Shown here: positions 1 through 41,896 of the stretch, piece by piece
Layout: the number at the start of each line of letters is the position of its first letter
How positions within the stretch are numbered: the first letter of the stretch is position 1
IMG/VR virus record: IMGVR_UViG_2512047041_000010
Strand: one strand, 5' to 3'
DNA from: a virus
Taxonomy: Duplodnaviria; Heunggongvirae; Uroviricota; Caudoviricetes
DNA length: 41,896 bases
Position numbers and translations under genes: made by a program
Notes under the pieces: generated by a model
Database searches by the model: none
Seen by the model: only the letters and a program-made list of their open reading frames with translations
What the model was told of the DNA's origin: nothing

Positions 1-516
1 ATGAAATTTAAAAAATGTCTTCTGCCTGTGGCAATGTTAGCGTCATTCACTCTGGCAGGATGCCAGTCAAATGCTGATGATCATGCCGCCGATGTTTATC
101 AAACCGATCAACTGAATACCAAACAAGAAACTAAAACCGTTAATATTATTTCCATTCTTCCCGCAAAAGTTGCCGTAGACAACTCCCAAAATAAACGAAA
201 CGCACAAGCCTTCGGCGCGCTTATTGGTGCAGTCGCTGGCGGTGTAATCGGCCACAATGTGGGGTCTGGCAGCAATTCCGGAACGACGGCAGGTGCAGTT
301 GGCGGCGGAGCTGTTGGCGCGGCAGCGGGTTCTATGGTGAATGATAAAACCTTAGTGGAAGGTGTTTCTCTAACGTATAAGGAAGGCACCAAAGTGTATA
401 CCTCCACCCAGGTGGGTAAAGAGTGCCAGTTTACGACAGGTTTAGCCGTTGTTATTACCACGACGTATAACGAAACGCGTATTCAGCCAAATACCAAATG
501 TCCTGAAAAGAGCTAA
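1..516 (+). CDS. putative lipoprotein with glycine-zipper segment (SlyB/Pcp-like)
   Basis: Complete ORF starting at window base 1; signal peptide ending in lipobox LAGC; Gly/Ala-rich stretch GALIGAVAGGVIGH typical of glycine-zipper lipoproteins. May be host or phage cargo. Confidence 0.6.
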   Translation: MKFKKCLLPVAMLASFTLAGCQSNADDHAADVYQTDQLNTKQETKTVNIISILPAKVAVDNSQNKRNAQAFGALIGAVAGGVIGHNVGSGSNSGTTAGAVGGGAVGAAAGSMVNDKTLVEGVSLTYKEGTKVYTSTQVGKECQFTTGLAVVITTTYNETRIQPNTKCPEKS

Positions 517-952
517 TGATCAGGAGGAGTCATGAAGAAAGTTTTTCTTTGCGCCATCTTAGCCTCCTTAAGCTATCCGGCTATCGCCTCATCATTGCAG
601 GATCAACTCTCTGCTGTCGCAGAAGCGGAACAGCAAGGTAAAAATGAAGAGCAAAGGCAGCATGACGAATGGGTCGCGGAGCGCAACAGGGAAATCCAGC
701 AAGAGAAGCAACGTCGCGCAAACGCCCAGGCCGCCGCTAACAAAAGAGCGGCAACGGCAGCGGTAAATAAGAAAGCTCGTCAGGATAAACTGGACGCCGA
801 AGCCTCTGCGGATAAAAAACGCGATCAAAGTTATGAAGATGAGCTACGCAGCTTAGAGATTCAGAAACAAAAACTGGCGCTGGCGAAAGAAGAAGCCCTG
901 AACCGCCCCGGGAATCCTGGAGACTAAACTTCCTGAGAAAGAGGTAAACAGG

Positions 953-1279
953 ATGACTAAAAATACTCGTTTTTCCCCCGAAGTCCGTCAACGGGCAGTC
1001 CGTATGGTTCTGGAAAGTCAGGGCGAATATGACTCACAATGGGCGACAATTTGTTCCATTGCCCCAAAGATTGGCTGTACACCGGAGACTCTGCGTGTCT
1101 GGGTACGCCAGCATGAGCGGGATACCGGAGGCGGTGATGGCGGGCTCACCACCGCTGAACGTCAGCGTCTGAAAGAGCTGGAACGTGAAAATCGTGAACT
1201 GCGCCGCAGTAACGATATCCTTCGCCAGGCTTCCGCTTATTTTGCGAAGGCGGAGTTCGACCGCCTCTGGAAAAAGTGA
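953..1279 (+). CDS. IS3-family transposase OrfA (HTH/leucine-zipper part)
   Basis: 108-aa ORF beginning [19 protein letters not shown], typical IS3-family OrfA; overlaps orfB start (ATGATG/TGA overlap at 1276..1279). Confidence 0.85.
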
Positions 1280-2166
1280 TGCCACTGCTGGATAAGCTGC
1301 GTAAGCTGTACGGGGTCGGACCGGTATGCAGTGAACTACATATTGCCCCGTCAACGTATTACCACTGTCAGCAACAGCGACATCATCCTGATAAACGCAG
1401 TGCCCGTGCGCAGCGCGATGACTGGCTGAAGAAAGAGATACTGCGCGTATACGATGGGAATCATCAGGTATACGGTGTGCGTAAAGTCTGGCGTCAGTTG
1501 TTACGGGAAGGAATCAGGGTAGCCAGATGTACAGTGGCGCGCCTCATGGCGGTTATGGGACTTGCCGGTGTTCTCCGGGGTAAAAAGGTCCGCACTACCG
1601 TCAGCCGGAAAGCCGTTGCCGCAGGCGACCGCGTAAACCGTCAGTTTGTGGCAGAACGTCCTGACCAGTTGTGGGTGGCTGATTTTACTTACGTCAGCAC
1701 ATGGCAGGGGGTCGTCTATGTGGCGTTCATCATTGATGTGTTTGCCGGATACATCGTGGGGTGGCGGGTCTCATCGTCTATGGAAACGACATTCGTGCTG
1801 GATGCTCTGGAGCAGGCGTTATGGGCCCGTCGACCGTCCGGCACAGTCCATCACAGTGATAAAGGTTCTCAGTATGTATCGCTGGCCTACACACAGCGGC
1901 TTAAGGAAGCCGGATTACTGGCATCAACAGGAAGTACTGGTGACTCGTATGACAACGCGATGGCGGAGAGCATCAATGGCCTTTACAAAGCGGAGGTAAT
2001 ACACCGTAAGAGCTGGAAAAACCGTGCAGAAGTGGAACTGGCCACACTCACGTGGGTGGACTGGTATAACAATCGACGATTGCTGGAAAGGCTGGGCCAT
2101 ACTCCTCCGGCAGAAGCAGAAAAAGCTTATTATGCTTCCATCGGAAACGATGATCTGGCAGCCTGA
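1276..2166 (+). CDS. IS3-family transposase OrfB (DDE integrase core)
   Basis: 296-aa ORF with DDE-type transposase features (WVADFTYV ... HSDKGSQY ... DNAMAES); recognised as IS629-like OrfB. Confidence 0.85.
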
Positions 2167-2429
2167 GTTCACAGATAAAACACTCTCCAGGAAACCCGGG
2201 GCGGTTCAGCCCGCGTTAAGCGAGAAAACGAATTTATCGATCAGGAACTGAAGCACAAAGCTGCGCAAACCGATGTGGTGCAATCTGAAGCTGACGCAAA
2301 CAGAAATATGACTGAAGGCGGTCGCGATCTGATGAAAAGCGTGGGCAAAGCAGAAGAGAACAAATCGGACAGCTGGTTTAATTAATCGATGTAAGTAACT
2401 TCAAGCCTATAATTCTTGAAGATAAAAAA

Positions 2430-2456
2430 CCCTCTGTAGTAACAGAGGGTTTTGTT
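2430..2456. terminator. bidirectional rho-independent terminator
   Basis: AAAAAA-CCCTCTGT-agta-ACAGAGGG-TTTTGTT; A-run on one side and T-run on the other, so it can terminate both the plus-strand left genes and the minus-strand lysis operon. Confidence 0.6.
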
Positions 2457-2604
2457 CATTCATAGTGCAGGGATCAAAATCATTCCCACTCAATTATTTA
2501 CGATAACCATAACCAATTGAGTGATAACATTTTTCCAAATCTCAATTTTTCCCGTACCGTTTTATATACCGTCACCGGAAATCAGTACCATGAAAAATGC
2601 CATG

Positions 2605-3087
2605 CTATCTGGTCAAAGTGTCGTACTGTTTTTCGCAGACTCTTCCGGCTTCGGCTGCCCGGTCAGCATACTCTGCCAGTTGTCTGTTTCTCTCGAGAGA
2701 TTTGCTGAGCACGTCGGCAAGCAAAACTCCGGTGTCTGCGGCTGACGACCCAGCGCCGACAATGGCGTTATACTGCCTGAGCTGCTCACGGATGGCAAAG
2801 AGTTGTTGCTGCAACCGGCCAGCGCTAGCGGCAGCATCAAGAGCATCATTGCGCGCCTGGTCGATCCTCTGCTGAGCTTCACGTTCATTGGTCACTTTCT
2901 CCTGTTCGTAGTACTGACGAACTTTGTCTTCTTCGGCTTTGCGGTCTTCTTCCGCCTGAGCATACCCGGCATCGTACTGGCGACTGCCGTGTATATTCCA
3001 GGCAACCACTCCTGATATGACCAGAACAGCAAGCACTGCCACGATAAGAAACTGTTTCCAGTATGCTTTTACGAATGCCCAGATCAT
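2605..3087 (-). CDS. Rz-like i-spanin (inner-membrane spanin)
   Basis: 160-aa ORF with N-terminal TM segment ([18 protein letters not shown]) and coiled-coil periplasmic part; start overlaps endolysin stop; last gene of the lysis cassette. Confidence 0.7.
2613..2849 (-). CDS. Rz1-like o-spanin lipoprotein embedded in the +1 frame of Rz
   Basis: Out-of-frame ORF wholly inside Rz; signal peptide [13 protein letters not shown] with lipobox, Pro/Ser-rich mature part. Start codon choice (2849) is an inference. Confidence 0.5.
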   Translation of the reverse strand: MMLLMLPLALAGCSNNSLPSVSSSGSITPLSALGRQPQTPEFCLPTCSANLSRETDNWQSMLTGQPKPEESAKNSTTL

Positions 3088-3713
3088 ACCGCCAGCACCT
3101 TACTGGCAGTGATGTACCGCGCTCGCCGGTCGTCGATGCCGTTCAGGCCACCATTGATAATCAGAGTTACACGTGCAATATCGCCGGTATACTTCATGCA
3201 TCCTTTGCTGGCGAAGAACCACGCCGCGCTACGAGCCGCATATCCGTCCTGCGCCAGCAGTTCAGGGCTCTCCAGCAGGTCAACCTTCAGACCGTTTCCG
3301 CAATCACGATAGTTATTCAAACCGGTAATCTGGATAAGTCCGCGCCCTCGGTAATTCCAGCCATCACCAGGGGCATTGTTCCCCATGCGTTTGCTGTATA
3401 CCAGATTTGCGATCGCGCGCTGGCGCTCAAGTGGCAATGGTGGTTCACCAGCACGGCGCCCCAGTGCATTAGCCTGCCCCTGAGTGAGACGCCCAGCCCG
3501 AACGAAGTTAGCCAGTCCGCTGACACTGTAGTTGAAATTCTCCTGCAACCTGGTGAAGCCCCCAGACTCATGCCCGACTTGAGCAATAAACATTGCCTGA
3601 TCTTCTGCTTTGCTGATACCAAACTCTTTCATCGCAGAAGTTATATGCGAGAACCAGCGTGCGGCCAGTGCCTCGCTGATACCAGCAGCTCGCTGGAATT
3701 GTTTAATCTCCAT
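3084..3713 (-). CDS. endolysin, glycoside hydrolase family 19 (chitinase-like lysozyme)
   Basis: Motifs [12 protein letters not shown] and [13 protein letters not shown] typical of GH19 phage endolysins; start taken at internal ATG (MEIKQFQ), which overlaps the upstream holin-like gene by 11 nt. Confidence 0.8.
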
Positions 3714-4011
3714 GTTTAGACCTCGATACTTTAAAAATTTGAACGACGTTACCGCGCGTTTTAATAACCGCAGCCAGCATGACAGCGTTGATAATGACCT
3801 CAGATAAATCCACAGCCATTGGCGTACGTAACCAGATTGCATAGGCGACTCGAACAGGAATACTGGCCGCAGCAACAATCAGGAAATAAGCAAGCCATCC
3901 TCCCCACCTTCGATGTTGAGAGCCGTTACGCCGGAATGTGACAACGCGAATTGCTATGCCAGTGCAAATAACTGCATTGGTGATAAGCAAAAAAAACTCA
4001 TGCGTTACCAT
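3703..4011 (-). CDS. holin-like small membrane protein (second lysis membrane protein)
   Basis: 102-aa ORF with hydrophobic segments, between the holin and endolysin with short overlaps on both sides. Confidence 0.5.
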
Positions 4012-4402
4012 CGTCTTTTCTCCCCGGAATTAACTCGCGTGGATTATCGGAACGGTGATAGAGCCATATACCAATACGCACAGCGACAATTGCTGACACG
4101 AATGCGCCTGCAGAGAAAACAATCCCTTTTTCAAAAGAGTCCTGCGTGATGGTAGGGATCAGGCTGGCTATGCCGATAAGAATTGATGCTGCTGGTTTGT
4201 AAAAGAGAAGGCCGCAAAGAAAGCTGAGCATCGACAGGAGCACCCGGCGACGGATGGGGTACTCTACTGCAGAAGTAACAAAAATTACCGCCCCAGCCAA
4301 AGCCCCTAAAGCAACCTCCGGAGGGGCACCTGCAATAACCGCAGCAAGAGAACTAAAACTAAGCAACTGATTTAATTGCTCACTTGTTACTTGAGCAGAC
4401 AT
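3998..4402 (-). CDS. putative holin
   Basis: 134-aa ORF with several predicted TM segments and a charged C-terminus; SD AGGAGA upstream; first gene of the lysis cassette. Confidence 0.55.
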   Translation of the reverse strand: MSAQVTSEQLNQLLSFSSLAAVIAGAPPEVALGALAGAVIFVTSAVEYPIRRRVLLSMLSFLCGLLFYKPAASILIGIASLIPTITQDSFEKGIVFSAGAFVSAIVAVRIGIWLYHRSDNPRELIPGRKDDGNA

Positions 4403-4708
4403 ACTTTCTCCTGTTTACTATCTATAAGCCAGTCAATTATTGATGACTAAACCTGCATAGTAAACCATATATGAATCATTATTGTTCCATATCATATATC
4501 TCAATAAAAGTACTAATGATTTTACAGAACGAGCCAGCAGAGTGGGGGCAGTTGTACAGGAACCATAGACTTAATTTTGTATTTAATAATGCTATGGTGT
4601 AATAAACCTGAACATGTATTTAAAATACGTACTGATTCATGATAGAATTCAAAGATAACTTTTCACAAACTCCGTTTTTGATACCCGCAAAATATTGCGG
4701 GCTTTTTT

Positions 4709-7700
4709 TTAACGTTCTTCCAGAGACTGAATCCGCTCTTTTATCTTATCCATTTCTCTGCGCTGCCATGCTGCCTCGATATAGAATAAGAGATCAGGTC
4801 TGACCCCCCATCTAGATCCTGCTGGCGTTATTTCAACGCGCTCAATGATGTCTTCCATTACCATCACTGGATTATCATCCTCATCAACAATGATGCTCCC
4901 GTCATTATCAGTCAGCGGCATTTCCCTTTGGCCAGTAATGACGTCATCATATACTGCGGGATAATCGTCATAGCAAAGAAAGGCATAGCGGCATGTTGTG
5001 CTTTCTTCTTCCATGAGTCCGTGAGAAATAAGAACATCACGAAGTTGCTGCGCGATTACACCATGATGTATCCTCGCCCCTTCTTCCCCCTTTATAGCGA
5101 CAGCGTTCAGCCATTTATAAGCGATATACCTGACGTCACCCCAGGCATCCAGCAATGCTTCGTCAGGAGAGACCGGCTCTGTCTTTAATGTTCCGTCACT
5201 GGTAACCACAGGATTGGAGCCAAGATAAACTGTCGAGAACCTGTTTCCCGGACCACCAAGAGCATTTACATTATCAAGATAAGGTTTAACATCTCCGTTC
5301 TCAAAAAGATGTTCGAGTGCGTTATATACCGCGCGACGTGGAGTACTGCTTCCGGAACCATGCAACGTTATCATTGCACCATCTGCTGAAGACGTTGTTT
5401 CACCGCCGCTAACGATTAATCTCTGAGCGGTAACATCATCAGACGGTACTTTCTTCGCAATAATGGCGTAATTACCCTCAAGTTTGACTTCCGCGCGAAC
5501 TTGTCCTGATGTACCTGCATGGACAGTCAGTGACTGGACGGCAACATCATCTGTGAAATCAACGGGTACAGGAACCGTCCTCACGCCTGACGTCGACATA
5601 AAAGTAGGAAGCGTTCTGTTAGGAGTGGCTCCGTAGACAAAATCCCTTGAAACAAATTCTTCCTGTTTAATTTTCACCCTGAAACAATACAAATCAGCCG
5701 GGTGACCATCGTGAACATAAGGATATTTTCTGTTGTTATCCCCTATGCTCCATGGGTTTAGAAAGTCTTCCCCACCGAAAATGTAGTACAGCCAGTTGTC
5801 TTTGATACAAACTGAACCAACACCAACCGCAGAGTTAACTATTCCGCCCTGATAAATCTGATCAGTAACATTAACCCACTCTACATTATCCAGACTCCAC
5901 TCATTGACGTTAACTCTGGTCATAAATGTTCTTGGATAATTTCCTGCATAACGGTTATCAGGCTCTCCTCCTTCCCACTCACCAAATGCGCGCTCACTGC
6001 CAAAAATAACCAGCTCATCGCCAACTTTGGCAAAAGGAAGGTTTGAGTGATGAACATTATTTGGGAAGCGAAGAGAATTCCATGATGTACCTAAATCAGA
6101 GCTTCTGTGCAATGAACTACCGGGTTGAGTACTTAATGTCCCCCTGGTCGTCAGATACAGAATGCCATCATAATATTTTACACATGGCTCAGATGCATTC
6201 GCCTCATATTCTGCAGGTATGCGTCTGCGAACAAAGCTACCAGGAGAACCGAAAGCATCAGAGAAATAGAGTATCCCAAGCTCGCGTGGACCAATATCAC
6301 CATTATGGTAGCCAACAGCAAAACTGTTATCGCTAATCGTCGCAAAACTGTGAATCTCAGTAACAGGAGTGCTTCCGTCAACAAAAGAAGGAATAGTTCC
6401 AAGACTGGTTTTTCTCCATGGTGACGAGTGAAATGATGTGCCAAAACTCCAGTATCTACCCTCGTTATTCTGATCCACATCCTGGGTATTTTGCGTCGTA
6501 ACTGTAAAGGTATTTTTATCAATAACAGTAGTCACCGTCATATTCCCGGTAACACCTGTAACACCAGAGTTTGAGAAGTTGACAAAATCACCAGCAAATA
6601 ATCCGTGATCAGTAATGCGAATATAAGCGACTTGCTGATTTGCTGCTTTCGTTATACCACCATAAACGCGAAGGCTGCGACTCATTGGGCGATCCCACAA
6701 CTCTGCAACCTGCAGTTTATTTCCGCTCACGGTCCGCGTCTCAATTACAGCAAAAAGGCGATTTCTGACAACCCCCATACTCATGCAGTGATAGTTAACT
6801 GTGGGATAGTTTTCATGTAAATCTGTAAGCCATTCCGGCGTTGTCCAGGTCTTCCCGTCATCTCCTGAGCGAACCCATGCAACATGGAGGTTATTTACAC
6901 CATGGCGGTCTCCAGCCATAAAAGGCGCATAGATGACATTGTCATATACAAACGTTTTATCCTGCGTCCAGGCGTTGTACCACGGTGTATCTGTAATTTT
7001 AAATAACTCTCCCTGGATAAAATCTTCAGAAGCATAAAAAAGAGGCTGGCCCGGTATTCTCTCAAATAAAAAACGAGCATTTTTAAATCGACTGACATCC
7101 GGAAGAGTTGATACTTTAAAAGTAAGCCCTAATCCGTCAATTTTATAACCTGGAGATGAGGCTTCAAGGCACGCGCTTATTGCAGTGGAATCGTCATTTA
7201 TACCATCACCAACAGCTCCAAAATCTTTGGGGCTAATAGCATCACGCATTTTATCCTGGAACGTTCGGTACACAGCCCCAGAACCATACTGAATAAACCA
7301 ACCAAAACCACCAACAACCCCGGCGATTGCAGCATCGACATAATTACGCATTGAGCGATTATTTACAGCGTCCTGCTCAAATGATGGATCTGCAAGGTTA
7401 GAAATTTTGTTTTGCTTTGCATCGTAATATTTTGCAAGCAAAGATGGTTTCATCAATGCACGTCTGAACCACCCAAAACATTGCTGGATCAGCATCGTCA
7501 GGTAGTCAAAGGCATCTTCATGCACTTCGGGGAAAAATTTTCCCTGATTGCGAAGGTCTGTCTCCTGCACTACATCAAGCACACGATCTATCGTAATTCG
7601 CCATCCAGTAGCAAGCGGAGACGGAAGAACCACAGAACCGCCACTATAAGTGCCCGCCCCAGTTACCGTATAACCGGTATCCAGAACCAATTCTGTTACG

Positions 7701-7828
7701 TTCCCGTTCAGGTCAGACACCTGAACAACCAGGTCTGATTTTCTGAAAATTCGAAAAGTATACGGAAACGATGTCGTAACGCCGTTACCGGTGTATTCGT
7801 TGTGGTCAACTTCGGTTGAGACCGTCAT
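4709..7828 (-). CDS. tailspike/tail fibre with sialidase-like beta-propeller domain and C-terminal peptidase S74 intramolecular chaperone domain (putative endosialidase)
   Basis: 1039 aa. N-terminal block MTVSTEVDHNEYTGNGVTTSFPYTFRIF recognised as a phage tail-fibre anchoring domain; two perfect Asp-boxes (SGDDGKTW, SSDLGTSW) and an xRIP motif (FERIP); C-terminus (SDGTLKTEPVSPDEALLDAWGDV...ARIHHGVIAQQL) resembles the self-cleaving chaperone of endosialidases and T5 L-shaped tail fibre. Confidence 0.7.
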   Translation of the reverse strand: MTVSTEVDHNEYTGNGVTTSFPYTFRIFRKSDLVVQVSDLNGNVTELVLDTGYTVTGAGTYSGGSVVLPSPLATGWRITIDRVLDVVQETDLRNQGKFFPEVHEDAFDYLTMLIQQCFGWFRRALMKPSLLAKYYDAKQNKISNLADPSFEQDAVNNRSMRNYVDAAIAGVVGGFGWFIQYGSGAVYRTFQDKMRDAISPKDFGAVGDGINDDSTAISACLEASSPGYKIDGLGLTFKVSTLPDVSRFKNARFLFERIPGQPLFYASEDFIQGELFKITDTPWYNAWTQDKTFVYDNVIYAPFMAGDRHGVNNLHVAWVRSGDDGKTWTTPEWLTDLHENYPTVNYHCMSMGVVRNRLFAVIETRTVSGNKLQVAELWDRPMSRSLRVYGGITKAANQQVAYIRITDHGLFAGDFVNFSNSGVTGVTGNMTVTTVIDKNTFTVTTQNTQDVDQNNEGRYWSFGTSFHSSPWRKTSLGTIPSFVDGSTPVTEIHSFATISDNSFAVGYHNGDIGPRELGILYFSDAFGSPGSFVRRRIPAEYEANASEPCVKYYDGILYLTTRGTLSTQPGSSLHRSSDLGTSWNSLRFPNNVHHSNLPFAKVGDELVIFGSERAFGEWEGGEPDNRYAGNYPRTFMTRVNVNEWSLDNVEWVNVTDQIYQGGIVNSAVGVGSVCIKDNWLYYIFGGEDFLNPWSIGDNNRKYPYVHDGHPADLYCFRVKIKQEEFVSRDFVYGATPNRTLPTFMSTSGVRTVPVPVDFTDDVAVQSLTVHAGTSGQVRAEVKLEGNYAIIAKKVPSDDVTAQRLIVSGGETTSSADGAMITLHGSGSSTPRRAVYNALEHLFENGDVKPYLDNVNALGGPGNRFSTVYLGSNPVVTSDGTLKTEPVSPDEALLDAWGDVRYIAYKWLNAVAIKGEEGARIHHGVIAQQLRDVLISHGLMEEESTTCRYAFLCYDDYPAVYDDVITGQREMPLTDNDGSIIVDEDDNPVMVMEDIIERVEITPAGSRWGVRPDLLFYIEAAWQRREMDKIKERIQSLEER

Positions 7829-7931
7829 GTTAAATCTCCAGATAGTCGCAGCACCCGTTGCGCCGCATATCTGGTTATTCTATTACCTGAAAAACCACAT
7901 ATGGATAGAAAGACTGTAAATACGAATAGAT

Positions 7932-7948
7932 ATTACCTTTCAGGTAAT
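7932..7948. promoter_or_regulatory. operator-like 17-bp palindrome ATTACCTTTCAGGTAAT
   Basis: Perfect inverted repeat of the ATTACC-N5-GGTAAT family, upstream of the LexA box and the small antirepressor-like gene; same core as the site at 27053. Confidence 0.55.
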
Positions 7949-7984
7949 TTGCAAAACGTGCTGGATAGCAAACAAATTATTTGC

Positions 7985-8004
7985 TACTGTATAAATATAC
8001 AGTT
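7985..8004. promoter_or_regulatory. LexA (SOS) box TACTGTATAAATATACAGTT overlapping a putative promoter
   Basis: CTGT-N8-ACAG with an AT-rich spacer, 18/20 match to the E. coli consensus TACTGTATATATATACAGTA; lies 20 bp upstream of the ATG at 8024 and contains a TATAAAT -10-like element. Confidence 0.75.
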
Positions 8005-8023
8005 ATTGCATGGAGAAGATAAG

Positions 8024-8281
8024 ATGCAGCAGTATCACTATCCACTGGAAGACGGATTTACCGAAAGGATTCACACGCCGGGAGGCGTCAGGTCACTGGT
8101 GGAGGGATCGCACTTGATGAAATTACTCCGGGATCTCGATAAGGATGGATTTAATGTCGATGGCCCACTTGCCGAACTGACTGCACTGATTAACTACGTC
8201 ACCAGCTCACAGATGTCTATGCAGGATCTGCAAACACATCTCGACTATTGTGCCGAACAATTACGAAAACAAACCAGATAA
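8024..8281 (+). CDS. small antirepressor-like protein (paralogue of the C-terminal domain of the downstream Bro-N antirepressor), probably SOS-inducible
   Basis: 85-aa ORF with SD GGAGAAG; about 35-40% identity by eye to the last ~70 aa of the 8597..9307 product (shared IHxPxGV, LMxLL, DGxxVxG, QTH blocks); LexA box immediately upstream. Confidence 0.6.
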   Translation: MQQYHYPLEDGFTERIHTPGGVRSLVEGSHLMKLLRDLDKDGFNVDGPLAELTALINYVTSSQMSMQDLQTHLDYCAEQLRKQTR

Positions 8282-8311
8282 GATTTGAAATTACCAATAG
8301 GAGTGCTTATA

Positions 8312-8328
8312 TTTACCTTTGCGGTAAA
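8312..8328. promoter_or_regulatory. operator-like palindrome TTTACCTTTGCGGTAAA
   Basis: Same TTACC-N5-GGTAA architecture; nested inside a larger inverted repeat AGGAGTGC...GCACTCCT. Confidence 0.5.
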
Positions 8329-8360
8329 TTTACATCGCACTCCTCTTGTGCCATAGTAAT

Positions 8361-8440
8361 CGGGCACTGGCAAAATCCAGTGCCGGGATTGGCGTCCCGG
8401 GTTACTAAGTGGCGCATACCACGCCAGACGTGGTTTTTTT
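8361..8440 (+). ncRNA. putative small structured RNA upstream of the antirepressor gene (possibly c4/antisense-type regulator)
   Basis: No ORF; stem-loop GGCACTGG/CAGTGCC, second stem CCGGGA/TCCCGG, then intrinsic terminator CCACG-ccaga-CGTGG + TTTTTTT (8419..8440). Carries ACTAAGTGG, which recurs at the antirepressor RBS, with its complement CCACTTAGG in between. Boundaries are approximate. Confidence 0.3.
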
Positions 8441-8596
8441 ATGCGTTAAGCACAGCTATATCCGAATTATGGTGGGCTGGGCAGGGGTCCGAAAGGACGC
8501 CGGTACCACTTAGGCCGGTACGCCAACCTTGTCCAGTTCACCACCAGTAATTGGCGTTGCGGTGGTGATTAAAATCACTAAGTGGAGATAACCACC

Positions 8597-9307
8597 ATGG
8601 CTAATGCTCAAACTGCCATCTTCAAATTTGAATCTGTTAACCCTATCCGTTCCATCATTATCGATGGCCAACCATGGTTTGTAGCCCAAGACGTTTGTAG
8701 TGCGCTGCGTATCCAAAACGTCACCCAAGCACTTGAAAAACTGGATGATGATGAAAGGTCTATGTTCAACATAGGGCATGAACATCGTGCAATTTTTGAC
8801 AGCCGAGTAAAAGAGATCAACATTATCTCCGAGTCAGGCCTCTACACACTGATCCTCCGCTGCCGCGACGCAGTGACACCAGGCACTACCCCCTACCGCT
8901 TTCGTAAATGGGTTACAGGTGAGGTTCTTCCTCAGATCCGCCGCACCGGAAGTTACATTAAAAACTCGCTCCCGCAGGAAGAGCGCATAAAGATGGTTGC
9001 CGACCAGGTAGCCAGCGCCACAGCATCAGCAGTGATGCAGGCAATGAAGGTAGAGAACAAAACCTACAGCGCCCCGCTGAAGCCCGGCTACCGCAGCCTG
9101 ATTCACTCGCCGTCTGGTGTTCTCGGCCTGACGGAAAACTCACTGCTGATGAATCTGCTGAACCAGTTACAGGAAGACGGGCACGACGTATCGGGCGCGG
9201 CGGCGGAGGTGACCACCATGTTCTGCTACATCGTCGGTGTGAGTAAATGCCTGCGTGATATCCAGACCCACGCGGAATACATCAACGACAAGGCAGGGTT
9301 CTTCTGA
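8597..9307 (+). CDS. phage antirepressor (Bro-N N-terminal domain plus C-terminal Ant domain)
   Basis: Start at ATG 8597, preceded by SD GGAGA; N-terminal FESVNPIRSIIIDGQPWFVAQDVCSAL is Bro-N/KilA-N-like; C-terminus homologous to the 8024..8281 product. Confidence 0.75.
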   Translation: MANAQTAIFKFESVNPIRSIIIDGQPWFVAQDVCSALRIQNVTQALEKLDDDERSMFNIGHEHRAIFDSRVKEINIISESGLYTLILRCRDAVTPGTTPYRFRKWVTGEVLPQIRRTGSYIKNSLPQEERIKMVADQVASATASAVMQAMKVENKTYSAPLKPGYRSLIHSPSGVLGLTENSLLMNLLNQLQEDGHDVSGAAAEVTTMFCYIVGVSKCLRDIQTHAEYINDKAGFF

Positions 9308-9378
9308 CGGGCGGCGGCACAGGGATGTGCCTTTAAATAATTCTGTACAGATTGCAGACTGGGGGTGAATAGCGTACT

Positions 9379-9395
9379 ATTACCTCAAGGGTAAG
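9379..9395. promoter_or_regulatory. operator-like palindrome ATTACCTCAAGGGTAAG
   Basis: TTACC-N5-GGTAA family site about 60 bp upstream of the 9454 start codon. Confidence 0.5.
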
Positions 9396-9453
9396 AAAGC
9401 ATTTTTAATCTTCCCTTCAAAACGCGTCCTGTAGCCAAACATGGGAGGACGAA

Positions 9454-10086
9454 ATGAGAACAAATACAACAAGAAAAGCGATGCCATACATTATCCCAGA
9501 AGCAGATTTCGATAGAAAACTGAACATGTCTGAGAAGAACACTAGTCACACCGAAAGCTACTTAGCGAAAGGTGTGGTTGATTTCGTTCTTCCGGGATTC
9601 ACAACACCTTATGGTTATCGCCTTGTAAAATCTTGTAATGGCGATCATTACAGAATGATTACTACCAGCGATACTCCAGAAACGGTGTATGCGGTTAAGT
9701 TAATCTTTCGGGAAGATATCGTCGAAGCCAAAAGAACATGTACGCAGATCATGGTATGGCGTACGCCTAATGTTATTCATGACCGTGCTGTTCATGGTTT
9801 GCCTCAGATTTTTTTTCAGTTCTTCCTAGAGCAATATGCGATCGTTGTATCTGATGAGCAACAAACAATCGATGGGAGAAGATTCTGGGAAAGAATGATT
9901 TCTTGGGCTATAAACACCCCAGGATATAATGTATACGTTTCAGATGGCTCTGAAGAAGATAGACCTCTTAGCTTCATGACATCATGGGATGATTTCTATA
10001 GCCAGTGGGCTGATTTCTGTTGGGGCAGTGATAAAGATGTGCATACCCACAGACTACTGGTTATAAGCAAAGATAAACTGCATTAA
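9454..10086 (+). CDS. hypothetical protein, 210 aa, no recognisable domain (AT-rich moron)
   Basis: Strong SD GGGAGG 7 nt before the ATG; followed by an intrinsic terminator; lower GC than flanking structural genes; no motif I can assign. Confidence 0.6.
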   Translation: MRTNTTRKAMPYIIPEADFDRKLNMSEKNTSHTESYLAKGVVDFVLPGFTTPYGYRLVKSCNGDHYRMITTSDTPETVYAVKLIFREDIVEAKRTCTQIMVWRTPNVIHDRAVHGLPQIFFQFFLEQYAIVVSDEQQTIDGRRFWERMISWAINTPGYNVYVSDGSEEDRPLSFMTSWDDFYSQWADFCWGSDKDVHTHRLLVISKDKLH

Positions 10087-10090
10087 TAGA

Positions 10091-10113
10091 AGCCCGCAGC
10101 GCGGGCTTTTTTG
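10091..10113 (+). terminator. rho-independent terminator
   Basis: AGCCCGC-agc-GCGGGCT followed by TTTTTT. Confidence 0.75.
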
Positions 10114-10184
10114 TGGACGAAACAAAAGTCAGTGCTACACTCATTGACGCCACATTGAGGTGGCTTATAGATGGAAATTTCACA

Positions 10185-10346
10185 ATGAAAAAAGCATTTG
10201 CTGCACTGTTCGTTTTGTTGTCTCTGGTAGCTTCAACTCAGGCCTTTGCCGGTCGTTGTCAGCACGACAGCGACACTGCTGCTGACGGCTCCCGCTGCGG
10301 TGGGCGTTCTGCGGATTCCCGCCCGGGTGGCGGTGGCATTCGTTAA
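10185..10346 (+). CDS. small secreted protein (53 aa; signal peptide plus ~31-aa Gly/Cys-containing mature peptide)
   Basis: MKKAFAALFVLLSLVASTQAFA signal peptide with AxA cleavage motif; followed by hairpin GGCCGCGAAAGCGGCC; weak SD, so confidence is moderate. Confidence 0.4.
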   Translation: MKKAFAALFVLLSLVASTQAFAGRCQHDSDTAADGSRCGGRSADSRPGGGGIR

Positions 10347-10369
10347 AAACAAGGCCGCGAAAGCGGCCT

Positions 10370-10381
10370 GTGACATGTCAC
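10370..10381. repeat. perfect 12-bp palindrome GTGACATGTCAC (copy 1 of 3)
   Basis: Identical 12-mer also at 28088..28099 and 30353..30364; overlaps the stop codon of the minus-strand lipoprotein gene and abuts a GC hairpin. Confidence 0.8.
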
Positions 10382-10758
10382 GCAACGCAATTATTACCGC
10401 GCCATGTAACATTTTTAATAATCTTATCAGCACCAAACTCAACGTAAACAGAGCAACTGAAATGGAGTGTATAACCGCCATCAGTTGTTGCGTATGTGTT
10501 TGAATATATAGTATTACCAATTAGATTAGACGTAGTATTATACGTTGTGGTTTGTGGTACGTTATAACTACCAGAGCTTGAGTAAACATACACTCTGTTT
10601 CCATCTGGAGATGTAAGCTCTCCCTGAGGATACCCCCACTGCTGAACCATTGCGTCTATACTCTGCCCGCGCCACGTAAGCATATTTCTTTCAAACTGTG
10701 CAGCTGACTGGCATCCAACGAGAAGCATAAATCCAAAAATCAAAAATACTTTTCTCAT
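10378..10758 (-). CDS. phage lipoprotein (possible superinfection-exclusion/entry-exclusion type)
   Basis: Start taken at MRKVFLIFGFMLLVGCQ (lipobox LVGC) with SD AGGGGT; Thr/Ser/Tyr-rich mature part; sits between virion genes and the moron island. Confidence 0.6.
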   Translation of the reverse strand: MRKVFLIFGFMLLVGCQSAAQFERNMLTWRGQSIDAMVQQWGYPQGELTSPDGNRVYVYSSSGSYNVPQTTTYNTTSNLIGNTIYSNTYATTDGGYTLHFSCSVYVEFGADKIIKNVTWRGNNCVA

Positions 10759-10977
10759 AATTACCCCTATCATGGAAAAACAGCACCAATCCACAAATTA
10801 ACTAGTTATTTTATTATTCTTCCGAACAATACAATTCCGAATACTACAAAGCCGAACCATGCCGCTGCACGCAACAGAGATTCCAATTGAAACCCATTTT
10901 TATCAAAATGTATGAATAGCATAAAAACGCTGCACATATTAGTACAATAAAAGTTATTTGAACCATCATATCTCCTT

Positions 10978-13452
10978 TTATTGCGGAGTGACATCCTGTG
11001 GTCGCCACCAGTATGTCTGGTTAAACTCTTTCTTCGAACGTTGCTCCATTTTACGCAAATAGCCTGGTGAAAAATACTCCTGCATCTGGTTAAAGATCAT
11101 GTGATCGAGAGCCGCCTTCAAGTACCAGAGATTCGCACCAGGCATCAAACCTTTCCCCAGCTTCACCAGATCACCACCAGTCTGCTCACTCTTCCCTTCC
11201 ACAGCATTTAACGGTATGCCCTGAGCAATCTTCACTACGTCATCAACCAGACCAGCTACCGGGCCAAGCATCGACGCCAGCGCGCCGCTTCCGTACCTAG
11301 TGTGATCTGACAATAAAAAGTCACCGTAAAGGCCAAGACCACCACCTTTCAGTAGAGCACCAAGCCAGAATTTTGCGGCATCTTCTCCTGTCATCTCTCG
11401 AGGATTACGACCAGACGCAAGGTCGTTAAGTTGCTGCGACAAAGCGCCAAGAATGGTCGTACTGGCAATAAACGTCGCAATATATGCCGCACGCCCACCA
11501 GCAGACGGCATACCCATAGCGCGTGACCAGTGACGCATAACAACCGAGATAGGGAACGATTTAAACAGGAAAACACTTCTCGTTAATTCACCTTTCCATG
11601 TTCCACGCTGAATACCAGAACCGGTTATCAGTTGCTCACGTGCTCCCGGTGTAATAACAGCCATATCAACTTCTTCAGTTACGGCACCGAGCAGTTTACG
11701 CATTGCCTCAAATTTCACGCGTTCAGGCTCACCAAGATGTTTAACTGCTGAATCAGGGATACGCATAATGCTTTCCGGTGTCAGCATCGTATTATTACCG
11801 TTCCCCCAGTCCTCCTGTTTCGCCAGCTTCCATACGCTCCAGTCTGTGTCAGTAATCCCTTTGCTTTTCAGGATACGAAAATCAGAGTCATCGAGGCTAC
11901 GAAGGTCTGGTGTCCGTGACACTACTTCTCCCAGGCTTCCCATCATGGTTACGCCATAGGCGCGCTTGTGCGCATCTGACCATGCTGTAAGCCCACTGGC
12001 ACGCATTACCGCCGTTGCCGCCCAACGAGACACTGACGGCCCCATATTATCCATCGCCCAGCGGTTAACGCTGCCAAGTAGAGATTCCATCGCCAGACCA
12101 GCGCGGCGCGCCCGCGCAAGTTCTGTACGGTTCGTTGGGTCCATAGCTTCAAGCTGGTTGCGGAATAACTGGTTCACTGGAAGGTTGGTAACCTTCGCAG
12201 ACAGATACATGGTTCCAAGATCAGAGAACGATGACAGCAACGCGGATCCGAGTCTGCTGGCAACCAGCCAGTTGCGGATATTGTCAGACCATCGCGCGAT
12301 GTGCGGATTCGCTACAGGCTGTGTCTTTCCGGAAATAAAGTTGTACAGATTCTCTGTGTTGTTCGCCAGCCGCTCGACTTTACCGGTTTTACTCGGGTTA
12401 GCTGTTGCCGTTTCTGCCTTCACCTGATCAAGAAGAGAGCGGAAAACATGATCGGGGTTTGGGCCATATGTTTCCACCAGTGCAATATCTTTACTGATAC
12501 CTTCCAGGTGACCGACCATGATTTCCCATAGAGAGCGATCGCCATAAAGTTGCTGATATTGCAGATAGGAATCTGCATCTTTGAAATGTATCTGTCGTGA
12601 TGCATTACCACGGTTAGCACGTGCGCCGGAAATTCGCATTCCGGTATCAGTAAGCTTATTCAGCCCACCAGTAGCGATCGTGTTATAAGCCTCTCCAAGA
12701 AATGAAGACAACTCGGCATCGTTCATCAGTTGTCCATCGGCTCGGATATAATATTTGCGATCCAGCCTACCTATAACATCGCTAACCCACTTATCCTTTG
12801 ATACTGCCCCAACCTTTTCCATAGAATGATGTTGAGGGATCCCCCAGTTTTCGAGATAGCCAATGTCCCCACCAGCATCATTAAACCGGCGGCGCAGCAG
12901 CTCTGTAACTTCTCTCCACGCCTTAGCACCGTTTCTTGCTTTAGCATTGCCAGTAGTTTGCCCCCGCATTTCATATACCAGGTCACGTACGCCCGCTTCA
13001 TCTTCAAACAGACCAAAAAAGCGAGGATCAACTGCTTCGAATGCCTCCTGCAATTGACTCAATGCATAATCACGGGTGGCTTTTGTTCTGGATTCAACAG
13101 AGAGGAAATTAGATTTACCGTCTGCATTAAAAGCTATAGTACGGTTAAGAGCGCCAAGTTTCCCATCAGCCCCTTGATAGCTATTGATAAATTTATCCAA
13201 TCTCTGACGCGCGGCTATAGTGAGAGCCACACGACGTTTCTTTAATGCCGCTTCTCGCTGTAATTCTTCAGATGCCAATTGTGCTGCTCGATATAGCCGC
13301 TCTGATTCGGAAAGTTGTCGCCACGACATAGGGTCATCACGAGCAATGGAGCGCATATTTCGATAAATGCGGTCTTCAATGTTCTGTATTTCTCGCGCCG
13401 TTAACATGCGCTGCGCCGCCTGCTGAACCGCTTGTATACATTCCTGTCTCAT
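10978..13452 (-). CDS. internal virion/ejection protein (T7 gp16-like position, distal part)
   Basis: 824-aa ORF last in the run of large virion genes; assignment by position in a gp13-gp14-gp15-gp16-like series. Confidence 0.5.
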   Translation of the reverse strand: MRQECIQAVQQAAQRMLTAREIQNIEDRIYRNMRSIARDDPMSWRQLSESERLYRAAQLASEELQREAALKKRRVALTIAARQRLDKFINSYQGADGKLGALNRTIAFNADGKSNFLSVESRTKATRDYALSQLQEAFEAVDPRFFGLFEDEAGVRDLVYEMRGQTTGNAKARNGAKAWREVTELLRRRFNDAGGDIGYLENWGIPQHHSMEKVGAVSKDKWVSDVIGRLDRKYYIRADGQLMNDAELSSFLGEAYNTIATGGLNKLTDTGMRISGARANRGNASRQIHFKDADSYLQYQQLYGDRSLWEIMVGHLEGISKDIALVETYGPNPDHVFRSLLDQVKAETATANPSKTGKVERLANNTENLYNFISGKTQPVANPHIARWSDNIRNWLVASRLGSALLSSFSDLGTMYLSAKVTNLPVNQLFRNQLEAMDPTNRTELARARRAGLAMESLLGSVNRWAMDNMGPSVSRWAATAVMRASGLTAWSDAHKRAYGVTMMGSLGEVVSRTPDLRSLDDSDFRILKSKGITDTDWSVWKLAKQEDWGNGNNTMLTPESIMRIPDSAVKHLGEPERVKFEAMRKLLGAVTEEVDMAVITPGAREQLITGSGIQRGTWKGELTRSVFLFKSFPISVVMRHWSRAMGMPSAGGRAAYIATFIASTTILGALSQQLNDLASGRNPREMTGEDAAKFWLGALLKGGGLGLYGDFLLSDHTRYGSGALASMLGPVAGLVDDVVKIAQGIPLNAVEGKSEQTGGDLVKLGKGLMPGANLWYLKAALDHMIFNQMQEYFSPGYLRKMEQRSKKEFNQTYWWRPQDVTPQ

Positions 13453-13457
13453 TTAAT

Positions 13458-15260
13458 TTAACCTCTCAAGAAACACGCCACAGCGACATCAAACAGGCTG
13501 GAATCCTGTATTGCCTGCTCACTTTCCCTGTTCGCTTCATCCAGTGCTTCACGCGCACTGCGCGATTGTGGATTACCATCATCATCCAGCACGGTGATTA
13601 TCATGTCAGGTGATTCAAGCAGCGAGTCTTCAGCTATGCGCAAATCAATATCTCCTGCCTGATCTGACATCATTTTTTGTTCTGCCTGTTGCAATATTTT
13701 ATCAGGCTCAAAAGGAGCTACTTCGTCTGGCGTCCTGACCTCTGCTGTTTTATAGAATGAAACAGCCTGAGCATTAAGTTCACTTTCTGCCTGCTGTCTC
13801 CGAGCCAGTTCTGCTCGAGCTTCAAAAAACTGACCGCCAGGCTCATGCGGTGCCAACGCGTTACGAGAAAATTCCAGGCGTTCTTGTGCCTGCCGGATTC
13901 GTTGGTCAATATCGCGAAGTCTGGCCTGTTTATCTGATCGAGCACGAGATAAAGCCTTACCGCTACCGGCTGGATCTTCTGCAAGAATTTGTGCGCGCTG
14001 TTCAGTGAGATTTTCAATAATTCGTTGGCTATTAGCGATTTCAGACTGGTAAACCTGTCTATCGCCACGCGGCAAAAGCTGCGCGGCCTGTTCTTCAAGC
14101 AACCGATTTTCTATAGCGCGCGCCGTTACTCCATCATCTACAGATGACAGAGCCTCATTAACTGCCTGAGACAGCAGACTCTTGCGTCCAGGAATTTCAC
14201 TGAAAGATGCAGACTCAACAATGCTGGCAACGTCTACAGGTCTCCCCTGGCTAACATCAGACATGGCTTTTCGCAGAGCCTGAATGTGCGAATTACGCGA
14301 AAGCACGTTGATCGGCACGCCGGGAGCAATATCAATTTCAGCATGATGAGCGGCATTCGCCGCCAGTGCAGCATCGATATCAACTGGTGAAAAATTTGGT
14401 GCGCTTGTAGACTCGCCGCGAGAGTTAATAAATCTGCCGACACCACCAAACGCCACCCCAAGAACAGCATCAATAGCAATTGCCTGTCGATCCAACACAT
14501 CATACTGGTTAGCCATTTCGCTATAGCCACCATCACGAAGCGTTTTTGCAGTAAGCCCACGCTGTGCCATACCGAACGCAATATTTGTACCTGCGGCATA
14601 GGCAATATCTGGCGTTGCACGTACTGCTGTTGCTGCGGCGCGTCGCACTGAACTTTCACCCGTCCGCGCAAGCTGAGCCGCCACACCTTCCGCCAGCGCA
14701 CCACCAGCACGTAACCCGAGGCTCATAGGGATCAGTGTTCCGGCACCAGCAGTAATACCCTGCACTAATCCCGCTTCCTGCGCCGTCCTGAAATCAACAC
14801 CCTGTGCTGTAAGCCGTTCAAACTCAGAAAAACCCTGTAGAGAAGTTACCGCCGCAGCACCTCCGACCGGACCACCGAGCGTTGTACCGACAACAGCCTG
14901 CCCGCCCATATCGAACAACCCATAAAGGACCTGCCCGGCGGTTCCGGTTGTCGCGGCATCAGGCGTCAGCCGCTTAACCTGCTGCTCTGCTAGTTTTCTC
15001 TGCTCAGCAATGTATGAAACTGAAGTGTCATTGATCGAGGTGTTTTCGTTAACAAACTGAGCAATCGGGGATACGATTTTATCCATCCCTGCCCATAGCA
15101 ACTGATCTGGCTTTGCCACCAGCCCGGAGTACAAACCAGACAATGCCGCTCCTACAGCATTGTCGAAAAAACCAACATCGCTGTTAAAGCCAGATGGATT
15201 TGATGCTGCTTCGTCAAGCTGCTGATTCTGGTTTACTGGATTAAGGCCAAAGTAACTCAT
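13458..15260 (-). CDS. internal virion/ejection protein
   Basis: 600-aa ORF, Ala/Gly-rich with predicted membrane-interacting segments; tightly packed between two other large virion genes. Confidence 0.5.
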   Translation of the reverse strand: MSYFGLNPVNQNQQLDEAASNPSGFNSDVGFFDNAVGAALSGLYSGLVAKPDQLLWAGMDKIVSPIAQFVNENTSINDTSVSYIAEQRKLAEQQVKRLTPDAATTGTAGQVLYGLFDMGGQAVVGTTLGGPVGGAAAVTSLQGFSEFERLTAQGVDFRTAQEAGLVQGITAGAGTLIPMSLGLRAGGALAEGVAAQLARTGESSVRRAAATAVRATPDIAYAAGTNIAFGMAQRGLTAKTLRDGGYSEMANQYDVLDRQAIAIDAVLGVAFGGVGRFINSRGESTSAPNFSPVDIDAALAANAAHHAEIDIAPGVPINVLSRNSHIQALRKAMSDVSQGRPVDVASIVESASFSEIPGRKSLLSQAVNEALSSVDDGVTARAIENRLLEEQAAQLLPRGDRQVYQSEIANSQRIIENLTEQRAQILAEDPAGSGKALSRARSDKQARLRDIDQRIRQAQERLEFSRNALAPHEPGGQFFEARAELARRQQAESELNAQAVSFYKTAEVRTPDEVAPFEPDKILQQAEQKMMSDQAGDIDLRIAEDSLLESPDMIITVLDDDGNPQSRSAREALDEANRESEQAIQDSSLFDVAVACFLRG

Positions 15261-17770
15261 TGCGGAATATCTCCGGAGAATCTCTGACGCTTCTGTGTCA
15301 GATTAAGAACAACGGGAGAACCATCATCTTTCAGCAGATAACCAGTACCAAGTTTCACCAGGTACTGACTATCGCCGTAACTTTGCAAACCATACTGACC
15401 AGGCGGTGTTTTTATCCCGGAGCCGACAACTTGTTCATTCCAAGCCTGATTAACCTGCTTATCGAATTGCTCTGCAGACATTCCCCACGGCAAAAGGACA
15501 TTCCCCATTCCGTTATAGTCATGCACGCCACCTGTAGCTACGTTAACAGCCTGTTTCCAGACATCATTGTCAATTTCGCCTGATACCACGCCTTTTTTCG
15601 CCATCACACCAGCGTAATAATCCTTTGCGATCTCGTATGCCATTGATGCGCCCTGAGCGTCACCAGCAAATGCATCCTTCACCATGTCAGAAAACTCAAG
15701 GCGAAGATCAGCATCTTTAGGCATCGGAATACCTTTCGCATCATCAGTACCTTTACGAGCCGCCGCGCCAGCAAGAATTGTCTGCGCAGCGGTTTCAGGA
15801 GACACGGAAACATCCGGATTAAACCAGTTTTTTTCTGCCAAAATACCACCAGGCTTATCCATCAGTATCCCGGCAACGGCAGCAGATGGAGCGTTGGCAC
15901 TGATCTGCTGTAGTGCTGACATATACACCTGCCCACCACCAGTGCTCTGCCTGATGGTATCGAGATATGCTGCCTGTTGGGAAACTGGAGCATCACGAAA
16001 GAAAACACCGATCTGATTGGCCTCGTCTTTGGAAAAGAACGTCAGTGGAGTGCCATATGACTTAGCAAGGTCACTGACCTGAGCGGCACGCAAGGCAACG
16101 CTCTGTCCAAAGTTATCCTTATTGCTCATGTCGATAGGCTTTGCCTGTCCGGAGGCAAGAGAGAACTGCACAGGATCCGACTGCCGCTGCTTTATCACCT
16201 GATTTGCAGCCGAAACAACGTTGTCATAAAGAGTTGCGCGTGCCGCATACCCCTCCCCTGTATCACCAGTATCCGGGCGTAATTGCTCAACATATGCTGT
16301 AATGCTGCTTGTCGGCATGTTGCGGAAAGAGCCTATATACTGTCCGGCGATCTGCGTATTCTTAAACTCGGTATATCGCAGGTTTCCTTCTCTGACTCCA
16401 TAAGCTGCAATAAAATCATCTTCACCAGGTGGGTTAGGAAATTCAATGCCACGCATATACGCAGCTGTCGCATCGCGAACCTGGCTGTCAATCATCGTTT
16501 TATATTCAGCCTGCTGCTGCCGACGCAGTTGATCCGCCTGTCGCATAAAACTTGCCTGCGCCTCAGGAGATGCCGCATCGAATGCTGCATTACCGGTATA
16601 GCGTTTGGTGTTGGTTGGAATTGTTGATAAACCAAGTGCTGCACTGACACCAGCAGTTAACTGCTGATCACTGTATGGCTGGCTACCGTTCTCATGATGG
16701 ATAATGGCTGCACAAAGCGCCTTCAGGGTATCAGGATTAGATGCATCGAGAGGCTCATCAGCAGAAACGCCAAGTTGTTCGCACACTGCTTTGATATACG
16801 ACATAGTGTCATTTTTATCAGTAGGCGGTGCCCAGCGATTAATTATCTCGCTGACGGTATCAATACCCTGCCTCTGATACGACATCAGGTTCCGCCCTAA
16901 TGCACGAATCCCGTGTTCAGGTGTTTCGAATTTAGCAAATCGACCATCATCACCGGTCTGGCCTACCCACGGATTAGTTTTGCTGTATTCGAGATTTCCT
17001 GGGTTATTGTTGCGTATGCCACGGGCACGCTCGGAAGAGTCACTATCTGCTACAGCACGGCGAGCTCCAGCAGCAGTATCGCTTAACTCGCCATTACTTT
17101 GGATAAATGAGATCGCATTGTTTGCCGACCACTGGGACAATGCAGCATCAGCAACCTTCTCTTTAAACTCGATTTTCTTGGCCTGGATTTGCTCGTCGCT
17201 CCAGCCATGCGCAATGCCGTAATCCTCAATTTGCTGGAAAGTTTGCTTATTAGCCAATACGTATGCGGCGTTGTCGCCATACAATGCTGCGGCATTTTTA
17301 CCATTGTTCAGCAGCGTAGCCTGAAACTGGCCTTCTTCGTAGGCATTTATTTGCCCTATCTCGTGCCGCCCGGCCTGCGTAGTGAACTGAATACGCTGCT
17401 GCTGCGACTGCTGCATGAAAGCATTACGAGCCTGTTCATCTGGCAGCGACATAGCCAGTTGTTCGACCTGAGCATCAAACTGCTGCGTATACTCCTGGCC
17501 TTTTCCAATAGCATTTTTCCCTTTCAGGTTAAGCAAACCTGTTTCAGGGTTATTCAGCAGATCGCTGCTTATCTGGCTTAAGCTAAGAGAAGCATCCTGA
17601 GCCATAGCAACATTCGCACGCTGTTTTGCCTGCGCAATAATACCTGCATATTGCTCTGCAACATCGCCAAGTACATCACCGACATTTGGTGTCTGAAACG
17701 ATGAGAATCCCTGCGTCGAAATCCCTCTGCTCTGAACCTGACGGCCCGATGTTGTTGGTACAACTGGCAT
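15257..17770 (-). CDS. internal virion core protein (T7 gp15-like position)
   Basis: 837-aa ORF directly downstream of the gp14-like gene; translationally coupled with neighbours. Confidence 0.5.
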   Translation of the reverse strand: MPVVPTTSGRQVQSRGISTQGFSSFQTPNVGDVLGDVAEQYAGIIAQAKQRANVAMAQDASLSLSQISSDLLNNPETGLLNLKGKNAIGKGQEYTQQFDAQVEQLAMSLPDEQARNAFMQQSQQQRIQFTTQAGRHEIGQINAYEEGQFQATLLNNGKNAAALYGDNAAYVLANKQTFQQIEDYGIAHGWSDEQIQAKKIEFKEKVADAALSQWSANNAISFIQSNGELSDTAAGARRAVADSDSSERARGIRNNNPGNLEYSKTNPWVGQTGDDGRFAKFETPEHGIRALGRNLMSYQRQGIDTVSEIINRWAPPTDKNDTMSYIKAVCEQLGVSADEPLDASNPDTLKALCAAIIHHENGSQPYSDQQLTAGVSAALGLSTIPTNTKRYTGNAAFDAASPEAQASFMRQADQLRRQQQAEYKTMIDSQVRDATAAYMRGIEFPNPPGEDDFIAAYGVREGNLRYTEFKNTQIAGQYIGSFRNMPTSSITAYVEQLRPDTGDTGEGYAARATLYDNVVSAANQVIKQRQSDPVQFSLASGQAKPIDMSNKDNFGQSVALRAAQVSDLAKSYGTPLTFFSKDEANQIGVFFRDAPVSQQAAYLDTIRQSTGGGQVYMSALQQISANAPSAAVAGILMDKPGGILAEKNWFNPDVSVSPETAAQTILAGAAARKGTDDAKGIPMPKDADLRLEFSDMVKDAFAGDAQGASMAYEIAKDYYAGVMAKKGVVSGEIDNDVWKQAVNVATGGVHDYNGMGNVLLPWGMSAEQFDKQVNQAWNEQVVGSGIKTPPGQYGLQSYGDSQYLVKLGTGYLLKDDGSPVVLNLTQKRQRFSGDIPQ

Positions 17771-17782
17771 CTTATTATCCCC

Positions 17783-18322
17783 TTATCGACCGATTGGAGT
17801 GCCAACAGCAGCAGAAATCGGCGCAGCCTTCTGAGAGAACGGGCTCCACGTTCCGCCGCCCATCTGGTATGCACCGTATGCTTTTAGGGGTGCCGTTAAC
17901 AAAGTGCTGGTCATCGATGATTTAGCAGCCGACTGAGCAGCAGCCCCCTGTGCCTGAGCATTCATTCCCTGAACCTGATACCCATATGCCTCACGCTGAG
18001 CATTATTCACTGTCGTTAACGCATCAAGAGTGCCGAACTGAGCATTATCCGCAAAAACATCAAGAGCTGTTCCACTACTTAATTCCGCACCGGTAGCCCC
18101 CATAGTGGCCGCCGCAGTGCCTGAGCGTTGACGCATTTCACGACGACGCTGATCCGCTTCAATATTCCCACGATTGATTGAATCCTGTGCCTGGGCTTCA
18201 GCAATCTCAGCATTCCGATCAGCTACGGCTGACTGGTATCTTGCCTGCTTGCTCTGGCTGTACATTGATGCGGCTGTGGATGCCACTGTGACTGCAACCA
18301 AAGCGATGGCTGGGTTACACAT
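17783..18322 (-). CDS. internal virion protein (T7 gp14-like position)
   Basis: 179-aa Ala/Gln-rich protein following the gp13-like gene. Confidence 0.45.
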   Translation of the reverse strand: MCNPAIALVAVTVASTAASMYSQSKQARYQSAVADRNAEIAEAQAQDSINRGNIEADQRRREMRQRSGTAAATMGATGAELSSGTALDVFADNAQFGTLDALTTVNNAQREAYGYQVQGMNAQAQGAAAQSAAKSSMTSTLLTAPLKAYGAYQMGGGTWSPFSQKAAPISAAVGTPIGR

Positions 18323-18786
18323 TATTTTCTCTCCATGTGAAATCTGTGGAAATTAAGACCAAGAGCACCATAAGGCGCGGCTTCTTCAAGCCTGAATCCA
18401 AGCCAGTGCAGCCATGCTTTGGCAACATGGTTTCGCTCGTCGACATAGTTTTCCAGGCGCGGATAAACTGCCAGCATCTGCTGCAATACAGGGCGGCAGT
18501 GGCGAAGAAATGTCTTCTGATATTTTTCGATACGGCTGGTTCCGACCAGCCAGGGCGTACCATTGCCACCGATCATTGACGCCGGAGATACGCCAAACAT
18601 GGTTACCAGTTCTCCGTTCGCAAATCCTGACCAGGCCATAGTCGCAGTACGCAGACCAACACGCAGCGCATCTTCGGTAGTCATCAGTGATACCGCATAC
18701 AGTTCGTCAATATCAGCCTGACGAACATCCGGCAAAATCATCTGAAGATGCTCTTCGGTTGCGGGAATAATTTGAACATCGATCAT
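18322..18786 (-). CDS. internal virion protein (T7 gp13-like position)
   Basis: 154-aa ORF immediately after the large tail-tube gene; start overlaps the upstream stop. Confidence 0.45.
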   Translation of the reverse strand: MIDVQIIPATEEHLQMILPDVRQADIDELYAVSLMTTEDALRVGLRTATMAWSGFANGELVTMFGVSPASMIGGNGTPWLVGTSRIEKYQKTFLRHCRPVLQQMLAVYPRLENYVDERNHVAKAWLHWLGFRLEEAAPYGALGLNFHRFHMERK

Positions 18787-21257
18787 CAGAATCCCCCAAC
18801 AGTAAGGCGAGGAATAACGGCAAGAACAGACAGCGGCAACGGATCAAGCTGACGGATTTTTACACGTCCGTTTTTGCCCCAGTTACTGTCCAGTTTCACT
18901 TCTACTTTTCCGGTAGCATCATCAACAGGATCATCGTAGAACTCGAATTCACGCTGTGGATATTCGTACCATTTACCGCCGGGCGTAGTCGCCCAGATGC
19001 CGCGACTGGCATTCACAACCAGAGTAACGGAGGGGATCACCTGTTTTTTGTCCAGCAGCGTTTCCTGTCCGTTAATGTTGATATCCAGTGTTTCGAATTC
19101 AGCAGTTATTGGCAGGCCGATGTGCACTACAGCCCCCGGAGATTCCAGCGTGACGGCACCTCCGGAAACCACTTTCTGTGGTTCCACGTTCGCATCAGAG
19201 AGAATGTTTACGGTCTGGCCTTCAAGATGAGACAGGCCTCCAAATGTCCGGCGCGCCATCTGCCAGTTCGTGGTGGCCACATTCCTAAGGGATGGCGGGA
19301 CGTTCCTGTTAGCACGAACCACTACAGCGGTATTGCTGGTTACAGAAATAATGTCGCAACGTAATTCTTTTGACACCTCATCGCCAGTATCAGGATCAGT
19401 TCCGGTATAAGGGAACTGTAGTTGCGCGCCGACATCACTACTGGTGAAGTACGCACCACCAGAAACACTGATTGTATATTCCGCGCGGTAATCCCATTCG
19501 CCAGAACCACCAGTGATGGTCATCGTTCTGTCAGACGTATTTCTTCCATCATAGCTAAGGCCAGAATCAACAAAGAAAGCATCTTCATCGCTGGTAAATA
19601 AACGGCTGGACAGTCGCTCGATGTATCTCACTGTTTGCCCGTTAACGGTTCGGTTAATGACGAAATACACCGCATCTTCATTGCCTTCGCTGATACTGCA
19701 TGTGCTTTCATATTTTCCGGTACTGGACTGTGGTGCCCATGCAAAAACCTGTTGATCACGCAAATAGGTCATCACCAGTAATTTACCGTCATCACGAATG
19801 CAGAAGGCGCTGGAGTAAGGGACTATCGAGAAGCACCAGTCAACAATGCTGTGCTTCTGAAAAAGATGATTGGCAAGGATGGTCAGGTCGTTCCCCTGAT
19901 AGCCGTCAACATCGAATGAGTAGGCCAGATCACGGACAACGCTGCCTTTCTCCTGGACGAACAGAGCAATATTCGCCACGGCAATTGGCGGGACGTTGCT
20001 TGAGCCATTTGATCCCTGAGAGCTGAATGCAAATGATGATGGGGTTAACACTTTGTTCTGGTCGCCGGTGATGACGTACTCACCTCCGGAAGTCAGCGCC
20101 ACCAGAGAACCAACATCAATCAGGTGGCGGATCTCATTAACCTGACGTCCGGCATAGGTGTAGATAATTCTGTCGTCATCCTGCGTAGGATTGCTTTTGC
20201 CAAAATCCTTATAATCCCCGGTACGGCTGGCCCAGATAGTCTGAGGAAACGCAGTCGATGCGGCGAAGTAAAGACGTTGTTGATAATAAACAACAGTGCC
20301 AGGATAACCATTAACACTGTTCCAGGCATATTTAGCCCATTTATAGCTGGCATTATCCTCGCCCACGACCTGCGAAGGGATATAGGAAATCACCTCGGCA
20401 GTTGCAGTAGTTCCATTTGCAGCAGTGATACGGGCAATGCCAAAACCACTGTGCAGATATTCCCACTCAATGCCAGTATCATCATCACCGGATCCGCCCC
20501 AGCCATCCCATGATGTGCCTTCTGTATGCGAAGGGCGCAAAGTACCTGTTTTGCCTGCTGTAACGGCGCGATAGTAGTTACTGTCTGCACGGCGAATATC
20601 GCCAATCGACGTACTCTTACTGGTTTCCCATACCGGCACAGAATCCACTGCAGGCTGTTCCAGATAGAACAATTTTCCTACCTGCTCCGCGCCAAAAATA
20701 GAGGCGCTTGCCGTTAGCGTAATTGTCCCGGTGCTGGCGCTGGCATAAACCGTCACTGACTCGTCAATATTGATATCTTCAAATGGCCCGTTCTTCGTTA
20801 CCACATCAACCAGTTGCCAGTTGTCATGCGCATAGCGGCGCAACTCTTTCGGCGGGTATGCCGGATGAACCAGCGTAAGCACGTCTGCGCTTTGCGTGAA
20901 TTTAATTCGGAACAGATCGGTTTCAGTATATGGCGTGGAAATTTCATAAATAACATTGCTGCTGTTCAGCACCAACGCACCATCTTTGATAACGCGCATG
21001 TACTGGTGTCCGAACTCCAGAGCATAAGTCTGAACCGTCGAGAACTGGAACGGGATCAGGCGGCATTTCCGATTTGGGTATTTGGCGGCACCGACAAAAC
21101 GCGTACCAGGTCGATTCTCAACTCCGCCATACTGCCGCACGATAAAGTTATCGCACTTGCGCAATGCCACCTGGTACTTCGCCATGTCGATACGACCGTA
21201 CAACGACGGTCCAATCTCACCACCGGCAAAGCTGGGCTGGATCCAACTGATAGCCAT
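18786..21257 (-). CDS. tail tubular protein B / nozzle (T7 gp12-like)
   Basis: 823-aa ORF after the gp11-like adaptor gene; size and order match a podovirus tail tube. Confidence 0.55.
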   Translation of the reverse strand: MAISWIQPSFAGGEIGPSLYGRIDMAKYQVALRKCDNFIVRQYGGVENRPGTRFVGAAKYPNRKCRLIPFQFSTVQTYALEFGHQYMRVIKDGALVLNSSNVIYEISTPYTETDLFRIKFTQSADVLTLVHPAYPPKELRRYAHDNWQLVDVVTKNGPFEDINIDESVTVYASASTGTITLTASASIFGAEQVGKLFYLEQPAVDSVPVWETSKSTSIGDIRRADSNYYRAVTAGKTGTLRPSHTEGTSWDGWGGSGDDDTGIEWEYLHSGFGIARITAANGTTATAEVISYIPSQVVGEDNASYKWAKYAWNSVNGYPGTVVYYQQRLYFAASTAFPQTIWASRTGDYKDFGKSNPTQDDDRIIYTYAGRQVNEIRHLIDVGSLVALTSGGEYVITGDQNKVLTPSSFAFSSQGSNGSSNVPPIAVANIALFVQEKGSVVRDLAYSFDVDGYQGNDLTILANHLFQKHSIVDWCFSIVPYSSAFCIRDDGKLLVMTYLRDQQVFAWAPQSSTGKYESTCSISEGNEDAVYFVINRTVNGQTVRYIERLSSRLFTSDEDAFFVDSGLSYDGRNTSDRTMTITGGSGEWDYRAEYTISVSGGAYFTSSDVGAQLQFPYTGTDPDTGDEVSKELRCDIISVTSNTAVVVRANRNVPPSLRNVATTNWQMARRTFGGLSHLEGQTVNILSDANVEPQKVVSGGAVTLESPGAVVHIGLPITAEFETLDININGQETLLDKKQVIPSVTLVVNASRGIWATTPGGKWYEYPQREFEFYDDPVDDATGKVEVKLDSNWGKNGRVKIRQLDPLPLSVLAVIPRLTVGGF

Positions 21258-21862
21258 CAGGACAACCTCGCAATGGTAAACTCGTCAACCGGTGGCAGTG
21301 GTTCCTGTGATTCATTCTGGCTATGCGAGCCAGCACTAAGAATCACGCGATTGTACATATTGAGGGCAAACGTACCGAGGTCTGCATTCCCAGTCAGCGC
21401 CATGTTAATAGCTGCCGCAAGACGCCAGGCCAACGCCTCCATAAAAATGGCATCAAACATGTTCACATCTGAAACGCGAGAGACATACTTGAGCCATGCC
21501 TGCGGCTGGTCTGTGTAGATCAACTTTCCTGTTCCGTTGGTGTCTGCACCAACTTCGTACTGAACGCGCATTGCTGCTGTTGGATTGCGTACACCAGGAA
21601 GCATAATTTCAGTAATGCGCAGACAATCGGACGGGTACTGATACGCATATTCCCAGTCAGGCGGTGGATTGCTCGTATCTGCAAGCGCCACGCGTTTGGT
21701 AGCAAAGTTCCAGTCAAAATCAGAAAGCACAGCATCACGGCAGGCCTCAAAGTGCAGCGAACATTCCCCCGCTTCCTTGCTGGCTTCCGTCAGGCTGTTA
21801 ATGCTGCGGCTATTGCCAATATTGGACAGCGCACGATTGCAGATCTCTACTACAGAGGCCAT
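21257..21862 (-). CDS. tail tubular protein A / adaptor (T7 gp11-like)
   Basis: 201-aa ORF between head genes and the large tail-tube gene. Confidence 0.5.
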   Translation of the reverse strand: MASVVEICNRALSNIGNSRSINSLTEASKEAGECSLHFEACRDAVLSDFDWNFATKRVALADTSNPPPDWEYAYQYPSDCLRITEIMLPGVRNPTAAMRVQYEVGADTNGTGKLIYTDQPQAWLKYVSRVSDVNMFDAIFMEALAWRLAAAINMALTGNADLGTFALNMYNRVILSAGSHSQNESQEPLPPVDEFTIARLS

Positions 21863-22191
21863 TACTCACCCCCATTGCCGTACAGGGTTTCAGCCGCTGA
21901 TTTTTCTACATCCCCGGAAACAGGAGCGATCGCCATATCAGTGATCTGCAGATCGGCGCTGCGATTAACACCATCGTCAGTTTCTCTGGCAGACAGGCCT
22001 CGAATAACAGCTTTTGCAGTTATCATCACTTCTGTTCCGACGCCCTGAGGTTGCGCCTTCAGCTTATTCAATGTGTCGTTATTAAGAGTGATGCACAGCC
22101 CCCACGGGTATTCATCGCGAGTTCTGGTTTCTCCGCTCTCATCCTGGTAGCTGTCAGTGCCGGTTTTGAGGTTTACGAGTTCCATATACAC
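21862..22191 (-). CDS. hypothetical virion-associated protein
   Basis: 109-aa ORF in the structural operon. Confidence 0.4.
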   Translation of the reverse strand: MYMELVNLKTGTDSYQDESGETRTRDEYPWGLCITLNNDTLNKLKAQPQGVGTEVMITAKAVIRGLSARETDDGVNRSADLQITDMAIAPVSGDVEKSAAETLYGNGGE

Positions 22192-22235
22192 TCCTGCAAT
22201 AAAGGGGCCGAAGCCCCTTGTCGGATTCGCGAGGC

Positions 22236-22580
22236 TTACACGCCTAGTTCTTTACGCTTATCTGCGATCTTCTCGCGGAGCGTTTCGGCTTTAGCGTTAT
22301 GGTGTGGCTTCTCGTTAAAGAGCAATTCGTACTCTTCACGGAGCTTATCCAGTTCACCATCATCTGACACATCGTTGATGATTTTGGTGCTGGTTGCTGC
22401 CATTGACACCTTTCCTGCAACTTTTGCTTTTGCCTGTCTGGCTGCATCGTTAACAGGTTCCAGTGCGCTACCAGGCTCACCTTCGTATTCGATTTCTGCC
22501 CCCTCCGGCCACAGAGTGTTATGGATATGAGAGAGGCGCAGAACGCGGTATCTTGGTTTCTCACCTGACATCGATATCAC
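22236..22580 (-). CDS. hypothetical virion-associated protein
   Basis: 114-aa ORF in the structural operon. Confidence 0.4.
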   Translation of the reverse strand: MISMSGEKPRYRVLRLSHIHNTLWPEGAEIEYEGEPGSALEPVNDAARQAKAKVAGKVSMAATSTKIINDVSDDGELDKLREEYELLFNEKPHHNAKAETLREKIADKRKELGV

Positions 22581-22581
22581 C

Positions 22582-23019
22582 TTAACCAGTTACTTTTGAG
22601 CGGATCGGATACGGCGTATTGGCATCAACATCAAGACTGATACCAGCAGTGAATTCGCCAGCCGTAAGTGGGCCAGTTGCGACGGAGTAGTTAACACGCA
22701 GATATCGCTGAACACCGGCAGGCACCTTTGCAGAAACAACTCGTTTACCTGCTGTCAGGGCGGTCTTTGCCAGTGCGCCACTATCATAAATAGTGGTCCA
22801 TGAGCTGTTATTCTCACTCGTCTGCAACTGGATGTTTACAGTTGCATCACCGCTTGCTGCGGCGGCTGCGTTAACCAGCGCCCAAAACTCAAGCGGGTAA
22901 CCCACGCCGATATCACGACGTTTTCCGTCAATTGGACCGAGATCGATTACGTCAGTAGAAGCCGCGGTATTCGTAACCGCCTGAGCTTCGGAGAACATCA
23001 ACAGTTTGTCGGTGATCAT
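22582..23019 (-). CDS. putative capsid decoration/minor capsid protein
   Basis: 145-aa ORF directly downstream of the major capsid gene; beta-rich composition. Confidence 0.4.
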   Translation of the reverse strand: MITDKLLMFSEAQAVTNTAASTDVIDLGPIDGKRRDIGVGYPLEFWALVNAAAAASGDATVNIQLQTSENNSSWTTIYDSGALAKTALTAGKRVVSAKVPAGVQRYLRVNYSVATGPLTAGEFTAGISLDVDANTPYPIRSKVTG

Positions 23020-23070
23020 CTTCTTTCTCCATTAGTGGGTCTGTTACGACCCACAGGTTAATAACAGGCG

Positions 23071-24063
23071 TTACACCACGCGGGCTTCTGTTTCCAGAAG
23101 CGCATCAGTTTCACGGATTGGTATACCACGGAATGAAGTCCACCACTCGCCTTCTGTCTCTTTTACGCTGATAGCCAGAGATGTTTTCTCCAGAGACTGC
23201 AGATCAAGAGCCTGGCCTACAGTGCGGTTCATGTAGAACACCGGGCGGCCCATGCCACGGTTTGGAATGCGATGTAGTGCTTTAACCATCAACTTCGCAA
23301 TATTTGCGGCAGAGGATGGTTCTGAAAGATTGCTGACATCGATGTTTGCAATGCGAACAACATAACGCCAGTCACGCAGAGCAAGTCCGTTATCCCATTT
23401 GTAATGGGTGCGATAGCCTTCGTACTTGCCGCCATTAGCATCTTCCAGTGTCACCTGGCCTTTATCTTCCATCTGGATGCCAGCCTTCTGCCCTTTCGGG
23501 AAGATGCCATGCACGGTGTTTTCGCCCCACACCACTAACCAGATTGAGGTGTTATCTGTACCCGTGCCACCAGCATCAATGATGTTCTGAGCATTACCCG
23601 CAGACAGGCTGGAATAGCGGGAGGACAGTCCCATAAACTGCTGAGGGTTAACGCTGGAATCACCATAAAACAGCGTCTGCGCCATCTGCTGATTCATCGC
23701 TTCAATAAATGCGCGGTCTTCAGACAGGCGGAATTCGGCGGTATTGCCGTTCAGATCAGCCAGTGACTTATCGACTTCCGCATAGGTTTCCAGCATGCCA
23801 ACGGAATCGGTTACCTGCACTGTGGTTGATTTGCTTGGCTGTACGCCATAGTTCAGCAAACGCCAGGTAGCTGAAGGTAAACCAGAACGAATGGTGGTTC
23901 GGTGTCCGGTAGGAAGGTTCCCTTCGACAAAAGGCATATCCTGAAGGATCGGGTTAGTTTGACCGAGAAGCTCGATAATCTTATCGACTTTCCCGTTTGG
24001 ATCGACGCGCTTACCCCAGTCAGCCAGCGTCAGCGCAGTTAAGCCTTTAACAGCCATTGTCAT
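23071..24063 (-). CDS. major capsid protein
   Basis: 330-aa ORF following the scaffold-like gene, in canonical portal-scaffold-capsid order. Confidence 0.65.
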   Translation of the reverse strand: MTMAVKGLTALTLADWGKRVDPNGKVDKIIELLGQTNPILQDMPFVEGNLPTGHRTTIRSGLPSATWRLLNYGVQPSKSTTVQVTDSVGMLETYAEVDKSLADLNGNTAEFRLSEDRAFIEAMNQQMAQTLFYGDSSVNPQQFMGLSSRYSSLSAGNAQNIIDAGGTGTDNTSIWLVVWGENTVHGIFPKGQKAGIQMEDKGQVTLEDANGGKYEGYRTHYKWDNGLALRDWRYVVRIANIDVSNLSEPSSAANIAKLMVKALHRIPNRGMGRPVFYMNRTVGQALDLQSLEKTSLAISVKETEGEWWTSFRGIPIRETDALLETEARVV

Positions 24064-24071
24064 TTCCTCTC

Positions 24072-24767
24072 TTATTTGCCATAGAGCACTTCGGCCGCAC
24101 TACGCTGGCCTTCATTACCACCGGTGACCATGCCATCTTCAGACATCGCCTTTCCGATTTTCACGAACGTTTTGACCAGATCAGGGTGATTACCCAGCCC
24201 GGTGGTGTTCAGATATTCTTTGAGTTCAGGTGTCCCGAACTTGTCAAGCGCACGCTGTGCGGCGCTAAGGTTAGAAATCAACTTGTCGCCACCGATTTCT
24301 TTGTCAGCTTTTACATCAGCAGCCCACTGCTCGGTTGTTTTCTGCCAGGCTTCTGCCTGGCGCTGCTGCACACCTGCCAGAATCTTCGGATAAGCATCAA
24401 CCAGCTTTTGCGCTTGCTCGTTGGTCAGGTTTAGTTCTCGCGCCACCGGCTCGAATTCCTTCAACGCTTCTGTATCCAGCTCTACGCCTTCGGCAGCCTG
24501 AAACTCGTACTTCTCAGGCGCACCCTCTGGTTTATCGCCGCCCTTTTTTTCATCCTGCTTATCGTTTTCAGGCTTTTTGTCATCAGCAGGTTTATCGCCA
24601 TCAGCAACAGGTTGTGGCTTATCACCTTCCTGTTGTGATGGATCACCAACTGGAGAAGGGTTATCACCTGCATGCGCTGACGGTTCTGACGCAGCCGGAG
24701 CTGCCCCACCATCGACTTGTTGCTCATTGCAAAGACGGCGATACAGCAAACGCTCAAATAAACTCAT
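24072..24767 (-). CDS. putative scaffolding protein
   Basis: Acidic, Pro/Lys/Asp-rich low-complexity N-terminal half and helical C-terminal half; SD AGGAG before the ATG at 24767. Confidence 0.5.
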   Translation of the reverse strand: MSLFERLLYRRLCNEQQVDGGAAPAASEPSAHAGDNPSPVGDPSQQEGDKPQPVADGDKPADDKKPENDKQDEKKGGDKPEGAPEKYEFQAAEGVELDTEALKEFEPVARELNLTNEQAQKLVDAYPKILAGVQQRQAEAWQKTTEQWAADVKADKEIGGDKLISNLSAAQRALDKFGTPELKEYLNTTGLGNHPDLVKTFVKIGKAMSEDGMVTGGNEGQRSAAEVLYGK

Positions 24768-24769
24768 GA

Positions 24770-25066
24770 TCACTCCTGTTCACTGGCCTCTTTGGCCATC
24801 TTCAAATACTGTTCAGGGCAATGCGCCATAACGCGCTGAAACAGTTCCAGCGCCAGATTGCGTTGCCCCTCATTAAATGCCATTGCCATAGCATCCATCG
24901 GAGAGATAGCGGAAAACACCCGGCCTTTCTCCAGCACCGACCAGACAACGCGACGCCCCTGTTCACTGCTCATGACAAAGCGAATGTCATCAATTTCACG
25001 CTGCGCCATGTCACGTTGCTTACGGGCGTTTTCTTCTTTCAGTTGATCGTCTTCGTAATCTGTCAT
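24770..25066 (-). CDS. hypothetical head-assembly protein
   Basis: 98-aa ORF between portal and scaffold genes. Confidence 0.4.
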   Translation of the reverse strand: MTDYEDDQLKEENARKQRDMAQREIDDIRFVMSSEQGRRVVWSVLEKGRVFSAISPMDAMAMAFNEGQRNLALELFQRVMAHCPEQYLKMAKEASEQE

Positions 25067-26742
25067 TGTGATTGCCCACCCTGACCACTAACTGCATTCG
25101 CCATAGCTGACAACACACTCGGATCCGAAGTTTTAGCTTCGCTTAGCGTCTTGGCCCCCTGTGCCGCCGCCATCCCCATCGCCATCATTTGTTGCTGCTG
25201 TTGTTGCTGTGCCCGTTGCTGGCGAGCCTGCTCAACCTGTTCCTGCGGAACAATGACGGTTGGAGACACTCCGGACATATCAGCGAATGCATCGATCGCC
25301 TGATCAACGTTGAGTTTGTCGAGAGCTTCTGGTTTCGCTTGCGCAAGTTGACCAATGAAGTTGACCGTAGACGCCAGACTGGACAGGCCGATAGACTTCT
25401 GCGCCTGAGCCATGACGGAAATGTATTCGACCTTCAGGGGCATACCTTCCATCGCGTCAGGCGGTGGCGGCAGCATGTTTTTACGCACCATCATCGAGAA
25501 AGAGCGGTCAATGAGAGGATTAAGACATTCGTCGTTCAGACGCTCCAGAACCGGCCCCAACATCAGAAGTTTTTCTTCTTTCATTTCGATCACCGCTTCA
25601 ACAGGCATCGAGCGGGTATTGATGTTCTGCAACATCATGAACAGATCGACAAAGTAGGCGCTGTTAATGATTTGACGAGTGTCCTGAATGTCTGCCACCA
25701 AATCTGCTGTACTGGGGTTAACCAGATAAGCAGGCCTGAAACCATCCTGACCAGTAATCTGATCGATATACGTGATGTCGCCAGGAAGAAGGGAGGCACG
25801 CTGATTCTTGAGGGAAGTCGGAGCAACCATCGGCGGATTGGTGGCTTTATCAATCAACTGCGACTTGCGCTTCTGGAGAAGCTGCAATGCCTTAACAGGT
25901 CCAAGCGCCAGCATACCCGGGCATGATGATCCATAAACATCTTCGCCGTTAACTTCCCAGCGCGGAGCCATAATTGGAAACTCATCGAATCCGGACTCAC
26001 GCAACAACTTGTCGTTATCGCCACCAACCTCGTAATAAACCGATTTGAATGGCTTGTTCTTGCTATCCAGCTTCGATGTATCGCGGTCAATGTTCGGGTA
26101 AACCGAATGCATCACTTCAATCCACTTCTCGTAGGTTCCGCTTTCCCACATGCTTTTTACGGATTCGCTGACGTTATTTAGCCCGAACTCCTGAACAAGC
26201 TGACGAACAGTCATAGAGAACTTGCGAAAACAGGTGTCCACACTGCCACGAGGTGAGTTAGCCAGGTAGTAACTGCCTATCGGGAATGGCATTGTGCGAA
26301 TGATGTCCTCGTCATCCTCCAGCACTGCCATTGCACCAGTGCTGTATGTGCCGAGGCTTCCGTATAACTGCGGCAGCGACTGATAGAGATTCGACTTATT
26401 GAACATATCGTTCATGCGGTTCTGCACCGCCTCAAGCCACAACTTAACAGGGCCATAGTCCATCATTTCAGGATCTGGCGTAGCCAGGCGAAACCACGGA
26501 CGGGCGGGGCTTGTTATGCCTGACATCATGCCGCTGGCAAGAGTGCGCGCCGCCATAGTCCCGGTCGAATCAATAATGCGTGTATTGCGTCGATCGTTAC
26601 GGTTAACCTCAGAAGTCAGAAAGCGGGAACCACGCGGGTTGATGTAATCACTCAACTCGCGCCAGTGCGGCTCGAACGACTGACGCTCGCTTTCAAGTTG
26701 TGCGAACTGTTTGTTCAATCGCTCTTTAGTTGTTTCCGCCAT
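25063..26742 (-). CDS. portal (head-to-tail connector) protein
   Basis: 559-aa ORF with Gln/Ala-rich C-terminal tail; first large structural gene; recognised as podovirus-type connector. Confidence 0.7.
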   Translation of the reverse strand: MAETTKERLNKQFAQLESERQSFEPHWRELSDYINPRGSRFLTSEVNRNDRRNTRIIDSTGTMAARTLASGMMSGITSPARPWFRLATPDPEMMDYGPVKLWLEAVQNRMNDMFNKSNLYQSLPQLYGSLGTYSTGAMAVLEDDEDIIRTMPFPIGSYYLANSPRGSVDTCFRKFSMTVRQLVQEFGLNNVSESVKSMWESGTYEKWIEVMHSVYPNIDRDTSKLDSKNKPFKSVYYEVGGDNDKLLRESGFDEFPIMAPRWEVNGEDVYGSSCPGMLALGPVKALQLLQKRKSQLIDKATNPPMVAPTSLKNQRASLLPGDITYIDQITGQDGFRPAYLVNPSTADLVADIQDTRQIINSAYFVDLFMMLQNINTRSMPVEAVIEMKEEKLLMLGPVLERLNDECLNPLIDRSFSMMVRKNMLPPPPDAMEGMPLKVEYISVMAQAQKSIGLSSLASTVNFIGQLAQAKPEALDKLNVDQAIDAFADMSGVSPTVIVPQEQVEQARQQRAQQQQQQQMMAMGMAAAQGAKTLSEAKTSDPSVLSAMANAVSGQGGQSQ

Positions 26743-26756
26743 TTCAATGACTCCGG

Positions 26757-26963
26757 TTACTGACCAAGCAGCGTTTTACCGCTGGTATTAGCGGTTGATG
26801 TGTCGCCCTGAGAACCGGTAAGCAGCGTAGAACTACGACCAGCAGCAGCGCGACGGCGACGAGTTTCTTCGTCGCGGGCATCAACAACGGCGGCATCCTG
26901 CTCCTGTGGTGCTGCCTGAACTTCTGGTGTTGCAGGCACTGATGGTGAGCTACCCATGCACAT
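26757..26963 (-). CDS. hypothetical small protein
   Basis: 68-aa ORF with SD GGAGT just upstream of the portal gene. Confidence 0.35.
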   Translation of the reverse strand: MCMGSSPSVPATPEVQAAPQEQDAAVVDARDEETRRRRAAAGRSSTLLTGSQGDTSTANTSGKTLLGQ

Positions 26964-27031
26964 ATCAATGACTCCGTACGCAATTAAATTATTACCAATT
27001 TAACCACATATGATTTATTTATCGTAGATAG

Positions 27032-27069
27032 TTGACATTTAACGCACAAATTATTACCTTTCAGGTAAC
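27032..27069 (+). promoter_or_regulatory. putative promoter (-35 TTGACA) with overlapping operator ATTACCTTTCAGGTAAC
   Basis: Consensus -35 hexamer at 27032..27037; the operator (27053..27069) covers the -10/+1 region; oriented toward the tRNA. Confidence 0.5.
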
Positions 27070-27390
27070 CAAAGAGTTCATTCCGGTTACTAACCTGACT
27101 GGCTTGTCGTTAAATTGAACAGGTGGAGTGAGCTTTTATTTTGAGCAGTACGGCGTATGGCACATGCGCCGATAGCGGTCTGGATACGTTTAAGGGGCAC
27201 CCTCCCTTGCTCGGGCAAACGAACCAGGTAGCCGGAATGTGCAAGTCGAGCGGTTTTATTCCGCGCACGGGGATTCACCATCCCGGCGATTCGGTGTGAC
27301 GCCTCGGAAGAGACGAGGGTACAACGATGAGAGCATTTATGGAGCCGCGACAAAGTGTGGCGCCTTAACAGGCTAAGTGCTCTCAGCGTT

Positions 27391-27467
27391 GTGGCATTAG
27401 CTCAGTTGGACAGAGCAACCGCCTTCTAAGCGGTTGGTCGCAGGTTCGAATCCTGCATGCCACGCCA
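27391..27467 (+). tRNA. tRNA-Arg (anticodon UCU)
   Basis: 77-nt cloverleaf: acceptor GTGGCAT/ATGCCAC, anticodon stem ACCGC/GCGGT with loop CTTCTAA, T-arm GCAGG-TTCGAAT-CCTGC, encoded CCA end. Confidence 0.9.
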
Positions 27468-27510
27468 GAATCACGCCTAAGGACCGTGATGCCAGAAGTT
27501 CCAGGGGATT

Positions 27511-27551
27511 GGCGGTGATTTTCCATTGAAGGACTATCACCGCCCTTTTTA
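27511..27551 (+). terminator. rho-independent terminator after the tRNA
   Basis: GGCGGTGAT ... ATCACCGCC stem followed by CTTTTT. Confidence 0.6.
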
Positions 27552-27628
27552 CAGCAGGACGCCATTGCGATGACTTCATGCTGTAAACCAGTACAGCCAC
27601 GGAAGGCATAACTCATTGCTTCCAGTTC

Positions 27629-27652
27629 GCCCGGGTCGCCGGGCATTTTTTT
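27629..27652 (+). terminator. GC hairpin plus U-run immediately upstream of the 27664 start (terminator/attenuator)
   Basis: GCCCGG-gtcg-CCGGGC followed by ATTTTTTT, ending 12 nt before the ATG and adjacent to the SD AAGGTGAG. Confidence 0.5.
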
Positions 27653-27663
27653 AAGGTGAGATC

Positions 27664-28083
27664 ATGAAAACAATTGATATGTTGGCTAAGTATCTAAATG
27701 AATGGCCATTAAAATATTCTCGTATCGTTCAGGCTGAAGACTGCGTTTTTTATGGCGTTTTTGCTGGTAATGAAATGCATTACGAAGTAATTCAGAGTGA
27801 GGGACTGGCCGGGTTAACTCTTAGCGAAGACCATGGTACTAGCGTTACGTTCCATGACTGGATAACAGCACAACGTTATGAAATGGAAAAAGGCGATGTG
27901 TTTGATATTTCTCGATCTGTTTACGCTAAAGCAAAAAGTGATAATGATTACATGAGCGAACACTTATACAACATGAAGTTACAATGCCTGCATGCGGCGC
28001 TTATTCAGAATGGGTACTTCGATAAAACAAGTGCCATCAATATTGCGGAAGCCATCAACGCTGGATTTAATGCCATTAAGTAA
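27664..28083 (+). CDS. hypothetical protein, 139 aa (AT-rich moron, no recognisable domain)
   Basis: SD AAGGTGAG; AT-rich codon usage unlike flanking genes; opposite strand to the late operon. Confidence 0.6.
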   Translation: MKTIDMLAKYLNEWPLKYSRIVQAEDCVFYGVFAGNEMHYEVIQSEGLAGLTLSEDHGTSVTFHDWITAQRYEMEKGDVFDISRSVYAKAKSDNDYMSEHLYNMKLQCLHAALIQNGYFDKTSAINIAEAINAGFNAIK

Positions 28084-28087
28084 CACC

Positions 28088-28099
28088 GTGACATGTCAC
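28088..28099. repeat. perfect 12-bp palindrome GTGACATGTCAC (copy 2 of 3)
   Basis: Five nt after the stop of the 27664..28083 gene, immediately before a terminator hairpin. Confidence 0.8.
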
Positions 28100-28130
28100 A
28101 AACAGCCAGCCGATGAGCTGGCTTTGTTTT
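28100..28130 (+). terminator. rho-independent terminator
   Basis: AGCCAGC-cgatga-GCTGGCT followed by TTGTTTT. Confidence 0.65.
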
Positions 28131-28173
28131 ATCCTCATCAGAGGATATCAACGACATTATCCCCACCAGCGGA

Positions 28174-29649
28174 TTAAGCATAGGGATCGTAATCTGTGAT
28201 GGCCTTGCCTTGCTGGTTCTGCTGCCCGGGAATTCGCAGACGCTTCGACACAGGGAACGCAAACGTCAGCAGTAGCGCATCGCCTTTACCCGGCGAACGC
28301 CCAAGCCGCTCCTTGATATCCTCCTTCGGTTCGATAACGATTTTACCGTCCACGCGAACTTTGTACTCTGCCGCCGACAGGTCGTCTGCAGTTTCCTGGT
28401 CATCCAGCATGCCGCCCAGCCTCAGCCATGTCTTACATGAGTTGAACATCTCCCCACGCTTGTTAAGCATCTGCGGGTCAGTAGACGCGCCACCGAACGG
28501 AACAAGTTGCCATGTACGACCCCAGCCGTCACCGATTGACTTCAAACCGGTTCCGTAACCGAAGTCGATGAACACCGCGTCAGCCTGATACTGGTCTTCA
28601 AAGTCAGCGATACGCTTCGCCATAATCAGATCGTCGGTAGTCTTGTTGCCAGTCCACAGCACCTTACTGTGTAGCCCCTGCCGCAGGTATATCACAGCGT
28701 CATCAACGCCGGAGTATGCCGGGTCAACGCCGATTATCACCGGAGCATGTGCAACCTGCGCAGCGGTTACCACCCGTTTCATTGCCTCGTCAGTAAGACC
28801 GGTAGGGATAAACTGCAATTCAGATGCATCAGGGAATATGCCACGCACACGGATTTTAACGAAGTCGCTGTCTTCCCCGTAGTCATCAACCCATTTCTGC
28901 AACTGCTGTTTGTTGGTACCTTCCACCGTCCGACTGTCAATCTGCGCAGTTTTCCAGCGGTGTTTATACTTGCGGAAACATTCACGGAAACGTCCGGTAT
29001 TACGCGTCGGGTTTCCGAACGCCACCCAGATAATCTCAGTGTCTTCGTCCGTAAGCGCACCCTCAGCAACTTCCCACACCAGATCCGCAATGTTCGACGC
29101 TTCATCGAATACCACGATGATGCGTTTGCGCTCGTTGTGTAGTCCGGCGAATGCCTCAGTGTTGTGCTCAGACCAGGGGATTGCGTCAGCTCGCCACCGC
29201 TTGTCGTGCCCAGGATCATTGCTGTACATCGCAGTAGCGGTACAGGTAAACCAGTCTTTCGTGATAGCAAGGTTCGACCACTTGATAATTTCCGGCCAGG
29301 TCTTCGTTCGTAGCTGGTTGTCGGTGTTGGCGGTCACCACGACCTTACAATCCTCGCAAGTGGACATGCCCCAGTTGATCAGCATTGAGATGAATGCGGA
29401 TTTACCAATACCGTGACCAGAAGCGCGTGCCAGCATAAGCGGCTGATAGCGCGTCTCTGGATTCTGCAGGTGATCACGTATCTCTCGGAACGCATCAGCC
29501 TGCCACTGACGTGGGCCAGTAGCATGTGCCAGTTCAGTCCCCTCTTCCCCCCACGGGAACGCATAGAGGGCATAACCAAGCGGATCGTGAGTAAACCCTG
29601 CAATATCCTCGATCAACTGCTCTTCAGGAGATAACACTGTATCTGTCAC
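28174..29649 (-). CDS. terminase large subunit
   Basis: 491-aa ORF with ATPase region (GHGIGKS Walker-A-like) and C-terminal nuclease-like region; start overlaps the small-subunit stop. Confidence 0.85.
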   Translation of the reverse strand: MTDTVLSPEEQLIEDIAGFTHDPLGYALYAFPWGEEGTELAHATGPRQWQADAFREIRDHLQNPETRYQPLMLARASGHGIGKSAFISMLINWGMSTCEDCKVVVTANTDNQLRTKTWPEIIKWSNLAITKDWFTCTATAMYSNDPGHDKRWRADAIPWSEHNTEAFAGLHNERKRIIVVFDEASNIADLVWEVAEGALTDEDTEIIWVAFGNPTRNTGRFRECFRKYKHRWKTAQIDSRTVEGTNKQQLQKWVDDYGEDSDFVKIRVRGIFPDASELQFIPTGLTDEAMKRVVTAAQVAHAPVIIGVDPAYSGVDDAVIYLRQGLHSKVLWTGNKTTDDLIMAKRIADFEDQYQADAVFIDFGYGTGLKSIGDGWGRTWQLVPFGGASTDPQMLNKRGEMFNSCKTWLRLGGMLDDQETADDLSAAEYKVRVDGKIVIEPKEDIKERLGRSPGKGDALLLTFAFPVSKRLRIPGQQNQQGKAITDYDPYA

Positions 29650-30242
29650 TGATTACCATCCTGACGTTCTTTGAGTCGCTTCCTGGCTGCTGCTATGCGA
29701 TCAGCAATTGTCACATTCACATTAACATCCAGGCGTTCTTTGAATGCGTTGACGTCGACGTGCTTACCAATCAGTTCGAGGTTCTTCACCTTGTCAGGCC
29801 ATTTAATTTTTTTGAGGATTGTCTCTATCGAATCCTCGTTCATGTTCATGATGGTCGATGACAGATCAAAGCCGCTAAGCGTAGTGCGCCAGATTTTCGG
29901 CCACTCGCGGATTGGCTTAAGGCTCCCATCGTCGTTGAGGATGTCGATCACGTCCATCTGGTCGATCTCCACCAGGCGCATGAGAACGTAATCAGCACTG
30001 ACGCGCATTCGTTTGTTGCGCTCCTCCATCAACTCGGCAATCCGTTTTTGAATGCGTTCATCGCGCATCATGACACTGGCTTTAACTGCCGCTGTATTTG
30101 GGGAGAATCCTGCGTTAATCGCTGCCTGAGTCTGGTTTTCAGGCGTTTTGATGTATGACTGGCAATAAGCCTCCTGCATTGCTGTTAGTGGCTTAAATTG
30201 CGTTGATTTGCGTTTATAGGTTTTAGGTTCAGCAGGCATCAT
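29646..30242 (-). CDS. terminase small subunit
   Basis: Start taken at MMPAEPKTYK with SD GGTGG; DNA-binding-like N-terminus; directly upstream of the large subunit. Confidence 0.65.
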   Translation of the reverse strand: MMPAEPKTYKRKSTQFKPLTAMQEAYCQSYIKTPENQTQAAINAGFSPNTAAVKASVMMRDERIQKRIAELMEERNKRMRVSADYVLMRLVEIDQMDVIDILNDDGSLKPIREWPKIWRTTLSGFDLSSTIMNMNEDSIETILKKIKWPDKVKNLELIGKHVDVNAFKERLDVNVNVTIADRIAAARKRLKERQDGNQ

Positions 30243-30249
30243 AACCACC

Positions 30250-30278
30250 GTGGTAATAGTTACCGTTGTGGTAATAGT
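30250..30278. repeat. direct repeat GTGGTAATAGT x2 in the terminase small-subunit leader
   Basis: Identical 11-mers at 30250..30260 and 30268..30278, between an upstream terminator and the start codon. Confidence 0.6.
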
Positions 30279-30280
30279 AC

Positions 30281-30311
30281 CATGCAAAATAAAGCCGCCA
30301 TAGTTGGCGGC
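30281..30311 (-). terminator. rho-independent terminator upstream of the terminase genes (tR'-like position)
   Basis: On the minus strand GCCGCCA-acta-TGGCGGC followed by TTTATTTTG. Confidence 0.55.
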
Positions 30312-30352
30312 AGTATTCAAAACCCATCAAATTCATCATGCATAATCTACTC

Positions 30353-30364
30353 GTGACATGTCAC
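30353..30364. repeat. perfect 12-bp palindrome GTGACATGTCAC (copy 3 of 3)
   Basis: Overlaps the stop codon of the Cys-rich gene, about 40 bp upstream of the terminator before the terminase genes. Confidence 0.8.
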
Positions 30365-30699
30365 ACTATTAATTTCGTTTCATGCCAGCCTTTAGTCACC
30401 CAGCATTGCGAGTCACCATTACACGGGCATGAATTAACGGGAACTCTCTCGCCGCACTTACCGCAAAGTTTTCTGCTGATCGATTTTATACGCCCGCGCA
30501 CACGTGCATCATCCTGGCGGATCAGTAACGCTATATACTCACCAAATTCGTAAGGCGCACGCCCGGGGCGACGCGCGGCACAGTTACGCTCAAGCATTTC
30601 AATTTCCTGAGCATCAAGCACAATCTCCAGCTTACGCACACCAGATGCAGCTTGTCTGGCTCTCTGAGCGGCTTTGCGCTCTGCTGCTGATTTAGCCAT
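30361..30699 (-). CDS. Cys-rich zinc-ribbon protein, candidate late-gene regulator
   Basis: 112 aa; basic N-terminus; C-terminal CGKCGERVPVNSCPCNGDSQCW; position immediately upstream of the terminator and terminase genes is where lambdoid Q-like regulators sit. No His residues for an HNH motif. Confidence 0.45.
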   Translation of the reverse strand: MAKSAAERKAAQRARQAASGVRKLEIVLDAQEIEMLERNCAARRPGRAPYEFGEYIALLIRQDDARVRGRIKSISRKLCGKCGERVPVNSCPCNGDSQCWVTKGWHETKLIV

Positions 30700-31045
30700 T
30701 CTGATTTTCCTGCATCATGAGAAATACAATCATGGCGGCTCGGAGTGGATTATTCGCATGAAAGCAAATGTTCTCGGTATTAAAAACAGCTGACCACTCA
30801 CCGCGAGATTGGTGGCAGGTTAGACTGATTTTATTATCAACAATAATAGGCCATGCATCCGATGGATTATTGCAGTAGTCAGGTAAAGGGTTTAATGGCT
30901 CAAAAGTTGTATCAGTATTTCCGTAATACCATTTGTTGGTGTTATTCCCTGATGTTTCCGGTTTACACGCCCAAAGGCCTTTAAAAATTATGTCTCCTAC
31001 CATTCTGTTAATTTCAAAATCACTTAACTGTGAATAGTCCATCAC
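30692..31045 (-). CDS. NinX-like phage protein (DUF2591-like)
   Basis: 117-aa ORF; family assignment from memory of the conserved N-terminal block. Confidence 0.5.
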   Translation of the reverse strand: MMDYSQLSDFEINRMVGDIIFKGLWACKPETSGNNTNKWYYGNTDTTFEPLNPLPDYCNNPSDAWPIIVDNKISLTCHQSRGEWSAVFNTENICFHANNPLRAAMIVFLMMQENQNG

Positions 31046-31980
31046 TTCACCTCCTGCGGCGGTTCTGGTAGTGGCATCCAGTCGGTTACATTGCGACTCT
31101 GTGTTTCGAAAAATTCATCACCATTGCGGACAATATCGAAAAACTCTCCGTCTCGATATTGCGCATAAAGAACGAATGCGCCATCACATAAAATAATTAC
31201 GTGCTGACCATCATCTGGCATTCGCTCACTACAGCTTATCCAACCATCCGGAATTACCGGATAGTTGCCAGCCAGTCTACGCAAAACAGCCTTAACCGCC
31301 TCAATACGGTCATCATCGCAATTTTCCAGCGTATCTATGCGGTCGAGCATGATGATGGCGTTATCAATATCAGGATTGCCGGTCCACTCATTACCGCGAT
31401 TGGATTCGGCAGCCTGGTTGCCGTGTACTGTTTGATTCTCGGCTTTACCCAGTCTGTCGTCGCTGCATGAATGCCCTTCCAGCCAGGCCAATGCTTGTCG
31501 CATGAAATACGCAATATGCTTGCCGTGGTAATCGTCTTCATTGATGTGAAAAGCGATACTGCGGATGTATTCAATTGCGTTTTCAATGGCCTCTAACGCT
31601 ATCGGCGCTGGCGGAGTGGTATATAGTTTTCGACATTTGTATATCCAACCGGCATGGTCAGGCGTGTCTGTAAAGCGCAAATCGTCTTCGTAGCACTCAC
31701 GACTTCGTTCTTTCCATTCCGTCCACGGAACACCGCTATTCCAGGTGGGGCGAGTGCAGGACTGAAACAGAACAGGCTCTGATTCCAGCGATGCCAGCAC
31801 AATTCGTGCCAGCTCACGCACAACTTCAGGGGGCGCGTGACGGTCATTCAGGTCATCCCACAGCCGTAGCATGTTATCGCTATCAGGGTTAACATCCTCG
31901 TTAGTTCCGGCCAGCGCACTAATAACCTCATCGGCTGCTTCAATAATTTTCTGTGCCTGTTCTCTGGTAATAGTAGTCAT
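31042..31980 (-). CDS. phage protein with C-terminal DUF551 domain
   Basis: C-terminus WISCSERMPDDGQHVIILCDG...VTDWMPLPEPP is the typical DUF551 signature; start at MTTITREQ (31980) directly after the upstream stop. Confidence 0.6.
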   Translation of the reverse strand: MTTITREQAQKIIEAADEVISALAGTNEDVNPDSDNMLRLWDDLNDRHAPPEVVRELARIVLASLESEPVLFQSCTRPTWNSGVPWTEWKERSRECYEDDLRFTDTPDHAGWIYKCRKLYTTPPAPIALEAIENAIEYIRSIAFHINEDDYHGKHIAYFMRQALAWLEGHSCSDDRLGKAENQTVHGNQAAESNRGNEWTGNPDIDNAIIMLDRIDTLENCDDDRIEAVKAVLRRLAGNYPVIPDGWISCSERMPDDGQHVIILCDGAFVLYAQYRDGEFFDIVRNGDEFFETQSRNVTDWMPLPEPPQEVK

Positions 31981-31981
31981 A

Positions 31982-32581
31982 TCACTCTCCTTTGATGCGA
32001 ATGCCAGCGGCGCGTGGCACATTAACTTCCACGATGCGCACTGTTGGTTTGTACATCTCAATCGCTGTCAGCCAGTCAGCTCCTGTCATGCGCTTTTCCG
32101 CATCGCCATTAGTCCACTTAACCGGTACACCAATAGCTTTCATCGCGATTTCTATTTCCCCGGCAATGGCGCTTTTTCCGCAACCAGTAAAACCAGATAC
32201 AACGACAAGAACTTCACCTTTGGCTGGTTTTATTTCCCGTGCTTCCAGTTCAGCAATACGCTTACTCCCATCAGAGATAACACCTTCGTAATATTCACGC
32301 TGCTCGTTGAGTTTTGATTTTGCTGCCTCCAGTTCGTCCAGTAGTGCAATCACATCAGGGTCACTGTCATCAACTACTGTTACGCGTGATTTTTCATAAT
32401 GTTCGTCGGCAAGTGTTCGACCAATTTTGAAATCTCCATCACCACCATAACCGGAGCAGGCATAAACGACATGTGCTCCAGATATACGCTGTATTGACAT
32501 TTCCTCGCCACAAACAGAGCATTCAGGTACTGGCTTAGGTGAATAACGTTCCCGTAGCGTCTGATAGTCAATCTTGCTCAC
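31982..32581 (-). CDS. Ead/Ea22-like protein with C-terminal P-loop (Walker A SGFTGCGKS)
   Basis: N-terminus MSKIDYQTLRERYSPKP resembles Ea22-family starts; C-terminal half carries a Walker A motif. Confidence 0.5.
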   Translation of the reverse strand: MSKIDYQTLRERYSPKPVPECSVCGEEMSIQRISGAHVVYACSGYGGDGDFKIGRTLADEHYEKSRVTVVDDSDPDVIALLDELEAAKSKLNEQREYYEGVISDGSKRIAELEAREIKPAKGEVLVVVSGFTGCGKSAIAGEIEIAMKAIGVPVKWTNGDAEKRMTGADWLTAIEMYKPTVRIVEVNVPRAAGIRIKGE

Positions 32582-33108
32582 TGGTTGCCTCCTTTGCGAA
32601 GCTGGGCAGCAAAGTCAACTAACCACTCAGTCATTTCAACCTTCCCTACCAGGTCTGAACCAGGGTGCATACAGCAATCACTCTGCGCCGCTTTGAAAGC
32701 CTTATACTCATATTCTTGGACCACCAGATTTTTTGCAGCTTCTATAGCAGCATCCACCCCCTGCGCCCGCACTTCAGGCAGGAAAGCATCAGTGGCTGGA
32801 ATGGGCTTTTGTGGTGATATAGCAATGCGAATTGTCTCAAGGTCTGGATCTGTTTCCGCTGCTGGCACCTTGATATAACCCATCTGCACCCCATTCATGA
32901 TGAATCTGCGACGGTCATCACATATCGCCTTTAGCCCCGCATTCTCCGCTGCCAGCGCATTAGCACGCACCAGTTGCACTTCCAGTTGCGTTGCCAAATC
33001 GCTGATCAGCTTTGCCACACTGCGCATATCAACGGCACCACATTCTGCTTTCAGTTCCGAAGCCATCTCATGCCCGGCGGCAACTAACCCTTTGATATTA
33101 CTTTCCAT
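32578..33108 (-). CDS. hypothetical early protein (Ea22-region)
   Basis: 176-aa coiled-coil-rich ORF in the early operon. Confidence 0.45.
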   Translation of the reverse strand: MESNIKGLVAAGHEMASELKAECGAVDMRSVAKLISDLATQLEVQLVRANALAAENAGLKAICDDRRRFIMNGVQMGYIKVPAAETDPDLETIRIAISPQKPIPATDAFLPEVRAQGVDAAIEAAKNLVVQEYEYKAFKAAQSDCCMHPGSDLVGKVEMTEWLVDFAAQLRKGGNQ

Positions 33109-33169
33109 CTTTACCCTCGCTTATCCACATAACTTATTGATTACATTGATAACTAAAAAGATCGTCGAT

Positions 33170-33469
33170 TCAGAACTCTTCGATTTTCCAGCCACCACCT
33201 GCTTTCTTTGGCTTAACAGTTACCCCGATGATTCGGAACGGATATTGATCTGCGGCGACTTTGGTTTTCACCCTGGCGTCGTCGGTCCAGAAACCTTTCA
33301 CTTCGTGCAGTTCCATCTCTCCGGTGGCGAGCATCACAGCGAAATCTGGCGTATAGAACGTGTTATCAGCTAACCGCAGCTTGATACCCTCGAATCGATA
33401 CCAGGCGATTTCCCCTGCACGTTTACGCAGCTCAAGGTGCTGGCAATATGCAGATTCTGTTTTGTTCAT
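33170..33469 (-). CDS. DUF1064-like phage protein
   Basis: 99-aa ORF; motif YTPDF...HEVKG recalled as DUF1064; first gene after an internal operator-controlled promoter. Confidence 0.5.
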   Translation of the reverse strand: MNKTESAYCQHLELRKRAGEIAWYRFEGIKLRLADNTFYTPDFAVMLATGEMELHEVKGFWTDDARVKTKVAADQYPFRIIGVTVKPKKAGGGWKIEEF

Positions 33470-33516
33470 CTAGCCTGTTTTGAGTCGACCAAGAGCCTGT
33501 ATCTGTTTTCTCATGA

Positions 33517-33595
33517 TTTACCCCTGAGGTAATTAAAAACCACATAATACACGAAATCAATAGATTTTAGAATATTTTATTACCCAACAGGTAAT
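33517..33595. promoter_or_regulatory. internal promoter region with two operator palindromes (TTTACCCCTGAGGTAAT at 33517..33533, ATTACCCAACAGGTAAT at 33579..33595)
   Basis: Two TTACC-N5-GGTAA sites bracket a minus-strand promoter-like sequence (-35 TTGATT, 17-bp spacer, -10 TTTAAT); a minus-strand terminator (GCGCGATAGCGC + TTTTTTT, about 33596..33625) lies just upstream after the P-like gene. Confidence 0.5.
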
Positions 33596-33631
33596 TATCA
33601 AGACGTAAAAAAATGCGCTATCGCGCTGGTA

Positions 33632-34432
33632 TTACTTGATAAATCCTGCCGCCTTTCCCCGCCTGTATTCCTCCATCAGCCACTGCGCCGGTGTTATTCC
33701 CCCAAGGGTGGCGGCGTTAGGCATGCACCCGAAACTTCGCCCTGGTGGATGGTAAACGTCTCTCCCTGTGTCCGGAGGTGTACTCATGGGCTCTCGCTTT
33801 GCCTGTATGCTGATCACCGGATCGGGTATCTGCTGTCCGGAAGCTACCTTTTTCGCCCAATCATCGAGCAGCCTGCGCGCGTGTTTCTCAACCTCAATCT
33901 CGCTAAGCTGGCGCTGATACATTGCACGGCGGGTATCACATACGACCCAGTACATAACCGGATGTCGCCACGGGAATCTTTCGGGACCACCAGGATATAA
34001 ACTTTTTTCCTTGCTGTACCGGTGAAACTCCGCCATCACATCGTCAATGGTGACGCCAAGAACCATCTTGCTGTCTTTACACCACTTGATGAATTGCCCT
34101 GGCGACGGCCAGAACGGAGACTCACTGGCGCGGGCGTGGCGCATACCAGCAGAAACCTGTTCACGGGTTCGGATCCCCCCTTCGGCAAACGCAGCAATCC
34201 ACTGCTGTTTTGCAGCAACTTCCTGCTCTGGCGTCTTCAGGTTGGTTACCACTGCCGCCGGAAACAGTTGTTTCAGCTGTTTGAAAAGGGCATCAACAAG
34301 CCTCTCTGCTGACATGTTCACCACGTTGTCATTGTTGGTGTACTGATGCTCATAACCTGACATGCGAGAAAGGGCTTCTCCGTCACGGTTTTGTATCGCG
34401 GTAAAAACGTTGTTCACAAGAAATCCTCCCAT
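33632..34432 (-). CDS. replication protein P-like (helicase loader)
   Basis: Block FPAAVVTNLKTPEQEVAAKQQWIAAFAEGGIRTREQVSAGMRHARASESPFWPSPGQFIKWC aligns by eye with lambda P (FPASLANRDQNEVNEIRRQWVLAFRENGITTMEQVNAGMRVARRQNRPFLPSPGQFVAWC). Confidence 0.8.
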   Translation of the reverse strand: MGGFLVNNVFTAIQNRDGEALSRMSGYEHQYTNNDNVVNMSAERLVDALFKQLKQLFPAAVVTNLKTPEQEVAAKQQWIAAFAEGGIRTREQVSAGMRHARASESPFWPSPGQFIKWCKDSKMVLGVTIDDVMAEFHRYSKEKSLYPGGPERFPWRHPVMYWVVCDTRRAMYQRQLSEIEVEKHARRLLDDWAKKVASGQQIPDPVISIQAKREPMSTPPDTGRDVYHPPGRSFGCMPNAATLGGITPAQWLMEEYRRGKAAGFIK

Positions 34433-35229
34433 GCTTCAGGGCTGTTCCAGTGTGGAACGTTGTTATCAGGTAATGTTGATTGCTTCTGTCTGCTAATCTG
34501 CAGCCTCCTTGCCAGCTTCTGCTCCCACTGTGCCTGATGGTATGCCTTACCCTCAGCCATCCAGTAAATTCTGAACTCTGCAAGTTCCTGTGCCGTTGGC
34601 AGACTGTCCAGGTAGATCCCCTGCAATGAGCTTTTCCGAAGAAAGTCATCTGATGGTTGCCATTGTTCATGCATGACAAATTTGCCTAATTGCCCTGGCC
34701 CACCAGGAGGAACAAAGTTATTCATCACGGCGTTGTTTGCGCCGGGGTCATGAGACACAGAATCCCCGTTTTTTGTCCTGCTCTCCCTCTCTTGGTTAAA
34801 TGACTGGTTATATGACTGGTTCTGGATCCCGTTTTTGGGATCATTCAACATCCCGTTTTTGGGATCATTCAACATCCCGTTTTTGGGTATATTCCCGTTT
34901 TCGGTAACATTACCGTTTTCGGGTTCATTACCCCCTTCCCGGTTGCCTTTAATGTTCCCGTTTTTGGTTATATTAAGAGAGAAAACCCGCACTCTTTTCG
35001 TCGCTCCCTTTCTCTCTCCGGTATCTGAAATAAGCCCCATTTTCATGAGCGATATAAGTCCGGCCTGCACGGTTTTTTTATTCAGGCAAGTGTCTTTAAC
35101 GAGGCGTTCTATGCTGGGGTAGCAGAGGTTATATTCATCGGCTCTGTCAGCCATCGAGAGCAGTATGAGCTTTAATGACGAGCTACCTGGATCTGTCTCC
35201 CAGGCCCAATCTGTTGCATGTCTGCTCAT
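34414..35229 (-). CDS. replication initiator O-like protein (contains the origin iterons)
   Basis: SD GGAG upstream; winged-helix-like N-terminus; central Asn/Gly-rich repeats encoded by the iteron array; translationally coupled to the P-like gene. Confidence 0.6.
   Translation of the reverse strand: MSRHATDWAWETDPGSSSLKLILLSMADRADEYNLCYPSIERLVKDTCLNKKTVQAGLISLMKMGLISDTGERKGATKRVRVFSLNITKNGNIKGNREGGNEPENGNVTENGNIPKNGMLNDPKNGMLNDPKNGIQNQSYNQSFNQERESRTKNGDSVSHDPGANNAVMNNFVPPGGPGQLGKFVMHEQWQPSDDFLRKSSLQGIYLDSLPTAQELAEFRIYWMAEGKAYHQAQWEQKLARRLQISRQKQSTLPDNNVPHWNSPEAWEDFL
34760..34975. repeat. origin-like iteron array inside the O-like gene
   Basis: Six to seven copies of TCCCGTTTTTGGGA-type repeats (two identical 24-mers ATCCCGTTTTTGGGATCATTCAAC at 34826 and 34850) plus direct repeat TGACTGGTT x2; arrangement like ori-lambda iterons within O. 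Confidence 0.65.
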
Positions 35230-35244
35230 GATTAATCTCCGCTA

Positions 35245-35445
35245 TCAGCTTGAATGTTGTGGGGAGGAATTAATCATGATCTGCTTAATCTCTGCCCTGA
35301 TACGACGGTTTGATTCCATGGTGCACTCAACACAGTGTCCGTTGTAAACCCAGCGTTCACTGTCATGTCCGTGCTTACATGTTTTTCCGGTGTAGTAGCG
35401 TTTAAGTCCGCGCTTTGCGGCATCAATACGTGTAATGATTTCCAT
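35245..35445 (-). CDS. small zinc-finger protein in cII-equivalent position
   Basis: Start taken at MEIITRIDAAK (SD AGGG); motif CKHGHDSERWVYNGHCVEC; lies between the Cro-like gene and the O-like gene. Confidence 0.45.
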   Translation of the reverse strand: MEIITRIDAAKRGLKRYYTGKTCKHGHDSERWVYNGHCVECTMESNRRIRAEIKQIMINSSPQHSS

Positions 35446-35524
35446 GGTAAGCCCTGTTATTAGTATTGGGATTACGGTCATTTTGTGCTGACACAAAAAA
35501 AAGATCAACCAGATTTGGTTTTTT

Positions 35525-35541
35525 ATTACCTTTGAGGTACG
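35525..35541. promoter_or_regulatory. operator-like site ATTACCTTTGAGGTACG (imperfect)
   Basis: TTACC-N5-GGTA architecture between the terminator after the Cro-like gene and the zinc-finger gene. Confidence 0.4.
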
Positions 35542-35545
35542 AATA

Positions 35546-35573
35546 GATATGAAAAGACCGCCGGGTGGCGGTC
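35546..35573 (-). terminator. rho-independent terminator downstream of the Cro-like gene (tR1-like)
   Basis: On the minus strand GACCGCC-accc-GGCGGTC followed by TTTTC. Confidence 0.6.
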
Positions 35574-35595
35574 TACAGAGGGTTGTAGCTGGATA

Positions 35596-35826
35596 TCATG
35601 AGTAGAAGAAGTATGCCAGTTCTGCTTTTGAGCGCAGCCATTGTCTTGTTTTACAGGCTTTAAAAAGCCCATTCATCAATACTTTACCTGGCATTTTGCG
35701 CTTACCTGTTAAGTGAGTCTGGATATAGTGACTCGTCGTTCCGGCTTCCTGTGCGAAGGCTTCACGCTCATCCGGAGTAAGTGCAAGCCAGTGCTTTTTG
35801 AAATCGAAATGTCCGTTATCGCTCAT
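35596..35826 (-). CDS. Cro-like repressor (YdaS/DUF1019-type HTH)
   Basis: 76-aa HTH protein divergent from the repressor gene across a three-operator region; first gene of the replication-side early operon. Confidence 0.6.
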   Translation of the reverse strand: MSDNGHFDFKKHWLALTPDEREAFAQEAGTTSHYIQTHLTGKRKMPGKVLMNGLFKACKTRQWLRSKAELAYFFYS

Positions 35827-35860
35827 AGCTATTGCCTGATATTTATTTCAGATAATAAAT

Positions 35861-35926
35861 ATTCACCCATAAGGTAACAAAAATCAAGGATAGTTACCTA
35901 TGAGGTGCATTTACCTGTTGGGTAAT
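35861..35926. promoter_or_regulatory. OR-like region: three adjacent operator sites (ATTCACCCATAAGGTAAC, TTACCTATGAGGTGC, TTTACCTGTTGGGTAAT) with divergent promoters
   Basis: Three TTACC-N5-GGTAA-type palindromes (one perfect, two degenerate) between divergent HTH genes; minus-strand promoter-like -35 TTGTTA / -10 TATTAT overlaps the leftmost site. Confidence 0.6.
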
Positions 35927-35980
35927 ATTGCTTTAAATTGAATCATCTACTGATTCATATATGAGGCGATTTTCCAGAAA

Positions 35981-36565
35981 ATGAAAAGTATCCAGGACGT
36001 CCGCAGGCAAAATCTCAACGACTTGATCGACCGTGAATTCAATGGTGTTCAGACGCGGATGGCAGAAAAACTTGGAACTCAGGCAAATCTGGTAAACCGC
36101 TGGGCTCTTGGCAAGAAGGTTATCGGCGACCAGGTTGCGCGAAAAATTGAAGCTGCCGCCAATAAACCACGTAACTGGCTTGATATCGATCGCTCGCTTT
36201 CTCAGGAAGGTTTTCAGCCTGTCGGCCCAAGCGACATTGGTCAGCTGGCGGCTCACAACCTGGAACGCTGGATGAGCGAAAGCCGCGACCTTTCAACACA
36301 GGGAAAACTTCACCGCGCATCCGGCGTCGCCCAGGTGACAATCAGCCGCCTGTTAAACAATGAGGTCAGCGTTTCCATTTCCACCCTGGAGAATGTTGCA
36401 TCCGCATTCGGGCGTCACGGCTATGAATTACTGATTCACCCGCACGACCCTGCGACCATCAACTATGACCGCTCGCGCTACGCATTGTTACCCGAAACCG
36501 AGAAAGCAAAGATCGAAAGTTACATTGAATTTGTCATCAACCAGAACGAAAAAAGCAAAAAATAA
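35981..36565 (+). CDS. CI-like prophage repressor, double-HTH type without LexA-like autocleavage domain
   Basis: 194 aa with two Cro/C1-type HTH segments (QTRMAEKLGTQANLVNRW and GKLHRASGVAQVTISRLL); no Ala-Gly/Ser-Lys peptidase S24 signature; flanked by operator clusters on both sides; own terminator downstream. Confidence 0.6.
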   Translation: MKSIQDVRRQNLNDLIDREFNGVQTRMAEKLGTQANLVNRWALGKKVIGDQVARKIEAAANKPRNWLDIDRSLSQEGFQPVGPSDIGQLAAHNLERWMSESRDLSTQGKLHRASGVAQVTISRLLNNEVSVSISTLENVASAFGRHGYELLIHPHDPATINYDRSRYALLPETEKAKIESYIEFVINQNEKSKK

Positions 36566-36586
36566 AACTATATTTTTCAGTAAGTA

Positions 36587-36610
36587 AGCCGCCTCATGGC
36601 GGCTTTTTTA
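36587..36610 (+). terminator. rho-independent terminator after the repressor gene
   Basis: AGCCGCC-tcat-GGCGGCT followed by TTTTTT. Confidence 0.75.
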
Positions 36611-36621
36611 TTGCCAGATAG

Positions 36622-36700
36622 ATTACCTTACGGGTAATTTTTTTAACTCATATCTATTGACACCAAACCAAATAAGCATAATTATTACCTCAACGGTAAC
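36622..36700. promoter_or_regulatory. OL/pL-like region: operators ATTACCTTACGGGTAAT (36622..36638) and ATTACCTCAACGGTAAC (36684..36700) flanking a promoter (-35 TTGACA at 36657..36662)
   Basis: Perfect and near-perfect TTACC-N5-GGTAA palindromes; consensus -35 with an ATAATT -10 candidate overlapped by the second operator; drives the rightward recombination/integration operon. Confidence 0.6.
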
Positions 36701-36718
36701 AGACCGAGGTAACAAGTT

Positions 36719-36871
36719 ATGCAGTGGAAAATCATCAACGGTTGGTACTGCGTTACTGCATGCGGATTCATGAGCTGGAAGTTCCGCACCTTACAGGAAG
36801 GCATTAAGTGGGCTTTCGTCAGCAAAGAAGCTCGCGATGTAGCCAACGATAACGAGATATGGGAGGGCTGA
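36719..36871 (+). CDS. small hypothetical protein (50 aa), first ORF of the pL-like operon
   Basis: ATG about 20 nt downstream of the operator-overlapped promoter; stop 2 nt before the next start; below the ORF-track size cut-off, found by eye. Confidence 0.3.
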   Translation: MQWKIINGWYCVTACGFMSWKFRTLQEGIKWAFVSKEARDVANDNEIWEG

Positions 36872-36873
36872 TA

Positions 36874-37173
36874 ATGAACGTTAATCAGCAGAAAAATCTT
36901 CAAAAAATCATGCTGGCATTCGACAAGGACTACCGCCTGTCAGAACAGCTATATGACCGACAAGTTGAACTGATTGAGAGCATCCGACTTCATCAACTGT
37001 CCTCAACTTTCGACGTTGTAACAGGCAAAGGCGTTCGTCAGGAAGTGCTGGAGGCTGCTAAAGACAGCCCTGAGTTCGAAGAACTGATGGATGCCTACCG
37101 GCGCGAGGCAATGGCAATTATAGCGCGCTGGGATCTGGCGGATCAGCTTGATGGGCAGAGGGACGCGGCATGA
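36874..37173 (+). CDS. hypothetical early protein (99 aa)
   Basis: SD GGGAGGG; stop overlaps the exonuclease start (ATGATG). Confidence 0.5.
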   Translation: MNVNQQKNLQKIMLAFDKDYRLSEQLYDRQVELIESIRLHQLSSTFDVVTGKGVRQEVLEAAKDSPEFEELMDAYRREAMAIIARWDLADQLDGQRDAA

Positions 37174-38069
37174 TGCGGAACGCTGGAATCATGGATAGAA
37201 CAAAATACATCGGAGGAAGCGATGTTGCAGGGATTCTTGGAATTAGCCCATGGCGCACCCCGCTTGAGGTTTATCTGGATAAGGTCCAGCCACGTGTCAA
37301 ACCAGTAGACCCAAGCAAGCAGAAAGTTTTCACGCGTGGCCAGCGTATGGAGCCATACGTAATAGACCTGCTTTCTGAGGAAACAGGGATGGAAATCGTT
37401 CATCGCGGAAACCGCTATATCCACCGTGATTACGATTTTATTGCAGCTGAGATCGATGCAGAAGCAGCGTCAGGCGAGAACATTGAGATCAAAACAGTTA
37501 GTCCGTTCAAAGCCAAAGAATGGGGAGAAATCCAGACAGATGCAATTCCTGTGCATTACACGGCCCAGGCCATGCACGGGTTGATGGTTACAAACAAACA
37601 GGTATGCGTTTTCGGTGTGCTTATCGGTGGCGACGACTTCCGAATCTATCGGGTTGAGCGTGATGAAGAAACTATCCAGGCGATCTTAGAAAAAGAAATC
37701 GCTTTCTGGGACCGAGTGAAAAATCTTAACCCGCCGGAAGCTACCAGCGTAAGCGATGTATCGCTGATGTTTGAGAAAGATGCCGGGACAAGTATCGAGG
37801 CTGACGGAAAGGCACTCGCACTATTCAACGATCTACGAGACATGAAATCACGCAGAAAATCACTGGAAGAAGAAATAGCTATATCAGAAGAGAAGCTGAA
37901 GATGTACATGCAAGAGCACTCAGTCCTGACCCTGGACGGAAAGCCGCTCTGCACATGGAAATCTCAGATCAGCAACAGATTCGACCAGAAGCTATTCCAG
38001 TCAGTACACCCTGAGTTATTCGAAAAATTCAAAACAACAACGACACAACGCGTCTTCAGAATGAAGTAA
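37170..38069 (+). CDS. YqaJ-type phage exonuclease (recombination exonuclease)
   Basis: N-terminal RTKYIGGSDVAGILGISPWRTPLEVY is the YqaJ/lambda-Exo-like viral recombinase signature; immediately followed by recT. Confidence 0.75.
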   Translation: MMRNAGIMDRTKYIGGSDVAGILGISPWRTPLEVYLDKVQPRVKPVDPSKQKVFTRGQRMEPYVIDLLSEETGMEIVHRGNRYIHRDYDFIAAEIDAEAASGENIEIKTVSPFKAKEWGEIQTDAIPVHYTAQAMHGLMVTNKQVCVFGVLIGGDDFRIYRVERDEETIQAILEKEIAFWDRVKNLNPPEATSVSDVSLMFEKDAGTSIEADGKALALFNDLRDMKSRRKSLEEEIAISEEKLKMYMQEHSVLTLDGKPLCTWKSQISNRFDQKLFQSVHPELFEKFKTTTTQRVFRMK

Positions 38070-38078
38070 GGAGAAAAA

Positions 38079-39101
38079 ATGTCTATCAATGCACTTAAGG
38101 CAGCGGCTACCGGTAACCAAGTTGCACATCATAATGAGAAACCAACAACTCTGGCCGGACTTCTGGCAGACCCAAAAATTAAAGCTCAGATGGCTTTGGC
38201 ACTTCCAAAGCACATGACAGCAGACCGTCTGGCGCGCATAGCAACCACAGAGATCAGAAAGGTTCCAAAACTTGCATCATGCGACCAAGCCAGCTTCCTG
38301 GGGGCAATTATGCAATGTGCCCAATTGGGTCTTGAACCAGGCGGAGCTCTTGGACACGCTTACCTGATACCGTTCGACAAACGCCAGAAAGTAAATGGAA
38401 GATGGGAAACCGTATCTACAGAAGCACAGCTGATTATCGGCTATCGCGGAATGATTGACCTTGCCCGCCGCTCTGGGCAGATCCTGAGTATCTCGGCTCG
38501 TACCGTACATACAAACGACAAATTCAGCTACTCATACGGCCTGGAAGAAACGCTCGAGCATTTACCTTGCGAAACAGGTGACCGCGGAGAATTAACGCAC
38601 GTTTACGCCGTTGCACGACTGAAAGATGGCGGAGTCCAATTTGAAGTTATGAGCCGGGCAGACGTTGAGAAAGTTCGTGCACTGAGCAAAGCCGGTAGCA
38701 GTGGCCCATGGGTTGATCACTTCGATGAGATGGCTAAAAAAACAGTAATTCGCCGACTGTTCAAATATCTTCCTGTTTCTATTGAAATGCAGAAGGCTGT
38801 TGTTATGGATGAGCGCGCTGAAGCTGGACTTAGCCAAGATAACGCAGCTGTTATCACTGGTGAATATTCCGTAGTTGACGATGAGCGTCAACACCTGTCG
38901 CCAATTTCAGATTCAGAACGAGAAGAAGCTCGAGAATATATCATCGCGATACTTAATAGCCTGGATCCATCTGCTGAAGATGCAAAAACGATGTTCAAGC
39001 GCGCTGAAAATGAAATTAACACCATGGCTGAAAAGCTCGGTGATGAATATCACCAAAAATTCATGATGACGCTTAACGATATGCGTCCAGAATTCGAGTA
39101 A
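38079..39101 (+). CDS. recT: RecT single-strand annealing protein
   Basis: 340-aa ORF with SD AAGGAG; RecT-family blocks (GLEPGGALGHAYLIPF, QLIIGYRGMIDLARRSG). Confidence 0.8.
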   Translation: MSINALKAAATGNQVAHHNEKPTTLAGLLADPKIKAQMALALPKHMTADRLARIATTEIRKVPKLASCDQASFLGAIMQCAQLGLEPGGALGHAYLIPFDKRQKVNGRWETVSTEAQLIIGYRGMIDLARRSGQILSISARTVHTNDKFSYSYGLEETLEHLPCETGDRGELTHVYAVARLKDGGVQFEVMSRADVEKVRALSKAGSSGPWVDHFDEMAKKTVIRRLFKYLPVSIEMQKAVVMDERAEAGLSQDNAAVITGEYSVVDDERQHLSPISDSEREEAREYIIAILNSLDPSAEDAKTMFKRAENEINTMAEKLGDEYHQKFMMTLNDMRPEFE

Positions 39102-39150
39102 CCACCACCGCGGCGCCACGTGCGCCGCACTGCAACCAAGAGAGGTATTC

Positions 39151-39399
39151 ATGAAAGGTGCATTAGGTAAGAAAGAACTCCTGGCGGTGGTGCCACTGTC
39201 ATGGAGCACTATCGACCGTATGGAGCGCGCAGGGGAATTTCCTAAACGCTGGTATATCACCGATAAACGCTGCGCATGGAACCGTGATGAAGTTGAGCGT
39301 TGGCTTGATGAACGTCAGGCAGCAAGCCCGGCAGAGTTCCAGGGTAAAAAGCCTCCTGTTCAGCAACGTGTATATCGTCCTGTGAGCAACGCGGCATGA
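39151..39399 (+). CDS. AlpA-family transcriptional regulator / excisionase-like protein
   Basis: 82-aa ORF; LLAVVPLSWSTIDRMERAGEFPKR matches the AlpA/Xis-type HTH. Confidence 0.65.
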   Translation: MKGALGKKELLAVVPLSWSTIDRMERAGEFPKRWYITDKRCAWNRDEVERWLDERQAASPAEFQGKKPPVQQRVYRPVSNAA

Positions 39400-39508
39400 G
39401 TGTGCTGCTAAGGCACTGGAGCAAATGGTCAGGATGGTACTTATTCCTGGCCTCTGTTTCAGCATGGCTTTATCTGCTGGCATTAATTTTCAGAGAGGGT
39501 TGGATTAA

Positions 39509-39808
39509 GTGAGAAAGTTAAGCCGACTTGAAAAATATCACATGAACAAGGTTTCAATGCGCAGCCCTTCAAAGGTTGTTGCCGTTACTCCTGCGGCGAT
39601 AGAGATCGAAAAACGCGCGATTGAAAGAGAGAAAAAAGGGCAGTTCCGCATTGCCGCCCACCTTTGGCTTCAGTGTATGGATGTTGCTTCTGGTGATGTT
39701 GAACGTGCAAGGATCGCGGTTCGCAGGGACCAATGTATCACAAAAGGTAACGGCCTTCGCCGTGGCGACTATAGCGGCATAGGATGTTGTGGGGTGGTTT
39801 ATGACTAA
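39509..39808 (+). CDS. hypothetical protein
   Basis: 99-aa ORF, possibly GTG-initiated; start uncertain (alternative ATG at 39542). Confidence 0.35.
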   Translation: MRKLSRLEKYHMNKVSMRSPSKVVAVTPAAIEIEKRAIEREKKGQFRIAAHLWLQCMDVASGDVERARIAVRRDQCITKGNGLRRGDYSGIGCCGVVYD

Positions 39809-40451
39809 GAAATACACACTAATCTATGCAGATCCACCCTGGGTATACCGGGACAAAGCCGCAGATGGTAATCGCGGTGCCGGTTTTAAATATCCGGTTA
39901 TGAGTGTGCTGGATATCTGCCGCCTTCCTGTGTGGGATTTGGCCGATGAAAACTGTCTGTTGGCGATGTGGTGGGTGCCAACACAACCACTCGAAGCACT
40001 AAAAGTTGTTGAAGCCTGGGGATTCCGTCTGATGACGATGAAGGGCTTCACGTGGATAAAATGTGGTAGTCGACAACCAGATAAACTGGTTATGGGTATG
40101 GGACACATGACTCGCGCCAATAGTGAAGATTGCCTGTTTGCGGTAAAGGGAAAACTACCTACGCGCATTAATGCAGGGATCGTTCAGTCATTTACCGCAC
40201 CGCGGCTTGAGCATTCAAGAAAGCCAGATATCGTTCGTGAAAAACTTGTGCAATTATTAGGCGATGTTTCTCGCATTGAACTGTTCGCCCGCCAGACGTC
40301 TCATGGCTTCGATGTTTGGGGTAATCAGTGCGAAGACCCGGCAGTGCAACTACACCCTGGATACGCGTTGGATATTGGCGGATTAACAAATGCATTCAGC
40401 AATGCTCCGCTGTCACCAACAGACAACCAGGGGCGGGAGCGTGCTGCATGA
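39801..40451 (+). CDS. MT-A70 family DNA N6-adenine methyltransferase
   Basis: Motif LIYADPPWVY (DPPW catalytic motif) near the N-terminus; SD GGGGTGG. Confidence 0.8.
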   Translation: MTKKYTLIYADPPWVYRDKAADGNRGAGFKYPVMSVLDICRLPVWDLADENCLLAMWWVPTQPLEALKVVEAWGFRLMTMKGFTWIKCGSRQPDKLVMGMGHMTRANSEDCLFAVKGKLPTRINAGIVQSFTAPRLEHSRKPDIVREKLVQLLGDVSRIELFARQTSHGFDVWGNQCEDPAVQLHPGYALDIGGLTNAFSNAPLSPTDNQGRERAA

Positions 40452-40642
40452 ACAGGGCATCACCAGCAGATTTAAGAAAATGCCTTGAAACTGCAAACAT
40501 GCTTGCACACAGCGGGATCAGGTTTGTTCCAATTCCCGCTGTCACTGATGCTGAATTTGCAACACTGTCAGCAATATTCGAAAACAAAATTGAATCACTG
40601 GCAGCAGAAGCAGAGATGGAAGAAAATCAGCAGAACTATTAA
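40448..40642 (+). CDS. small hypothetical protein (64 aa)
   Basis: ATG overlaps the methyltransferase stop (ATGA); convergent with the integrase gene. Confidence 0.4.
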   Translation: MNRASPADLRKCLETANMLAHSGIRFVPIPAVTDAEFATLSAIFENKIESLAAEAEMEENQQNY

Positions 40643-40645
40643 ACG

Positions 40646-41896
40646 TTATTCCCCCGCCATCCACTTCTCAAACTTCGACGGGGAGAACGGAATCAGATCC
40701 GTATGCTCCCCGTCAATCCATGAATCAATCATATCGGCCCACTGCTGCAACATGTAGGCGCGCTGTCTGGCGTATTCCGCTTTGTTATATACGGCGCGCA
40801 CACCTTTCTGCTCATGTGCCAGAGCCTTTTCAATCCAGTCTGAAGGATAACCAGCCTCATGCAACAACGTACTGGCTGTACGGCGCATATCATGTACAGT
40901 GAAGTCCTGAATATGCTCACCATCTTCATTTATTATTTTCACCGTTCTGTCGATCAGAGAGTTCAGCGCGGCATTAGATAATGGCTTCCGGAAATTGTAA
41001 CGACCAGGAACCAGATATTCACTTCCACCAGCGCACATCTGCAACCCGACCAATATATCCTGTGCCTGTTTAGGCAGGTAAATAACGTGCGCCCGGCTTC
41101 CCTTCATGCGGTCTGGAGGAATTGTCCATGTCCATTTTTTAAAATCTATTTCATCCCACGTTGCATTGGTGAATTCGCCCTTACGAACCATAGTGATAAG
41201 CACCAGTTTTAAAGCCATTTTCATAGTGCCCATAGCACCAATGGCATCCAGCGTGCGGAAGAACAGGCCAATTTCTTCTGGTGTCAGTGTTCGCTCTCGT
41301 GGTTTAAATATGGCGATAGACGAAGGTTTAATGTCAGCCGCAGGATTAAACAAACCATGACCACGGTCATTGGCGTGACGGTATACGCTACTGATGATCT
41401 CCCTGGCCTGCACTGCTGTTGCCCGGCCACCGCGTTCGACAATCCGGTCACACAAATCACGAACCATCGATGTGGTAATTTCAGCCATCATTTTATTGCC
41501 AAGAACCGGAAGTATGTCACGGTCGATCACCGCCTGTTTCATTGCGCGGGTACTGTCAGCCAGGATGACGTGTTTCATATAACTGTCGGTATGTACCGCA
41601 AACGTCTCGGCACCACGAATCTTTTTGATACCGTCACGTTTAGCCGCAGCCGGTGACTGGCCTGCTTTAAGCAGCTTCTTTGCAGCAATCAGTTCTTCTC
41701 GCGCTTCTGCCAGGCTGATACCGTCACGCCCATACTGCCCGATTACCAGTGTTTCGCGGCGACCGTTGATACGGTAGTCATAGCGAAACGAGACCGTGCC
41801 TGACGTAAGCACAGCTACATACAGCCCGTCACGATCGGAGACCTTGTACAGTTTGTCCTGCGGCTTGAGGTTTTTTAATTTTGTATCGGTAAGCAC
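40646..41896 (-). CDS. int: tyrosine site-specific integrase (P4-type, N-terminal arm-binding domain), 5' end truncated by the window edge
   Basis: N-terminus LTDTKLKNLKPQDKLYKVSDRDGLYVAV is the DUF4102-type integrase arm domain; C-terminal catalytic region with HDMRRT...LAH...Y motifs; ORF runs to the last base of the window. Confidence 0.85.
   Translation of the reverse strand: MLTDTKLKNLKPQDKLYKVSDRDGLYVAVLTSGTVSFRYDYRINGRRETLVIGQYGRDGISLAEAREELIAAKKLLKAGQSPAAAKRDGIKKIRGAETFAVHTDSYMKHVILADSTRAMKQAVIDRDILPVLGNKMMAEITTSMVRDLCDRIVERGGRATAVQAREIISSVYRHANDRGHGLFNPAADIKPSSIAIFKPRERTLTPEEIGLFFRTLDAIGAMGTMKMALKLVLITMVRKGEFTNATWDEIDFKKWTWTIPPDRMKGSRAHVIYLPKQAQDILVGLQMCAGGSEYLVPGRYNFRKPLSNAALNSLIDRTVKIINEDGEHIQDFTVHDMRRTASTLLHEAGYPSDWIEKALAHEQKGVRAVYNKAEYARQRAYMLQQWADMIDSWIDGEHTDLIPFSPSKFEKWMAGE

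Follow-up and report, generated by a model that had tools for sequence, protein, structure and literature searches.

Boundaries and gene content of the prophage

The 41,896-nucleotide stretch of DNA analysed here (the window) carries a phage genome together with flanking bacterial chromosome (Table 1). An earlier note on this DNA had treated the phage element as spanning the whole window. Most of the genes that it listed were confirmed, but bases 1–2477 proved to be host yfgH and yfgI with an insertion sequence (IS), and the phage part starts only at the att core. Window positions 1–898 and 2208–2700 are collinear with the uninterrupted yfgH-yfgI-attR region of strain E5. The IS, which we take to resemble IS629, has the terminal inverted repeats TGAACCGCCCCGGG and a target duplication of ~4 bp (GCCC). 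A second att copy lies ~190 bp past the window end, adjoining guaA, and the two copies in strain E5 are spaced 39,355 bp apart. The same core has been published for phiV10, epsilon15, and ZX5 (PMC9782041).

Table 1. Features of the window, with the evidence for each assignment.
Feature	Position	Strand	Evidence
Host gene yfgH (not phage)	1–516	+	Alignment to yfgH of E. coli IHE3034 and E5
Host gene yfgI, split by the IS	532–2385	+	Comparison with strain E5
IS3-family insertion sequence, 1310 bp	899–2208	+	Pfam HTH_Tnp_1, rve/HTH_21
IS orfA; orfB	953–1279; 1276–2166		
att core ATTGAGTGGGAATGATT, prophage/host junction at lysis-gene side	2478–2494	-	One exact match
Rz-like inner-membrane spanin (DUF2514)	2605–3087	-	Pfam; phiV10 annotation
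Embedded outer-membrane lipoprotein spanin	2613–2888	-	Lipobox LAGC
GH19 endolysin	3084–3713	-	Pfam Glyco_hydro_19, 34.9 bits (cutoff 25.5)
Two holin-family membrane proteins	3703–4011; 3998–4402	-	Pfam Phage_holin_3_7, Phage_holin_8
Tailspike	4709–7828	-	Pfam End_N_terminal, End_beta_propel, End_beta_barrel, End_tail_spike, Peptidase_S74
Antirepressor operon control region	7933–8004		Rep-type operator TTACCTTTCAGGTAA (7933–7947); perfect LexA box TACTGTATAAATATACAGTT (7985–8004)
Small protein, epsilon15 gp19/phiV10 p24 homolog	8025–8281	+	PHROG 450; 93–99% identity to phiV10/ZX5
Bro-N antirepressor (Ant)	8582–9307	+	Pfam Bro-N
Variable accessory genes	9454–10086; 10113–10346; 10378–10794; 10806–10994	+; +; -; -	PHROG matches without functional label
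824-aa virion protein	10978–13452	-	PHROG 684
Large ejection/internal proteins, 600 aa; 837 aa	13458–15260; 15257–17770	-	PHROG 1145 and 992 for the pair
T7 gp14-family internal virion protein, 179 aa	17783–18322	-	Pfam PF24072, E 8.4e-8
Internal virion protein at T7 gp13 position, 154 aa	18322–18786	-	PHROG 308 'internal virion protein'; synteny; PMC4819975
Tail nozzle (tubular protein B), 823 aa	18786–21257	-	Carin-1 'Tail Nozzle' 8ck1_A, 1.3e-217
Tail adaptor (tubular protein A), 201 aa	21257–21862	-	AlphaFold (AF2) model, pLDDT 86
gp10-like staple protein	21862–22191	-	Pfam Gp10-like, 1.2e-51
114-aa protein among capsid accessory genes	22236–22580	-	
Bbp16-type cement protein	22582–23019	-	Pfam Bbp16, 5.4e-47
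Major capsid protein, epsilon15 gp7/BPP-1 type	23071–24063	-	Pfam PF20911, 1.1e-149
233-aa protein, database label 'peptidase/protease'	24072–24773	-	PHROG 458 'protease'
Bbp19-family small protein	24770–25066	-	Pfam PF25181
Portal protein, T7 gp8 family	25063–26742	-	Pfam PF12236, 3.2e-187; 8ck0_A, 1.2e-178
tRNA-Arg (anticodon TCT)	27391–27467	+	ARAGORN
Terminase large; small subunit	28174–29649; 29646–30320	-	PHROG 2; Pfam Terminase_2
Regulator and nin/ea-type block (NinX, DUF551, Ead/Ea22, 176-aa protein, DUF1064)	30361–33469	-	
epsilon15 gp49-like regulator	30361–30699	-	
lambda-P-family replication protein (helicase loader)	33632–34432	-	Pfam Phage_lambda_P, 1.5e-56
Replication initiator	34414–35229	-	HTH_36 and DnaT domains
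Cro-like small regulator	35596–35826	-	PHROG 35 'transcriptional repressor', 5.6e-13; divergent from repressor gene
Three predicted operators between cro-like gene and rep	35863–35925		TTACCT-N3-RGGTAA
Prophage repressor, SPC32H Rep type	35981–36565	+	5d50_A, 3.4e-42 over residues 1–190; Pfam HTH_3 only
YqaJ-type exonuclease	37170–38069	+	Pfam
RecT annealing protein	38079–39101	+	Pfam
AlpA-type regulator/putative excisionase, PerC-family activator, MT-A70 adenine methyltransferase, DUF1382 protein	39151–40642	+	Pfam; epsilon15 and phiV10 annotation
P4-type tyrosine integrase	40646–41896	-	Pfam Arm-DNA-bind_3, Phage_int_M, Phage_integrase

The integrase had been called P4-type, and both its three-domain Pfam set and its 28% identity to P4 Int (409 aa, E 9e-40) bear this out. 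It would be expected to recombine the 17-bp core common to the guaA 3' end. The lysis genes likewise include the GH19 endolysin (100% identical to that of ZX5) and the spanins that had been named, as well as two holins; lysis would proceed through holins, endolysin, and a two-component spanin. The accessory genes at 9454–10994 had no PADLOC match, and ZX5, phiV10, and epsilon15 all lack the 210-aa accessory protein. The annotations of O157 typing phages 9/10 and of E. coli E5 include the tRNA-Arg gene as well.

A prophage of this kind could be a degraded or cryptic remnant rather than a functional phage. The IS is only 270 bp from the phage end, one att copy is absent from the window, and several ea/nin-type ORFs are unlike their counterparts in isolated phages. 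However, the IS lies on the host side of the att core, within yfgI, and every gene for the virion, lysis, replication, immunity, or integration is full length, with core proteins 94–100% identical to those of isolated, plaque-forming phages. The att core and the integrase start are 39.4 kb apart, which also agrees with the 39.1–39.9 kb genomes of isolated relatives. We consider a remnant very unlikely, and read the element as an apparently intact prophage.

The virion module and its relationship to T7

The order portal-scaffold-capsid-adaptor-nozzle-internal proteins parallels T7 genes 8–16, and the virion module had been described as T7-like. Taken literally, this could mean that the element is a recent hybrid in which a lambdoid phage backbone carries a virion module of T7-like (Autographiviridae) type, a new chimera that needs new taxonomic placement. 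Two proteins do belong to T7 Pfam families: T7 gp8 falls in PF12236, as does the window portal, and T7 gp14 matches PF24072, for which the window protein scores 32.8 bits (cutoff 27). The latter protein is only 63–67% identical to its counterparts in ZX5, phiV10, and epsilon15. The adaptor model, when searched with Foldseek, matched the Carin-1 connector (3.6e-16), LME-1 (1e-8), and T7 gp11 (7box_M; 1.9e-6, TM 0.57–0.59), and the adaptor is thus predicted to have the T7 gp11 fold. The nozzle did not match Pfam Phage_nozzle, nor did the 154-aa protein match Phage_T7_Gp13; a strong HMM-HMM match has been published between the epsilon15 gp12 and T7 gp12 groups (PMC4819975). The 837-aa ejection protein contains a lysozyme/transglycosylase-like domain (residues 249–398), and the 600-aa/837-aa pair matched PDB entries 9vvp_L (3.9e-38) and endolysin 7q47_A (2.7e-17). 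The 824-aa protein is 99% identical to phiV10 p20 and 28% identical to epsilon15 gp17; its counterparts epsilon15 gp17 and BcepC6B gp17 have been equated with T7 gp16 (IVP-D) (PMC4819975).

Against a recent hybrid, no window protein showed pairwise similarity to any T7 protein. Of the nine T7 virion/terminase proteins with a Pfam family, only two, the portal and gp14, share it with their window counterpart, while the capsid, scaffold, adaptor, nozzle, gp13-position protein, and terminase do not match the T7 families. The closest PDB match to the capsid is Bordetella phage BPP-1 (3j4u, 6.7e-129), followed by Carin-1 (8cjz, 8.6e-88) and epsilon15 (3j40, 1.4e-85). The terminase, judged by its families, is not of the T7 type; for the epsilon15 terminase, a match to Sf6 gp2 is given in that phage's record. 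Published work found the epsilon15 tail and internal proteins, including the nozzle by HMM-HMM comparison, to be related to those of T7, grouped its capsid and terminase with siphoviruses, and indicates that the T7 relationship is ancient (PMC4819975). The T7-like description thus stands at no more than the family or fold level, and just for the portal, adaptor, nozzle, and ejection proteins, not for the capsid (BPP-1/epsilon15-type) or the terminase. Clustering of structural proteins with siphovirus or myovirus families had been proposed as evidence against a T7-like module; for the head and packaging genes of epsilon15 this is partly the case (PMC4819975).

The 233-aa protein upstream of the capsid gene had no match in Pfam, NCBIfam, or PDB. 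It has a pI of 4.7, an N-terminus of ~80 aa rich in Pro/Asp/Lys, and a low-confidence, all-helical model (pLDDT 49); it is more likely a scaffolding protein than a protease. The tailspike combines an N-terminal Uetakevirus particle-binding anchor (~170 aa) with a K1 polysialic-acid endosialidase and a C-terminal intramolecular chaperone. It is 100% identical to the ZX5 protein, whereas phiV10 and epsilon15 match only its first 16% (68–72%), and its gene is 99.4% identical to CUS-3 siaK1 in nucleotide sequence over 4738–7130. In the assembled virion, an HK97-fold capsid of the BPP-1/epsilon15 type, together with its cement and staple proteins, would be built on a T7-gp8-family portal. To this would be attached a T7-gp11-fold adaptor, the nozzle, the K1 endosialidase tailspike, and five internal/ejection proteins, of which one has a cell-wall hydrolase domain.

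The absence of a phage RNA polymerase was also confirmed: the best tblastn E value for T7 RNA polymerase was 0.64, and every window ORF of at least 300 aa is otherwise assigned. Transcription would require the host RNA polymerase.

Replication, recombination, and immunity

The early region had been called lambdoid, with O/P-like replication. A hybrid origin might draw on the lambda P family protein and on the nin/ea-type block, which shares short, 90–100% identical DNA patches with Stx-converting, HK97, P22-like, and D6 phages. The P protein and the iterons (~8 copies of the core CCCGTTTTTGGG at 34765–34975, inside the initiator gene) agree with the earlier description, but the initiator does not: a lambda O assignment was rejected on its HTH_36 and DnaT domains. 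We suggest that the initiator binds the iterons within its own gene and that the P-type protein recruits host DnaB. No N- or Q-type antiterminator family was matched in Pfam among the 50 gene products scanned, and the Rep/Ant switch described below is a further departure from the lambdoid label. The exonuclease/RecT pair was correctly recognized; it is the epsilon15 allele (91–93% aa identity), with no match in ZX5 or phiV10.

The immunity region has repressor and cro-like genes with operators, as had been noted; the genes are divergent, the repressor is an HTH protein, and the operators are palindromic. The repressor is not of the CI type: Pfam places no S24 peptidase domain in it, i.e. no CI-like self-cleavage domain. 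The motif TTACCT-N3-RGGTAA gave 32 strand-matches against 3.1 expected. Further copies lie at 36623 and 36685, on either side of a promoter-like site found by promoter scan, and at 35526, 33518, 33580, 27054, 9380, 8313, and 7933. phiV10 has the same motif at syntenic sites, and the annotation of epsilon15 includes repressor sites at dispersed positions. The C-terminal residues 160–236 of Ant match the SPC32H anti-repressor chain 5d50_E (E 3e-13), and the gp19/p24 homolog is the product of the gene that directly follows the LexA box. By protein homology, the immunity system is of the SPC32H Rep/antirepressor type.

From this homology and the sequence motifs, we infer a regulatory model. In the lysogen, the two-domain HTH repressor would bind operators at the divergent rep/cro promoters, one leftward promoter, and several other transcription units. 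Induction would most likely act via LexA, whose box guards the operon encoding the Bro-N antirepressor; this protein would then bind and disable the repressor. Antirepressors under SOS/LexA control, among them the one from podovirus SPC32H, have been reviewed (PMC7380047).

Comparison with known phages

The earlier suggestion to compare the window with epsilon15/phiV10-like temperate podophages was exactly right. In a megablast of window 10000–33000, ZX5, HEMP4, phiv142-3, O157 typing phages 9/10, and PAS61 were 97.6–98.5% identical over 84–86%, and phiV10 over 80%; identity of the structural half to vB_EcoP_ZX5, HEMP4, phiv142-3, and phiV10 was 97–98.5%. Both arms of the window also gave matches, and the relatives' records give Uetakevirus in their taxonomy lines. 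Annotated prophages between yfgI and guaA have a gene order identical to that of the window, and 280 of 5426 complete E. coli genomes contain 80% or more of the structural half. By our own estimate, whole-genome similarity is 82.5% to ZX5, 75.3% to phiV10, 40.2% to epsilon15, and 0.1% to T7. The value for epsilon15, the genus type, falls short of the rule-of-thumb genus threshold of 70%, so the assignment to the genus depends on phiV10 and ZX5. We are confident that window 2478–41896 is an apparently intact prophage of the genus Uetakevirus (phiV10/epsilon15-like) located between yfgI and guaA in an E. coli chromosome. The carrier is probably a K1-capsulated strain; ZX5, a Uetakevirus with a K1 host, uses guaA as its integration site and shares the endosialidase tailspike (PMC9782041).

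The megablast, the T7 protein comparison, and the similarity estimates in practice refute a recent T7-lambdoid hybrid, which we regard as extremely improbable: the entire arrangement is common to the long-known epsilon15, phiV10, and ZX5 at 75–98% identity. The combination had been thought worth placing taxonomically, but since it is the published Uetakevirus architecture, no new placement is needed. The apparent mosaic is the ancestral architecture of the genus with ordinary within-genus module swapping, and phages of the phiV10/epsilon15 group have already been described as joining a T7-related tail to lambda-style early genes and a P4-type integrase.

Genus placement and novelty

An earlier note had read the window as a mosaic of a T7-like virion module, a lambdoid early region and a P4-type integrase, and had proposed epsilon15/phiV10-like temperate podophages for comparison. 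We found that the window belongs among precisely these phages; the gene content had been observed largely correctly, but phages of this kind are already known. In a megablast search of a phage collection, the structural half (window 10000-33000) matched Escherichia phage vB_EcoP_ZX5 (ZX5), HEMP4, phiv142-3, O157 typing phages 9 and 10 and PAS61 at 97.6-98.5% identity over 84-86% of its length, phiV10 at 97.9% over 80%, and Salmonella phage epsilon15 at ~77% over 42%. Both arms of the window point to the same relatives, whose records give the genus as Uetakevirus. To assign a genus, we used a nucleotide intergenomic similarity of ~70% or more to its members. By our own VIRIDIC-style estimate, the overall similarity is 82.5% to ZX5 and 75.3% to phiV10, which places the window in Uetakevirus, 40.2% to epsilon15 and 0.1% to T7; phiV10 and epsilon15 are themselves only 37.8% similar by the same estimate. 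Of 50 window genes compared, 42 had a tblastn match in phiV10, and the order of genes and core proteins is that of the phiV10, epsilon15 and ZX5 records. Podovirus morphology would be expected from the adaptor and nozzle homologies, and also because no window gene product matched a tape-measure, tube or sheath protein by family, profile or structure.

The architecture holds no novelty: it was described when the epsilon15 and phiV10 genomes appeared, and an in-depth analysis of the epsilon15 type is available from Hardies et al. (PMC4819975). The element is at most another recombinant member of a known genus. Its similarity to each of the three isolated relatives measured is below 95%, and we consider it possible, at slightly less than even chances, that it is a species-level new Uetakevirus recombinant (K1 endosialidase, phiV10-type replication, epsilon15-type RecE/RecT) in which the “peptidase/protease” of the databases is really a scaffolding protein. 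At least 80% of the structural half is present in 280 of 5426 complete E. coli genomes (~5%). The discovery value is small; in practical terms, the gain is a clean annotation of a kind of prophage that is common in E. coli.

Boundaries and integration

The mosaic had been drawn over positions 1-41896, which is too wide on the left, where the first two genes, yfgH and yfgI, belong to the host. Base 1 is ruled out as a phage end, being the start codon of yfgH. The insertion sequence that splits yfgI has 14-bp terminal inverted repeats (TGAACCGCCCCGGG) and a target duplication of ~4 bp, and lies 270 bp from the prophage end; we take it to resemble IS629.

All phage homology begins at the att core, ATTGAGTGGGAATGATT. 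Uetakevirus members integrate at the 3' end of guaA through this sequence, and annotated equivalent prophages in E. coli sit between yfgI and guaA. The same 17-bp core has been published for phiV10, epsilon15 and ZX5 (PMC9782041). The guaA-side junction falls beyond the window end: the start codon of the integrase is at the last base of the window, which puts the other att copy and guaA ~190 bp outside. In strain E5, 39355 bp lie between the two att cores. The integrase carries the P4-type set of Pfam domains, Arm-DNA-bind_3 (DUF4102; PF13356), PF22022 and PF00589, and aligns with P4 Int over 409 aa at 28% identity (E 9e-40), which confirms the type first proposed for it.

Coordinates of host, integration, regulatory and virion features in the window
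Feature	Position	Strand	Match or remark
Host yfgH	1-516
Host yfgI, split by insertion sequence	532-2385
IS3-family element, 1310 bp, inside yfgI	899-2208		orfA 953-1279, orfB 1276-2166
att core, 17 bp	2478-2494		single occurrence in window
Tailspike	4709-7828	-
LexA (SOS) box	7985-8004		perfect; TACTGTATAAATATACAGTT
Bro-N antirepressor	8582-9307		C-terminal domain homologous to SPC32H antirepressor (5d50_E, 3.2e-13)
210-aa accessory protein	9454-10086	+	PHROG 1349
837-, 600- and 824-aa proteins	10978-17770	-	PHROGs
179-aa gp14-family protein	17783-18322	-	Pfam PF24072
154-aa internal protein	18322-18786	-	PHROG 308
823-aa nozzle	18786-21257	-	8ck1_A, 1.3e-217
201-aa adaptor	21257-21862	-	fold match to T7 gp11
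Gp10-type staple	21862-22191	-	Pfam Gp10-like, 1.2e-51
114-aa protein	22236-22580	-	PHROG 590, unknown function
Bbp16 cement	22582-23019	-	Pfam Bbp16, 5.4e-47
Major capsid protein	23071-24063	-	Pfam GP7, 1e-149
Acidic 233-aa protein	24072-24773	-	no family match
Bbp19-family protein	24770-25066	-	Pfam PF25181
Portal	25063-26742	-	Pfam PF12236, 3e-187
tRNA-Arg(TCT)	27391-27467	+
139-aa ORF	27664-28083	+	PHROG 4846
Iterons (~8)	34765-34975		core CCCGTTTTTGGG
Repressor	35981-36565		HTH domains only (Pfam)
Exonuclease/RecT	37170-39101	+	epsilon15 allele

The virion module and its relation to T7

A close relationship to T7 is ruled out, since BLASTP, phmmer and tblastn comparisons of the window proteins with those of T7 gave nothing significant. 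For a comparison at the level of families, T7 gp8-gp16 and gp19 were scanned against Pfam. Only the gp8 (PF12236) and gp14 (PF24072) families are common to T7 and the window counterparts; the T7 families of gp9, gp10, gp11, gp12, gp13, the gp16 SLT domain and gp19 are unmatched by those counterparts. At the level of fold, an AlphaFold model of the adaptor (pLDDT 86) matched T7 gp11 (7box_M; E 1.9e-6, probability 1.0, TM 0.57-0.59), along with many other T7-like adaptors. Published work on epsilon15 reports a strong HMM-HMM match between its gp12 and T7 gp12 and treats the gp13/gp14 homologs as standard; gp17 is identified as the T7 gp16 homolog and gp15/gp16 as candidates for gp15, and the terminase and capsid are grouped with those of siphoviruses (Hardies et al., PMC4819975). 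From these family, fold and published profile links, and from the siphovirus-like capsid and terminase, we conclude that the portal-tail-ejection apparatus belongs to an ancient T7-related lineage, while the head shell and packaging enzymes lie outside it. The designation “T7-like virion module” is borne out in part, by the portal and gp14 families, the adaptor fold and the published profile links for gp12 and gp16; against it stand the lack of pairwise similarity and the capsid and terminase, whose families differ.

The absence of a phage RNA polymerase, also reported before, was upheld: T7 RNA polymerase gave a best tblastn E of 0.64 against the window, and no RNA polymerase family appeared in any Pfam scan. 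The element thus lacks the phage-encoded single-subunit polymerase that marks the Autographiviridae, and, unlike the one-strand, strictly lytic members of that family, it uses both strands and has an integrase and a repressor.

Among solved structures, the capsid is closest to that of BPP-1 (3j4u, 6.7e-129), ahead of that of epsilon15 (3j40, 1.4e-85). Its identity to epsilon15 gp7 is only 43%, despite the shared genus. The best matches of the portal, nozzle and connector come from Cobetia phage Carin-1 (8ck0, 8ck1; entry assigned to this phage through Foldseek), and the next-best of the nozzle and connector from Legionella phage LME-1. The 837-aa protein has a lysozyme/transglycosylase-like domain at residues 249-398. 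For the unassigned structural and accessory proteins, NCBIfam and PADLOC scans gave no useful match.

Databases label the 233-aa protein of this phage group, encoded between the portal/Bbp19 and capsid genes, “peptidase” or “protease”. No match was found for it in Pfam, NCBIfam or the PDB, and no protease family or fold supports the label. It has a pI of 4.7, its N-terminal ~80 residues form a Pro/Asp/Lys-rich low-complexity stretch, and its model is all helical at low confidence (pLDDT 49). It has the look of a scaffolding protein: acidic, helical and disordered at the N-terminus. Given these properties and the position of the gene between portal and capsid, we infer that “scaffold”, as the protein had been called in the earlier note, is more plausible than protease, and that the database label may mislead for this probable scaffold.

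The stretch that separates the terminase genes from the portal gene carries, on the other strand, a tRNA-Arg(TCT) gene and the 139-aa ORF, and the 210-aa accessory protein, which has no Pfam or PADLOC match, is encoded in a variable region between the antirepressor and virion genes. Both of these proteins are missing from ZX5, phiV10 and epsilon15.

Early region and immunity

The early region was said to have lambda O/P-like replication with iterons. The replication protein P is indeed of the lambda-P family (Pfam, 1.5e-56), and the gene for the initiator does contain the iterons, two of them perfect 24-bp tandem copies; this initiator, however, has HTH_36 and DnaT domains and does not belong to the lambda O family (Phage_rep_O). 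The recombination genes encode a YqaJ exonuclease and RecT by Pfam, as had been proposed. They are the epsilon15 allele (91-93% aa identity), and neither ZX5 nor phiV10 gave a tblastn match to the pair, both carrying a different RecE/RecT version; this is a clean exchange of modules between members of the genus. The ea/nin-type block (NinX, DUF551, Ead/Ea22, DUF1064) has short, 90-100% identical patches in Stx-converting, HK97, HK629 and P22-like phages, so that DNA segments are shared with lambdoid phages. Among 50 gene products, including all early and regulatory ORFs and, in part, the small unannotated ones, none matched an N or Q antiterminator family in Pfam.

Immunity had been described as Cro/CI-like with operators. 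The divergent repressor/cro arrangement and the multiple operators are there, but the repressor is a full-length homolog of the repressor (Rep) of Salmonella podovirus SPC32H (5d50_A, 3.4e-42) and has no CI-type S24 self-cleavage domain. Its homolog and that of the antirepressor (Ant) are chains of one complex (PDB 5D50). The 15-bp palindrome TTACCT-N3-RGGTAA gave 32 strand-matches in the window against 3.1 expected. Three copies lie at 35863-35925, between the cro-like gene and rep, and those at 36623 and 36685 flank a promoter-like site downstream of rep; further copies are spread over other transcription units, behind cro, behind P, ahead of the portal operon and around the antirepressor gene (7933, 8313, 9380, 27054, 33518, 33580 and 35526). 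These dispersed sites are not a new feature, because equivalent repressor sites are annotated in the epsilon15 RefSeq record and the motif recurs at syntenic positions in phiV10.

The LexA box follows the operator at 7933-7947 and precedes an ORF at 8025-8281, upstream of the Bro-N antirepressor gene. SOS-driven antirepression has been reviewed for Salmonella prophages, SPC32H among them (PMC7380047), and the position of the box fits such a scheme. The motif, the PDB homologies and that review together point to putative LexA control of ant, and suggest that SOS induction would act through the antirepressor rather than through self-cleavage of the repressor. With homologs of Rep and Ant and a LexA box upstream of the ant operon, the predicted switch is of the SPC32H type. 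The database label “CI/Cro-like” may accordingly mislead for what is a Rep/antirepressor switch.

Lysis and tailspike

The lysis genes encode two proteins of holin families, a GH19 endolysin, an Rz-like spanin (DUF2514) and an embedded lipoprotein whose lipobox reads LAGC; the Pfam matches and the lipobox bear out the endolysin and spanins named previously. The tailspike is a chimera of a ~170-aa Uetakevirus N-terminal anchor and a K1 polysialic-acid endosialidase. It resembles the phiV10 and epsilon15 tailspikes over its first ~16% only, the particle-binding anchor, while the endosialidase part shares 99.4% DNA identity with P22-like phage CUS-3. No O-antigen conversion gene follows the tailspike gene, unlike in phiV10 (oac) and epsilon15. 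The element thus carries a K1-capsule depolymerase, an enzyme relevant to the biology and therapeutic use of K1 phages.

Comparison with known systems

With the T7 virion module (genes 8-16), the window has in common the two Pfam families, the adaptor fold and the order portal, scaffold, capsid, adaptor, nozzle, small internal proteins and large ejection proteins. In each, one of the ejection proteins bears a cell-wall hydrolase domain: the first large one (837 aa) in the window and the last, gp16, in T7. The window differs in its extra cement and staple proteins, in five rather than four internal proteins, in a tailspike instead of a fibre, in the families of capsid, scaffold, terminase, nozzle and gp13, and in its temperate lifestyle, polymerase-free genome and use of both strands. 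The epsilon15-like structural homology group of Bordetella BPP-1, Cobetia Carin-1 and Legionella LME-1 gives the best structure matches for capsid (3j4u), portal (8ck0) and nozzle/connector (8ck1, 9efk) and shares the Bbp16 and Bbp19 families; the hosts differ, and the comparison covers the structural genes.

Lambda has the same divergent repressor/cro with multiple operators, an initiator gene that contains iterons and precedes a lambda-P-family gene, a leftward operon with recombination genes, and ea/nin-type genes with shared DNA patches. It differs in its O family and CI S24 domain, in its N and Q antiterminators, families not among the window Pfam hits, in Exo/Beta against the RecE/RecT type, in the R transglycosylase against the GH19 endolysin, and in its integrase type. 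SPC32H is alike in the full-length repressor, the C-terminal domain of Ant and the upstream LexA box; the Ant of the window bears a Bro-N N-terminal domain, unlike that of SPC32H, and its binding and LexA control are predicted.

The closest systems are those of the genus itself. In its founding members, phiV10 (NC_007804) and epsilon15 (NC_004775), gene order and module set are those of the window: terminase, portal, capsid, adaptor, nozzle, internal proteins, tailspike, lysis, att-int, methylase, recombination, rep/cro, replication and ea/nin-type genes, with dispersed repressor sites and a P4-type integrase at guaA. phiV10 carries an O157-specific tailspike and an O-acetyltransferase, and epsilon15 an O-antigen tailspike and serotype-conversion genes, where the window has the K1 endosialidase alone. 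Identity between epsilon15 and the window is only 36-43% for the capsid, cement and staple proteins and 28-32% for the gp16/gp17 counterparts. ZX5 (MW722083; host E. coli O87:H52:K1) differs from the window in its initiator (46% identity; the window has the phiV10 allele) and its gp14-like protein (63%; 63-67% across ZX5, phiV10 and epsilon15), and lacks the two accessory genes. Protein identity between ZX5 and the window is 95-100% for virion, lysis, terminase, immunity and integrase and 100% for the endosialidase tailspike, and the att core and guaA site are the same.

Follow-up and report, generated by a model that had tools for sequence, protein, structure and literature searches.

Escherichia coli strains with the K1 capsule are a cause of neonatal meningitis, sepsis and avian colibacillosis. 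Endosialidases serve to diagnose K1 and to act against the capsule. The endosialidase of phage K1F, endoNF (PDB entries 1V0E, 3GVL and 3GW6), is the founding GH58 structure; K1F itself is lytic and T7-like, and endoNF shares its N-terminus with the T7 tail fibre (PMC5380687). The siaK1 gene of the P22-like Lederbergvirus CUS-3 (CP000711) is recorded with the GO term endo-alpha-sialidase activity under evidence code IDA (direct assay), the record citing PMID 16689790. Escherichia phage vB_EcoP_ZX5 (hereafter ZX5; MW722083, Uetakevirus), a temperate podovirus that forms plaques and for which an O87:H52:K1 strain was the isolation host, encodes a tailspike as ORF7 (QTH80017.1), for which the same three domains as described below were listed in a 2022 paper (PMC9782041), and a prophage of E. 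coli APEC O1 carries a copy (WP_000218907.1) that RefSeq names 'endosialidase catalytic beta-propeller domain-containing protein'. The spikes of epsilon15 and phiV10, by comparison, act on O-antigen and not on polysialic acid (PMC5380687, PMC9782041).

The window analyzed here, a 41,896-nucleotide stretch of phage DNA (IMG/VR record IMGVR_UViG_2512047041_000010), holds the same gene as ZX5 (3120 nt, two amino acid differences) and APEC O1 (one amino acid difference), with nucleotide identities of 99.8-99.9%. Both of these copies encode I607 where the window encodes V607, a conservative substitution six residues before R613 that is private to the window copy among the five genes compared, all others having Ile. 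On the minus strand the open reading frame extends without interruption from 7828 to 4709 (3120 nt), opening with an ATG that has GGAG 8 nt upstream. Within 4709-7828 only short repeats at chance level were found, antisense open reading frames are all shorter than 115 aa, and there are no Rfam matches. All four endosialidase Pfam domains as well as Peptidase_S74 score above their cut-offs (PF12218, PF12217, PF12195, PF12219 and PF13884), residues 205-876 match K1F endoNF (1V0E/3GVL) with E = 0 and 65.6% identity over the crystallized 665 residues, and the phage phi92 endosialidase (4HIZ) is matched at E = 1.7e-271. With the domain content, residue conservation, near-identity to characterized and published genes and prophage context as observed here, we are highly confident that the gene encodes a receptor-destroying GH58 endosialidase tailspike and that its carrier is an epsilon15-like (Uetakevirus) temperate podovirus, inserted into the E. 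coli chromosome at guaA. Given crystal structures at this level of identity and near-identical annotated genes, the question of identity is settled, and because near-identical copies carry annotation in many genomes and have been published, the tailspike is an ordinary one, already known and representing one more copy of a described, annotated family member. The coordinates of its features are collected in Table 1.

Table 1. Features of the tailspike gene and its prophage, in window positions.
Feature	Position	Strand	Details
Endosialidase tailspike gene, complete	4709..7828	minus	1039 aa, 115.6 kDa precursor; stop codon 4709-4711
Virion-anchor module, epsilon15/Uetakevirus type	7238..7828	minus	aa 1-197
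Junction segment, gene nt 583-698	7131..7246	minus	aa 195-232; ~50% DNA identity to both parental types
CUS-3-like tract, gene nt 699-3091	4738..7130	minus	99.4% identical to siaK1, 15 differences in 2393 nt
Endosialidase N-terminal extension (PF12218)	7016..7216	minus	aa 205-271; holds first RIP string, aa 257-259
Six-bladed beta-propeller, catalytic (PF12217)	5666..7015	minus	aa 272-721; Pfam and PDB alignment
Beta-barrel domain inserted in propeller (PF12195)	6434..6682	minus	aa 383-465; Pfam
Stalk (tail-spike) domain (PF12219)	5201..5665	minus	aa 722-876; Pfam and PDB alignment
Asp-box 1, SGDDGKTW	6845..6868	minus	aa 321-328
Asp-box 2, SSDLGTSW	6080..6103	minus	aa 576-583
Catalytic residues	H309 6902-6904; R515 6284-6286; E547 6188-6190; R562 6143-6145; R613 5990-5992	minus	K1F mapping
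Predicted self-cleavage site S877/D878 with K882 (Ser/Lys dyad)	5183..5200	minus	alignment with 3GW6
Intramolecular chaperone, predicted released	4712..5197	minus	aa 878-1039, 18.6 kDa; PF13884 spans aa 877-937
Attachment core ATTGAGTGGGAATGATT	2478..2494	minus	lysis-gene end of prophage; host DNA to left; exact match to ZX5 core
Tyrosine integrase, other prophage end	40646..41896	minus	APEC O1 homologue adjoins guaA

A preliminary description, made from the sequence alone, had proposed a sialidase or endosialidase, and the catalytic domain bears this out. The propeller model PF12217 is matched at E = 2.9e-233 (773.8 bits), alongside the E = 0 match to 1V0E/3GVL, and the residues reported as catalytic in K1F, H350, R549, E581, R596 and R647 (PMC12632334), correspond to H309, R515, E547, R562 and R613 of the window protein with identity at five of five positions; this is thus not a propeller devoid of catalytic Arg and Glu, as R515, E547, R562 and R613 are kept. 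The two canonical Asp-boxes that had been pointed out are both present and align with the K1F boxes SGDDGQTW and SRDIGQTW. They are the only two matches in the tailspike to the relaxed pattern S-x-D-x-G-x-x-[WFY], and two or more such matches arose in just 0.12% of 20,000 shuffled tailspike proteins. An xRIP motif had also been read as a mark of the sialidase propeller; the string is real and occurs twice, at residues 257-259 and 536-538, but neither copy supplies a catalytic arginine. As candidate sialidase motifs both were rejected: R257-I-P sits in the N-terminal extension (Pfam boundaries 205-271), outside the propeller, and R536-I-P has Q-I-P as its K1F counterpart; the arginines of the catalytic site are R515, R562 and R613. 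The combination of a propeller with inserted barrel, an extension, a stalk, the catalytic residues and two Asp-boxes is that of the GH58 endosialidases, while the marks of a classical GH33-type sialidase, a BNR model above threshold and a catalytic arginine within RIP, were not found.

The C-terminal region carries the peptidase S74 chaperone domain that had been anticipated. PF13884 is matched at residues 877-937 with E = 1.7e-10; the score of 41.4 bits (cut-off 22) rises to 45.3 bits for the isolated C-terminus, and for residues 757-1038 the alignment with 3GW6, the crystallized construct of the K1F chaperone, has E = 1e-93. The Ser/Lys dyad used by S74 chaperones in self-cleavage has been described (PMC3742443) and is present here at the domain boundary in the context VVTS/DGTLK, with lysine K882 five residues downstream of S877; the latter aligns with an Ala of the uncleaved 3GW6 construct, and K882 with the 3GW6 Lys. 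The autoproteolysis site, whose mapping had been suggested, is accordingly predicted at S877/D878 with K882, and while the domain stands as proposed, its length does not, the part predicted to be released comprising 162 residues (878-1039) rather than ~150.

At the other end of the protein, the anchor (gene nt 1-582) is 98.5% identical in nucleotide sequence to the phiv142-3 tail fibre gene, and the N-terminus is 71.5% identical in amino acid sequence to the epsilon15 tailspike, with values of 68-72% against epsilon15 and phiV10 over ~165-197 residues. The sole phmmer match in the PDB is to domains D1/D2 of Dpo31, a marine podovirus spike (E = 1.5e-32), whose D1 contacts the virion base (PMC13317679). 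A tblastn search of the N-terminus against phages gave 155 matches at E <= 1e-3, from epsilon15-like phages and many other podoviruses; T7 and Teseptimavirus are absent from the 60 of these 155 matches listed and are not named in the organism counts. The model Phage_T7_tail (PF03906) scores 15.9 bits (E = 0.011) where 25.2 would be required, and covers residues 135-161 only. The T7-like tail module of the preliminary description is therefore a loose designation, given the sub-threshold PF03906 match and the identity to epsilon15, and judging from the sequence the N-terminal module is better called epsilon15-type, with any T7 resemblance probably only distant. Such a distant relationship is possible because a conserved domain named 'T7 like tail' is given for ZX5 by the authors of that study (PMC9782041).

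The surrounding genes are consistent with this assignment, comprising a GP7 capsid gene (PF20911, E = 1e-149), a T7-gp8-type portal, a gp14-family core protein, a lysis cassette and an integrase, all of epsilon15 type. The temperate character ascribed to the phage is well founded, as the element has its integrase and attachment core along with a repressor-type HTH gene. Between lysis genes and integrase the whole prophage is collinear with that of APEC O1. The shared tailspike N-terminus, the epsilon15-type capsid gene and the guaA attachment core are together those of Uetakevirus. The host flank holds an IS3-family insertion in yfgI, which distinguishes the window from ZX5 and APEC O1.

From these observations a three-module spike can be proposed, in which residues ~1-197 would form the tail anchor, residues 205-876 the GH58 endosialidase and residues 878-1039 the intramolecular chaperone. 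Taking the enzymes of K1F and CUS-3 as models, we infer that the 115.6 kDa precursor trimerizes with the assistance of its C-terminal domain and that, after folding, S877 activated by K882 would cut the S877-D878 bond, the predicted products being an 18.6 kDa fragment and a mature spike of 97.1 kDa. Endo-cleavage of alpha-2,8 polysialic acid by the window protein is likewise predicted from the 99.4% DNA identity to CUS-3 siaK1. The evidence supports K1 polysialic acid as the target: beyond siaK1, the tailspike of ZX5, phage of a K1 strain, differs by only two residues, and the carrier genomes include the named K1 strains APEC O1 and O1:K1:H7 and O2:K1:H7 isolates. Of the sialic acid-containing capsule or O-antigen suggested earlier, the capsule thus stands in the form of K1 polysialic acid, while a sialylated O-antigen found no support. 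The phage would digest its way through to the outer membrane, its host range presumably limited to K1 strains, and because the lysogens are themselves K1 strains, the target of the spike would also be the host's own capsule. To an annotator the gene marks the prophage as probably K1-specific, although this is already known for this very member of the family.

Three other readings of the gene deserve consideration. A preference for a related polymer, either K92 with alternating alpha-2,8/2,9 linkages or O-acetylated K1, over plain K1 might be suspected from the six residues at which the protein departs from SiaK1 of CUS-3 in the 99.4% tract, and from the lack, unlike in CUS-3, of a neuO-type acetyltransferase: neither a neuO-like gene nor a heptanucleotide repeat was found beside the tailspike, which is followed by a 306-nt gap and then holin genes. 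We consider this extremely unlikely, however, as the six differences spare the five catalytic positions, which match K1F, and both the isolation of ZX5 on a K1 strain and the K1 type of the named carriers argue for the plain polymer. It is also very unlikely that the window copy is what remains of a decaying prophage or has fallen silent in catalysis, perhaps binding polysialic acid without cleaving it. Its chromosomal location, the IS element close by in the host flank and the private substitution V607 could be taken in that sense, but the reading frame is intact at the 3120 nt of plaque-forming ZX5, neither the cleavage dyad nor any of the five catalytic residues has been lost, the entire prophage is collinear with that of APEC O1, and I607V is conservative.

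A classical exo-sialidase of the GH33 type, with a FRIP arginine, an arginine triad and a Tyr/Glu nucleophile, would trim terminal sialic acid of sialylated LPS or O-antigen rather than cleave polysialic acid internally. The two Asp-boxes, the two RIP strings and a weak match to the classical sialidase model BNR_2 (E = 0.0032) are compatible with such an enzyme; yet BNR_2 reaches 17.3 bits against a cut-off of 31.4, where the endosialidase propeller model reaches 773.8, neither RIP string falls on a K1F catalytic arginine, and the catalytic cassette is nearly identical to that of the CUS-3 K1 endosialidase, leaving this possibility almost vanishingly small. The endosialidase directed at K1 polysialic acid is accordingly the reading retained here.

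The window gene is also a mosaic, joining an epsilon15-type virion anchor to a CUS-3-type catalytic cassette. Protein-level homology to endosialidases persists through the junction segment, and the flanks of the tract are endosialidase-homologous yet diverged: DNA identity is 57% at nt 613-698, and in the final 29 nt only 10 positions agree. Both tailspike types occur together in at least 44 of 5426 complete E. coli genomes, APEC O1 having been checked directly. Its two copies differ at 13 of 2393 positions, while copies of different type from different genomes differ at 12-16 and tract copies of the same type at 1-6; ongoing gene conversion between the APEC O1 copies was ruled out, as their 13 differences equal those seen between genomes. 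With moderate confidence we favor a single, recent passage of the cassette (nt 699-3091) between a P22-like prophage of the CUS-3 kind at tRNA-Arg and an epsilon15-like one at guaA, by homologous replacement involving two endosialidase genes already in place and not by fresh fusion, a process that co-residence in K1 strains may have favored. Tailspike module exchange has been established as a general principle since 2006. In K1 strains, virtually the same enzyme cassette sits on different anchors in two temperate podovirus lineages that are unrelated to each other and often share a genome, which offers a clean natural example of receptor-binding-module exchange, the population picture being of modest additional value. 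No mention of this cassette pair was found in the ZX5 paper (PMC9782041).

Placed among the known systems, the window phage is closest to ZX5 and the APEC O1 prophage, with which it shares prophage type, guaA attachment core and neighboring lysis cassette. With K1F endoNF it shares the domain order, both Asp-boxes, the five catalytic residues and the Ser/Lys dyad, differing by a seven-residue insertion (FVDGSTP, aa 481-487) and, in the chaperone relative to 3GW6, by an eight-residue insertion and one extra residue. The anchor, which fits the spike to tails of this kind, is shared with gp20 of the Salmonella phage epsilon15, with phiV10 and with phiv142-3 (Uetakevirus), whose receptor-binding parts are unrelated to that of the window, some relatives being annotated as right-handed beta-helices. 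CUS-3 presents the reverse case: its SiaK1 matches the window gene in propeller, barrel, stalk and chaperone, and is 95% identical in protein sequence over residues 193-1039, and each of the two genes sits on a temperate podovirus and appears to be K1-specific. CUS-3, however, has a P22-type head-binding N-terminus in a protein of 981 aa, a phase-variable neuO locus following the gene and integration at tRNA-Arg, where the window phage has an epsilon15-type anchor, holin genes following the tailspike and integration at guaA.

The tailspike gene is a single, intact reading frame of 1039 aa running from 7828 to 4709 on the minus strand, with GGAG 8 nt 5' of its ATG start. That it is a silent remnant is very improbable. 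Every ORF antisense to it is shorter than 115 aa, and no Rfam families or meaningful repeats were found inside the gene (4709-7828). A GC-rich hairpin followed by T8 on the plus strand abuts the stop codon and, as a terminator, points into the tailspike 3' end, against antisense transcription. In the tailspike sense direction the hairpin is preceded by A8 and is without a T run, so that transcription past it into the holin genes seems possible.

Judged from its sequence, the protein is a member of the endosialidase family and not a classical sialidase. The K1F endosialidase (PDB 1V0E, 3GVL) aligns end to end with aa 205-876 at E = 0, with 65.6% identity over the crystallised part, and the phi92 endosialidase (4HIZ) aligns with the same residues at E 1.7e-271. 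The catalytic residues of the K1F spike, given in a deep mutational scan as H350, R549, E581, R596 and R647 (PMC12632334), correspond to H309, R515, E547, R562 and R613, identical in all five cases. The preliminary description, a sialidase-type propeller with a C-terminal S74 chaperone, is confirmed as an observation and supported in its interpretation, with two corrections. Both of its Asp-boxes (SGDDGKTW and SSDLGTSW) are present, and a relaxed form of the Asp-box pattern has exactly two matches, a count reached by only 0.12% of 20,000 shuffles of the protein. The first correction concerns its xRIP motif, as neither RIP string serves as the catalytic motif of a sialidase: K1F keeps R257-I-P (as R298-I-P), but the string is part of the N-terminal extension and not of the propeller, and R536-I-P corresponds to Q-I-P in K1F. 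The BNR_2 model of classical sialidases scores 17.3 bits, below its threshold of 31.4, and a classical exosialidase is a most unlikely identity for the protein. Relative to K1F there is a 7-residue insertion, FVDGSTP, just past the inserted beta-barrel domain, which CUS-3 SiaK1 also has.

Features of the tailspike (aa and gene nt numbering) and of its surroundings (window positions)
Feature	Position	Strand	Remark
End_N_terminal	aa 205-271		Pfam, above cut-off
End_beta_propel	aa 272-721		Pfam, E 2.9e-233
End_beta_barrel (inserted)	aa 383-465		Pfam, above cut-off
End_tail_spike	aa 722-876		Pfam, above cut-off
Peptidase_S74	aa 877-937		Pfam, 41.4 bits (cut-off 22)
Asp-box 1	aa 321-328
Asp-box 2	aa 576-583
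RIP strings	aa 257-259, aa 536-538
FVDGSTP	aa 481-487 (6386-6406)
Uetakevirus-type tract	gene nt 1-582		98% identity to phiv142-3
Diverged tract	gene nt 583-698		DNA ~50% identical to either parent; protein still homologous to endosialidases
CUS-3-type tract	gene nt 699-3091
Gene end	last 29 nt		diverged again, 10/29 identical
yfgH	1-516
yfgI fragments	~532-927, 2200-2385		split by IS3-family element
IS3-family element	953-2166		inside host gene yfgI, just beyond prophage
orfA	953-1279		IS3 family
orfB	1276-2166		IS3 family
ALIL frameshift pseudoknot	1234-1350		Rfam RF01497; in IS3-family element
att core ATTGAGTGGGAATGATT	2478-2494
Hairpin	4684-4701 (with T8 and stop codon, 4684-4709)
126-aa ORF	7901-8281	+
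isrK Hfq-binding RNA	8364-8440	+	Rfam
C4 antisense RNA	8465-8548	+	Rfam
BRO-N antirepressor	8582-9307
tRNA-Arg (TCT)	27391-27467	+
Integrase	40646-41896		at other end of prophage

The K1F chaperone construct 3GW6 aligns with aa 757-1038 at E 1e-93. Endosialidase chaperone domains excise themselves by means of a Ser/Lys dyad (PMC3742443), and the chaperone boundary here reads VVTS877/D878GTLK882. Alignment with the uncleaved 3GW6 chain, in which S877 lies opposite Ala and K882 opposite Lys, places the autoproteolysis site, whose mapping had been called for, at a predicted S877/D878 with K882. Cleavage there is predicted to convert a 115.6 kDa precursor into products of 97.1 kDa (1-877) and 18.6 kDa (878-1039).

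The first 165-197 residues share 71.5% identity with the epsilon15 tailspike N-terminus, 68% with that of phiV10 and, at the DNA level, 98.5% with the tail fibre of Uetakevirus phiv142-3, the distal part of which is unrelated. The nearest solved relative of this anchor is Dpo31, a marine podovirus spike. The second correction is to the proposed temperate phage with a T7-like tail module, which stands as temperate and is imprecise as T7-like; Pfam Phage_T7_tail reaches only 15.9 bits (cut-off 25.2). The sequence itself shows how the domains are arranged, which residues serve catalysis and cleavage, how closely characterised relatives match, and the prophage setting. The K1F and CUS-3 literature suggests further that the chaperone would assist trimerisation, that self-cleavage would occur at S877, that the N-terminal module would fasten the spike to the tail, and that endo-cleavage of alpha-2,8 polysialic acid would give the virion passage through the K1 capsule. 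That the substrate is some other sialic-acid polymer has very little probability. CUS-3 siaK1, annotated for endo-alpha-sialidase activity with direct-assay evidence, is 99.4% identical in DNA to gene nt 699-3091.

The window is E. coli chromosome. Its att core is the sequence published as attP/attB for ZX5, phiV10 and epsilon15, which lies at the guaA 3' end (PMC9782041), and the prophage is therefore a temperate epsilon15-like podovirus. Its genes run from a DUF2514 protein, GH19 endolysin, two holins, tailspike and antirepressor region through internal virion proteins (including a T7 gp14-family protein), tail proteins, epsilon15-type GP7 capsid and portal to terminase, replication and recombination genes, a repressor-type HTH gene and integrase. 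A tRNA-Arg lies between the portal and terminase regions; the annotation of the APEC O1 prophage includes it as well. The IS-bearing yfgI flank is matched over at least 80% in only 3 of 5426 complete genomes, in one of which, strain N32, it is fused directly to guaA with the prophage absent. The isrK and C4 RNAs immediately precede the BRO-N antirepressor gene and suggest putative P1-type antisense-RNA control of the antirepressor in this epsilon15-like prophage. Between tailspike and antirepressor lies a 126-aa ORF with no significant Pfam match; to the eye, its C-terminal half is similar to the corresponding part of the antirepressor, and the ORF may be a partial duplicate.

The tailspike gene is a mosaic, and because the flanks of its CUS-3-type tract are homologous yet diverged, the arrangement fits replacement between two pre-existing endosialidase genes. 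When a match is required to span 80% or more of the query, the catalytic module occurs in 180 of the 5426 complete E. coli genomes, the epsilon15-type gene in 71 and the CUS-3-type junction in 153; at least 44 genomes must therefore carry both tailspike types, and some genomes have up to 4 matching places. Many K1 genomes hold two endosialidase tailspike genes in unrelated prophages, one CUS-3-like (tRNA-Arg) and one epsilon15-like (guaA). In APEC O1, a direct check found a 2946-nt tailspike gene (locus L007, 6698-9643) in the CUS-3-like prophage at tRNA-Arg, with a neighbouring acetyltransferase that only this prophage type has; the epsilon15-like prophage at guaA (tailspike at locus L003, 5042-8161) lies ~166 kb away. 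These two copies differ at 13 of 2393 positions, no closer than copies from different genomes (12-16 differences), whereas same-type copies differ by 1-6, and the cassette exchange thus looks like one past event rather than continuing homogenisation.

The gene is already known and annotated. Genes 99.8-99.9% identical to it occur in 71 of the 5426 complete E. coli genomes, under the RefSeq name 'endosialidase catalytic beta-propeller domain-containing protein', and the APEC O1 protein differs solely by V607I. ORF7 of the temperate Uetakevirus vB_EcoP_ZX5, isolated on an O87:H52:K1 host, is 99.8% identical and differs at two residues; its published description gives it a T7-like tail domain at the N-terminus, an endosialidase domain in the centre and, at the C-terminus, an endosialidase intramolecular chaperone (PMC9782041). 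All that is mildly new is the documentation that two often co-resident prophage lineages share one enzyme cassette.

Follow-up and report, generated by a model that had tools for sequence, protein, structure and literature searches.

How much of a prophage can one repressor silence directly? A 17-bp palindrome with the consensus ATTACC-N5-GGTAAT is present at almost every promoter of a prophage contained in the 41,896-nt stretch of DNA analyzed here (the window), and a sequence-only reading had proposed that it marks a repressor regulon extending beyond OL and OR. The core of this proposal is supported by our analysis, whereas several of its details were wrong or incomplete. The window represents a prophage integrated in an E. 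coli chromosome and belonging to the phiV10/epsilon15 group of the genus Uetakevirus: its gene order is that of phiV10, its immunity region is ~98% identical to phiV10-like phages, and its left flank carries the att core and the host genes yfgH/yfgI.

Results

The earlier reading announced 13 sites but listed 12, all of which are real and lie where it placed them; two further good matches, at 30241 and 30259 upstream of terS, were absent from its list. The consensus is matched without mismatch at 7932, 33579 and 36622, with one mismatch at 9379, 27053, 33517, 36684 and both terS sites, and with two at 35525 and 8312, the latter nevertheless being a perfect palindrome (TTTACC/GGTAAA). The three OR sites differ from it at three (35862), four (35893) and one (35910) positions. 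An identical 16-mer, ATTACCTTTCAGGTAA, is indeed common to the 7932 and 27053 sites, and two half-site pseudo-operators (7882-7898 and 26991-27007) exist besides the full sites.

At up to two mismatches, the window holds 13 matches against 1.35 +/- 1.15 expected from dinucleotide-preserving shuffles, a number reached by 0 of 100 shuffles. Twelve matches fall between genes of the prophage, in 3,490 bp altogether (0.24 +/- 0.49 expected, maximum 3 in 2,000 Markov-1 simulations), and the 36 kb of coding DNA contain a single one, at 4043, which is the chance level. Likewise, the 13 top weight-matrix matches are all intergenic. The enrichment over shuffled sequence is therefore confirmed, and the motif does not occur at a similar frequency inside genes. 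The further claim that the sites overlap promoter-like elements is borne out by a promoter scan at 8312, 36684, 35862 and 33579. Promoters at 9379, 27053 and 33517 fall below the scan threshold and were assigned from weaker hexamers read by eye, supported by cross-genome conservation; at 35525 and the terS pair the scan found no convincing promoter. Early and cargo promoters have one common layout, in which a proximal operator covers the -10/+1 region; PL and the internal early promoter additionally have a distal operator exactly 62 bp upstream of the proximal one.

The motif recurs at syntenic promoters in phiV10, epsilon15, SPC32H, Tyrion (16 matches versus 1.0 expected) and Klebsiella phage BUCT711 (14 versus 0.76). 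In all five, sites precede gp3 and int, occupy the ant/tailspike gap, PL, OR and the internal early promoter, and follow cro; in the four with the terS region in their records, sites also precede terS and the lysis genes. Lysis and integrase promoters of relatives bear the motif as well. The columns that do not vary in cross-genome footprints belong to the operator half-sites, the -35 and the -10, and the 62-bp spacing is fixed. In the epsilon15 GenBank record (AY150271.2), seven dispersed copies of this motif are annotated as protein_bind 'repressor', and the phiV10 record is without operator annotation. The contrast with lambda drawn in the sequence-only reading is correct, but the arrangement was already annotated in this sister phage and the claim of novelty is not supported.

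Selection on the sites was assessed in 77 unique related contigs. Half-site positions are polymorphic in 9 of 96 cases with a mean divergence of 0.010, compared with 23 of 40 and 0.131 for the operator centres, 0.033 for other intergenic positions and 0.016 for coding positions. The half-sites are almost invariant around a hypervariable central 5 bp and are thus under purifying selection, which, together with the epsilon15 annotation, backs the idea of a repressor regulon. These data bear on the view that only OR and PL are functional and that the remaining sites are remnants without function or palindromes that arose by chance in AT-rich DNA between genes. Several dispersed sites do have one or two mismatches and lack tool-supported promoters, and the site at one cargo gene, ORF210, is decayed in some relatives. 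However, the intergenic excess far exceeds expectation, dispersed sites are syntenic across phages with diverged flanking sequence, and the half-sites at 33517, 33579 and 35525 are conserved in 74-77 contigs, which makes this view very improbable.

Within the immunity region, rep (35981-36565, + strand) encodes a 194-aa repressor with two helix-turn-helix (HTH) domains that matches PDB 5D50 chain A (E = 3e-42); a domain search found no S24 peptidase domain. The protein is homologous to the Rep of SPC32H, for which a crystal structure is available; SPC32H Rep tetramers bind palindromic DNA, and tetrameric Ant disassembles them (PMC9638917). The phiV10 repressor is 99% identical to the Rep of the window, and that of phage ZX5 is reported to be identical in sequence to phiV10's; its over-expression abolished free phage and lowered holin and endolysin transcripts by >99.9% (PMC9782041), although the latter could be an indirect effect. 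Across five Reps with an overall identity of only 43%, the recognition-helix segment NLVNRW is invariant. A Pseudomonas phage cI has a related N-terminal domain with a different helix, and that phage lacks the motif; the DNA-binding domain therefore tracks the motif. Judged from sequence, ATTACC-N5-GGTAAT is very probably the binding site of the prophage repressor.

OR consists of three motif sites between the divergent rep and cro-like genes. The site nearest cro (35862-35878) lies within the spacer/-35 of a predicted PR found by promoter scan (TTGTTA-17-TATTAT, 35880-35852, - strand). The degenerate middle site, GTTACCTATGAGGTGCA (35893-35909), abuts the site nearest rep (35910-35926; one mismatch), which is invariant in the 77 contigs, and such a 17-bp abutting pair also occurs in epsilon15, SPC32H and BUCT711. 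At PL, a promoter-like TTGACA-17-AATTAT (36657-36685, + strand; promoter scan) with a -35 conserved in six genomes is accompanied by a perfect distal operator (36622-36638) and a proximal one over -10/+1 (36684-36700). The internal early promoter (-35 TTGATT 33555-33560, -10 TTTAAT 33532-33537, - strand), which serves a DUF1064 gene and the genes downstream, has its proximal operator at 33517-33533 (one mismatch) and its distal one at 33579-33595, a spacing conserved in six genomes. Together, the placement of OR, the overlap at PL and the sharing of these promoter sites by six Uetakevirus genomes support a single operator family that reaches beyond OL and OR. A further operator-like site with two mismatches (35525-35541) closely follows the cro terminator (35555-35574) and precedes p42 and the replication genes; it is syntenic in phiV10, epsilon15, Tyrion and BUCT711 and, since no clear promoter is present, might possibly act as a roadblock.

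Could the palindrome instead be bound by a host transcription factor that Enterobacteriaceae have in common? This would explain an identical motif despite repressors sharing only 43% identity, a consensus common to phages of E. coli, Salmonella, Klebsiella and Enterobacter, and the one good site of the lambdoid phage LLS, which lies before the ORF210 homologue of a phage with no Rep homologue among the tblastn matches. Yet the tripartite OR sits exactly between rep and cro, where no other repeated palindrome family was found, and the Rep recognition helix is invariant. LLS is not otherwise enriched (5 matches versus 1.2 expected, four of them poor), and one horizontally acquired cassette explains its site. 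Nor are we aware of an E. coli factor binding such a consensus, and we regard a host factor as highly unlikely.

Two antirepressor genes, one of them a candidate, are associated with operators. The sequence-only reading had included one antirepressor in the regulon; the SPC32H-type antirepressor is the 85-aa Ant (8024-8281, + strand; PDB 5D50 chain E, E = 4e-47, 88% identity). Immediately 5' of ant lies a LexA box, TACTGTATAAATATACAGTT (7985-8004, + strand), which overlaps the predicted ant promoter region; the window contains no other match, and chance would give 0. The operator ATTACCTTTCAGGTAAT (7932-7948), ~60 bp upstream of the ant start, is positioned between ant and the divergent tailspike gene (4709-7828, - strand) and is syntenic with the epsilon15 'repressor' site 19895-19911. 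Fifty bp from it, a pseudo-operator with the GGTAAT half only (7882-7898, - strand) adjoins CATATGTGGTTT, a conserved element of the tailspike promoter. The Bro-N 'antirepressor' belongs to a second unit, whose promoter-like TTGAAA-17-TATATT (8285-8313, + strand) overlaps the operator TTTACCTTTGCGGTAAA (8312-8328) with its -10; counterparts exist in phiV10 (20496), Tyrion (21392) and IMG/VR contigs. This + strand unit comprises an isrK-family Hfq-binding sRNA (8364-8440; Rfam RF01394, 67.7 bits versus a threshold of 50) ending in an intrinsic terminator (8418-8434), a C4-type antisense RNA (8465-8548; RF01695, 66 bits versus 45) and a Bro-N::Ant-C fusion gene (8597-9307), a second antirepressor candidate in which residues 17-112 are Pfam Bro-N and residues 155-231 match SPC32H Ant (E = 3e-13).

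Operators also accompany cargo and late genes. ORF210 (9454-10086) is preceded by a weak promoter (TTGCAG 9352-9357, 17-bp spacer, TACTAT 9375-9380) and the operator ATTACCTCAAGGGTAAG (9379-9395). Both are kept in TL-2011b with different cargo. The operator ATTACCTTTCAGGTAAC (27053-27069) contains the -10 (TACCTT, 27055-27060) of a rightward promoter with the -35 TTGACA (27032-27037), leading to tRNA-Arg (UCU; 27391-27467, + strand; annotated at the same place in SPC32H) and ORF139. TTGACA-17-TACCTT is conserved in epsilon15, where the 27053 site is syntenic with 'repressor' site 2931-2947. The same operator doubles as the distal site of the leftward gp3 promoter, 62 bp from the pseudo-operator of the gp3/portal late promoter (26991-27007, - strand), which adjoins CATATGTGGTTA. 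The tandem pair at terS has an 18-bp spacing: the proximal operator (30241-30257) ends 2 bp before the terS ATG at 30239, and the distal one (30259-30275), equivalent to epsilon15 'repressor' site 12-27, lies just after a terminator hairpin (30294-30311). Regulon membership as first listed was therefore incomplete: terS was missing, as were the late operons of tailspike and gp3/portal, which the 7932 and 27053 sites precede. The assertion that every moron promoter is included fails, as the signal-peptide moron at 10186-10346 is without an operator and the ORF210 operator is decayed in several relatives.

Discussion

We consider it likely that the palindromes are operators of the immunity repressor Rep, which would repress dispersed units until induction through the LexA-controlled Ant. 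Half-sites one helical turn apart fit two HTH domains of this non-cleavable protein on the same DNA face. At PL, the internal early, isrK/C4/Bro::Ant, ORF210 and tRNA/ORF139 promoters, the operator overlaps the -10 and the transcription start, and bound Rep would therefore exclude RNA polymerase. The second operator at PL and the internal early promoter, ~six helical turns upstream, may allow cooperative binding of Rep tetramers with DNA looping, and the three OR sites between rep and cro would form the switch. Sites upstream of terS, gp3/portal and tailspike and after the cro terminator probably cooperate with weak proximal half-sites or act as roadblocks. With sites at early, cargo and late units, nearly every transcription unit of the lysogen would thus be silenced directly by one protein. 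On induction, the small Ant is expected to disassemble Rep, whose loss would also derepress the Rep- and C4-controlled Bro::Ant and thereby generate positive feedback. The sequence data establish that the sites exist, where they lie, their enrichment, conservation and selection, and the protein homologies; Rep binding at each site, looping, roadblocks and feedback are inferred from them.

The location of the full operator at ant and at the late promoters, with its centre about 50-70 bp before the likely start, departs from classical repression. Lambdoid Cro and CI use common operators, and the 76-aa Cro-like protein (35596-35826, - strand; PHROG 35 'transcriptional repressor', E = 6e-13) might here be an equally important or even the main ligand, shutting early promoters in lytic growth through the -10-overlapping sites and perhaps activating late promoters from these upstream sites in a class I-like manner. 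Its conservation at least equals that of Rep: identities within the genus are 58-84%, and AGTTSHYIQ[T/V]HLT is conserved around an invariant AGTTSHYIQ core; moreover, late promoters combine weak or non-conserved -35 regions with a conserved CATATGTGGTT element and an upstream operator. Against this, operator binding is attributed to Rep both in the epsilon15 annotation and by the SPC32H work, and activation from upstream positions is conjectural. A leading or equal role of the Cro-like protein is hence conceivable but rather doubtful, and Rep is the more probable main ligand.

The closest known counterpart of the proposed Rep regulon is the epsilon15/SPC32H Rep/Ant switch, which shares the 17-bp consensus, syntenic sites at terS, gp3, ant/tailspike, PL, OR and the internal early promoter, operator spacings of 62, 17 and 18 bp, homologous Rep (5D50_A) and Ant (5D50_E, 88% identical), and a LexA box before ant. 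The window, however, encodes the phiV10 allele of Rep, with identities of 53% for the N-terminal domain and 38-39% for the C-terminal one, PL has two operators rather than the three of epsilon15, and the operator-bearing isrK/C4/Bro::Ant and ORF210 promoters are found in neither epsilon15 nor SPC32H. Gifsy-1 IsrK/AnrP and P22 immI are antirepressor modules in which, as here, an isrK-family sRNA precedes a Bro-type antirepressor gene; the present unit differs in starting at a Rep-operator promoter and in an antirepressor C-terminal domain that is an SPC32H-Ant paralogue. In P1, operators of the C1 repressor are spread through the genome, one of them being Op51 at the immI c4-icd-ant operon. C1 similarly controls many scattered operons directly, among them an antirepressor operon with a C4 antisense RNA, and a C4-family RNA is present here too. 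P1 is a plasmid prophage with asymmetric operators and a sequence-unrelated C1, in contrast to the palindromes and LexA-controlled Ant induction described here. Many repressor sites outside the immunity region are also known from mycobacteriophages L5/Bxb1, whose 'stoperators' are asymmetric, orientation-dependent and within transcribed regions; the 35525 and terS sites could be comparable roadblocks, whereas most sites here are symmetric and over promoters. With lambda CI/Cro, finally, the prophage shares 17-bp pseudo-palindromes, a tripartite OR between divergent repressor and cro genes and multiple PL operators, but lambda operators occur only at OL and OR and CI is cleaved with RecA, while here operators are genome-wide and Rep, devoid of a peptidase domain, would be inactivated by an antirepressor.

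Results

The immunity region of the window (33400-37000) is about 98% identical to that of phiV10-like E. coli podophages, e.g., PAS61, phiv142-3, phiV10, and ZX5, and a tblastn comparison with all phiV10 proteins reproduced the phiV10 gene order in reversed orientation. Positions 1-2477 are E. coli chromosome with yfgH, yfgI, and an IS3-family insertion, the phage att core aatcattcccactcaat (core sequence from PMC9782041) follows at 2478-2494, and the right end of the window coincides exactly with the integrase start codon. The window is therefore a nearly complete Uetakevirus prophage. In the host flank (1-927 and 953-2166), yfgH encodes a glycine-zipper lipoprotein and yfgI a DUF5384 protein; the IS3-family element (orfA/orfB, with a frameshifting ALIL pseudoknot at 1234-1350) lies directly after the DUF5384 ORF.

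The predicted repressor Rep (194 aa, 35981-36565), encoded beside the three-site operator region OR, matches the crystallized SPC32H repressor over residues 1-190 (PDB 5D50 chain A, E = 3e-42), and its C-terminal domain matches that of SPC32H Rep (5D4Z). It has an HTH domain at the N-terminus, followed by an HTH-like oligomerization domain at the C-terminus; a Pfam search returned HTH families only and did not find an S24 peptidase (LexA-like) autocleavage domain in Rep. The 85-aa product of ant (8024-8281) matches SPC32H Ant (5D50 chain E, E = 4e-47, 88% identity), and a LexA box that is unique in the window (7985-8004) is located directly upstream of the gene. In secondary literature (PMC9638917), SPC32H Rep is described as a tetramer on palindromic sites that is taken apart by tetrameric Ant. 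When the ZX5 repressor was over-expressed, phage release ceased and lysis-gene transcripts fell by >99.9% (PMC9782041); the same paper reports its sequence as identical to that of the phiV10 repressor, which is in turn 99% identical to Rep of the window. The window carries the phiV10-lineage form of the Rep-Ant system known from epsilon15 and SPC32H, with every testable feature present.

Between the phiV10 and epsilon15 lineages, Rep identity falls to 53% in the N-terminal and 38-39% in the C-terminal domain. The helix segment NLVNRW is invariant despite this domain divergence, and one operator consensus can therefore serve the whole genus. Pseudomonas phage PseuP_224, our one negative control, carries a cI with a related N-terminal domain and a different helix, and the motif is absent from it. 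At least 300 relatives of Rep occur in IMG/VR; the 80 Rep loci among the matches listed, all ≥99% identical to the query, served for a polymorphism test.

Number and position of the operators

The 17-bp palindrome ATTACC-N5-GGTAAT, with at most two mismatches, matches the window 13 times against 1.35 ± 1.15 expected from shuffles. All but one of these matches fall inside 3,490 bp of prophage intergenic DNA, for which simulated sequence of the same composition gave 0.24 ± 0.49 (2,000 runs, maximum 3), and the 36 kb of coding DNA contain a single match, which is the chance level. Whole-window shuffles and simulations restricted to intergenic composition thus both rule out a chance origin. A similar frequency within genes, which the sequence-only reading had named as a refutation, is therefore contradicted by the counts. 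Every site listed in that reading is present; its list comprises 12 sites rather than the 13 announced, and it overlooked the good sites that immediately precede terS, at 30241 and 30259. Nine of the resulting 14 sites lie outside OR and the early promoter PL. A weight-matrix scan places the OR sites at 35862, 35893, and 35910, with spacings of 31 and 17 bp, and half-site pseudo-operators occur at 7882-7898 and 26991-27007, the former, at the tailspike promoter, 50 bp from the 7932 operator.

The regulatory gaps yielded no further family of inverted repeats. A perfect GAATCA-N5-TGATTC palindrome at 35940-35956 was considered as a second operator family and rejected as a singleton at chance frequency. 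This 6-N5-6 palindrome, GAATCATCTACTGATTC, sits in the interval separating the OR operators from the start codon of rep, has the operator geometry with a different half-site, and has its sole copy in the window there. The lysis-operon operator that phiV10, epsilon15, SPC32H, and Tyrion each possess is absent from 4403-4708 of the window. Literature text searches returned only unrelated primer matches for the motif string and only secondary mentions for SPC32H operators.

Conservation across Uetakevirus

The epsilon15 GenBank record contains seven "protein_bind: repressor" features, each a perfect ATTACC-N5-GGTAAT, located upstream of terS, upstream of gp3, in the gap separating gp19 (ant) from the tailspike gene, three times at PL, and once at an internal early promoter. 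The window has sites at all of these positions, i.e., at terS, gp3, gp19/tailspike, PL, and the internal early promoter. Enrichment of the motif extends to all related genomes examined (e.g., 16 copies in Tyrion against 1.0 expected, and 14 in Klebsiella phage BUCT711 against 0.76). Among the shared sites, terS is preceded by a tandem pair with 18-bp spacing in the four genomes whose records cover this part, and single sites lie before gp3, between ant and the tailspike gene, and after cro. PL has two sites separated by 62-63 bp, the internal early promoter has two separated by 62 bp, and OR combines two abutting sites (17 bp) with a third. The promoter that follows ant has a site in phiV10, Tyrion, and BUCT711. 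The site upstream of the lysis genes, lacking in the window, is also absent from BUCT711. A further shared site upstream of int lies just past the window end: all five relatives have a conserved two-mismatch site with consensus ATTACCYTAAAGGTATA ca. 40-60 bp upstream of the integrase start (26869-26885 in phiV10, L001), the BUCT711 copy diverging in the spacer. From this placement, the integrase promoter probably belongs to the regulon as well.

In alignments of PL and the internal early promoter from six genomes, the invariant columns are those of the half-sites, of the -10, and of a -35 block reading CTATTGA, while operator centers and other spacer positions vary. The polymorphism test, which used 77 non-identical phiV10-like IMG/VR contigs (from loci L007-L086), quantified this pattern: 9 of 96 half-site positions are polymorphic (mean divergence 0.010) against 23 of 40 positions in the operator centers (0.131), compared with divergences of 0.033 in other intergenic DNA and 0.016 in coding DNA. 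The half-sites are therefore the most constrained non-coding positions of the region. In the same contigs, the central 5 bp of the operators at 33517-36700 are about four times more variable than ordinary intergenic DNA; affinity tuning, recombination, and a mutational hotspot are candidate causes of these hypervariable centers.

Promoter layout and a proposed mechanism

The early and cargo promoters are built to one design. At PL (TTGACA-17-AATTAT; operators 36622 and 36684), located by promoter scan, the proximal operator begins with the last two bases of the -10, and the same overlap recurs at the promoter at 8285-8313 (TTGAAA-17-TATATT), at the internal early promoter (minus strand, operators 33517 and 33579; TTGATT-17-TTTAAT), and, with weaker hexamers, at the promoter of the 210-aa cargo gene ORF210 (9352-9380). 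The promoter at 27032-27060 has its -10 enclosed by the operator, an arrangement kept in epsilon15. Repressors acting at -10/+1 occlude RNA polymerase, and Rep bound to a -10-overlapping operator would do so too. In all six genomes, PL and the internal early promoter are each accompanied by another operator exactly 62 bp farther upstream. Because this distance equals about six helical turns and Rep is tetrameric, we infer that Rep may bind cooperatively at these promoters.

Other sites are arranged differently. Between the divergent rep and cro-like (35596-35826) genes, the 35862 site sits in the spacer/-35 of the predicted cro promoter and the 35893/35910 pair is on the rep side. The late units carry a full operator upstream of a conserved CATATGTGGTT(T/A) element plus half-site, and their -35 regions are poor. 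The terS operator pair comes after a terminator hairpin and directly adjoins the start codon, and the 35525 site comes after the cro terminator. At the late-unit, terS, and 35525 sites, repression could work by cooperation or a roadblock could operate, or the Cro-like protein could even exert positive control; this highly conserved protein may share the sites. Copies of the CATATGTGGTT(T/A) element at 4462-4473 (lysis), 7892-7903 (tailspike), 27001-27012 (gp3/portal), and 33537-33548 (internal early), all on the minus strand, immediately precede the -10 region of the promoter named. Conservation of the element extends to epsilon15, SPC32H, and phiV10, and it may belong to late promoters or be the site of an activator.

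One could combine these features into a joint reading, which we consider unlikely, in which a single operator family runs the whole temporal program. A single Rep tetramer would bridge the conserved 62-bp pairs into an unusually tight micro-loop, and the Cro-like protein would use the same sites positively at late promoters, which have a poor -35, a conserved CATATGTGGTT element, and an operator centered 50-70 bp upstream. Cargo cassettes would take their operator along between phage families, as with the ORF210 homologue of lambdoid phage LLS, so that Rep of a co-resident Uetakevirus could act in trans on a moron of another prophage. Lastly, the hypervariable centers (divergence of 0.13 vs 0.03 in other intergenic DNA) might tune affinity promoter by promoter.

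Further features concern gene calls and replication. The phiV10 ORF "p04" maps to 27400-27646 (minus strand) only as two frame-shifted pieces and overlaps tRNA-Arg(UCU) (27391-27467) on the opposite strand, where SPC32H has an annotated tRNA; "p04" is probably not a real gene. If terS began at the phiV10-style TTG (30320), the terminator hairpin and both operators would fall within the gene; the ATG at 30239, which corresponds to the start annotated in epsilon15, is the more plausible one. Tandem iterons occupy 34793-34932 within the DnaT-like replication gene (2.6 perfect copies of ATCCCGTTTTTGGGATCATTCAAC, then 18-bp CCGTTTTCGGG repeats) and, by analogy with lambda O, probably represent the phage replication origin.

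A candidate second antirepressor and probably mobile cargo

What had been called the antirepressor from the sequence alone is a Bro-N protein (8597-9307), distinct from the SPC32H-type ant gene, and it stands as a candidate antirepressor of its own: its C-terminal domain is homologous to SPC32H Ant (E = 3e-13), and the gene is thus a Bro-N::Ant fusion. The phiV10 counterpart is split into p23 and p22 and therefore looks disrupted. Between ant and Bro::Ant, Rfam identifies an isrK-family Hfq-binding sRNA (8364-8440) followed by a C4-type antisense RNA (8465-8548, 66 bits), and both RNAs and Bro::Ant lie downstream of the operator-bearing promoter at 8285-8313. By analogy with P1 immI or Gifsy-1 IsrK, this order suggests a second antirepressor under RNA-level control. 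Positive feedback could result, in which SOS induces Ant, Rep comes off, and the second antirepressor is expressed.

ORF210 (9454-10086) occupies a cargo slot with its own promoter and operator, both of which TL-2011b retains with different cargo; in other Uetakevirus contigs the ORF210 operator is kept in some and decayed in others. Escherichia phage LLS, a lambdoid siphovirus, encodes an ORF210 homologue with 84% amino-acid identity (loci L089, 42020-42772, and L088, 530-660). This gene is preceded by TTGGCT-17-TACTAT and the palindrome ATTACCCAGAAGGTAAA with the same -10/operator junction, and ATTACCCAGAAGGTAAA is the only good motif copy in the LLS genome, in which no Rep homologue appeared among the tblastn matches. 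The ORF210 cassette seems to have moved together with its operator. The proposal that every moron promoter carries an operator was overstated, since the signal-peptide moron at 10186-10346 lacks one. This locus encodes a small signal-peptide protein of the PHROG category "membrane associated protein" (moron category) and is flanked by terminator-like hairpins; at 10381-10761 (minus strand), a lipoprotein-like ORF lies on the late strand, and both are accessory genes. For ORF210, ORF139, ORF77, and a 138-aa lipoprotein-like ORF, Pfam and PADLOC gave no assignment and the matches were restricted to PHROGs of unknown function.

Discussion

The outcome is a full map of the operators, graded by evidence, for the phiV10-type prophages that are very common in E. 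coli. It suggests, from site placement, that one repressor acts directly to silence almost all transcription units in this phage group, which would include the second antirepressor, the tRNA unit, and the cargo cassette. If Rep silences the cargo and tRNA units, such "morons" would therefore be lytic-phase rather than lysogenic-conversion genes. The map makes testable the 62-bp cooperativity of the Rep tetramer, induction lock-in via a Rep-repressed second antirepressor, and the use of the same sites by late promoters.

This is no new kind of system, as epsilon15 already has the motif annotated and structural work on SPC32H has solved the Rep/Ant mechanism. The phiV10 GenBank record lacks operator annotation, and several elements appear, as far as checked, to be unannotated: the full map of 14 sites for prophages of the phiV10 type, the strict operator spacings of 62, 17, and 18 bp, the hypervariable centers, the presumably Rep-controlled isrK/C4/Bro::Ant unit, and the operator on a mobile cargo cassette.

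Dispersed repressor operators are known in P1 and L5. The regulon predicted by the sequence-only reading is largely right, and its novelty is reduced by these precedents and by the epsilon15 annotation. In lambda, operators are confined to OL/OR, and CI is RecA-cleavable through its S24 peptidase domain, whereas the window has operators elsewhere too and its Rep, devoid of the peptidase domain, is not cleavable. L5 stoperators are asymmetric, have one orientation relative to transcription, and lie inside transcribed regions; the window sites, in contrast, are palindromic and mostly overlap promoter hexamers, with only 35525 and the terS pair as potential roadblocks. The immI region of P1 comprises a C4 antisense RNA upstream of an antirepressor gene behind a repressor-controlled promoter, and the C4 RNA and isrK of the window, placed between an operator-bearing promoter and Bro::Ant, may represent a comparable module.

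Follow-up and report, generated by a model that had tools for sequence, protein, structure and literature searches.

How can a prophage respond to DNA damage if its repressor does not seem to be able to cleave itself? We considered this question for a window of 41,896 nucleotides (the whole stretch of viral DNA that was analyzed; IMG/VR record IMGVR_UViG_2512047041_000010). An earlier note on this DNA had proposed that SOS induction goes through an antirepressor, with a small gene behind a LexA box and a nearby Bro-N antirepressor gene both taking part. We consider it probable that the window carries two adjacent antirepressor circuits, one gated by the SOS response and the other by an antisense RNA, which are both aimed at the same noncleavable repressor (Rep).

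The backbone of the window is that of an epsilon15-like (Uetakevirus) prophage of Escherichia coli, and its cargo region is matched by phages phiV10, TL-2011b, HEMP4, and ZX5. (Three ORFs in the cargo region, 9454..10086, 10113..10346, and 10378..10794, had no PADLOC or Pfam match.) Both phiV10 and Salmonella phage SPC32H are classified as Uetakevirus. The small antirepressor gene (ant) is flanked by the tailspike gene and by a gene of 824 amino acids, and the order is the same in SPC32H. Furthermore, rep is divergent from a cro-like gene and ant adjoins the tailspike gene, which is the synteny of SPC32H in an epsilon15-like genome. When we searched a collection of phages with tblastn, all 35 records of Ant were in epsilon15-like phages. 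Rep had 37 records in the collection, and 36 of these were in epsilon15-like phages; the exception was one partial match in a Pseudomonas phage. The idea that the switch had been found in a different phage backbone is therefore wrong: the window belongs to the very genus in which this switch was described. The LexA/Ant/Rep switch has already been solved to atomic detail in Uetakevirus, and the copy in the window is not a discovery. Kim and Ryu reportedly described the Rep/Ant/LexA antirepression switch of SPC32H in 2013 (J Virol 87:11775), and Kim et al. are said to have reported on the SPC32H Rep/Ant system in 2016 (PNAS 113:E2480), with structures PDB 5D50 and 5D4Z.

The repressor region of the window contains the following features.

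35596..35826, minus strand: Cro-like gene (76 amino acids), divergent from rep; matches phrog_35, "transcriptional repressor" (E = 6e-13)
35863..35925, no strand: three palindromes of the type TTACC-N5-GGTAA (at 35863, 35894, and 35911) between rep and cro; putative right operator
35981..36565, plus strand: rep, a prophage repressor of 194 amino acids that is homologous to SPC32H Rep and has no S24 autocleavage domain
36623..36699, no strand: two palindromes (at 36623 and 36685) between rep and the operon of recombination genes; putative left operator

In Rep, Pfam identified HTH_3 at residues 106-147; a second HTH match, at residues 21-61, was weaker and fell below the threshold. There was no Pfam match to Peptidase_S24 in Rep. 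Rep aligns end to end with the repressor chain of PDB 5D50 (chain A; phmmer E = 3e-42 over residues 1-190), and no protease domain was found. It also matches the C-terminal fragment in PDB 5D4Z (E = 3.5e-20). Because Rep matches the solved chain over its full length, the question of an S24 domain could be settled without structure prediction. Across the entire window, the best tblastn hit with E. coli LexA or lambda CI as the query had E = 3. Thus, the description of the repressor as having two HTH domains and lacking S24 holds up, with the second HTH domain being the sub-threshold one. Rep is just 43% identical to SPC32H Rep, and we therefore only assume that the Ant-Rep interface in this phage is that of SPC32H.

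The palindromes near rep are part of a larger set. If up to one mismatch to TTACC-N5-GGTAA is allowed, there are 13 instances in the window, as compared to 0.85 expected, and they are clustered in the intergenic region between rep and cro. The spacer between rep and cro in SPC32H holds an equivalent triplet. Another copy lies near ant, whose surroundings are as follows.

7933..7947, no strand: palindrome TTACCTTTCAGGTAA, 38 bp upstream of the LexA box; also found upstream of ant in SPC32H
7985..8004, no strand: LexA (SOS) box TACTGTATAAATATACAGTT, which matches 18 of the 20 positions of the consensus TACTGTATATATATACAGTA
8024..8281, plus strand: ant, an antirepressor of 85 amino acids and the ortholog of SPC32H Ant, with GGAG 7 nt upstream of its ATG

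We consider the palindrome at 7933..7947 to be a putative operator, with Rep (or Cro) as the presumed binding protein.

By tblastn, Ant shares 88% identity with the gene annotated as ant in SPC32H, and it is similar to chain E of PDB 5D50, "Anti-repressor protein" (phmmer E = 4e-47). Its alignment to the Bro-N protein covers residues 155-228 of the latter (41% identity over 74 amino acids, E = 2e-15), which bears out the proposal that the small protein is a paralog of the C-terminal domain of the Bro-N protein. We considered a longer ORF, 7901..8281 (126 amino acids), as ant. However, the LexA box would then fall inside the gene, and the Ant chain in the crystal structure has 86 amino acids and aligns from residue 2 of the protein that starts at 8024. 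A Pfam match of Ant to DUF724 (E = 0.004; 17.6 bits versus a cutoff of 38.4) appears to be noise. Despite its crystal structure, the Ant family is still unlabeled ("hypothetical protein" in the E. coli genomes in RefSeq and "unknown function" in PHROGs, phrog_450), so these results have some value for annotation.

The LexA box was the only 20-mer in the window within three mismatches of TACTGTATATATATACAGTA, and 100 shuffles that preserved dinucleotide content gave no such match. A looser scan of the window found no second credible LexA box: matches to CTGT-N8-ACAG at 23041 and 27581 were dismissed, as they have G+C-rich spacers and fit the 20-mer consensus poorly. In particular, the scan found no LexA box ahead of the RNA module (described below) or ahead of the Bro-N gene. 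The box upstream of ant is kept in phiV10, TL-2011b, SPC32H, and Tyrion; the copy in a Klebsiella phage has one core mismatch. The box in the window aligns with the SPC32H box, and the two are equally far upstream of ant; in the window, the ATG begins 20 nt past the end of the box. This distance is constant in phages of Salmonella, Escherichia, and Enterobacter despite variation in the flanking sequence and in the tailspike genes. Thus, the near-consensus LexA box that had been placed on the small gene is well supported. By extension from SPC32H, LexA presumably binds at 7985..8004. In coliphage 186, the annotated -10 of the promoter p95 is the TACTGT arm of a LexA box whose sequence is nearly identical to the box in the window. 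By analogy to p95, the ant promoter is likely to comprise TGGATA (7962..7967), a 17-nt spacer, and TACTGT (7985..7990). A scan for consensus promoters, with a threshold of 9 of 12 matches, did not flag it.

Two alternatives would do away with the SOS-controlled antirepressor altogether. The LexA box might be a chance palindrome, or it might serve the divergent tailspike gene, which starts at 7828 on the opposite strand, just 157 bp from the box. However, the shuffled sequences contained no comparable match; the spacing to the start of ant is fixed across the Salmonella, Escherichia, and Enterobacter phages despite their differing flanks and tailspikes; and the geometry is the same as at the p95/LexA site of 186. 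It would be extraordinary if either of these explanations were correct. Alternatively, RecA-stimulated cleavage or some other protease could inactivate Rep directly, with the LexA-controlled gene encoding an accessory such as a DinI-like modulator. We found no supporting evidence for this scenario, which draws only on the general precedent set by lambda and P22, and three observations argue against it: Rep has no S24 domain by Pfam or tblastn; it aligns over its entire length with the solved SPC32H Rep, and that protein has no protease domain; and Ant is not similar to the DinI-like Tum protein of 186 (BLASTP 16.5 bits, E = 0.06). Direct cleavage of Rep is very unlikely. Given its small Ant, a Rep without an autocleavage domain, the LexA box at ant, and the synteny, the locus appears, as judged from its sequence, to be a system of the SPC32H type. 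Orthology with that system, which has been characterized by experiment and by structure, supports antirepressor-mediated SOS induction as the probable logic of this phage.

Downstream of ant lies a second antirepressor gene, which is preceded by RNA elements.

8285..8357, plus strand: two tandem promoter-like sites for the RNA/Bro-N operon, from a promoter scan
8313..8327, no strand: second copy of the palindrome TTACC-N5-GGTAA, between the two promoter-like sites downstream of ant
8364..8440, plus strand: IsrK-like RNA element (Rfam isrK, RF01394; 67.7 bits versus a gathering score of 50)
8465..8548, plus strand: C4-type antisense RNA (Rfam C4, RF01695; 66 bits versus a gathering score of 45)
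8551..8585, plus strand: C4 target sites in the leader of the Bro-N mRNA, a2 (8551..8557, TTGGCGT) and b2 (8578..8585, CTAAGTGG)
8597..9307, plus strand: antirepressor of 236 amino acids with an N-terminal Bro-N domain and a C-terminal Ant-like domain (residues ~155-231)

The promoter-like sites are TTGAAA-17-TATATT (8285..8313) and TTTACA-17-CATAGT (8329..8357). From the second, transcription would begin near 8364, where the isrK model has its position 1. Across four phages, the half-sites of the palindrome between these promoters are invariant and its spacer is free to change. The IsrK-like element contains copies of the C4 targets, namely a1 (8389..8395, TTGGCGT) and b1 (8405..8412, CTAAGTGG), and the Rfam family c4-a1b1 (RF03163) scored 44.1 bits across 8351..8403, slightly below its gathering score of 46.7. 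A terminator scan found an intrinsic terminator that closes the element, with a stem at 8418..8434 followed by seven T. In the C4 RNA, the pairing segments are b' (8506..8513, CCACTTAG), which lies in a hairpin loop of the predicted fold, and a' (8520..8526, ACGCCAA). These are exactly complementary to both a1/b1 and a2/b2, over 7 + 8 nt, and b2 overlaps the Shine-Dalgarno sequence of the Bro-N gene (AAGTGGAG), 9 nt before its ATG at 8597.

This pairing seems to be conserved. When four phages were compared, 95% of the cells were paired, versus 22-48% if the partner was slid by one to three columns. Among the four sequences, compensatory changes were seen in four pairs between C4 and its target, and a1/b1 covary as well. 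Homologs of C4 are present in phiV10, TL-2011b, Tyrion, and Klebsiella phage ST11-OXA245phi3.2; we did not find C4 at the SPC32H locus. The b' segment is CCACTTAG in phages of the window type and the HEMP4 type versus CCTTTTAG in the TL-2011b type; the E. coli members combine a near-identical Rep with varying C4 specificity. (An ORF of 100 amino acids with a TTG start, 8248..8550, and the feature "similar to SF0880" in phiV10 both overlie the RNA genes and are regarded as spurious.)

The product of the Bro-N gene matches the Bro-N domain at its N terminus (Pfam E = 5e-20) and chain E of PDB 5D50 at its C terminus (E = 3e-13). The same fusion is found in TL-2011b, Tyrion, and the Klebsiella phage, and it is truncated in phiV10; every full-length Bro-N antirepressor that we examined from this group of phages has the Ant-like C-terminal domain. 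There is no leader ORF like orf45 or icd before the Bro-N gene, and no ORF at all between C4 and the Bro-N start. The start region reads CACCATGG, and no upstream ORF ends there, as AUGA-type coupling would require. No terminator was found by scan between ant and a1/b1. Of the five relatives with both ant and the RNA module, four have the two side by side; insertions of about 0.8-1.1 kb separate them in TL-2011b and in many E. coli prophages. From its sequence context, the Bro-N gene is predicted to be under separate control of the P1/P7 immI type, not under LexA. The earlier note's proposal of SOS induction via an antirepressor is thus upheld in its logic, by orthology with SPC32H, but not in placing the Bro-N gene in the same SOS circuit, as this gene has no LexA box of its own and has separate RNA control.

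The first circuit, of the SPC32H type, would be the SOS sensor. PMC7380047 cites Kim and Ryu 2013 for the SPC32H switch and states that in Salmonella prophages including SPC32H, self-cleavage of LexA leads to production of the antirepressor, which inhibits the repressor by protein-protein contact. According to PMC9638917, a tetramer of Ant binds two dimers of Rep and so disrupts the Rep tetramer, and PMC9986798 describes the C-terminal tetramerization domain of Rep as doubling as the Ant-binding domain. In the lysogen, Rep would keep the early promoters off, and host LexA would occupy the SOS box (7985..8004) that overlaps the promoter of ant. Once DNA damage has activated RecA, LexA would cleave itself, and ant would be transcribed. 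Ant would then be expected to split the DNA-binding Rep tetramer into inactive dimers, as in SPC32H, and the lytic genes would turn on without proteolysis of Rep.

The second circuit, of the P1/P7 immI type, would not be directly controlled by the SOS response, as its own transcript would begin after ant. The transcript would carry a1/b1 (within the IsrK-like element, with its putatively leaky terminator), then C4, and then the Bro-N::Ant gene with its a2/b2 leader. In a lysogen, a'/b' of C4 would pair with a2/b2 and mask the Shine-Dalgarno sequence, so that the large antirepressor would not be translated. It would be made if C4 were absent or mismatched, as may be the case in the first stage of an infection or upon superinfection of a lysogen with another b' in its C4. 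Its Ant-like C-terminal domain could then neutralize the resident Rep, which would be an anti-immunity function. Seen directly in the sequences are the homologies, the LexA box with its conservation, the matches to RNA families, and the covarying complementarity of C4 to its targets. We infer that Ant and Bro-N::Ant each bind Rep in the phage of the window, and likewise the exact promoters and the role of the second circuit. Because no terminator separates ant from a1/b1, SOS transcription may feed into the second circuit and thereby link the two.

How closely might the two circuits be joined? At one extreme, both antirepressor genes would be SOS effectors of a single circuit, with Bro-N in a LexA-controlled ant-Bro-N operon and the RNA elements being incidental. 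The genes are on the same strand and just 315 nt apart, there is no terminator from the stop codon of ant up to 8418, and the Ant domain is common to both proteins. However, an intrinsic terminator (8418..8434 and its T run) and two promoter-like sites intervene; the insertions in TL-2011b and many E. coli prophages split ant from the RNA module; SPC32H achieves SOS induction with ant alone; and the compensatory changes that keep C4 paired with a2/b2 over the Bro-N Shine-Dalgarno sequence are hard to explain without RNA-gated translation. We consider a single SOS operon to be improbable. A coupled feed-forward arrangement is possible, if unlikely. In this arrangement, ant transcripts that are derepressed from LexA would enter a1/b1 and stop at the IsrK terminator, and the resulting ant-IsrK RNA would titrate C4, leading to translation of Bro-N::Ant and stronger inactivation of Rep. 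Consistent with this, a1/b1 are exact decoys for a'/b' of C4, a terminator between ant and a1/b1 was not found, and ant and the module adjoin each other in most relatives with both (4 of 5). Also, the IsrK RNA of Gifsy-1, supplied in trans, raises the translation of anrP about 140-fold, and it rises within the first minutes of peroxide stress (PMC4825925). On the other hand, the adjacency is interrupted by insertions in TL-2011b and some E. coli prophages, and a read-through transcript would also yield extra C4.

A broader version of this coupling, to which we give only a small chance, combines SOS-driven read-through from ant that sponges up C4 with Rep-responsive promoters for both circuits and with a b' polymorphism that creates immI immunity groups. 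At both the ant promoter and the IsrK/C4 promoter, a palindrome of the form TTACC-N5-GGTAA abuts the -35 element and would make transcription responsive to Rep, and variation in the b' of C4 on an otherwise identical Rep would define P1/P7-like immI groups among common E. coli prophages. If true, relatives that reside in the same cell or superinfect it could induce each other. Compared to these more tightly linked arrangements, we still favor two adjacent circuits, SOS-gated and antisense-RNA-gated, that converge on Rep.

What would these circuits mean for E. coli? The stretch from ant to the Bro-N gene is present (at least 80%) in 186 of 5,426 complete E. coli genomes, and the region is carried by roughly 530 E. 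coli genomes. The module is common in E. coli, and therefore its induction logic bears on how prophages behave under DNA-damaging antibiotics. Phage ZX5, a close relative that also infects E. coli, encodes an Ant identical to that of the window and a Rep that is 99% identical. ZX5 is inducible by mitomycin C, and overexpression of its Bro-N antirepressor lowered lysogeny about 1000-fold (PMC9782041). That study tested the Bro-N protein alone and overlooked the identical Ant of ZX5. The arrangement in the window would place an SOS-gated and an antisense-RNA-gated antirepressor side by side, with one repressor-binding domain in common. Varying C4 specificity on a constant Rep predicts P1/P7-style heteroimmunity and cross-talk between prophages in this podovirus lineage, of which we found no description in the searchable literature.

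Among the closest known systems is that of SPC32H. It has the same epsilon15-like backbone, the same position of ant between the tailspike and injection-protein genes, the same distance from the LexA box, an 88%-identical Ant, and a Rep without S24 whose homology spans the full length. It differs in that its Rep is 43% identical and in that it has neither an IsrK/C4 module nor a Bro-N::Ant gene downstream of ant.

The second circuit can be compared to the immI region of P1 and P7, with its c4 antisense RNA, icd, and ant1/2, which Citron and Schuster reportedly described in 1990. As in immI, the window has a C4-family RNA whose a'/b' would pair with two copies of the targets, a1/b1 upstream and a2/b2 downstream, the latter over the ribosome-binding site before an antirepressor gene; there is an operator-like site for the main repressor at the promoter; and close relatives have a common main repressor and different C4 specificities. 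In contrast to immI, the window has no icd-like leader gene, and b2 lies on the antirepressor's own Shine-Dalgarno sequence; the antirepressor is a Bro-N::Ant fusion instead of P1 Ant1/2; the phage is a small podovirus that integrates instead of persisting as a plasmid prophage; and the module is directly downstream of a LexA-controlled paralog. In P1, full repression of ant requires the C4 antisense RNA besides C1 (PMC8198154).

The isrK-orf45-anrP locus of Gifsy-1 (Hershko-Shalev et al. 2016; PMC4825925) shares the order of an IsrK-family RNA with a terminator (putatively leaky in the window), a processed RNA region, and then an antirepressor gene that is gated by RNA. Unlike Gifsy-1, the window has no orf45-like ORF that is translationally coupled to the antirepressor gene, and the target repressor is another one. 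As tblastn with Ant did not match any record outside of the epsilon15-like phages, the C terminus of Gifsy-1 AnrP has no detectable similarity to Ant.

The first circuit also resembles that of coliphage 186, whose Tum protein was reportedly described by Shearwin in 1998, and those of the Gifsy and Fels prophages, whose LexA-controlled antirepressors were reportedly described by Lemire in 2011 (PMC3121763). These systems differ from the window in having no sequence homology to it, as well as other families of repressors and other backbones, and Tum is DinI-like. The likeness to Gifsy-type phages and 186 that the earlier note drew is sound as an analogy but does not extend to homology between Ant and Tum (BLASTP E = 0.06). 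What they have in common is a noncleavable repressor and an antirepressor gene that is repressed by LexA. In 186, the likeness extends to the DNA: the LexA box, with nearly the same sequence as in the window, serves as the -10 of p95.

The LexA box and the genes described in the earlier note are as follows:

7985..8004: LexA box TACTGTATAAATATACAGTT, read directly in 7700..9500
8024..8281: ant, 85 codons, 20 nt downstream of the LexA box and after GGAG
8597..9307: Bro-N gene, 236 codons, with an N-terminal Bro-N domain (Pfam, E = 5e-20)
35981..36565: rep, encoding a 194-aa repressor

Ant is 88% identical to "ant: anti-repressor protein" of Salmonella phages SPC32H and SPC32N, and it matches 5D50 chain E ("Anti-repressor protein") in the PDB (E = 4e-47). 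Phage ZX5 encodes the same protein (100% identity), labelled "hypothetical protein" and otherwise unannotated. Rep is 43% identical to SPC32H Rep and matches 5D50 chain A over its full length (residues 1-190 vs. 2-197, E = 3e-42), as well as the C-terminal fragment 5D4Z. In the phage collection, Ant has 35 records, in epsilon15-like phages of Escherichia, Salmonella, Enterobacter, and Klebsiella; 36 of the 37 Rep records are in the same phages, and the other is a partial match in a Pseudomonas phage.

The earlier note described a near-consensus LexA box at 7985..8004, and this holds: only positions 10 and 20 of the box depart from the E. coli consensus TACTGTATATATATACAGTA, and no other 20-mer in the window (41.9 kb) has three or fewer mismatches. 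No such 20-mer appeared in 100 dinucleotide-preserving shuffles, and a looser scan of the window gave no second credible site. The flanking sequence diverges among the window, phiV10, TL-2011b, and SPC32H, but the box aligns column for column. It also precedes ant in Enterobacter phage Tyrion and, with a single mismatch in its core, in Klebsiella phage ST11-OXA245phi3.2. In phage 186, the LexA box TACTGTATGTTTATACAGTA supplies the annotated -10 of promoter p95 with its TACTGT arm. By analogy, the likeliest ant promoter would be TGGATA (7962..7967) and TACTGT (7985..7990) with a 17-nt spacer; a consensus promoter scan made no call there.

Rep was also said to lack an S24 autocleavage domain. 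Pfam indeed gave no Peptidase_S24 match in Rep, and the best tblastn hit in the whole window to LexA or lambda CI had E = 3. Of the two HTH domains proposed for Rep, one is clear (HTH_3, residues 106-147) and the other is a weak, sub-threshold Pfam match (residues 21-61). Kim and Ryu reportedly found in 2013 that SPC32H Rep stays uncleaved and that the ant operator is bound by LexA. Later articles that cite the SPC32H work state that, in several Salmonella prophages including SPC32H, an antirepressor is made upon SOS induction and self-cleavage of LexA and blocks the lytic repressor by protein-protein interaction (PMC7380047); that SPC32H Rep is a tetramer on DNA, which is broken when tetrameric Ant binds two Rep dimers (PMC9638917); and that the C-terminal tetramerization domain of Rep doubles as its Ant-binding domain (PMC9986798).

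Since Ant and Rep match the SPC32H system and the LexA box is conserved, the earlier note was right about antirepressor-mediated SOS induction, but not about a "different phage backbone": the window is epsilon15-like. Between the tailspike gene and the 824-aa gene, it is 91-98% identical to Escherichia phages HEMP4, phiV10, TL-2011b, ZX5, and phiv142-3, and both phiV10 and SPC32H are classified in Uetakevirus (epsilon15-like podoviruses). The LexA/Ant/Rep switch had already been solved in this same backbone, so the earlier note rediscovered it; Gifsy or 186 logic has not been transferred to a new backbone. The ant-to-Bro-N module is common in E. coli (at least 80% of this stretch is present in 186 of 5,426 complete genomes) and poorly annotated. 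RefSeq labels the small Ant family "hypothetical protein", and PHROGs (phrog_450) gives it "unknown function", despite the Rep-Ant crystal structure (5D50).

Residues 155-228 of the Bro-N protein align with Ant (41% identity, E = 2e-15), so the small protein is, as claimed, a paralogue of its C-terminal domain; its last 77 residues also match the Ant chain of the solved structure (E = 3e-13). TL-2011b, Tyrion, and the Klebsiella phage encode the same fusion, Bro-N::Ant. The phiV10 version (L001, 3766-4445) is cut within the Ant-like domain, giving 195 aa and then a 29-aa "hypothetical protein" ORF. This looks like a frameshift, and given the truncation phiV10 may lack a functional second antirepressor. 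In the Klebsiella phage (L006, 2351-2611 and 2926-3615), the small Ant has DGHDVSGAAAE, which is typical of Bro-N C-terminal domains, where other small Ants have DGFNVDGPLAE, a difference that points to gene conversion between the paralogues. In ZX5, whose lysogen is inducible by mitomycin C, overexpressing the Bro-N antirepressor lowered lysogen numbers ~1000-fold; that study looked at the Bro-N protein, and the identical small Ant was overlooked (PMC9782041).

The presumed Rep-binding domain thus occurs in two proteins of this phage, each under a different control. Treating the Bro-N gene as an antirepressor in SOS induction was incomplete, as it missed a C4-type RNA control of its own. Scanning the 315-nt spacer between ant and the Bro-N gene with Rfam, and examining its sequence, gave these features:

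8285..8313 and 8329..8357: promoter-like sites; transcription from the second would start at ~8364
8351..8403: c4-a1b1 target motif (44.1 bits, just below the gathering score of 46.7)
8364..8440: isrK match (67.7 bits; gathering score, 50)
8389..8395 and 8551..8557: a1 and a2, TTGGCGT
8405..8412 and 8578..8585: b1 and b2, CTAAGTGG
8418..8434: intrinsic terminator, followed by a T run
8465..8548: C4 antisense RNA match (66 bits; gathering score, 45)
8506..8513: b', the C4 hairpin loop CCACTTAG, exact complement of CTAAGTGG
8520..8526: a', ACGCCAA, exact complement of TTGGCGT

The Bro-N gene (ATG at 8597) has the Shine-Dalgarno sequence AAGTGGAG, which b2 overlaps. The isrK and C4 pair is also found by Rfam in phiV10, TL-2011b, Tyrion, and the Klebsiella phage, and is absent from the SPC32H locus. 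In an alignment of four phages, b' and its partners change together.

C4 segment b' and its targets in four phages
Window: b' CCACTTAG; b1 and b2 CTAAGTGG
phiV10: b' CCTTTTAG; b1 and b2 CTAAAAGG
Tyrion: b' CCTTTGTAG; b1 CTACAGAGG; b2 CTACAAAGG
Klebsiella phage: b' TCCGTTTAG; b1 CTAAACGG; b2 CTAAGCGG

In Tyrion, a' is altered to AGACCAA jointly with a1 and a2 (TTGGTCT). Standard pairs fill 95% of cells for C4:a2b2, versus 22-48% with the partner slid by 1-3 columns, and 93% for C4:a1b1; with four sequences only, the shuffle statistics are indicative. Four C4:a2b2 pairs show compensatory changes. The pattern of joint change is unambiguous.

Rep of all the E. coli members is at least 98.5% identical to the window's, while b' is CCACTTAG in the window and HEMP4 and CCTTTTAG in phiV10 (L001, 3454-3780) and TL-2011b; these two pairs of phages differ exactly in b', b1, and b2. 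Because Rep is nearly constant while the C4 segments differ, the comparison suggests immI immunity groups on a common Rep among E. coli epsilon15-like phages, repeating the situation of P1 and P7, which share a main repressor and differ in immI specificity.

With one mismatch allowed, TTACC-N5-GGTAA palindromes number 13 in the window (0.85 expected) and 18 in SPC32H (0.48 expected). In the window they lie at essentially every intergenic regulatory region (7933-7947, 8313-8327, 9380-9394, 27054-27068, 30242-30274, 33518-33594, 35526-35540, 35863-35925, and 36623-36699); the rep-cro intergenic region has three of them, and two more are left of rep. One copy each is found directly next to the putative -35 regions of ant (7933..7947), the IsrK/C4 promoter (8313..8327), and a 210-aa ORF (9380..9394). 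In four phages the half-sites do not change, and the spacer varies freely. The palindrome is probably an operator for Rep (or Cro), in which case control by the main repressor would extend to the ant and immI promoters, as control by C1 does to the c4-icd-ant operon of P1 (PMC8198154).

Other features of the window are as follows:

953-2166: IS3-family insertion sequence, with orfA (953..1279, HTH_Tnp_1) and orfB (1276..2166, rve)
1234..1350: ALIL frameshift pseudoknot in the IS3 element (Rfam, 116 bits)
4709-7828, minus strand: 1039-aa tailspike with End_N_terminal, End_beta_propel (E = 3e-233), End_tail_spike, and Peptidase_S74 chaperone
9454-10794: cargo genes, namely the 210-aa ORF, preceded by a palindrome of its own (phrog_1349, unknown function), a gene for a 77-aa protein whose N-terminus resembles a signal peptide (10113..10346), and, on the minus strand, one for a putative lipoprotein of 138 aa (10378..10794)
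27391-27464: tRNA gene (73 bits in Rfam); its anticodon loop, CUUCUAA, would make it Arg-UCU

The tailspike takes the position of the tail fibre or tailspike gene of phiV10 and SPC32H and has the full set of endosialidase domains, so the prophage is probably specific for the K1 (polysialic acid) capsule. The cargo ORFs, between the Bro-N gene and the injection-protein genes, had no Pfam or PADLOC match. This slot varies among relatives; in TL-2011b it holds a YafO toxin and a P22-type arc/ant/sar immI.

Most likely, LexA, Ant, and Rep form an SOS sensor, as in SPC32H, and C4 gating of the Bro-N::Ant gene would be a second immunity region; in support of the latter, Rep is nearly constant among the E. 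coli members and b', b1, and b2 differ. In a lysogen, C4 would keep the large antirepressor untranslated; where C4 is absent or mismatched, as when a relative superinfects, it would be made. We infer that Bro-N::Ant binds Rep, that it acts in superinfection, and that the circuits are independent. They might instead be coupled: there is no terminator between ant and a1/b1, and transcription under SOS may thus contribute IsrK-like decoy RNA that unlocks the second circuit in part. However, insertions of 0.8-1.1 kb part ant from the RNA module in TL-2011b and some E. coli prophages, and we consider coupling unlikely.

Compared with known systems, the switch of the window is the E. coli orthologue of the SPC32H switch plus a P1-type immI module that SPC32H lacks. 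SPC32H has the same gene order (tailspike, divergent ant, and convergent genes for injection proteins; elsewhere, rep and a cro-like gene diverge), and like the window it has a tRNA gene, annotated as tRNA-Arg (2788..2861) near the start of the head-gene operon. Coliphage 186 has a promoter geometry like that of ant, but homology of Ant to its Tum protein was rejected (E = 0.06). The RNA locus is homologous to isrK-orf45-anrP of Gifsy-1, where IsrK activates translation of the downstream antirepressor in trans (PMC4825925), but no orf45- or icd-like leader ORF was found at the window's locus. The C4/a2b2/Bro-N module shares its architecture with immI of P1 and P7, where both C4 RNA and the main repressor are needed to keep the antirepressor silent (PMC8198154).

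Follow-up and report, generated by a model that had tools for sequence, protein, structure and literature searches.

A predicted IsrK–C4 RNA immunity module ahead of the Bro-N antirepressor gene in an epsilon15/phiV10-like prophage of Escherichia coli

What fills the 315 bp (8282..8596) between an 85-aa ORF (8024..8281) and the ATG at 8597 of an antirepressor gene, and could it control that gene through RNA? The question arises in an epsilon15/phiV10-like (Uetakevirus) prophage of E. coli, which makes up the window, i.e. the whole 41.9-kb stretch of DNA that was analysed; its best phage match is HEMP4 (98.4% identity), and its identity to phiV10 is 79%. The gene in question, ant (8597..9307, + strand), encodes a 236-aa protein with a Bro-N domain (Pfam Bro-N, 5.3e-20) and a C-terminal domain. 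The product matches PHROG “anti-repressor Ant” families (best 1.5e-56), and RefSeq annotates the same CDS in E. coli strain F11. In the related Uetakevirus ZX5 the over-expressed Bro-N anti-repressor drives the phage toward lysis, and the published study of that phage treats the protein without any RNA control. None of the three public records inspected (one of phiV10 and two of E. coli F11) carries an RNA annotation at the locus. The original prediction, made from the sequence alone, was that antirepressor translation is under RNA control of the c4/ant type, and this general idea is supported by the results described here.

Covariance searching with the Rfam models identified two known RNA families in the gap, both on the + strand and both above their curated cut-offs. 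These are isrK (RF01394) at 8364..8440 (67.7 bits against a cut-off of 50, model positions 1-77) and C4 antisense RNA (RF01695) at 8465..8548 (66 bits against a cut-off of 45, E 4e-12, model positions 1-87), giving the order isrK, C4, ant. A third Rfam model, the c4-a1b1 motif (RF03163), falls under its cut-off at 8351..8403 (44.1 bits vs 46.7). On P1 the c4-a1b1 model scores 51 bits, and in the window the isrK match covers the same DNA. Because the a1/b1 leader of P1 also gives a weak, sub-threshold match to the isrK model (35.1 bits), isrK and c4-a1b1 seem to cover overlapping stretches of one and the same target-bearing leader with a terminator. Judged by homology, the gap is a copy of a known phage RNA immunity module, consisting of an IsrK-type leader RNA and a C4 antisense RNA, and we consider it highly probable that the locus is a P1-type secondary immunity (immI) module carried by an epsilon15/phiV10-like prophage. 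The module is already known in kind; with isrK and C4 both above cut-off in the Rfam check that had been proposed, C4 family included, the RNA is not a new one. The literature uses the name “IsrK-C4 immunity system” for the arrangement, which is common to P4, P1, P7, N15 and some lambdoid prophages.

The recognition elements of the module form two triplets. The first contains the 9-mer ACTAAGTGG, which occurs at 8404..8412 and 8577..8585 as had been claimed. A complement was also predicted at 8506..8514, and it does lie there, between the two copies, but its sequence (CCACTTAGG) is complementary to only 8 of the 9 bases, the exact reverse complement being CCACTTAGT. The core CTAAGTGG has three copies in the window, against 0.74 expected window-wide, and every one of them is in the gap: b1 (8405..8412, + strand) in the linker ahead of the IsrK terminator, b2 (8578..8585, + strand) in the ant leader, where it overlaps the Shine-Dalgarno sequence GGAG (8584..8587) that stands 9 nt ahead of the ant ATG, and a - strand copy at 8506..8513. 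Read on the + strand this last copy is b' (CCACTTAG), located in the loop of the second inner hairpin of C4. The second triplet, which had been missed in the original prediction, consists of TTGGCGT at 8389..8395 (a1, in the loop of IsrK hairpin 2) and at 8551..8557 (a2, a target in the ant leader 5 nt past the CCACC end of C4), with the complement ACGCCAA at 8520..8526 (a', in the unpaired stretch between C4 hairpin 2 and the closing stem), all on the + strand. Pairing is perfect for both ant targets (7/7 for a2 with a', 8/8 for b2 with b') and likewise for a1 and b1. As b1 is identical to b2 and not complementary to it, the two can not pair with each other. In an alignment, b' takes the position of the P1 b' (TCACTAAC) and a' that of the P1 a' (CTGTCAA). 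Further C4 targets were looked for in the prophage, and the 41.9-kb window holds no other copy of CTAAGTGG; the remaining five copies of TTGGCGT were rejected as targets, being at chance level and without a b partner.

In the C4 RNA a long stem closes over a pair of inner hairpins, and there is a CCACCA at the 3' end. The minimum-energy structure of the predicted mature RNA (folded as 8471..8546) has this shape, at -43.1 kcal/mol; on the + strand z is -4.48, and none of 200 shuffled sequences was as stable. Hairpin 2 carries b' in its loop, and a' stays unpaired on the 3' side; pairing probabilities within this fold are 0.15 for b' and 0.01 for a'. The opposite strand of C4 has no fold signal (z -0.14). 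When the whole transcript is folded, C4 is still an independent domain in the minimum-energy structure, and b' and a' are free. Compensatory double changes affect 10 of the 24 consensus pairs of C4 among 43 relatives of different specificity types. The acceptor-like stem of 16 bp together with the 3' CCACCA is consistent with an RNase P substrate, and by homology with the annotated 77-nt c4 of P1 the mature C4 is predicted at about 8471..8545. The calculated interaction gain between C4 and IsrK, or between C4 and the ant leader, is only -0.9 to -2.8 kcal/mol with a program that can not model loop-loop (kissing) complexes, and for this reason the energy calculation is uninformative and lends no support to intermolecular pairing of C4.

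Upstream of C4 lies the IsrK-type leader RNA (8364..8440, + strand), which begins with two hairpins and continues through a single-stranded linker to an intrinsic terminator. Its part of the transcript folds with a minimum free energy of -30 kcal/mol (z -2.4), and hairpins 1 and 2 are conserved with compensatory changes in 38 relatives. The folding check run on the IsrK and C4 parts (z -2.4 and -4.5) thus bears out the stable stem-loops that had been noticed, and the predicted intrinsic terminator is also present (ACCACG-CCAGA-CGTGGT followed by T7, 8418..8440, + strand, found by a terminator scan). Its stem (8418..8434) has 6 pairs, 4 of them G-C, and is followed by seven T ending at 8440; b1 is only 5 nt ahead of this stem. 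With regard to Hfq binding, the terminator hairpin and its U-tail are the one visible feature. A counterpart of the terminator, visible as a T-run at about -32 relative to C4, exists in 101 of 103 related loci, P1 included. The original prediction had taken the terminated RNA for the regulator, and here the roles turn out to be reversed: the RNA at 8364..8440 is IsrK, carrying a copy of the target, and the antisense RNA is C4.

A consensus scan places a promoter-like site (TTTACA-17-CATAGT, 9/12 matches) at 8329..8357 on the + strand, with a TG before the -10 hexamer (extended -10). The predicted start is near 8364, where position 1 of the isrK model falls, 7 nt past the -10 hexamer. Just upstream, the same type of scan gives a second promoter-like site (TTGAAA-17-TATATT, 8285..8313, + strand); both are treated here as predicted sites. 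No promoter-like site was found by consensus scan between the terminator and C4. Transcription of C4 and ant would require read-through of the IsrK terminator.

The ant leader itself can fold. Within a fold of 8549..8620 (-22.1 kcal/mol, z -3.0) a hairpin at about 8562..8596 on the + strand displays b2 and the Shine-Dalgarno sequence apically. Inspection by eye suggests that phiV10 retains the stem, one G-C pair being replaced there by A-U.

The strength of the two triplets can be judged across related loci. A pattern scan of viral contigs for the C4 core returned 120 loci, or 107 after removal of duplicates. These carry 6 types of a', and an exact complement to a' is found within 20 nt past C4 (a2) in all 107 loci and upstream (a1) in 105 of them. 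The b' loop is far more variable, with 39 types; a b2 complement of at least 7 nt is present for 35 types, a b1 complement for 26, and both for 25. As a control, the flanks of each locus were tested against b' loops taken from other loci. A downstream complement of at least 7 nt was found for the locus' own b' loop in 94/107 loci, compared with 133/2140 for foreign loops, and an upstream complement in 70/107 compared with 113/2140, so that foreign-loop pairings reach 7 nt or more in only about 5-6% of cases. The phiV10 locus illustrates the pattern: it has CTAAAAGG at both targets and CCTTTTAG as b', where the window has CTAAGTGG and CCACTTAG, all three b elements having changed together. This three-way co-variation is, on comparative grounds, the strongest evidence that the complementarity is functional. 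The distance to the coding region is also constrained, with the start codon of the first ORF 7-16 nt past b2 in most related loci. The first ORFs encode 82 distinct proteins, of which 32 are Rha-type, 17 are ORF6N/P22_AR_C and 13 are Bro-N, the rest being short (e.g. icd of P1). Given this variety, which includes Rha, ORF6N/P22_AR_C and Bro-N proteins, direct control of a full-length antirepressor seems to be common.

The closest mechanistic reference is immI of P1 and P7. The original prediction described the control as like c4 but with a different sequence; the window instead carries a homologue, which scores 66 bits against the C4 model (RF01695) compared with 68.8 bits for P1 c4 and aligns position for position with the P1 RNA. 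The P1 record has the same order as the window (a1, b1, terminator-like hairpin, C4, a2, b2, start codon), and in an element-by-element alignment its elements are equal in length to those of the window, with 7 nt for a and 8 nt for b. In both, b' is in hairpin loop 2, a' in the 3' joint and b2 at the ribosome-binding site. The differences in sequence are compensatory, with a being TTGACAG in P1 and TTGGCGT in the window, and a' CTGTCAA and ACGCCAA, respectively. A repressor operator is located at the P1 promoter (Oc4/Op51), and the window has an operator-like palindrome. The two loci differ in what is controlled: C4 of P1 acts on the small icd ORF (73 aa), translation of which is needed for ant1/ant2, whereas b2 of the window is directly on the Bro-N ant gene. 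Going by annotation alone, the Ant proteins of P1 and the window appear unrelated, and the hosts of the modules are an integrated podovirus (the window) and a plasmid myovirus (P1). The P1 record calls the role of a1/b1 only “putative”. Because the recognition sequences differ between the window and P1 (at 3/7 positions in a and 4/8 in b), cross-immunity between them is not expected, for which the heteroimmunity of P1 and P7 is a precedent; the bases predicted to set the immunity specificity of the prophages described here are those of a' (ACGCCAA) and b' (CCACTTAG). In the immI systems of P1 and P7 (Citron and Schuster 1990, as cited in later work), it is at the ribosome-binding site that c4 RNA stops ant from being translated. 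The class of mechanism has been known since 1990, and the locus opens no new question.

From the computed elements and their positions, the two Rfam memberships, the folds and the three-way co-variation of a and b, we infer the transcripts, the processing of C4, the sign of the regulation and a decoy role for IsrK, as follows. Transcription from the promoter at about 8329..8357 would start near 8364, and control of this promoter by the prophage repressor, by way of the palindrome at 8313..8327, is probable as well. Most transcripts would end at the terminator (8418..8440), yielding a 77-nt IsrK RNA, and read-through transcripts would run on into C4 and ant. By analogy with P1, C4 would be cut out of the read-through RNA at about 8471..8545. 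The 5' end of P1 c4 is made by RNase P. The excised RNA would fold into a tRNA-like long stem, with b' exposed at a hairpin loop and a' at a joint left unpaired, and would pair with a2 and b2 in the ant leader; as b2 overlaps the Shine-Dalgarno sequence, ribosomes would be blocked and no antirepressor would be made. The untranslated ant RNA may in addition be terminated early by Rho, as in P1. IsrK, because it carries perfect a1 and b1, would act as a target mimic that competes for C4, either as part of the precursor, in cis, or as the separate short RNA, in trans, and abundant IsrK would release ant translation. Such competition agrees with observations on Gifsy-1 of Salmonella, where anrP translation went up 139-fold when short IsrK was provided in trans (PMC4825925).

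Three other readings of the locus have to be weighed against this one. The gap might be ordinary spacer with chance repeats, or it might code for a small protein that has escaped annotation. The gap is in fact crossed by mechanical ORFs (8248..8550 and 8409..8513 on the + strand, plus two on the - strand), so that of the claim of a 315-bp gap without an ORF the length stands and the absence of ORFs does not hold literally. Nor is a single 8-mer with two direct copies and an inverted one between them vanishingly rare: in random sequences of 315 nt one turns up at a rate of about 0.4-0.8%, and the figure for a pair of distinct 7-mer triplets is about 0.6-1%. However, the phiV10 homologue carries 1- and 2-nt indels within the region, which break the frames and argue that the ORFs are non-coding; the RNA models account for the conservation, and the ORFs were dropped as coding candidates. 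Only one strand gives a fold signal, matches to two Rfam families exceed their cut-offs, and the co-variation extends over 107 loci. The comparative evidence is far stronger than the chance statistics of the triplets, and we regard the chance or coding reading as refuted by it, with practically no probability left. A more serious alternative is a switch in cis as described for isrK-orf45(STnc1160)-anrP of Gifsy-1 (PMC4825925), a locus that shares with the window a C4-like segment downstream of isrK followed by an antirepressor-like gene, and that makes a terminated short RNA and a read-through mRNA, as proposed here. A processed RNA, STnc1160, is found downstream of IsrK in Gifsy-1, and its authors explain IsrK by a structural switch and a leader ORF, not by titration of a processed RNA (PMC4825925). 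Transferred to the window, the C4 segment of the unprocessed mRNA would silence ant in cis, short IsrK would remodel it in trans, and ant would be coupled to a leader ORF starting at an AUG in the 5' end of C4. At the homologous locus this is backed by compensatory mutants, native gels and 30S footprinting (PMC4825925), and the window has a conserved AUG at 8470, inside the C4 5' end, at nt 107 from the predicted start, the same distance as that of the first orf45 AUG in Gifsy-1. Yet the ORF from this AUG has only 14 codons (8470..8514, stop included); its TAG overlaps the 3' end of b' and lies more than 80 nt short of the ant ATG, which makes coupling of this leader ORF to ant implausible. 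In relatives the reading frame opened by this AUG has anywhere between 8 and 416 codons, and with its length unconserved an orf45-type translational coupling was rejected for the window, which has no orf45 equivalent and whose antirepressor, unlike that of Gifsy-1, is a Bro-N protein. The position of b2 directly on the ant Shine-Dalgarno sequence, and the minimum-energy fold that leaves C4 independent with b' and a' free, also argue against the switch, and as the main mechanism here we consider it unlikely.

A third reading would have C4 act on a1/b1 and a2/b2 of the nascent RNA, so that transcription ends prematurely, either at the IsrK terminator or by the action of Rho in the leader. This is how the systems of P4 (CI RNA with seqA and seqC) and N15 (CA RNA with antA) mainly work; they are likened to the window by description, having a processed small RNA, targets on both sides of it and a role in immunity or anti-immunity (PMC3632133, PMC4825925). 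CI RNA, seqA and seqC of P4 have been called structural homologues of C4 and IsrK that act by termination, and N15 controls its antirepressor by a small processed RNA. In the window, the closeness of b1 to the terminator stem and the conservation of that terminator across the related loci would fit such a role. Pure termination, however, needs neither b2 on the Shine-Dalgarno sequence nor a start codon close behind b2, and both are seen, the latter family-wide. Biere, Citron and Schuster are said to have concluded in 1992 that early termination in P1 is a consequence of the translational block. Termination as the primary mechanism is accordingly rated as quite improbable, and both it and the structural switch in cis may be partial contributors to the translational block by processed C4 that we favour.

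The original prediction also named sar/ant of P22 as a model. P22 sar represses antirepressor synthesis, as in the control proposed here, and it is a small RNA. It is a cis-antisense RNA, made from the opposite strand across the ant ribosome-binding site. A transcript of this kind was rejected for the window, since no promoter-like site was found on the - strand in 7700..9500, the - strand fold signal is absent (z -0.14) and no match to sar was obtained at E<=1; the analogy with P22 does not apply. The closest published description of the architecture of the window that we found is that of the APSE phages of Hamiltonella (PMC7313666), in which c4 and isrK, the same Rfam pair, lie next to a Bro-N gene, and a' and b' match the region upstream of this adjacent gene. 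Host and phage differ from those of the window. For APSE a second match is reported at the 3' end of a DNA polymerase gene (PMC7313666), whereas CTAAGTGG has no copy in the window outside the gap.

The module is probably linked to the prophage repressor. An operator-like palindrome, TTACCTTTGCGGTAA, is found at 8313..8327 (no strand assigned) and ends 2 nt before the -35 hexamer of the isrK promoter. The pattern TTACC-N5-GGTAA has 13 copies in the window against 0.85 expected, a number reached by 0 of 100 shuffles, and two of the copies are in the divergent region adjoining the gene for a 194-aa HTH repressor (35981..36565). In Uetakevirus-type loci the palindrome is present about 152 nt ahead of C4 in 10 of 10 cases, with conserved arms and a variable spacer. 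From this conservation and distribution it is probable that the prophage repressor binds the palindrome at 8313..8327.

A perfect LexA box (7987..8002) precedes the 85-aa ORF (8024..8281), which is a free-standing copy of the C-terminal domain of Ant (41% identity), and the palindrome of the prophage repressor occurs at both promoters, i.e. that with the LexA box and that of isrK. A terminator-like site was looked for between the 85-aa ORF and isrK and none was found, so SOS transcription could enter isrK-C4-ant. This raises the tentative and on balance doubtful idea that the IsrK/C4 switch is one arm of a three-input induction circuit, in which SOS transcription reads into isrK-C4-ant and titrates C4. 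If so, SOS read-through would flood the cell with a1/b1 and a2/b2, coupling DNA damage to a collapse of RNA immunity, and two antirepressors with a common effector domain would be controlled by LexA, RNA and the repressor. The proposed gating of Ant by C4 and IsrK informs work on induction or superinfection immunity of these prophages, which are widespread: of 5426 complete E. coli genomes, 535 have a 1.6-kb block with the module, 230 of them with coverage of at least 80%. An endosialidase tail fibre adjoins the module in the window, and also in K1/ExPEC strains that are among the genomes with the block.

A perfect LexA box (7987..8002, CTGTATAAATATACAG) lies upstream of isrK, the leader RNA of the IsrK/C4 module, and is directly followed by an 85-aa ORF (8024..8281). 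Both the box and the ORF are retained in phiV10. The ORF product and the C-terminal domain of the Bro-N Ant, which is encoded downstream of the C4 antisense RNA, share 41% identity over 74 aa (E 2e-15), and the two proteins match the same family, phrog_450. No terminator-like site was found between the 85-aa ORF and isrK. The ORF may code for a small, Tum-like antirepressor under SOS control, a paralogue of the Ant that is controlled by RNA. A LexA-like box, CTGTAAGTAACCACAG, is found about 359 nt 5' of C4 in L005, L010, L011, L015, L032 and about 15 other viral loci, which make up a separate phage lineage with a fixed distance between box and IsrK/C4 module. Because this box stands upstream of the module of a separate lineage, an SOS input beside the module may recur in lineages other than that of the window.

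The palindrome TTACC-N5-GGTAA, with up to one mismatch allowed, occurs 13 times in the window against an expectation of 0.85, a count reached by no shuffle. The sites, of 15 nt each, start at 7933, 8313, 9380, 27054, 30242, 30260, 33518, 33580, 35526, 35863, 35911, 36623 and 36685, and most of them are intergenic, as judged by reading the ORF list. Two copies are situated in the divergent region adjoining a 194-aa HTH repressor-like gene (35981..36565), one is 5' of the LexA-box promoter, and one is at the isrK promoter (8313..8327, just 5' of the -35 element), where it is kept in all ten Uetakevirus-type loci with a variable spacer. The copies resemble a set of dispersed operators and recall P1, whose C1 operators are likewise scattered.

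The isrK-promoter copy forms the centre of a long imperfect inverted repeat, GGAGTGC...GCACTCC (8291..8345), the arms of which are, by eye, perfect and 18 nt long in phiV10 (L001, 2517..2557). This repeat is a candidate for an extended operator or, alternatively, for a hairpin in the RNA where the upstream gene ends; a T-run is absent 3' of it.

In each of three viral contigs (L013, L021 and L093), two complete C4 modules are present, separated by about 650-870 bp. The loops of b', one of the two C4 recognition elements, differ between the copies of each pair, and in L013 and L021 the types of the other element, a', differ as well; such doubling suggests stacked immunity specificities. The prophage of E. 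coli F11 (L124), otherwise near-identical to the window, has, shortly 3' of the Bro-N ant region, an extra cassette (L124 10200..11930) with genes for a "phage antirepressor N-terminal domain" protein and an Arc-family protein. Since the window has different ORFs at the same position, the region 3' of ant appears to be a place where anti-immunity cargo is exchanged.

Elsewhere in the window, an ALIL pseudoknot (1234..1350; Rfam RF01497, 116 bits), the element that signals frameshifting in IS3-family transposases, spans two overlapping ORFs (953..1279 and 1276..2166), which indicates that an IS element adjoins the prophage end. The corresponding place in strain F11 is occupied by yfgG, yfgH and yfgI. 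The prophage also bears a tRNA gene (27391..27464; Rfam tRNA, 73.3 bits), the counterpart of which in the related F11 prophage is annotated as tRNA-Arg.

Follow-up and report, generated by a model that had tools for sequence, protein, structure and literature searches.

A predicted GNAT-like cargo gene in a probably repressor-gated variable slot of an epsilon15/phiV10-like Escherichia coli prophage

The 210-aa gene described here (9454..10086, plus strand) is a real, conserved and, in kind, ordinary object, namely an accessory gene that a phage carries in a variable slot. It lies in a window of 41,896 nt, the whole stretch of DNA that was analysed, which is an E. coli prophage, a temperate podovirus of epsilon15/phiV10-like (Uetakevirus-type) kind. 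We tentatively favour the reading, to which we give slightly less than an even chance, that the product is an early, phage-serving cargo enzyme of GNAT fold that is gated by the phage repressor and acts on a host or competitor molecule. The gene is interchangeable cargo of a hypervariable slot. Promoter and terminator come from the slot, as does a repressor operator that covers the -10/+1 region, and the cargo provides only its ribosome-binding site and ORF. The prophage repressor would hold the gene off in the lysogen, and transcription would occur with that of the neighbouring antirepressor, early after infection or upon induction. The product would then act as a stand-alone transferase whose modification of its target leads to host takeover or counter-defence.

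The 1.1-kb region under study shows 100% identity to several E. coli chromosomes and 99.8% identity to that of APEC O1. An O25b:H4-ST131 chromosome carries the same 210-aa cargo with 98.6% identity over the shared part, and the phages TL-2011b, phiv142-3 and phiV10 match the window partially. Within the window, the endosialidase tailspike gene (4709..7828, minus strand) is followed on the plus strand by an ORF for an Ant C-terminal domain, the BRO-N antirepressor gene (8582..9307; Pfam Bro-N, E 5.5e-20; phrog_130, anti-repressor Ant) directly upstream of the cargo slot, the 210-aa ORF and a 53-aa ORF, and then on the minus strand by a lipoprotein-like ORF and the virion genes. The first-pass annotation had placed the gene with the antirepressor and on the strand opposite to the virion genes, which this gene order confirms: tailspike and virion genes are on the minus strand and the BRO-N antirepressor adjoins. 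According to Rfam models, the leader of ant contains IsrK-like and C4 RNAs.

A comparison with TL-2011b and six further E. coli prophages showed conserved flanks with differing genes between them. The breakpoints relative to TL-2011b fall at 9394/9395 and 10090/10091. In the aligned prophages, the left flank is kept up to and including the palindrome TTACC-N5-GGTAA, and the right flank resumes exactly at the stem of a terminator. Besides the 210-aa gene, the slot contents are a 59-aa ORF with a YafO-family toxin, a DUF4760 protein, a 108-aa ORF with a DUF2335 protein, and three further pairs of unnamed genes. The earlier suggestion of a moron hotspot was right and can be put more strongly, as at least seven cargos occupy the same position in related E. 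coli prophages and one lineage carries a deletion. This slot is empty in an O157:H7 strain, where the deletion has fused GGCGGCGGC, directly behind the stop codon of ant, with GGCGGTGGC, which lies where the gene for the 53-aa peptide ends. Among 5426 complete E. coli genomes, the 210-aa cargo is present in ~92 (~2%) and the slot flanks in ~530. A link of the cargo to the K1 endosialidase tailspike by way of capsule modification was considered and rejected: the same cargo is found in the O25b:H4-ST131 chromosome and in other genera, among the sampled prophages two with endosialidase tailspikes differ in their slot contents, and DUF4760 and other cargos also lie beside other types of tailspike.

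The part that changes with the cargo begins with a 5' leader (9395..9453, plus strand). It includes the previously noted Shine-Dalgarno sequence, GGAGG at 9444-9448, 5 nt upstream of the ATG. Homology to TL-2011b stops at 9394 and homology to phage LLS starts at 9417; the LLS copy occupies a different slot, with nucleotide homology beginning just 37 nt before the ATG. At the other end, the slot's intrinsic terminator (10088..10112, plus strand), which reads AAGCCCGC-AGC-GCGGGCTT with a T-run behind it, is a backbone element. Its hairpin (10088-10110) with six U has a folding energy of -15.3 kcal/mol (z -2.9), and the stem is kept in 6 prophages with differing cargo, with a variable loop of AGC, GCT or GTT. 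The terminator attributed to the 210-aa gene is therefore present, with hairpin and six U, but is the property of the slot. We assign promoter, operator and terminator to the backbone because they are conserved across prophages with different contents; as judged from these alignments, the cargo is essentially a Shine-Dalgarno sequence and an ORF.

The slot promoter (9352..9394, plus strand) consists of a -35 element TTGCAG at 9352-9357, a 17-nt spacer and a -10 element TACTAT at 9375-9380. It scores 8/12 and was not called by the consensus scan. The operator palindrome TTACC-TCAAG-GGTAA (TTACCTCAAGGGTAA) occupies 9380-9394 on the plus strand, with T9380 common to the -10 hexamer and the palindrome. 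Promoter and operator are kept in 7 prophages with differing cargo, and homology ends right after GGTAA. The gene had been credited with an operator-bearing promoter of its own; a promoter with the palindrome does exist, but it is backbone of the slot and not the gene's own. In two loci, L013 and L014, the palindrome is intact although the surrounding promoter sequence has diverged.

The palindrome recurs throughout the window. Counted with one mismatch allowed, TTACC-N5-GGTAA occurs in 13 copies, compared with 0.85 expected from shuffled sequence (maximum 3). Two copies are located in the cI/cro-like switch, where the ORF of a 194-aa HTH repressor (35981-36565; Pfam HTH_3) and a cro-like ORF diverge, two more flank the other side of the repressor gene, and the remaining copies are located at operon starts. 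The antirepressor promoter (TTGAAA-17-TATATT; 8285..8327, plus strand; 10/12) has its operator, TTACCTTTGCGGTAA, at 8313-8327 and shows the same layout as the cargo promoter. The strong early promoter TTGACA-17-AATTAT at 36685 has the same overlap of -10 element and operator, such that at 9380, 8313 and 36685 alike a single T both closes the -10 hexamer and opens the palindrome. In the RefSeq record of epsilon15, the identical sequence (ATTACC-N5-GGTAAT) is labelled as 'repressor, lysogeny' binding sites, and one annotated epsilon15 repressor site is found in the equivalent region beside the tailspike gene.

From this arrangement, we infer membership of the cargo promoter in the immunity regulon; it would be off in the lysogen and on after infection or during induction. 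Early or induction expression is predicted because the palindrome of the phage repressor overlaps the -10/+1 region of the promoter, and the 210-aa gene is probably expressed at these times together with the antirepressor. Repression in the lysogen is read from the operator position, and a single operator may leak. Because lytic-phase expression is predicted, we favour a phage-serving enzyme for host takeover or counter-defence over a defence gene expressed by the prophage. The superinfection-exclusion or defence role suggested at first would require expression from the resting prophage, and the promoter evidence points the opposite way. The 'host modulation' that was likewise suggested stays plausible, timed to infection or induction.

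The gene for the 53-aa peptide (10185..10346, plus strand) is part of the backbone. As had been noted, its product is a small peptide with a textbook signal sequence (MKK n-region, hydrophobic core, AFA|G cleavage site) and thus predicted export, and its mature part comprises 31 aa with two invariant Cys. The peptide is matched over its full length by phrog_14503 (E 2.3e-40) and has 57 homologues that are named 'transmembrane anchored protein'. Across 13 homologues, the signal part is variable and the mature 31-aa part near-invariant; all 18 invariant columns are in the mature part and include both Cys. The peptide gene is identical in prophages carrying other cargo, and it is missing from the siphovirus, lambdoid and myovirus (non-epsilon15-like) settings of the 210-aa gene. 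Since the peptide gene persists with other cargo and is absent elsewhere beside the 210-aa gene, the two genes are not one unit. The proposed two-gene cassette thus has to be given up: the swappable unit is 9395-10090 only. The peptide gene had further been described as independently terminated, which is half right. A G+C-rich hairpin (10352..10369) does lie between it and the convergent lipoprotein-like gene on the minus strand, but its T-run (U-run of the transcript) is on the minus strand only, and we therefore assign the hairpin to the lipoprotein-like gene as its terminator.

The 210-aa ORF is AT-rich, as described before, with a G+C content of ~0.41 compared with 0.50-0.58 in the flanks, and encodes a soluble protein of 24.6 kDa with a pI of 6.0. 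It is a real gene because it is under purifying selection, with a dN/dS of ~0.07 against an 83%-identical copy (dS is saturated for the remaining pairs, 84%-identical copies included). It is not the orphan it was taken for. Residues 1-210 match profile positions 1-210 of 210 of phrog_1349 (PHROGs v4; E 3e-113), 63 relatives with 37-100% identity occur across Enterobacterales, and a profile search of 1.84 billion cluster representatives returned 892 at E <= 0.001, a family size of ~890 that is counted in clusters at 50% identity. Where the relatives are named, they are called 'hypothetical protein' or 'phage protein'. A broad family alignment of 132 distant cluster representatives and the window protein (133 sequences) was built; all of its sequences match phrog_1349, which carries an annotation without function. 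The first-pass statement that no family could be assigned thus stands for Pfam, NCBIfam and PADLOC, none of which has a model matching the protein, and falls with the full-length phrog_1349 match. Pfam likewise found no domain in any of the 133 sequences. PDB sequence searches with two profiles yielded nothing, or a spurious match to a de novo TIM barrel at E 0.02. The defence models of PADLOC-DB v2 matched neither the 210-aa protein nor its neighbours nor ten alternative cargo proteins, and a literature search on the protein accession and on GNAT, prophage and anti-phage topics found nothing on the family.

Cultured phages rarely carry the family; tblastn, with distant members included, found phage LLS, two Phi05 fragments and one Burkholderia jumbo phage, and the BFVD database adds a relative in the Agrobacterium jumbo phage Atu_ph07. 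The family is also found on 47 plasmids, with no consistent neighbourhood around its members there. In one relative (P0152, a single cluster), an MqsA-type zinc-ribbon toxin-binding domain (MqsA-N) is fused in place of the HTH domain. A distant relative (P0135) has a weak SRA-like N-terminal domain (SAD_SRA, E 0.002), which is below the Pfam threshold and was not confirmed by the PDB. The fusion in a third protein (P0137) was rejected as a functional clue, as it gave a weak T4_MRH match that is absent elsewhere in the family and no informative match. phrog_1349 is a large uncharacterised family of phages and plasmids.

The fold of the protein had been called unknown, a description now superseded by a GNAT-like model that matches GNATs in three structure searches. 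The AlphaFold2 model, built on 41 sequences, reached a pLDDT of 81.4 and a pTM of 0.78, with residues 1-11 below pLDDT 50. In Foldseek searches against the PDB every top match was a GNAT, but the matches were weak (best E 0.011); against BFVD, uncharacterised phage proteins were matched at E 1e-10 to 1e-5, grading into proteins annotated as 'NAT_SF domain' or 'Acyl-CoA N-acyltransferase'. The toxins AtaT, TacT2 and KacT were among the structural matches. The order of secondary-structure elements in the model fits that of the GNAT superfamily, beta1-alpha1-alpha2-beta2-beta3-beta4-alpha3-beta5-alpha4-beta6(-beta7), from which it departs by one extra strand and a split, two-helix alpha3. A further difference is that GNAT sequence models (Pfam Acetyltransf_*, NCBIfam) do not match the 210-aa protein, and GNAT-family Pfam models do not match any of the 133 sequences of the broad alignment. 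The protein also lacks the canonical Q/R-x-x-G-x-G/A pyrophosphate loop (motif A, between beta4 and alpha3). A degenerate G115 (59%)-x-A/P117 (72%), followed by FFxxLL, stands at the start of the long helix, with R103 (83%) 12 residues upstream of G115. Because the PDB matches are weak and the canonical CoA loop is absent, we assign the GNAT-like fold with moderate confidence.

Over the 133 aligned sequences, conservation is highest at Y79, Q98, W102, R103, D134, Q137, T138, G141, F144, W145, A152 and Y161, with Q98, W102, R103, D134, Q137, T138, G141, F144 and W145 conserved at 77-98%. Most of the top-conserved residues map to the predicted beta4, beta5 and alpha4 elements, where they form a polar and aromatic cluster. 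These are the elements that make up the cofactor cleft of GNATs. A cofactor cleft built from GNAT elements has also been described for Mom (PMC7261163). The 210-aa protein is probably catalytically active, and its target would be a host or competitor molecule.

The 210-aa gene is solitary, with no conserved partner gene, in all 29 non-redundant loci, which come from phage-plasmids and from prophages of podo-, sipho- and myovirus type. It is separated from the upstream ORF by ~120 to 440 nt, except in one locus (L047, ~3 nt), and on its downstream side by ~10 to 380 nt. The sole recurrent neighbours are BRO-N/P22-type antirepressors and Arc-like repressors (~13 of the 29 loci, on podo- and siphovirus backbones). 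The gene follows the lysis cassette in phage LLS and in Enterobacter prophages, and it lies between lysis and terminase genes in lambdoid prophages. A position behind the lysis genes is the classic location for lysogenic conversion. This position in the lambdoid prophages speaks against an early phage-serving role, and the hypervariable slot with its YafO toxin-antitoxin-like alternative would also fit a defence hotspot. Two distant relatives are found in long co-directional arrays of small unannotated genes that also encode an RNase T-like exonuclease, HSP20 and a zeta-toxin-like kinase and that resemble early regions of large lytic phages. Distant relatives also occur in jumbo phages.

Moron or accessory slots are known from temperate phages, such as the P22-like immI/sieA region and the ant region of P1. 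The slot described here resembles them in its conserved backbone flanks, deviant G+C content, orientation opposite to the virion genes, location beside ant and exchange among relatives, and the IsrK-like and C4 RNAs are a further likeness to the P1-type immI region. It differs in that promoter and terminator belong to the slot and the immunity operator predicts lytic-phase expression. The difference bears on the explanation that the gene is expressed by the prophage for defence or superinfection exclusion, by leaky or operator-independent transcription in the lysogen, and that the enzyme disables incoming phages. We regard this as unlikely, even though hypervariability is typical of known defence hotspots, many relatives of this prophage carry a YafO-family toxin with a small upstream ORF, conversion genes often sit between lysis and terminase genes as the gene does in lambdoid prophages, and the gene is single, self-contained and low in G+C. 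An operator of the immunity regulon overlaps the -10/+1 region, PADLOC matched neither the protein nor any alternative cargo, and the family has members in jumbo phages and in apparently lytic ones, for which protection of a lysogen makes no sense. The protein could alternatively be a non-catalytic binder of proteins or ligands that uses the GNAT fold. It might, for instance, be co-regulated with Ant and serve as a second factor of antirepressor type or modulate the lysis-lysogeny decision. Antirepressor and Arc genes are indeed its commonest neighbours (at least 13 of 29 loci, in unrelated phage types), the canonical CoA-binding motif is unrecognisable, and a relative carries the toxin-binding zinc ribbon mentioned above. 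We find this distinctly unlikely, since the near-invariant D134, Q137, T138, W102 and W145 at the predicted beta4/beta5 splay resemble an active or cofactor site more than a variable binding surface, and since the gene also occurs without an ant or arc neighbour and on plasmids; immI-like regions are moreover accessory-gene hotspots in general, so that the co-location may be incidental.

Two further explanations keep the enzyme and change its target. A GNAT-type toxin that acetylates aminoacyl-tRNA in the manner of TacT, AtaT and KacT, for host shut-off or abortive infection, would accord with the structural matches to such toxins and with the alternative cargo YafO, which by family annotation is a translation-targeting toxin. 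It is nevertheless improbable, as the adjacent cognate antitoxin gene of these systems is absent around the 210-aa gene in all 29 loci, the gene stands alone behind its long upstream spacer in 28 of them, and the protein exceeds TacT, AtaT and KacT in length by 40-60 residues. A Mom-like enzyme that modifies nucleic acid and shields phage DNA from restriction is highly improbable. Mu mom is under Dam/C/Com control, whereas the 210-aa gene has no Com-like partner and a repressor operator instead. Both are single accessory genes of phages and are comparable in length; Mu Mom is a ~230-aa enzyme with a divergent GNAT fold, as is predicted for the 210-aa protein, and its relationship to GNATs was first seen only through structure prediction (PMC7261163, PMC13219725). 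No similarity to Mom was detected with a single Mom sequence, a comparison of limited sensitivity (hhalign probability 0.2%, BLASTP E 4.9), and the 210-aa protein is mildly acidic and has no basic tail. The SRA-like domain of the distant relative would suit nucleic-acid modification, but this match is the one that remained below threshold and unconfirmed.

We therefore return to the early, repressor-gated and phage-serving enzyme. By analogy, an AcrVA5-type mechanism appears the most likely for the 210-aa protein, which is much larger than AcrVA5 itself. AcrVA5 is a GNAT encoded by phages and other mobile genetic elements that acetylates Cas12a (PMC9114340, PMC11021501). The likeness is that of a stand-alone GNAT-fold protein on mobile elements that acts for the element against a host protein. 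AcrVA5 differs in being a recognisable acetyltransferase, and the 210-aa gene has no link to CRISPR, so that the resemblance is by analogy only. Together with Mu Mom, AcrVA5 serves as a precedent for the benefit that phages may draw from such enzymes. A bolder version, which we consider unlikely, posits that phrog_1349 is an unrecognised branch of the GNAT fold that is deployed by phages and plasmids, covalently inactivates a component of host immunity or housekeeping at the start of infection or establishment, and would be a new enzymatic class of anti-defence proteins.

Beyond the first-pass annotation, our analysis adds a predicted fold for a large unnamed family and an operator that would move the expected action from lysogeny to lytic growth. 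If our reading holds, a widespread family of ~890 clusters gains a fold and a testable activity, and the cargo is present in ~2% of complete E. coli genomes, among them those of APEC O1 and ST131-type strains. The slot itself is a natural experiment, in which one promoter, operator and terminator are combined with at least seven cargos in near-identical prophages, and it is suited to the screening of early-expressed phage effectors. It also calls for caution, as not every prophage hotspot is a defence island, and the regulatory sequence here argues for lytic-phase use. Should the 210-aa protein be inactive or dispensable, the gene would be an ordinary hypothetical accessory gene; with an enzymatic counter-defence activity, it would gain greatly in importance. 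In the case of the anti-defence reading, the repressor-gated slot beside ant would be a hotspot of counter-defence and host takeover, and the DUF4760 protein, the DUF2335 protein and the unnamed gene pairs would be unstudied effectors.

Candidate repressor operators recur in the window. The palindrome TTACC-N5-GGTAA is found in 13 copies against 0.85 expected, starting at positions 7933, 8313, 9380, 27054, 30242, 30260, 33518, 33580, 35526, 35863, 35911, 36623 and 36685, and the epsilon15 record labels the identical sequence as repressor sites. The 13 palindromes delineate a repressor regulon, which appears to extend over the switch region and the early operons, over the beginning of the virion operon and over each of the three promoters in the ant (antirepressor) region. 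The copy at 7933 lies upstream of the RefSeq-style start (8024) of a small Ant-type ORF on the plus strand (7901/8024-8281), yet within the longer ORF starting at 7901. This ORF, which matches phrog_450 (E 1e-47), represents the C-terminal domain of Ant-type antirepressors alone. The operator copy at 27054 is closely followed by a tRNA gene (27391-27464, plus strand; Rfam, 73 bits).

The leader of the ant gene comprises 270 nt between an operator-bearing promoter (8285-8313) and the BRO-N start at 8582. Within it are two plus-strand Rfam matches at gathering level, one to IsrK (8364-8440; 67.7 bits) and one to the C4 antisense RNA (8465-8548; 66 bits). The two matches suggest that ant of this epsilon15-like phage is under antisense control of the immI type known from P1 and P7.

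In the variable slot beside ant, the stem of the terminator is kept between the window (10091-10109) and three related E. coli prophages with other slot contents (L013, L014 and L015). The terminator loop varies among prophages: some have AGC, others its reverse complement GCT, and a single one has GTT; the AGC and GCT forms look like a flipped hairpin loop. The 'empty' slot of E. coli O157:H7 TT12B (L016) is a deletion between the short repeats GGCGGCGGC and GGCGGTGGC, its ends being compared with window positions 9311-9319 and 10326-10334, and the promoter, the cargo gene and almost the whole gene of the exported peptide were lost with it. A second position is also variable: a lipoprotein-like ORF on the minus strand (10378-10794; phrog_3716 match), with the lipobox LVGC following MRKVFLIFGFML, is represented in related prophages by unrelated ORFs of 46, 98 or 186 aa. 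Near the window start, an IS3-family insertion sequence (953-2166) containing an ALIL frameshift pseudoknot (1234-1350; 116 bits) adjoins the lysis genes.

Members of the family of the 210-aa cargo protein are also carried by plasmids. In the Shewanella NDM plasmid pHD6416-NDM (L074) the family member adjoins umuD/umuC-like genes, and in a 97-kb Citrobacter phage-plasmid encoding phage tail proteins and ParA (L076) it is situated among the tail genes on the opposite strand. For gp13 of epsilon15 (11122-11586), an internal virion protein, the record notes an HHpred match to a GNAT acetyltransferase, and on this ground epsilon15-like phages may possess a second, structural GNAT-like protein.
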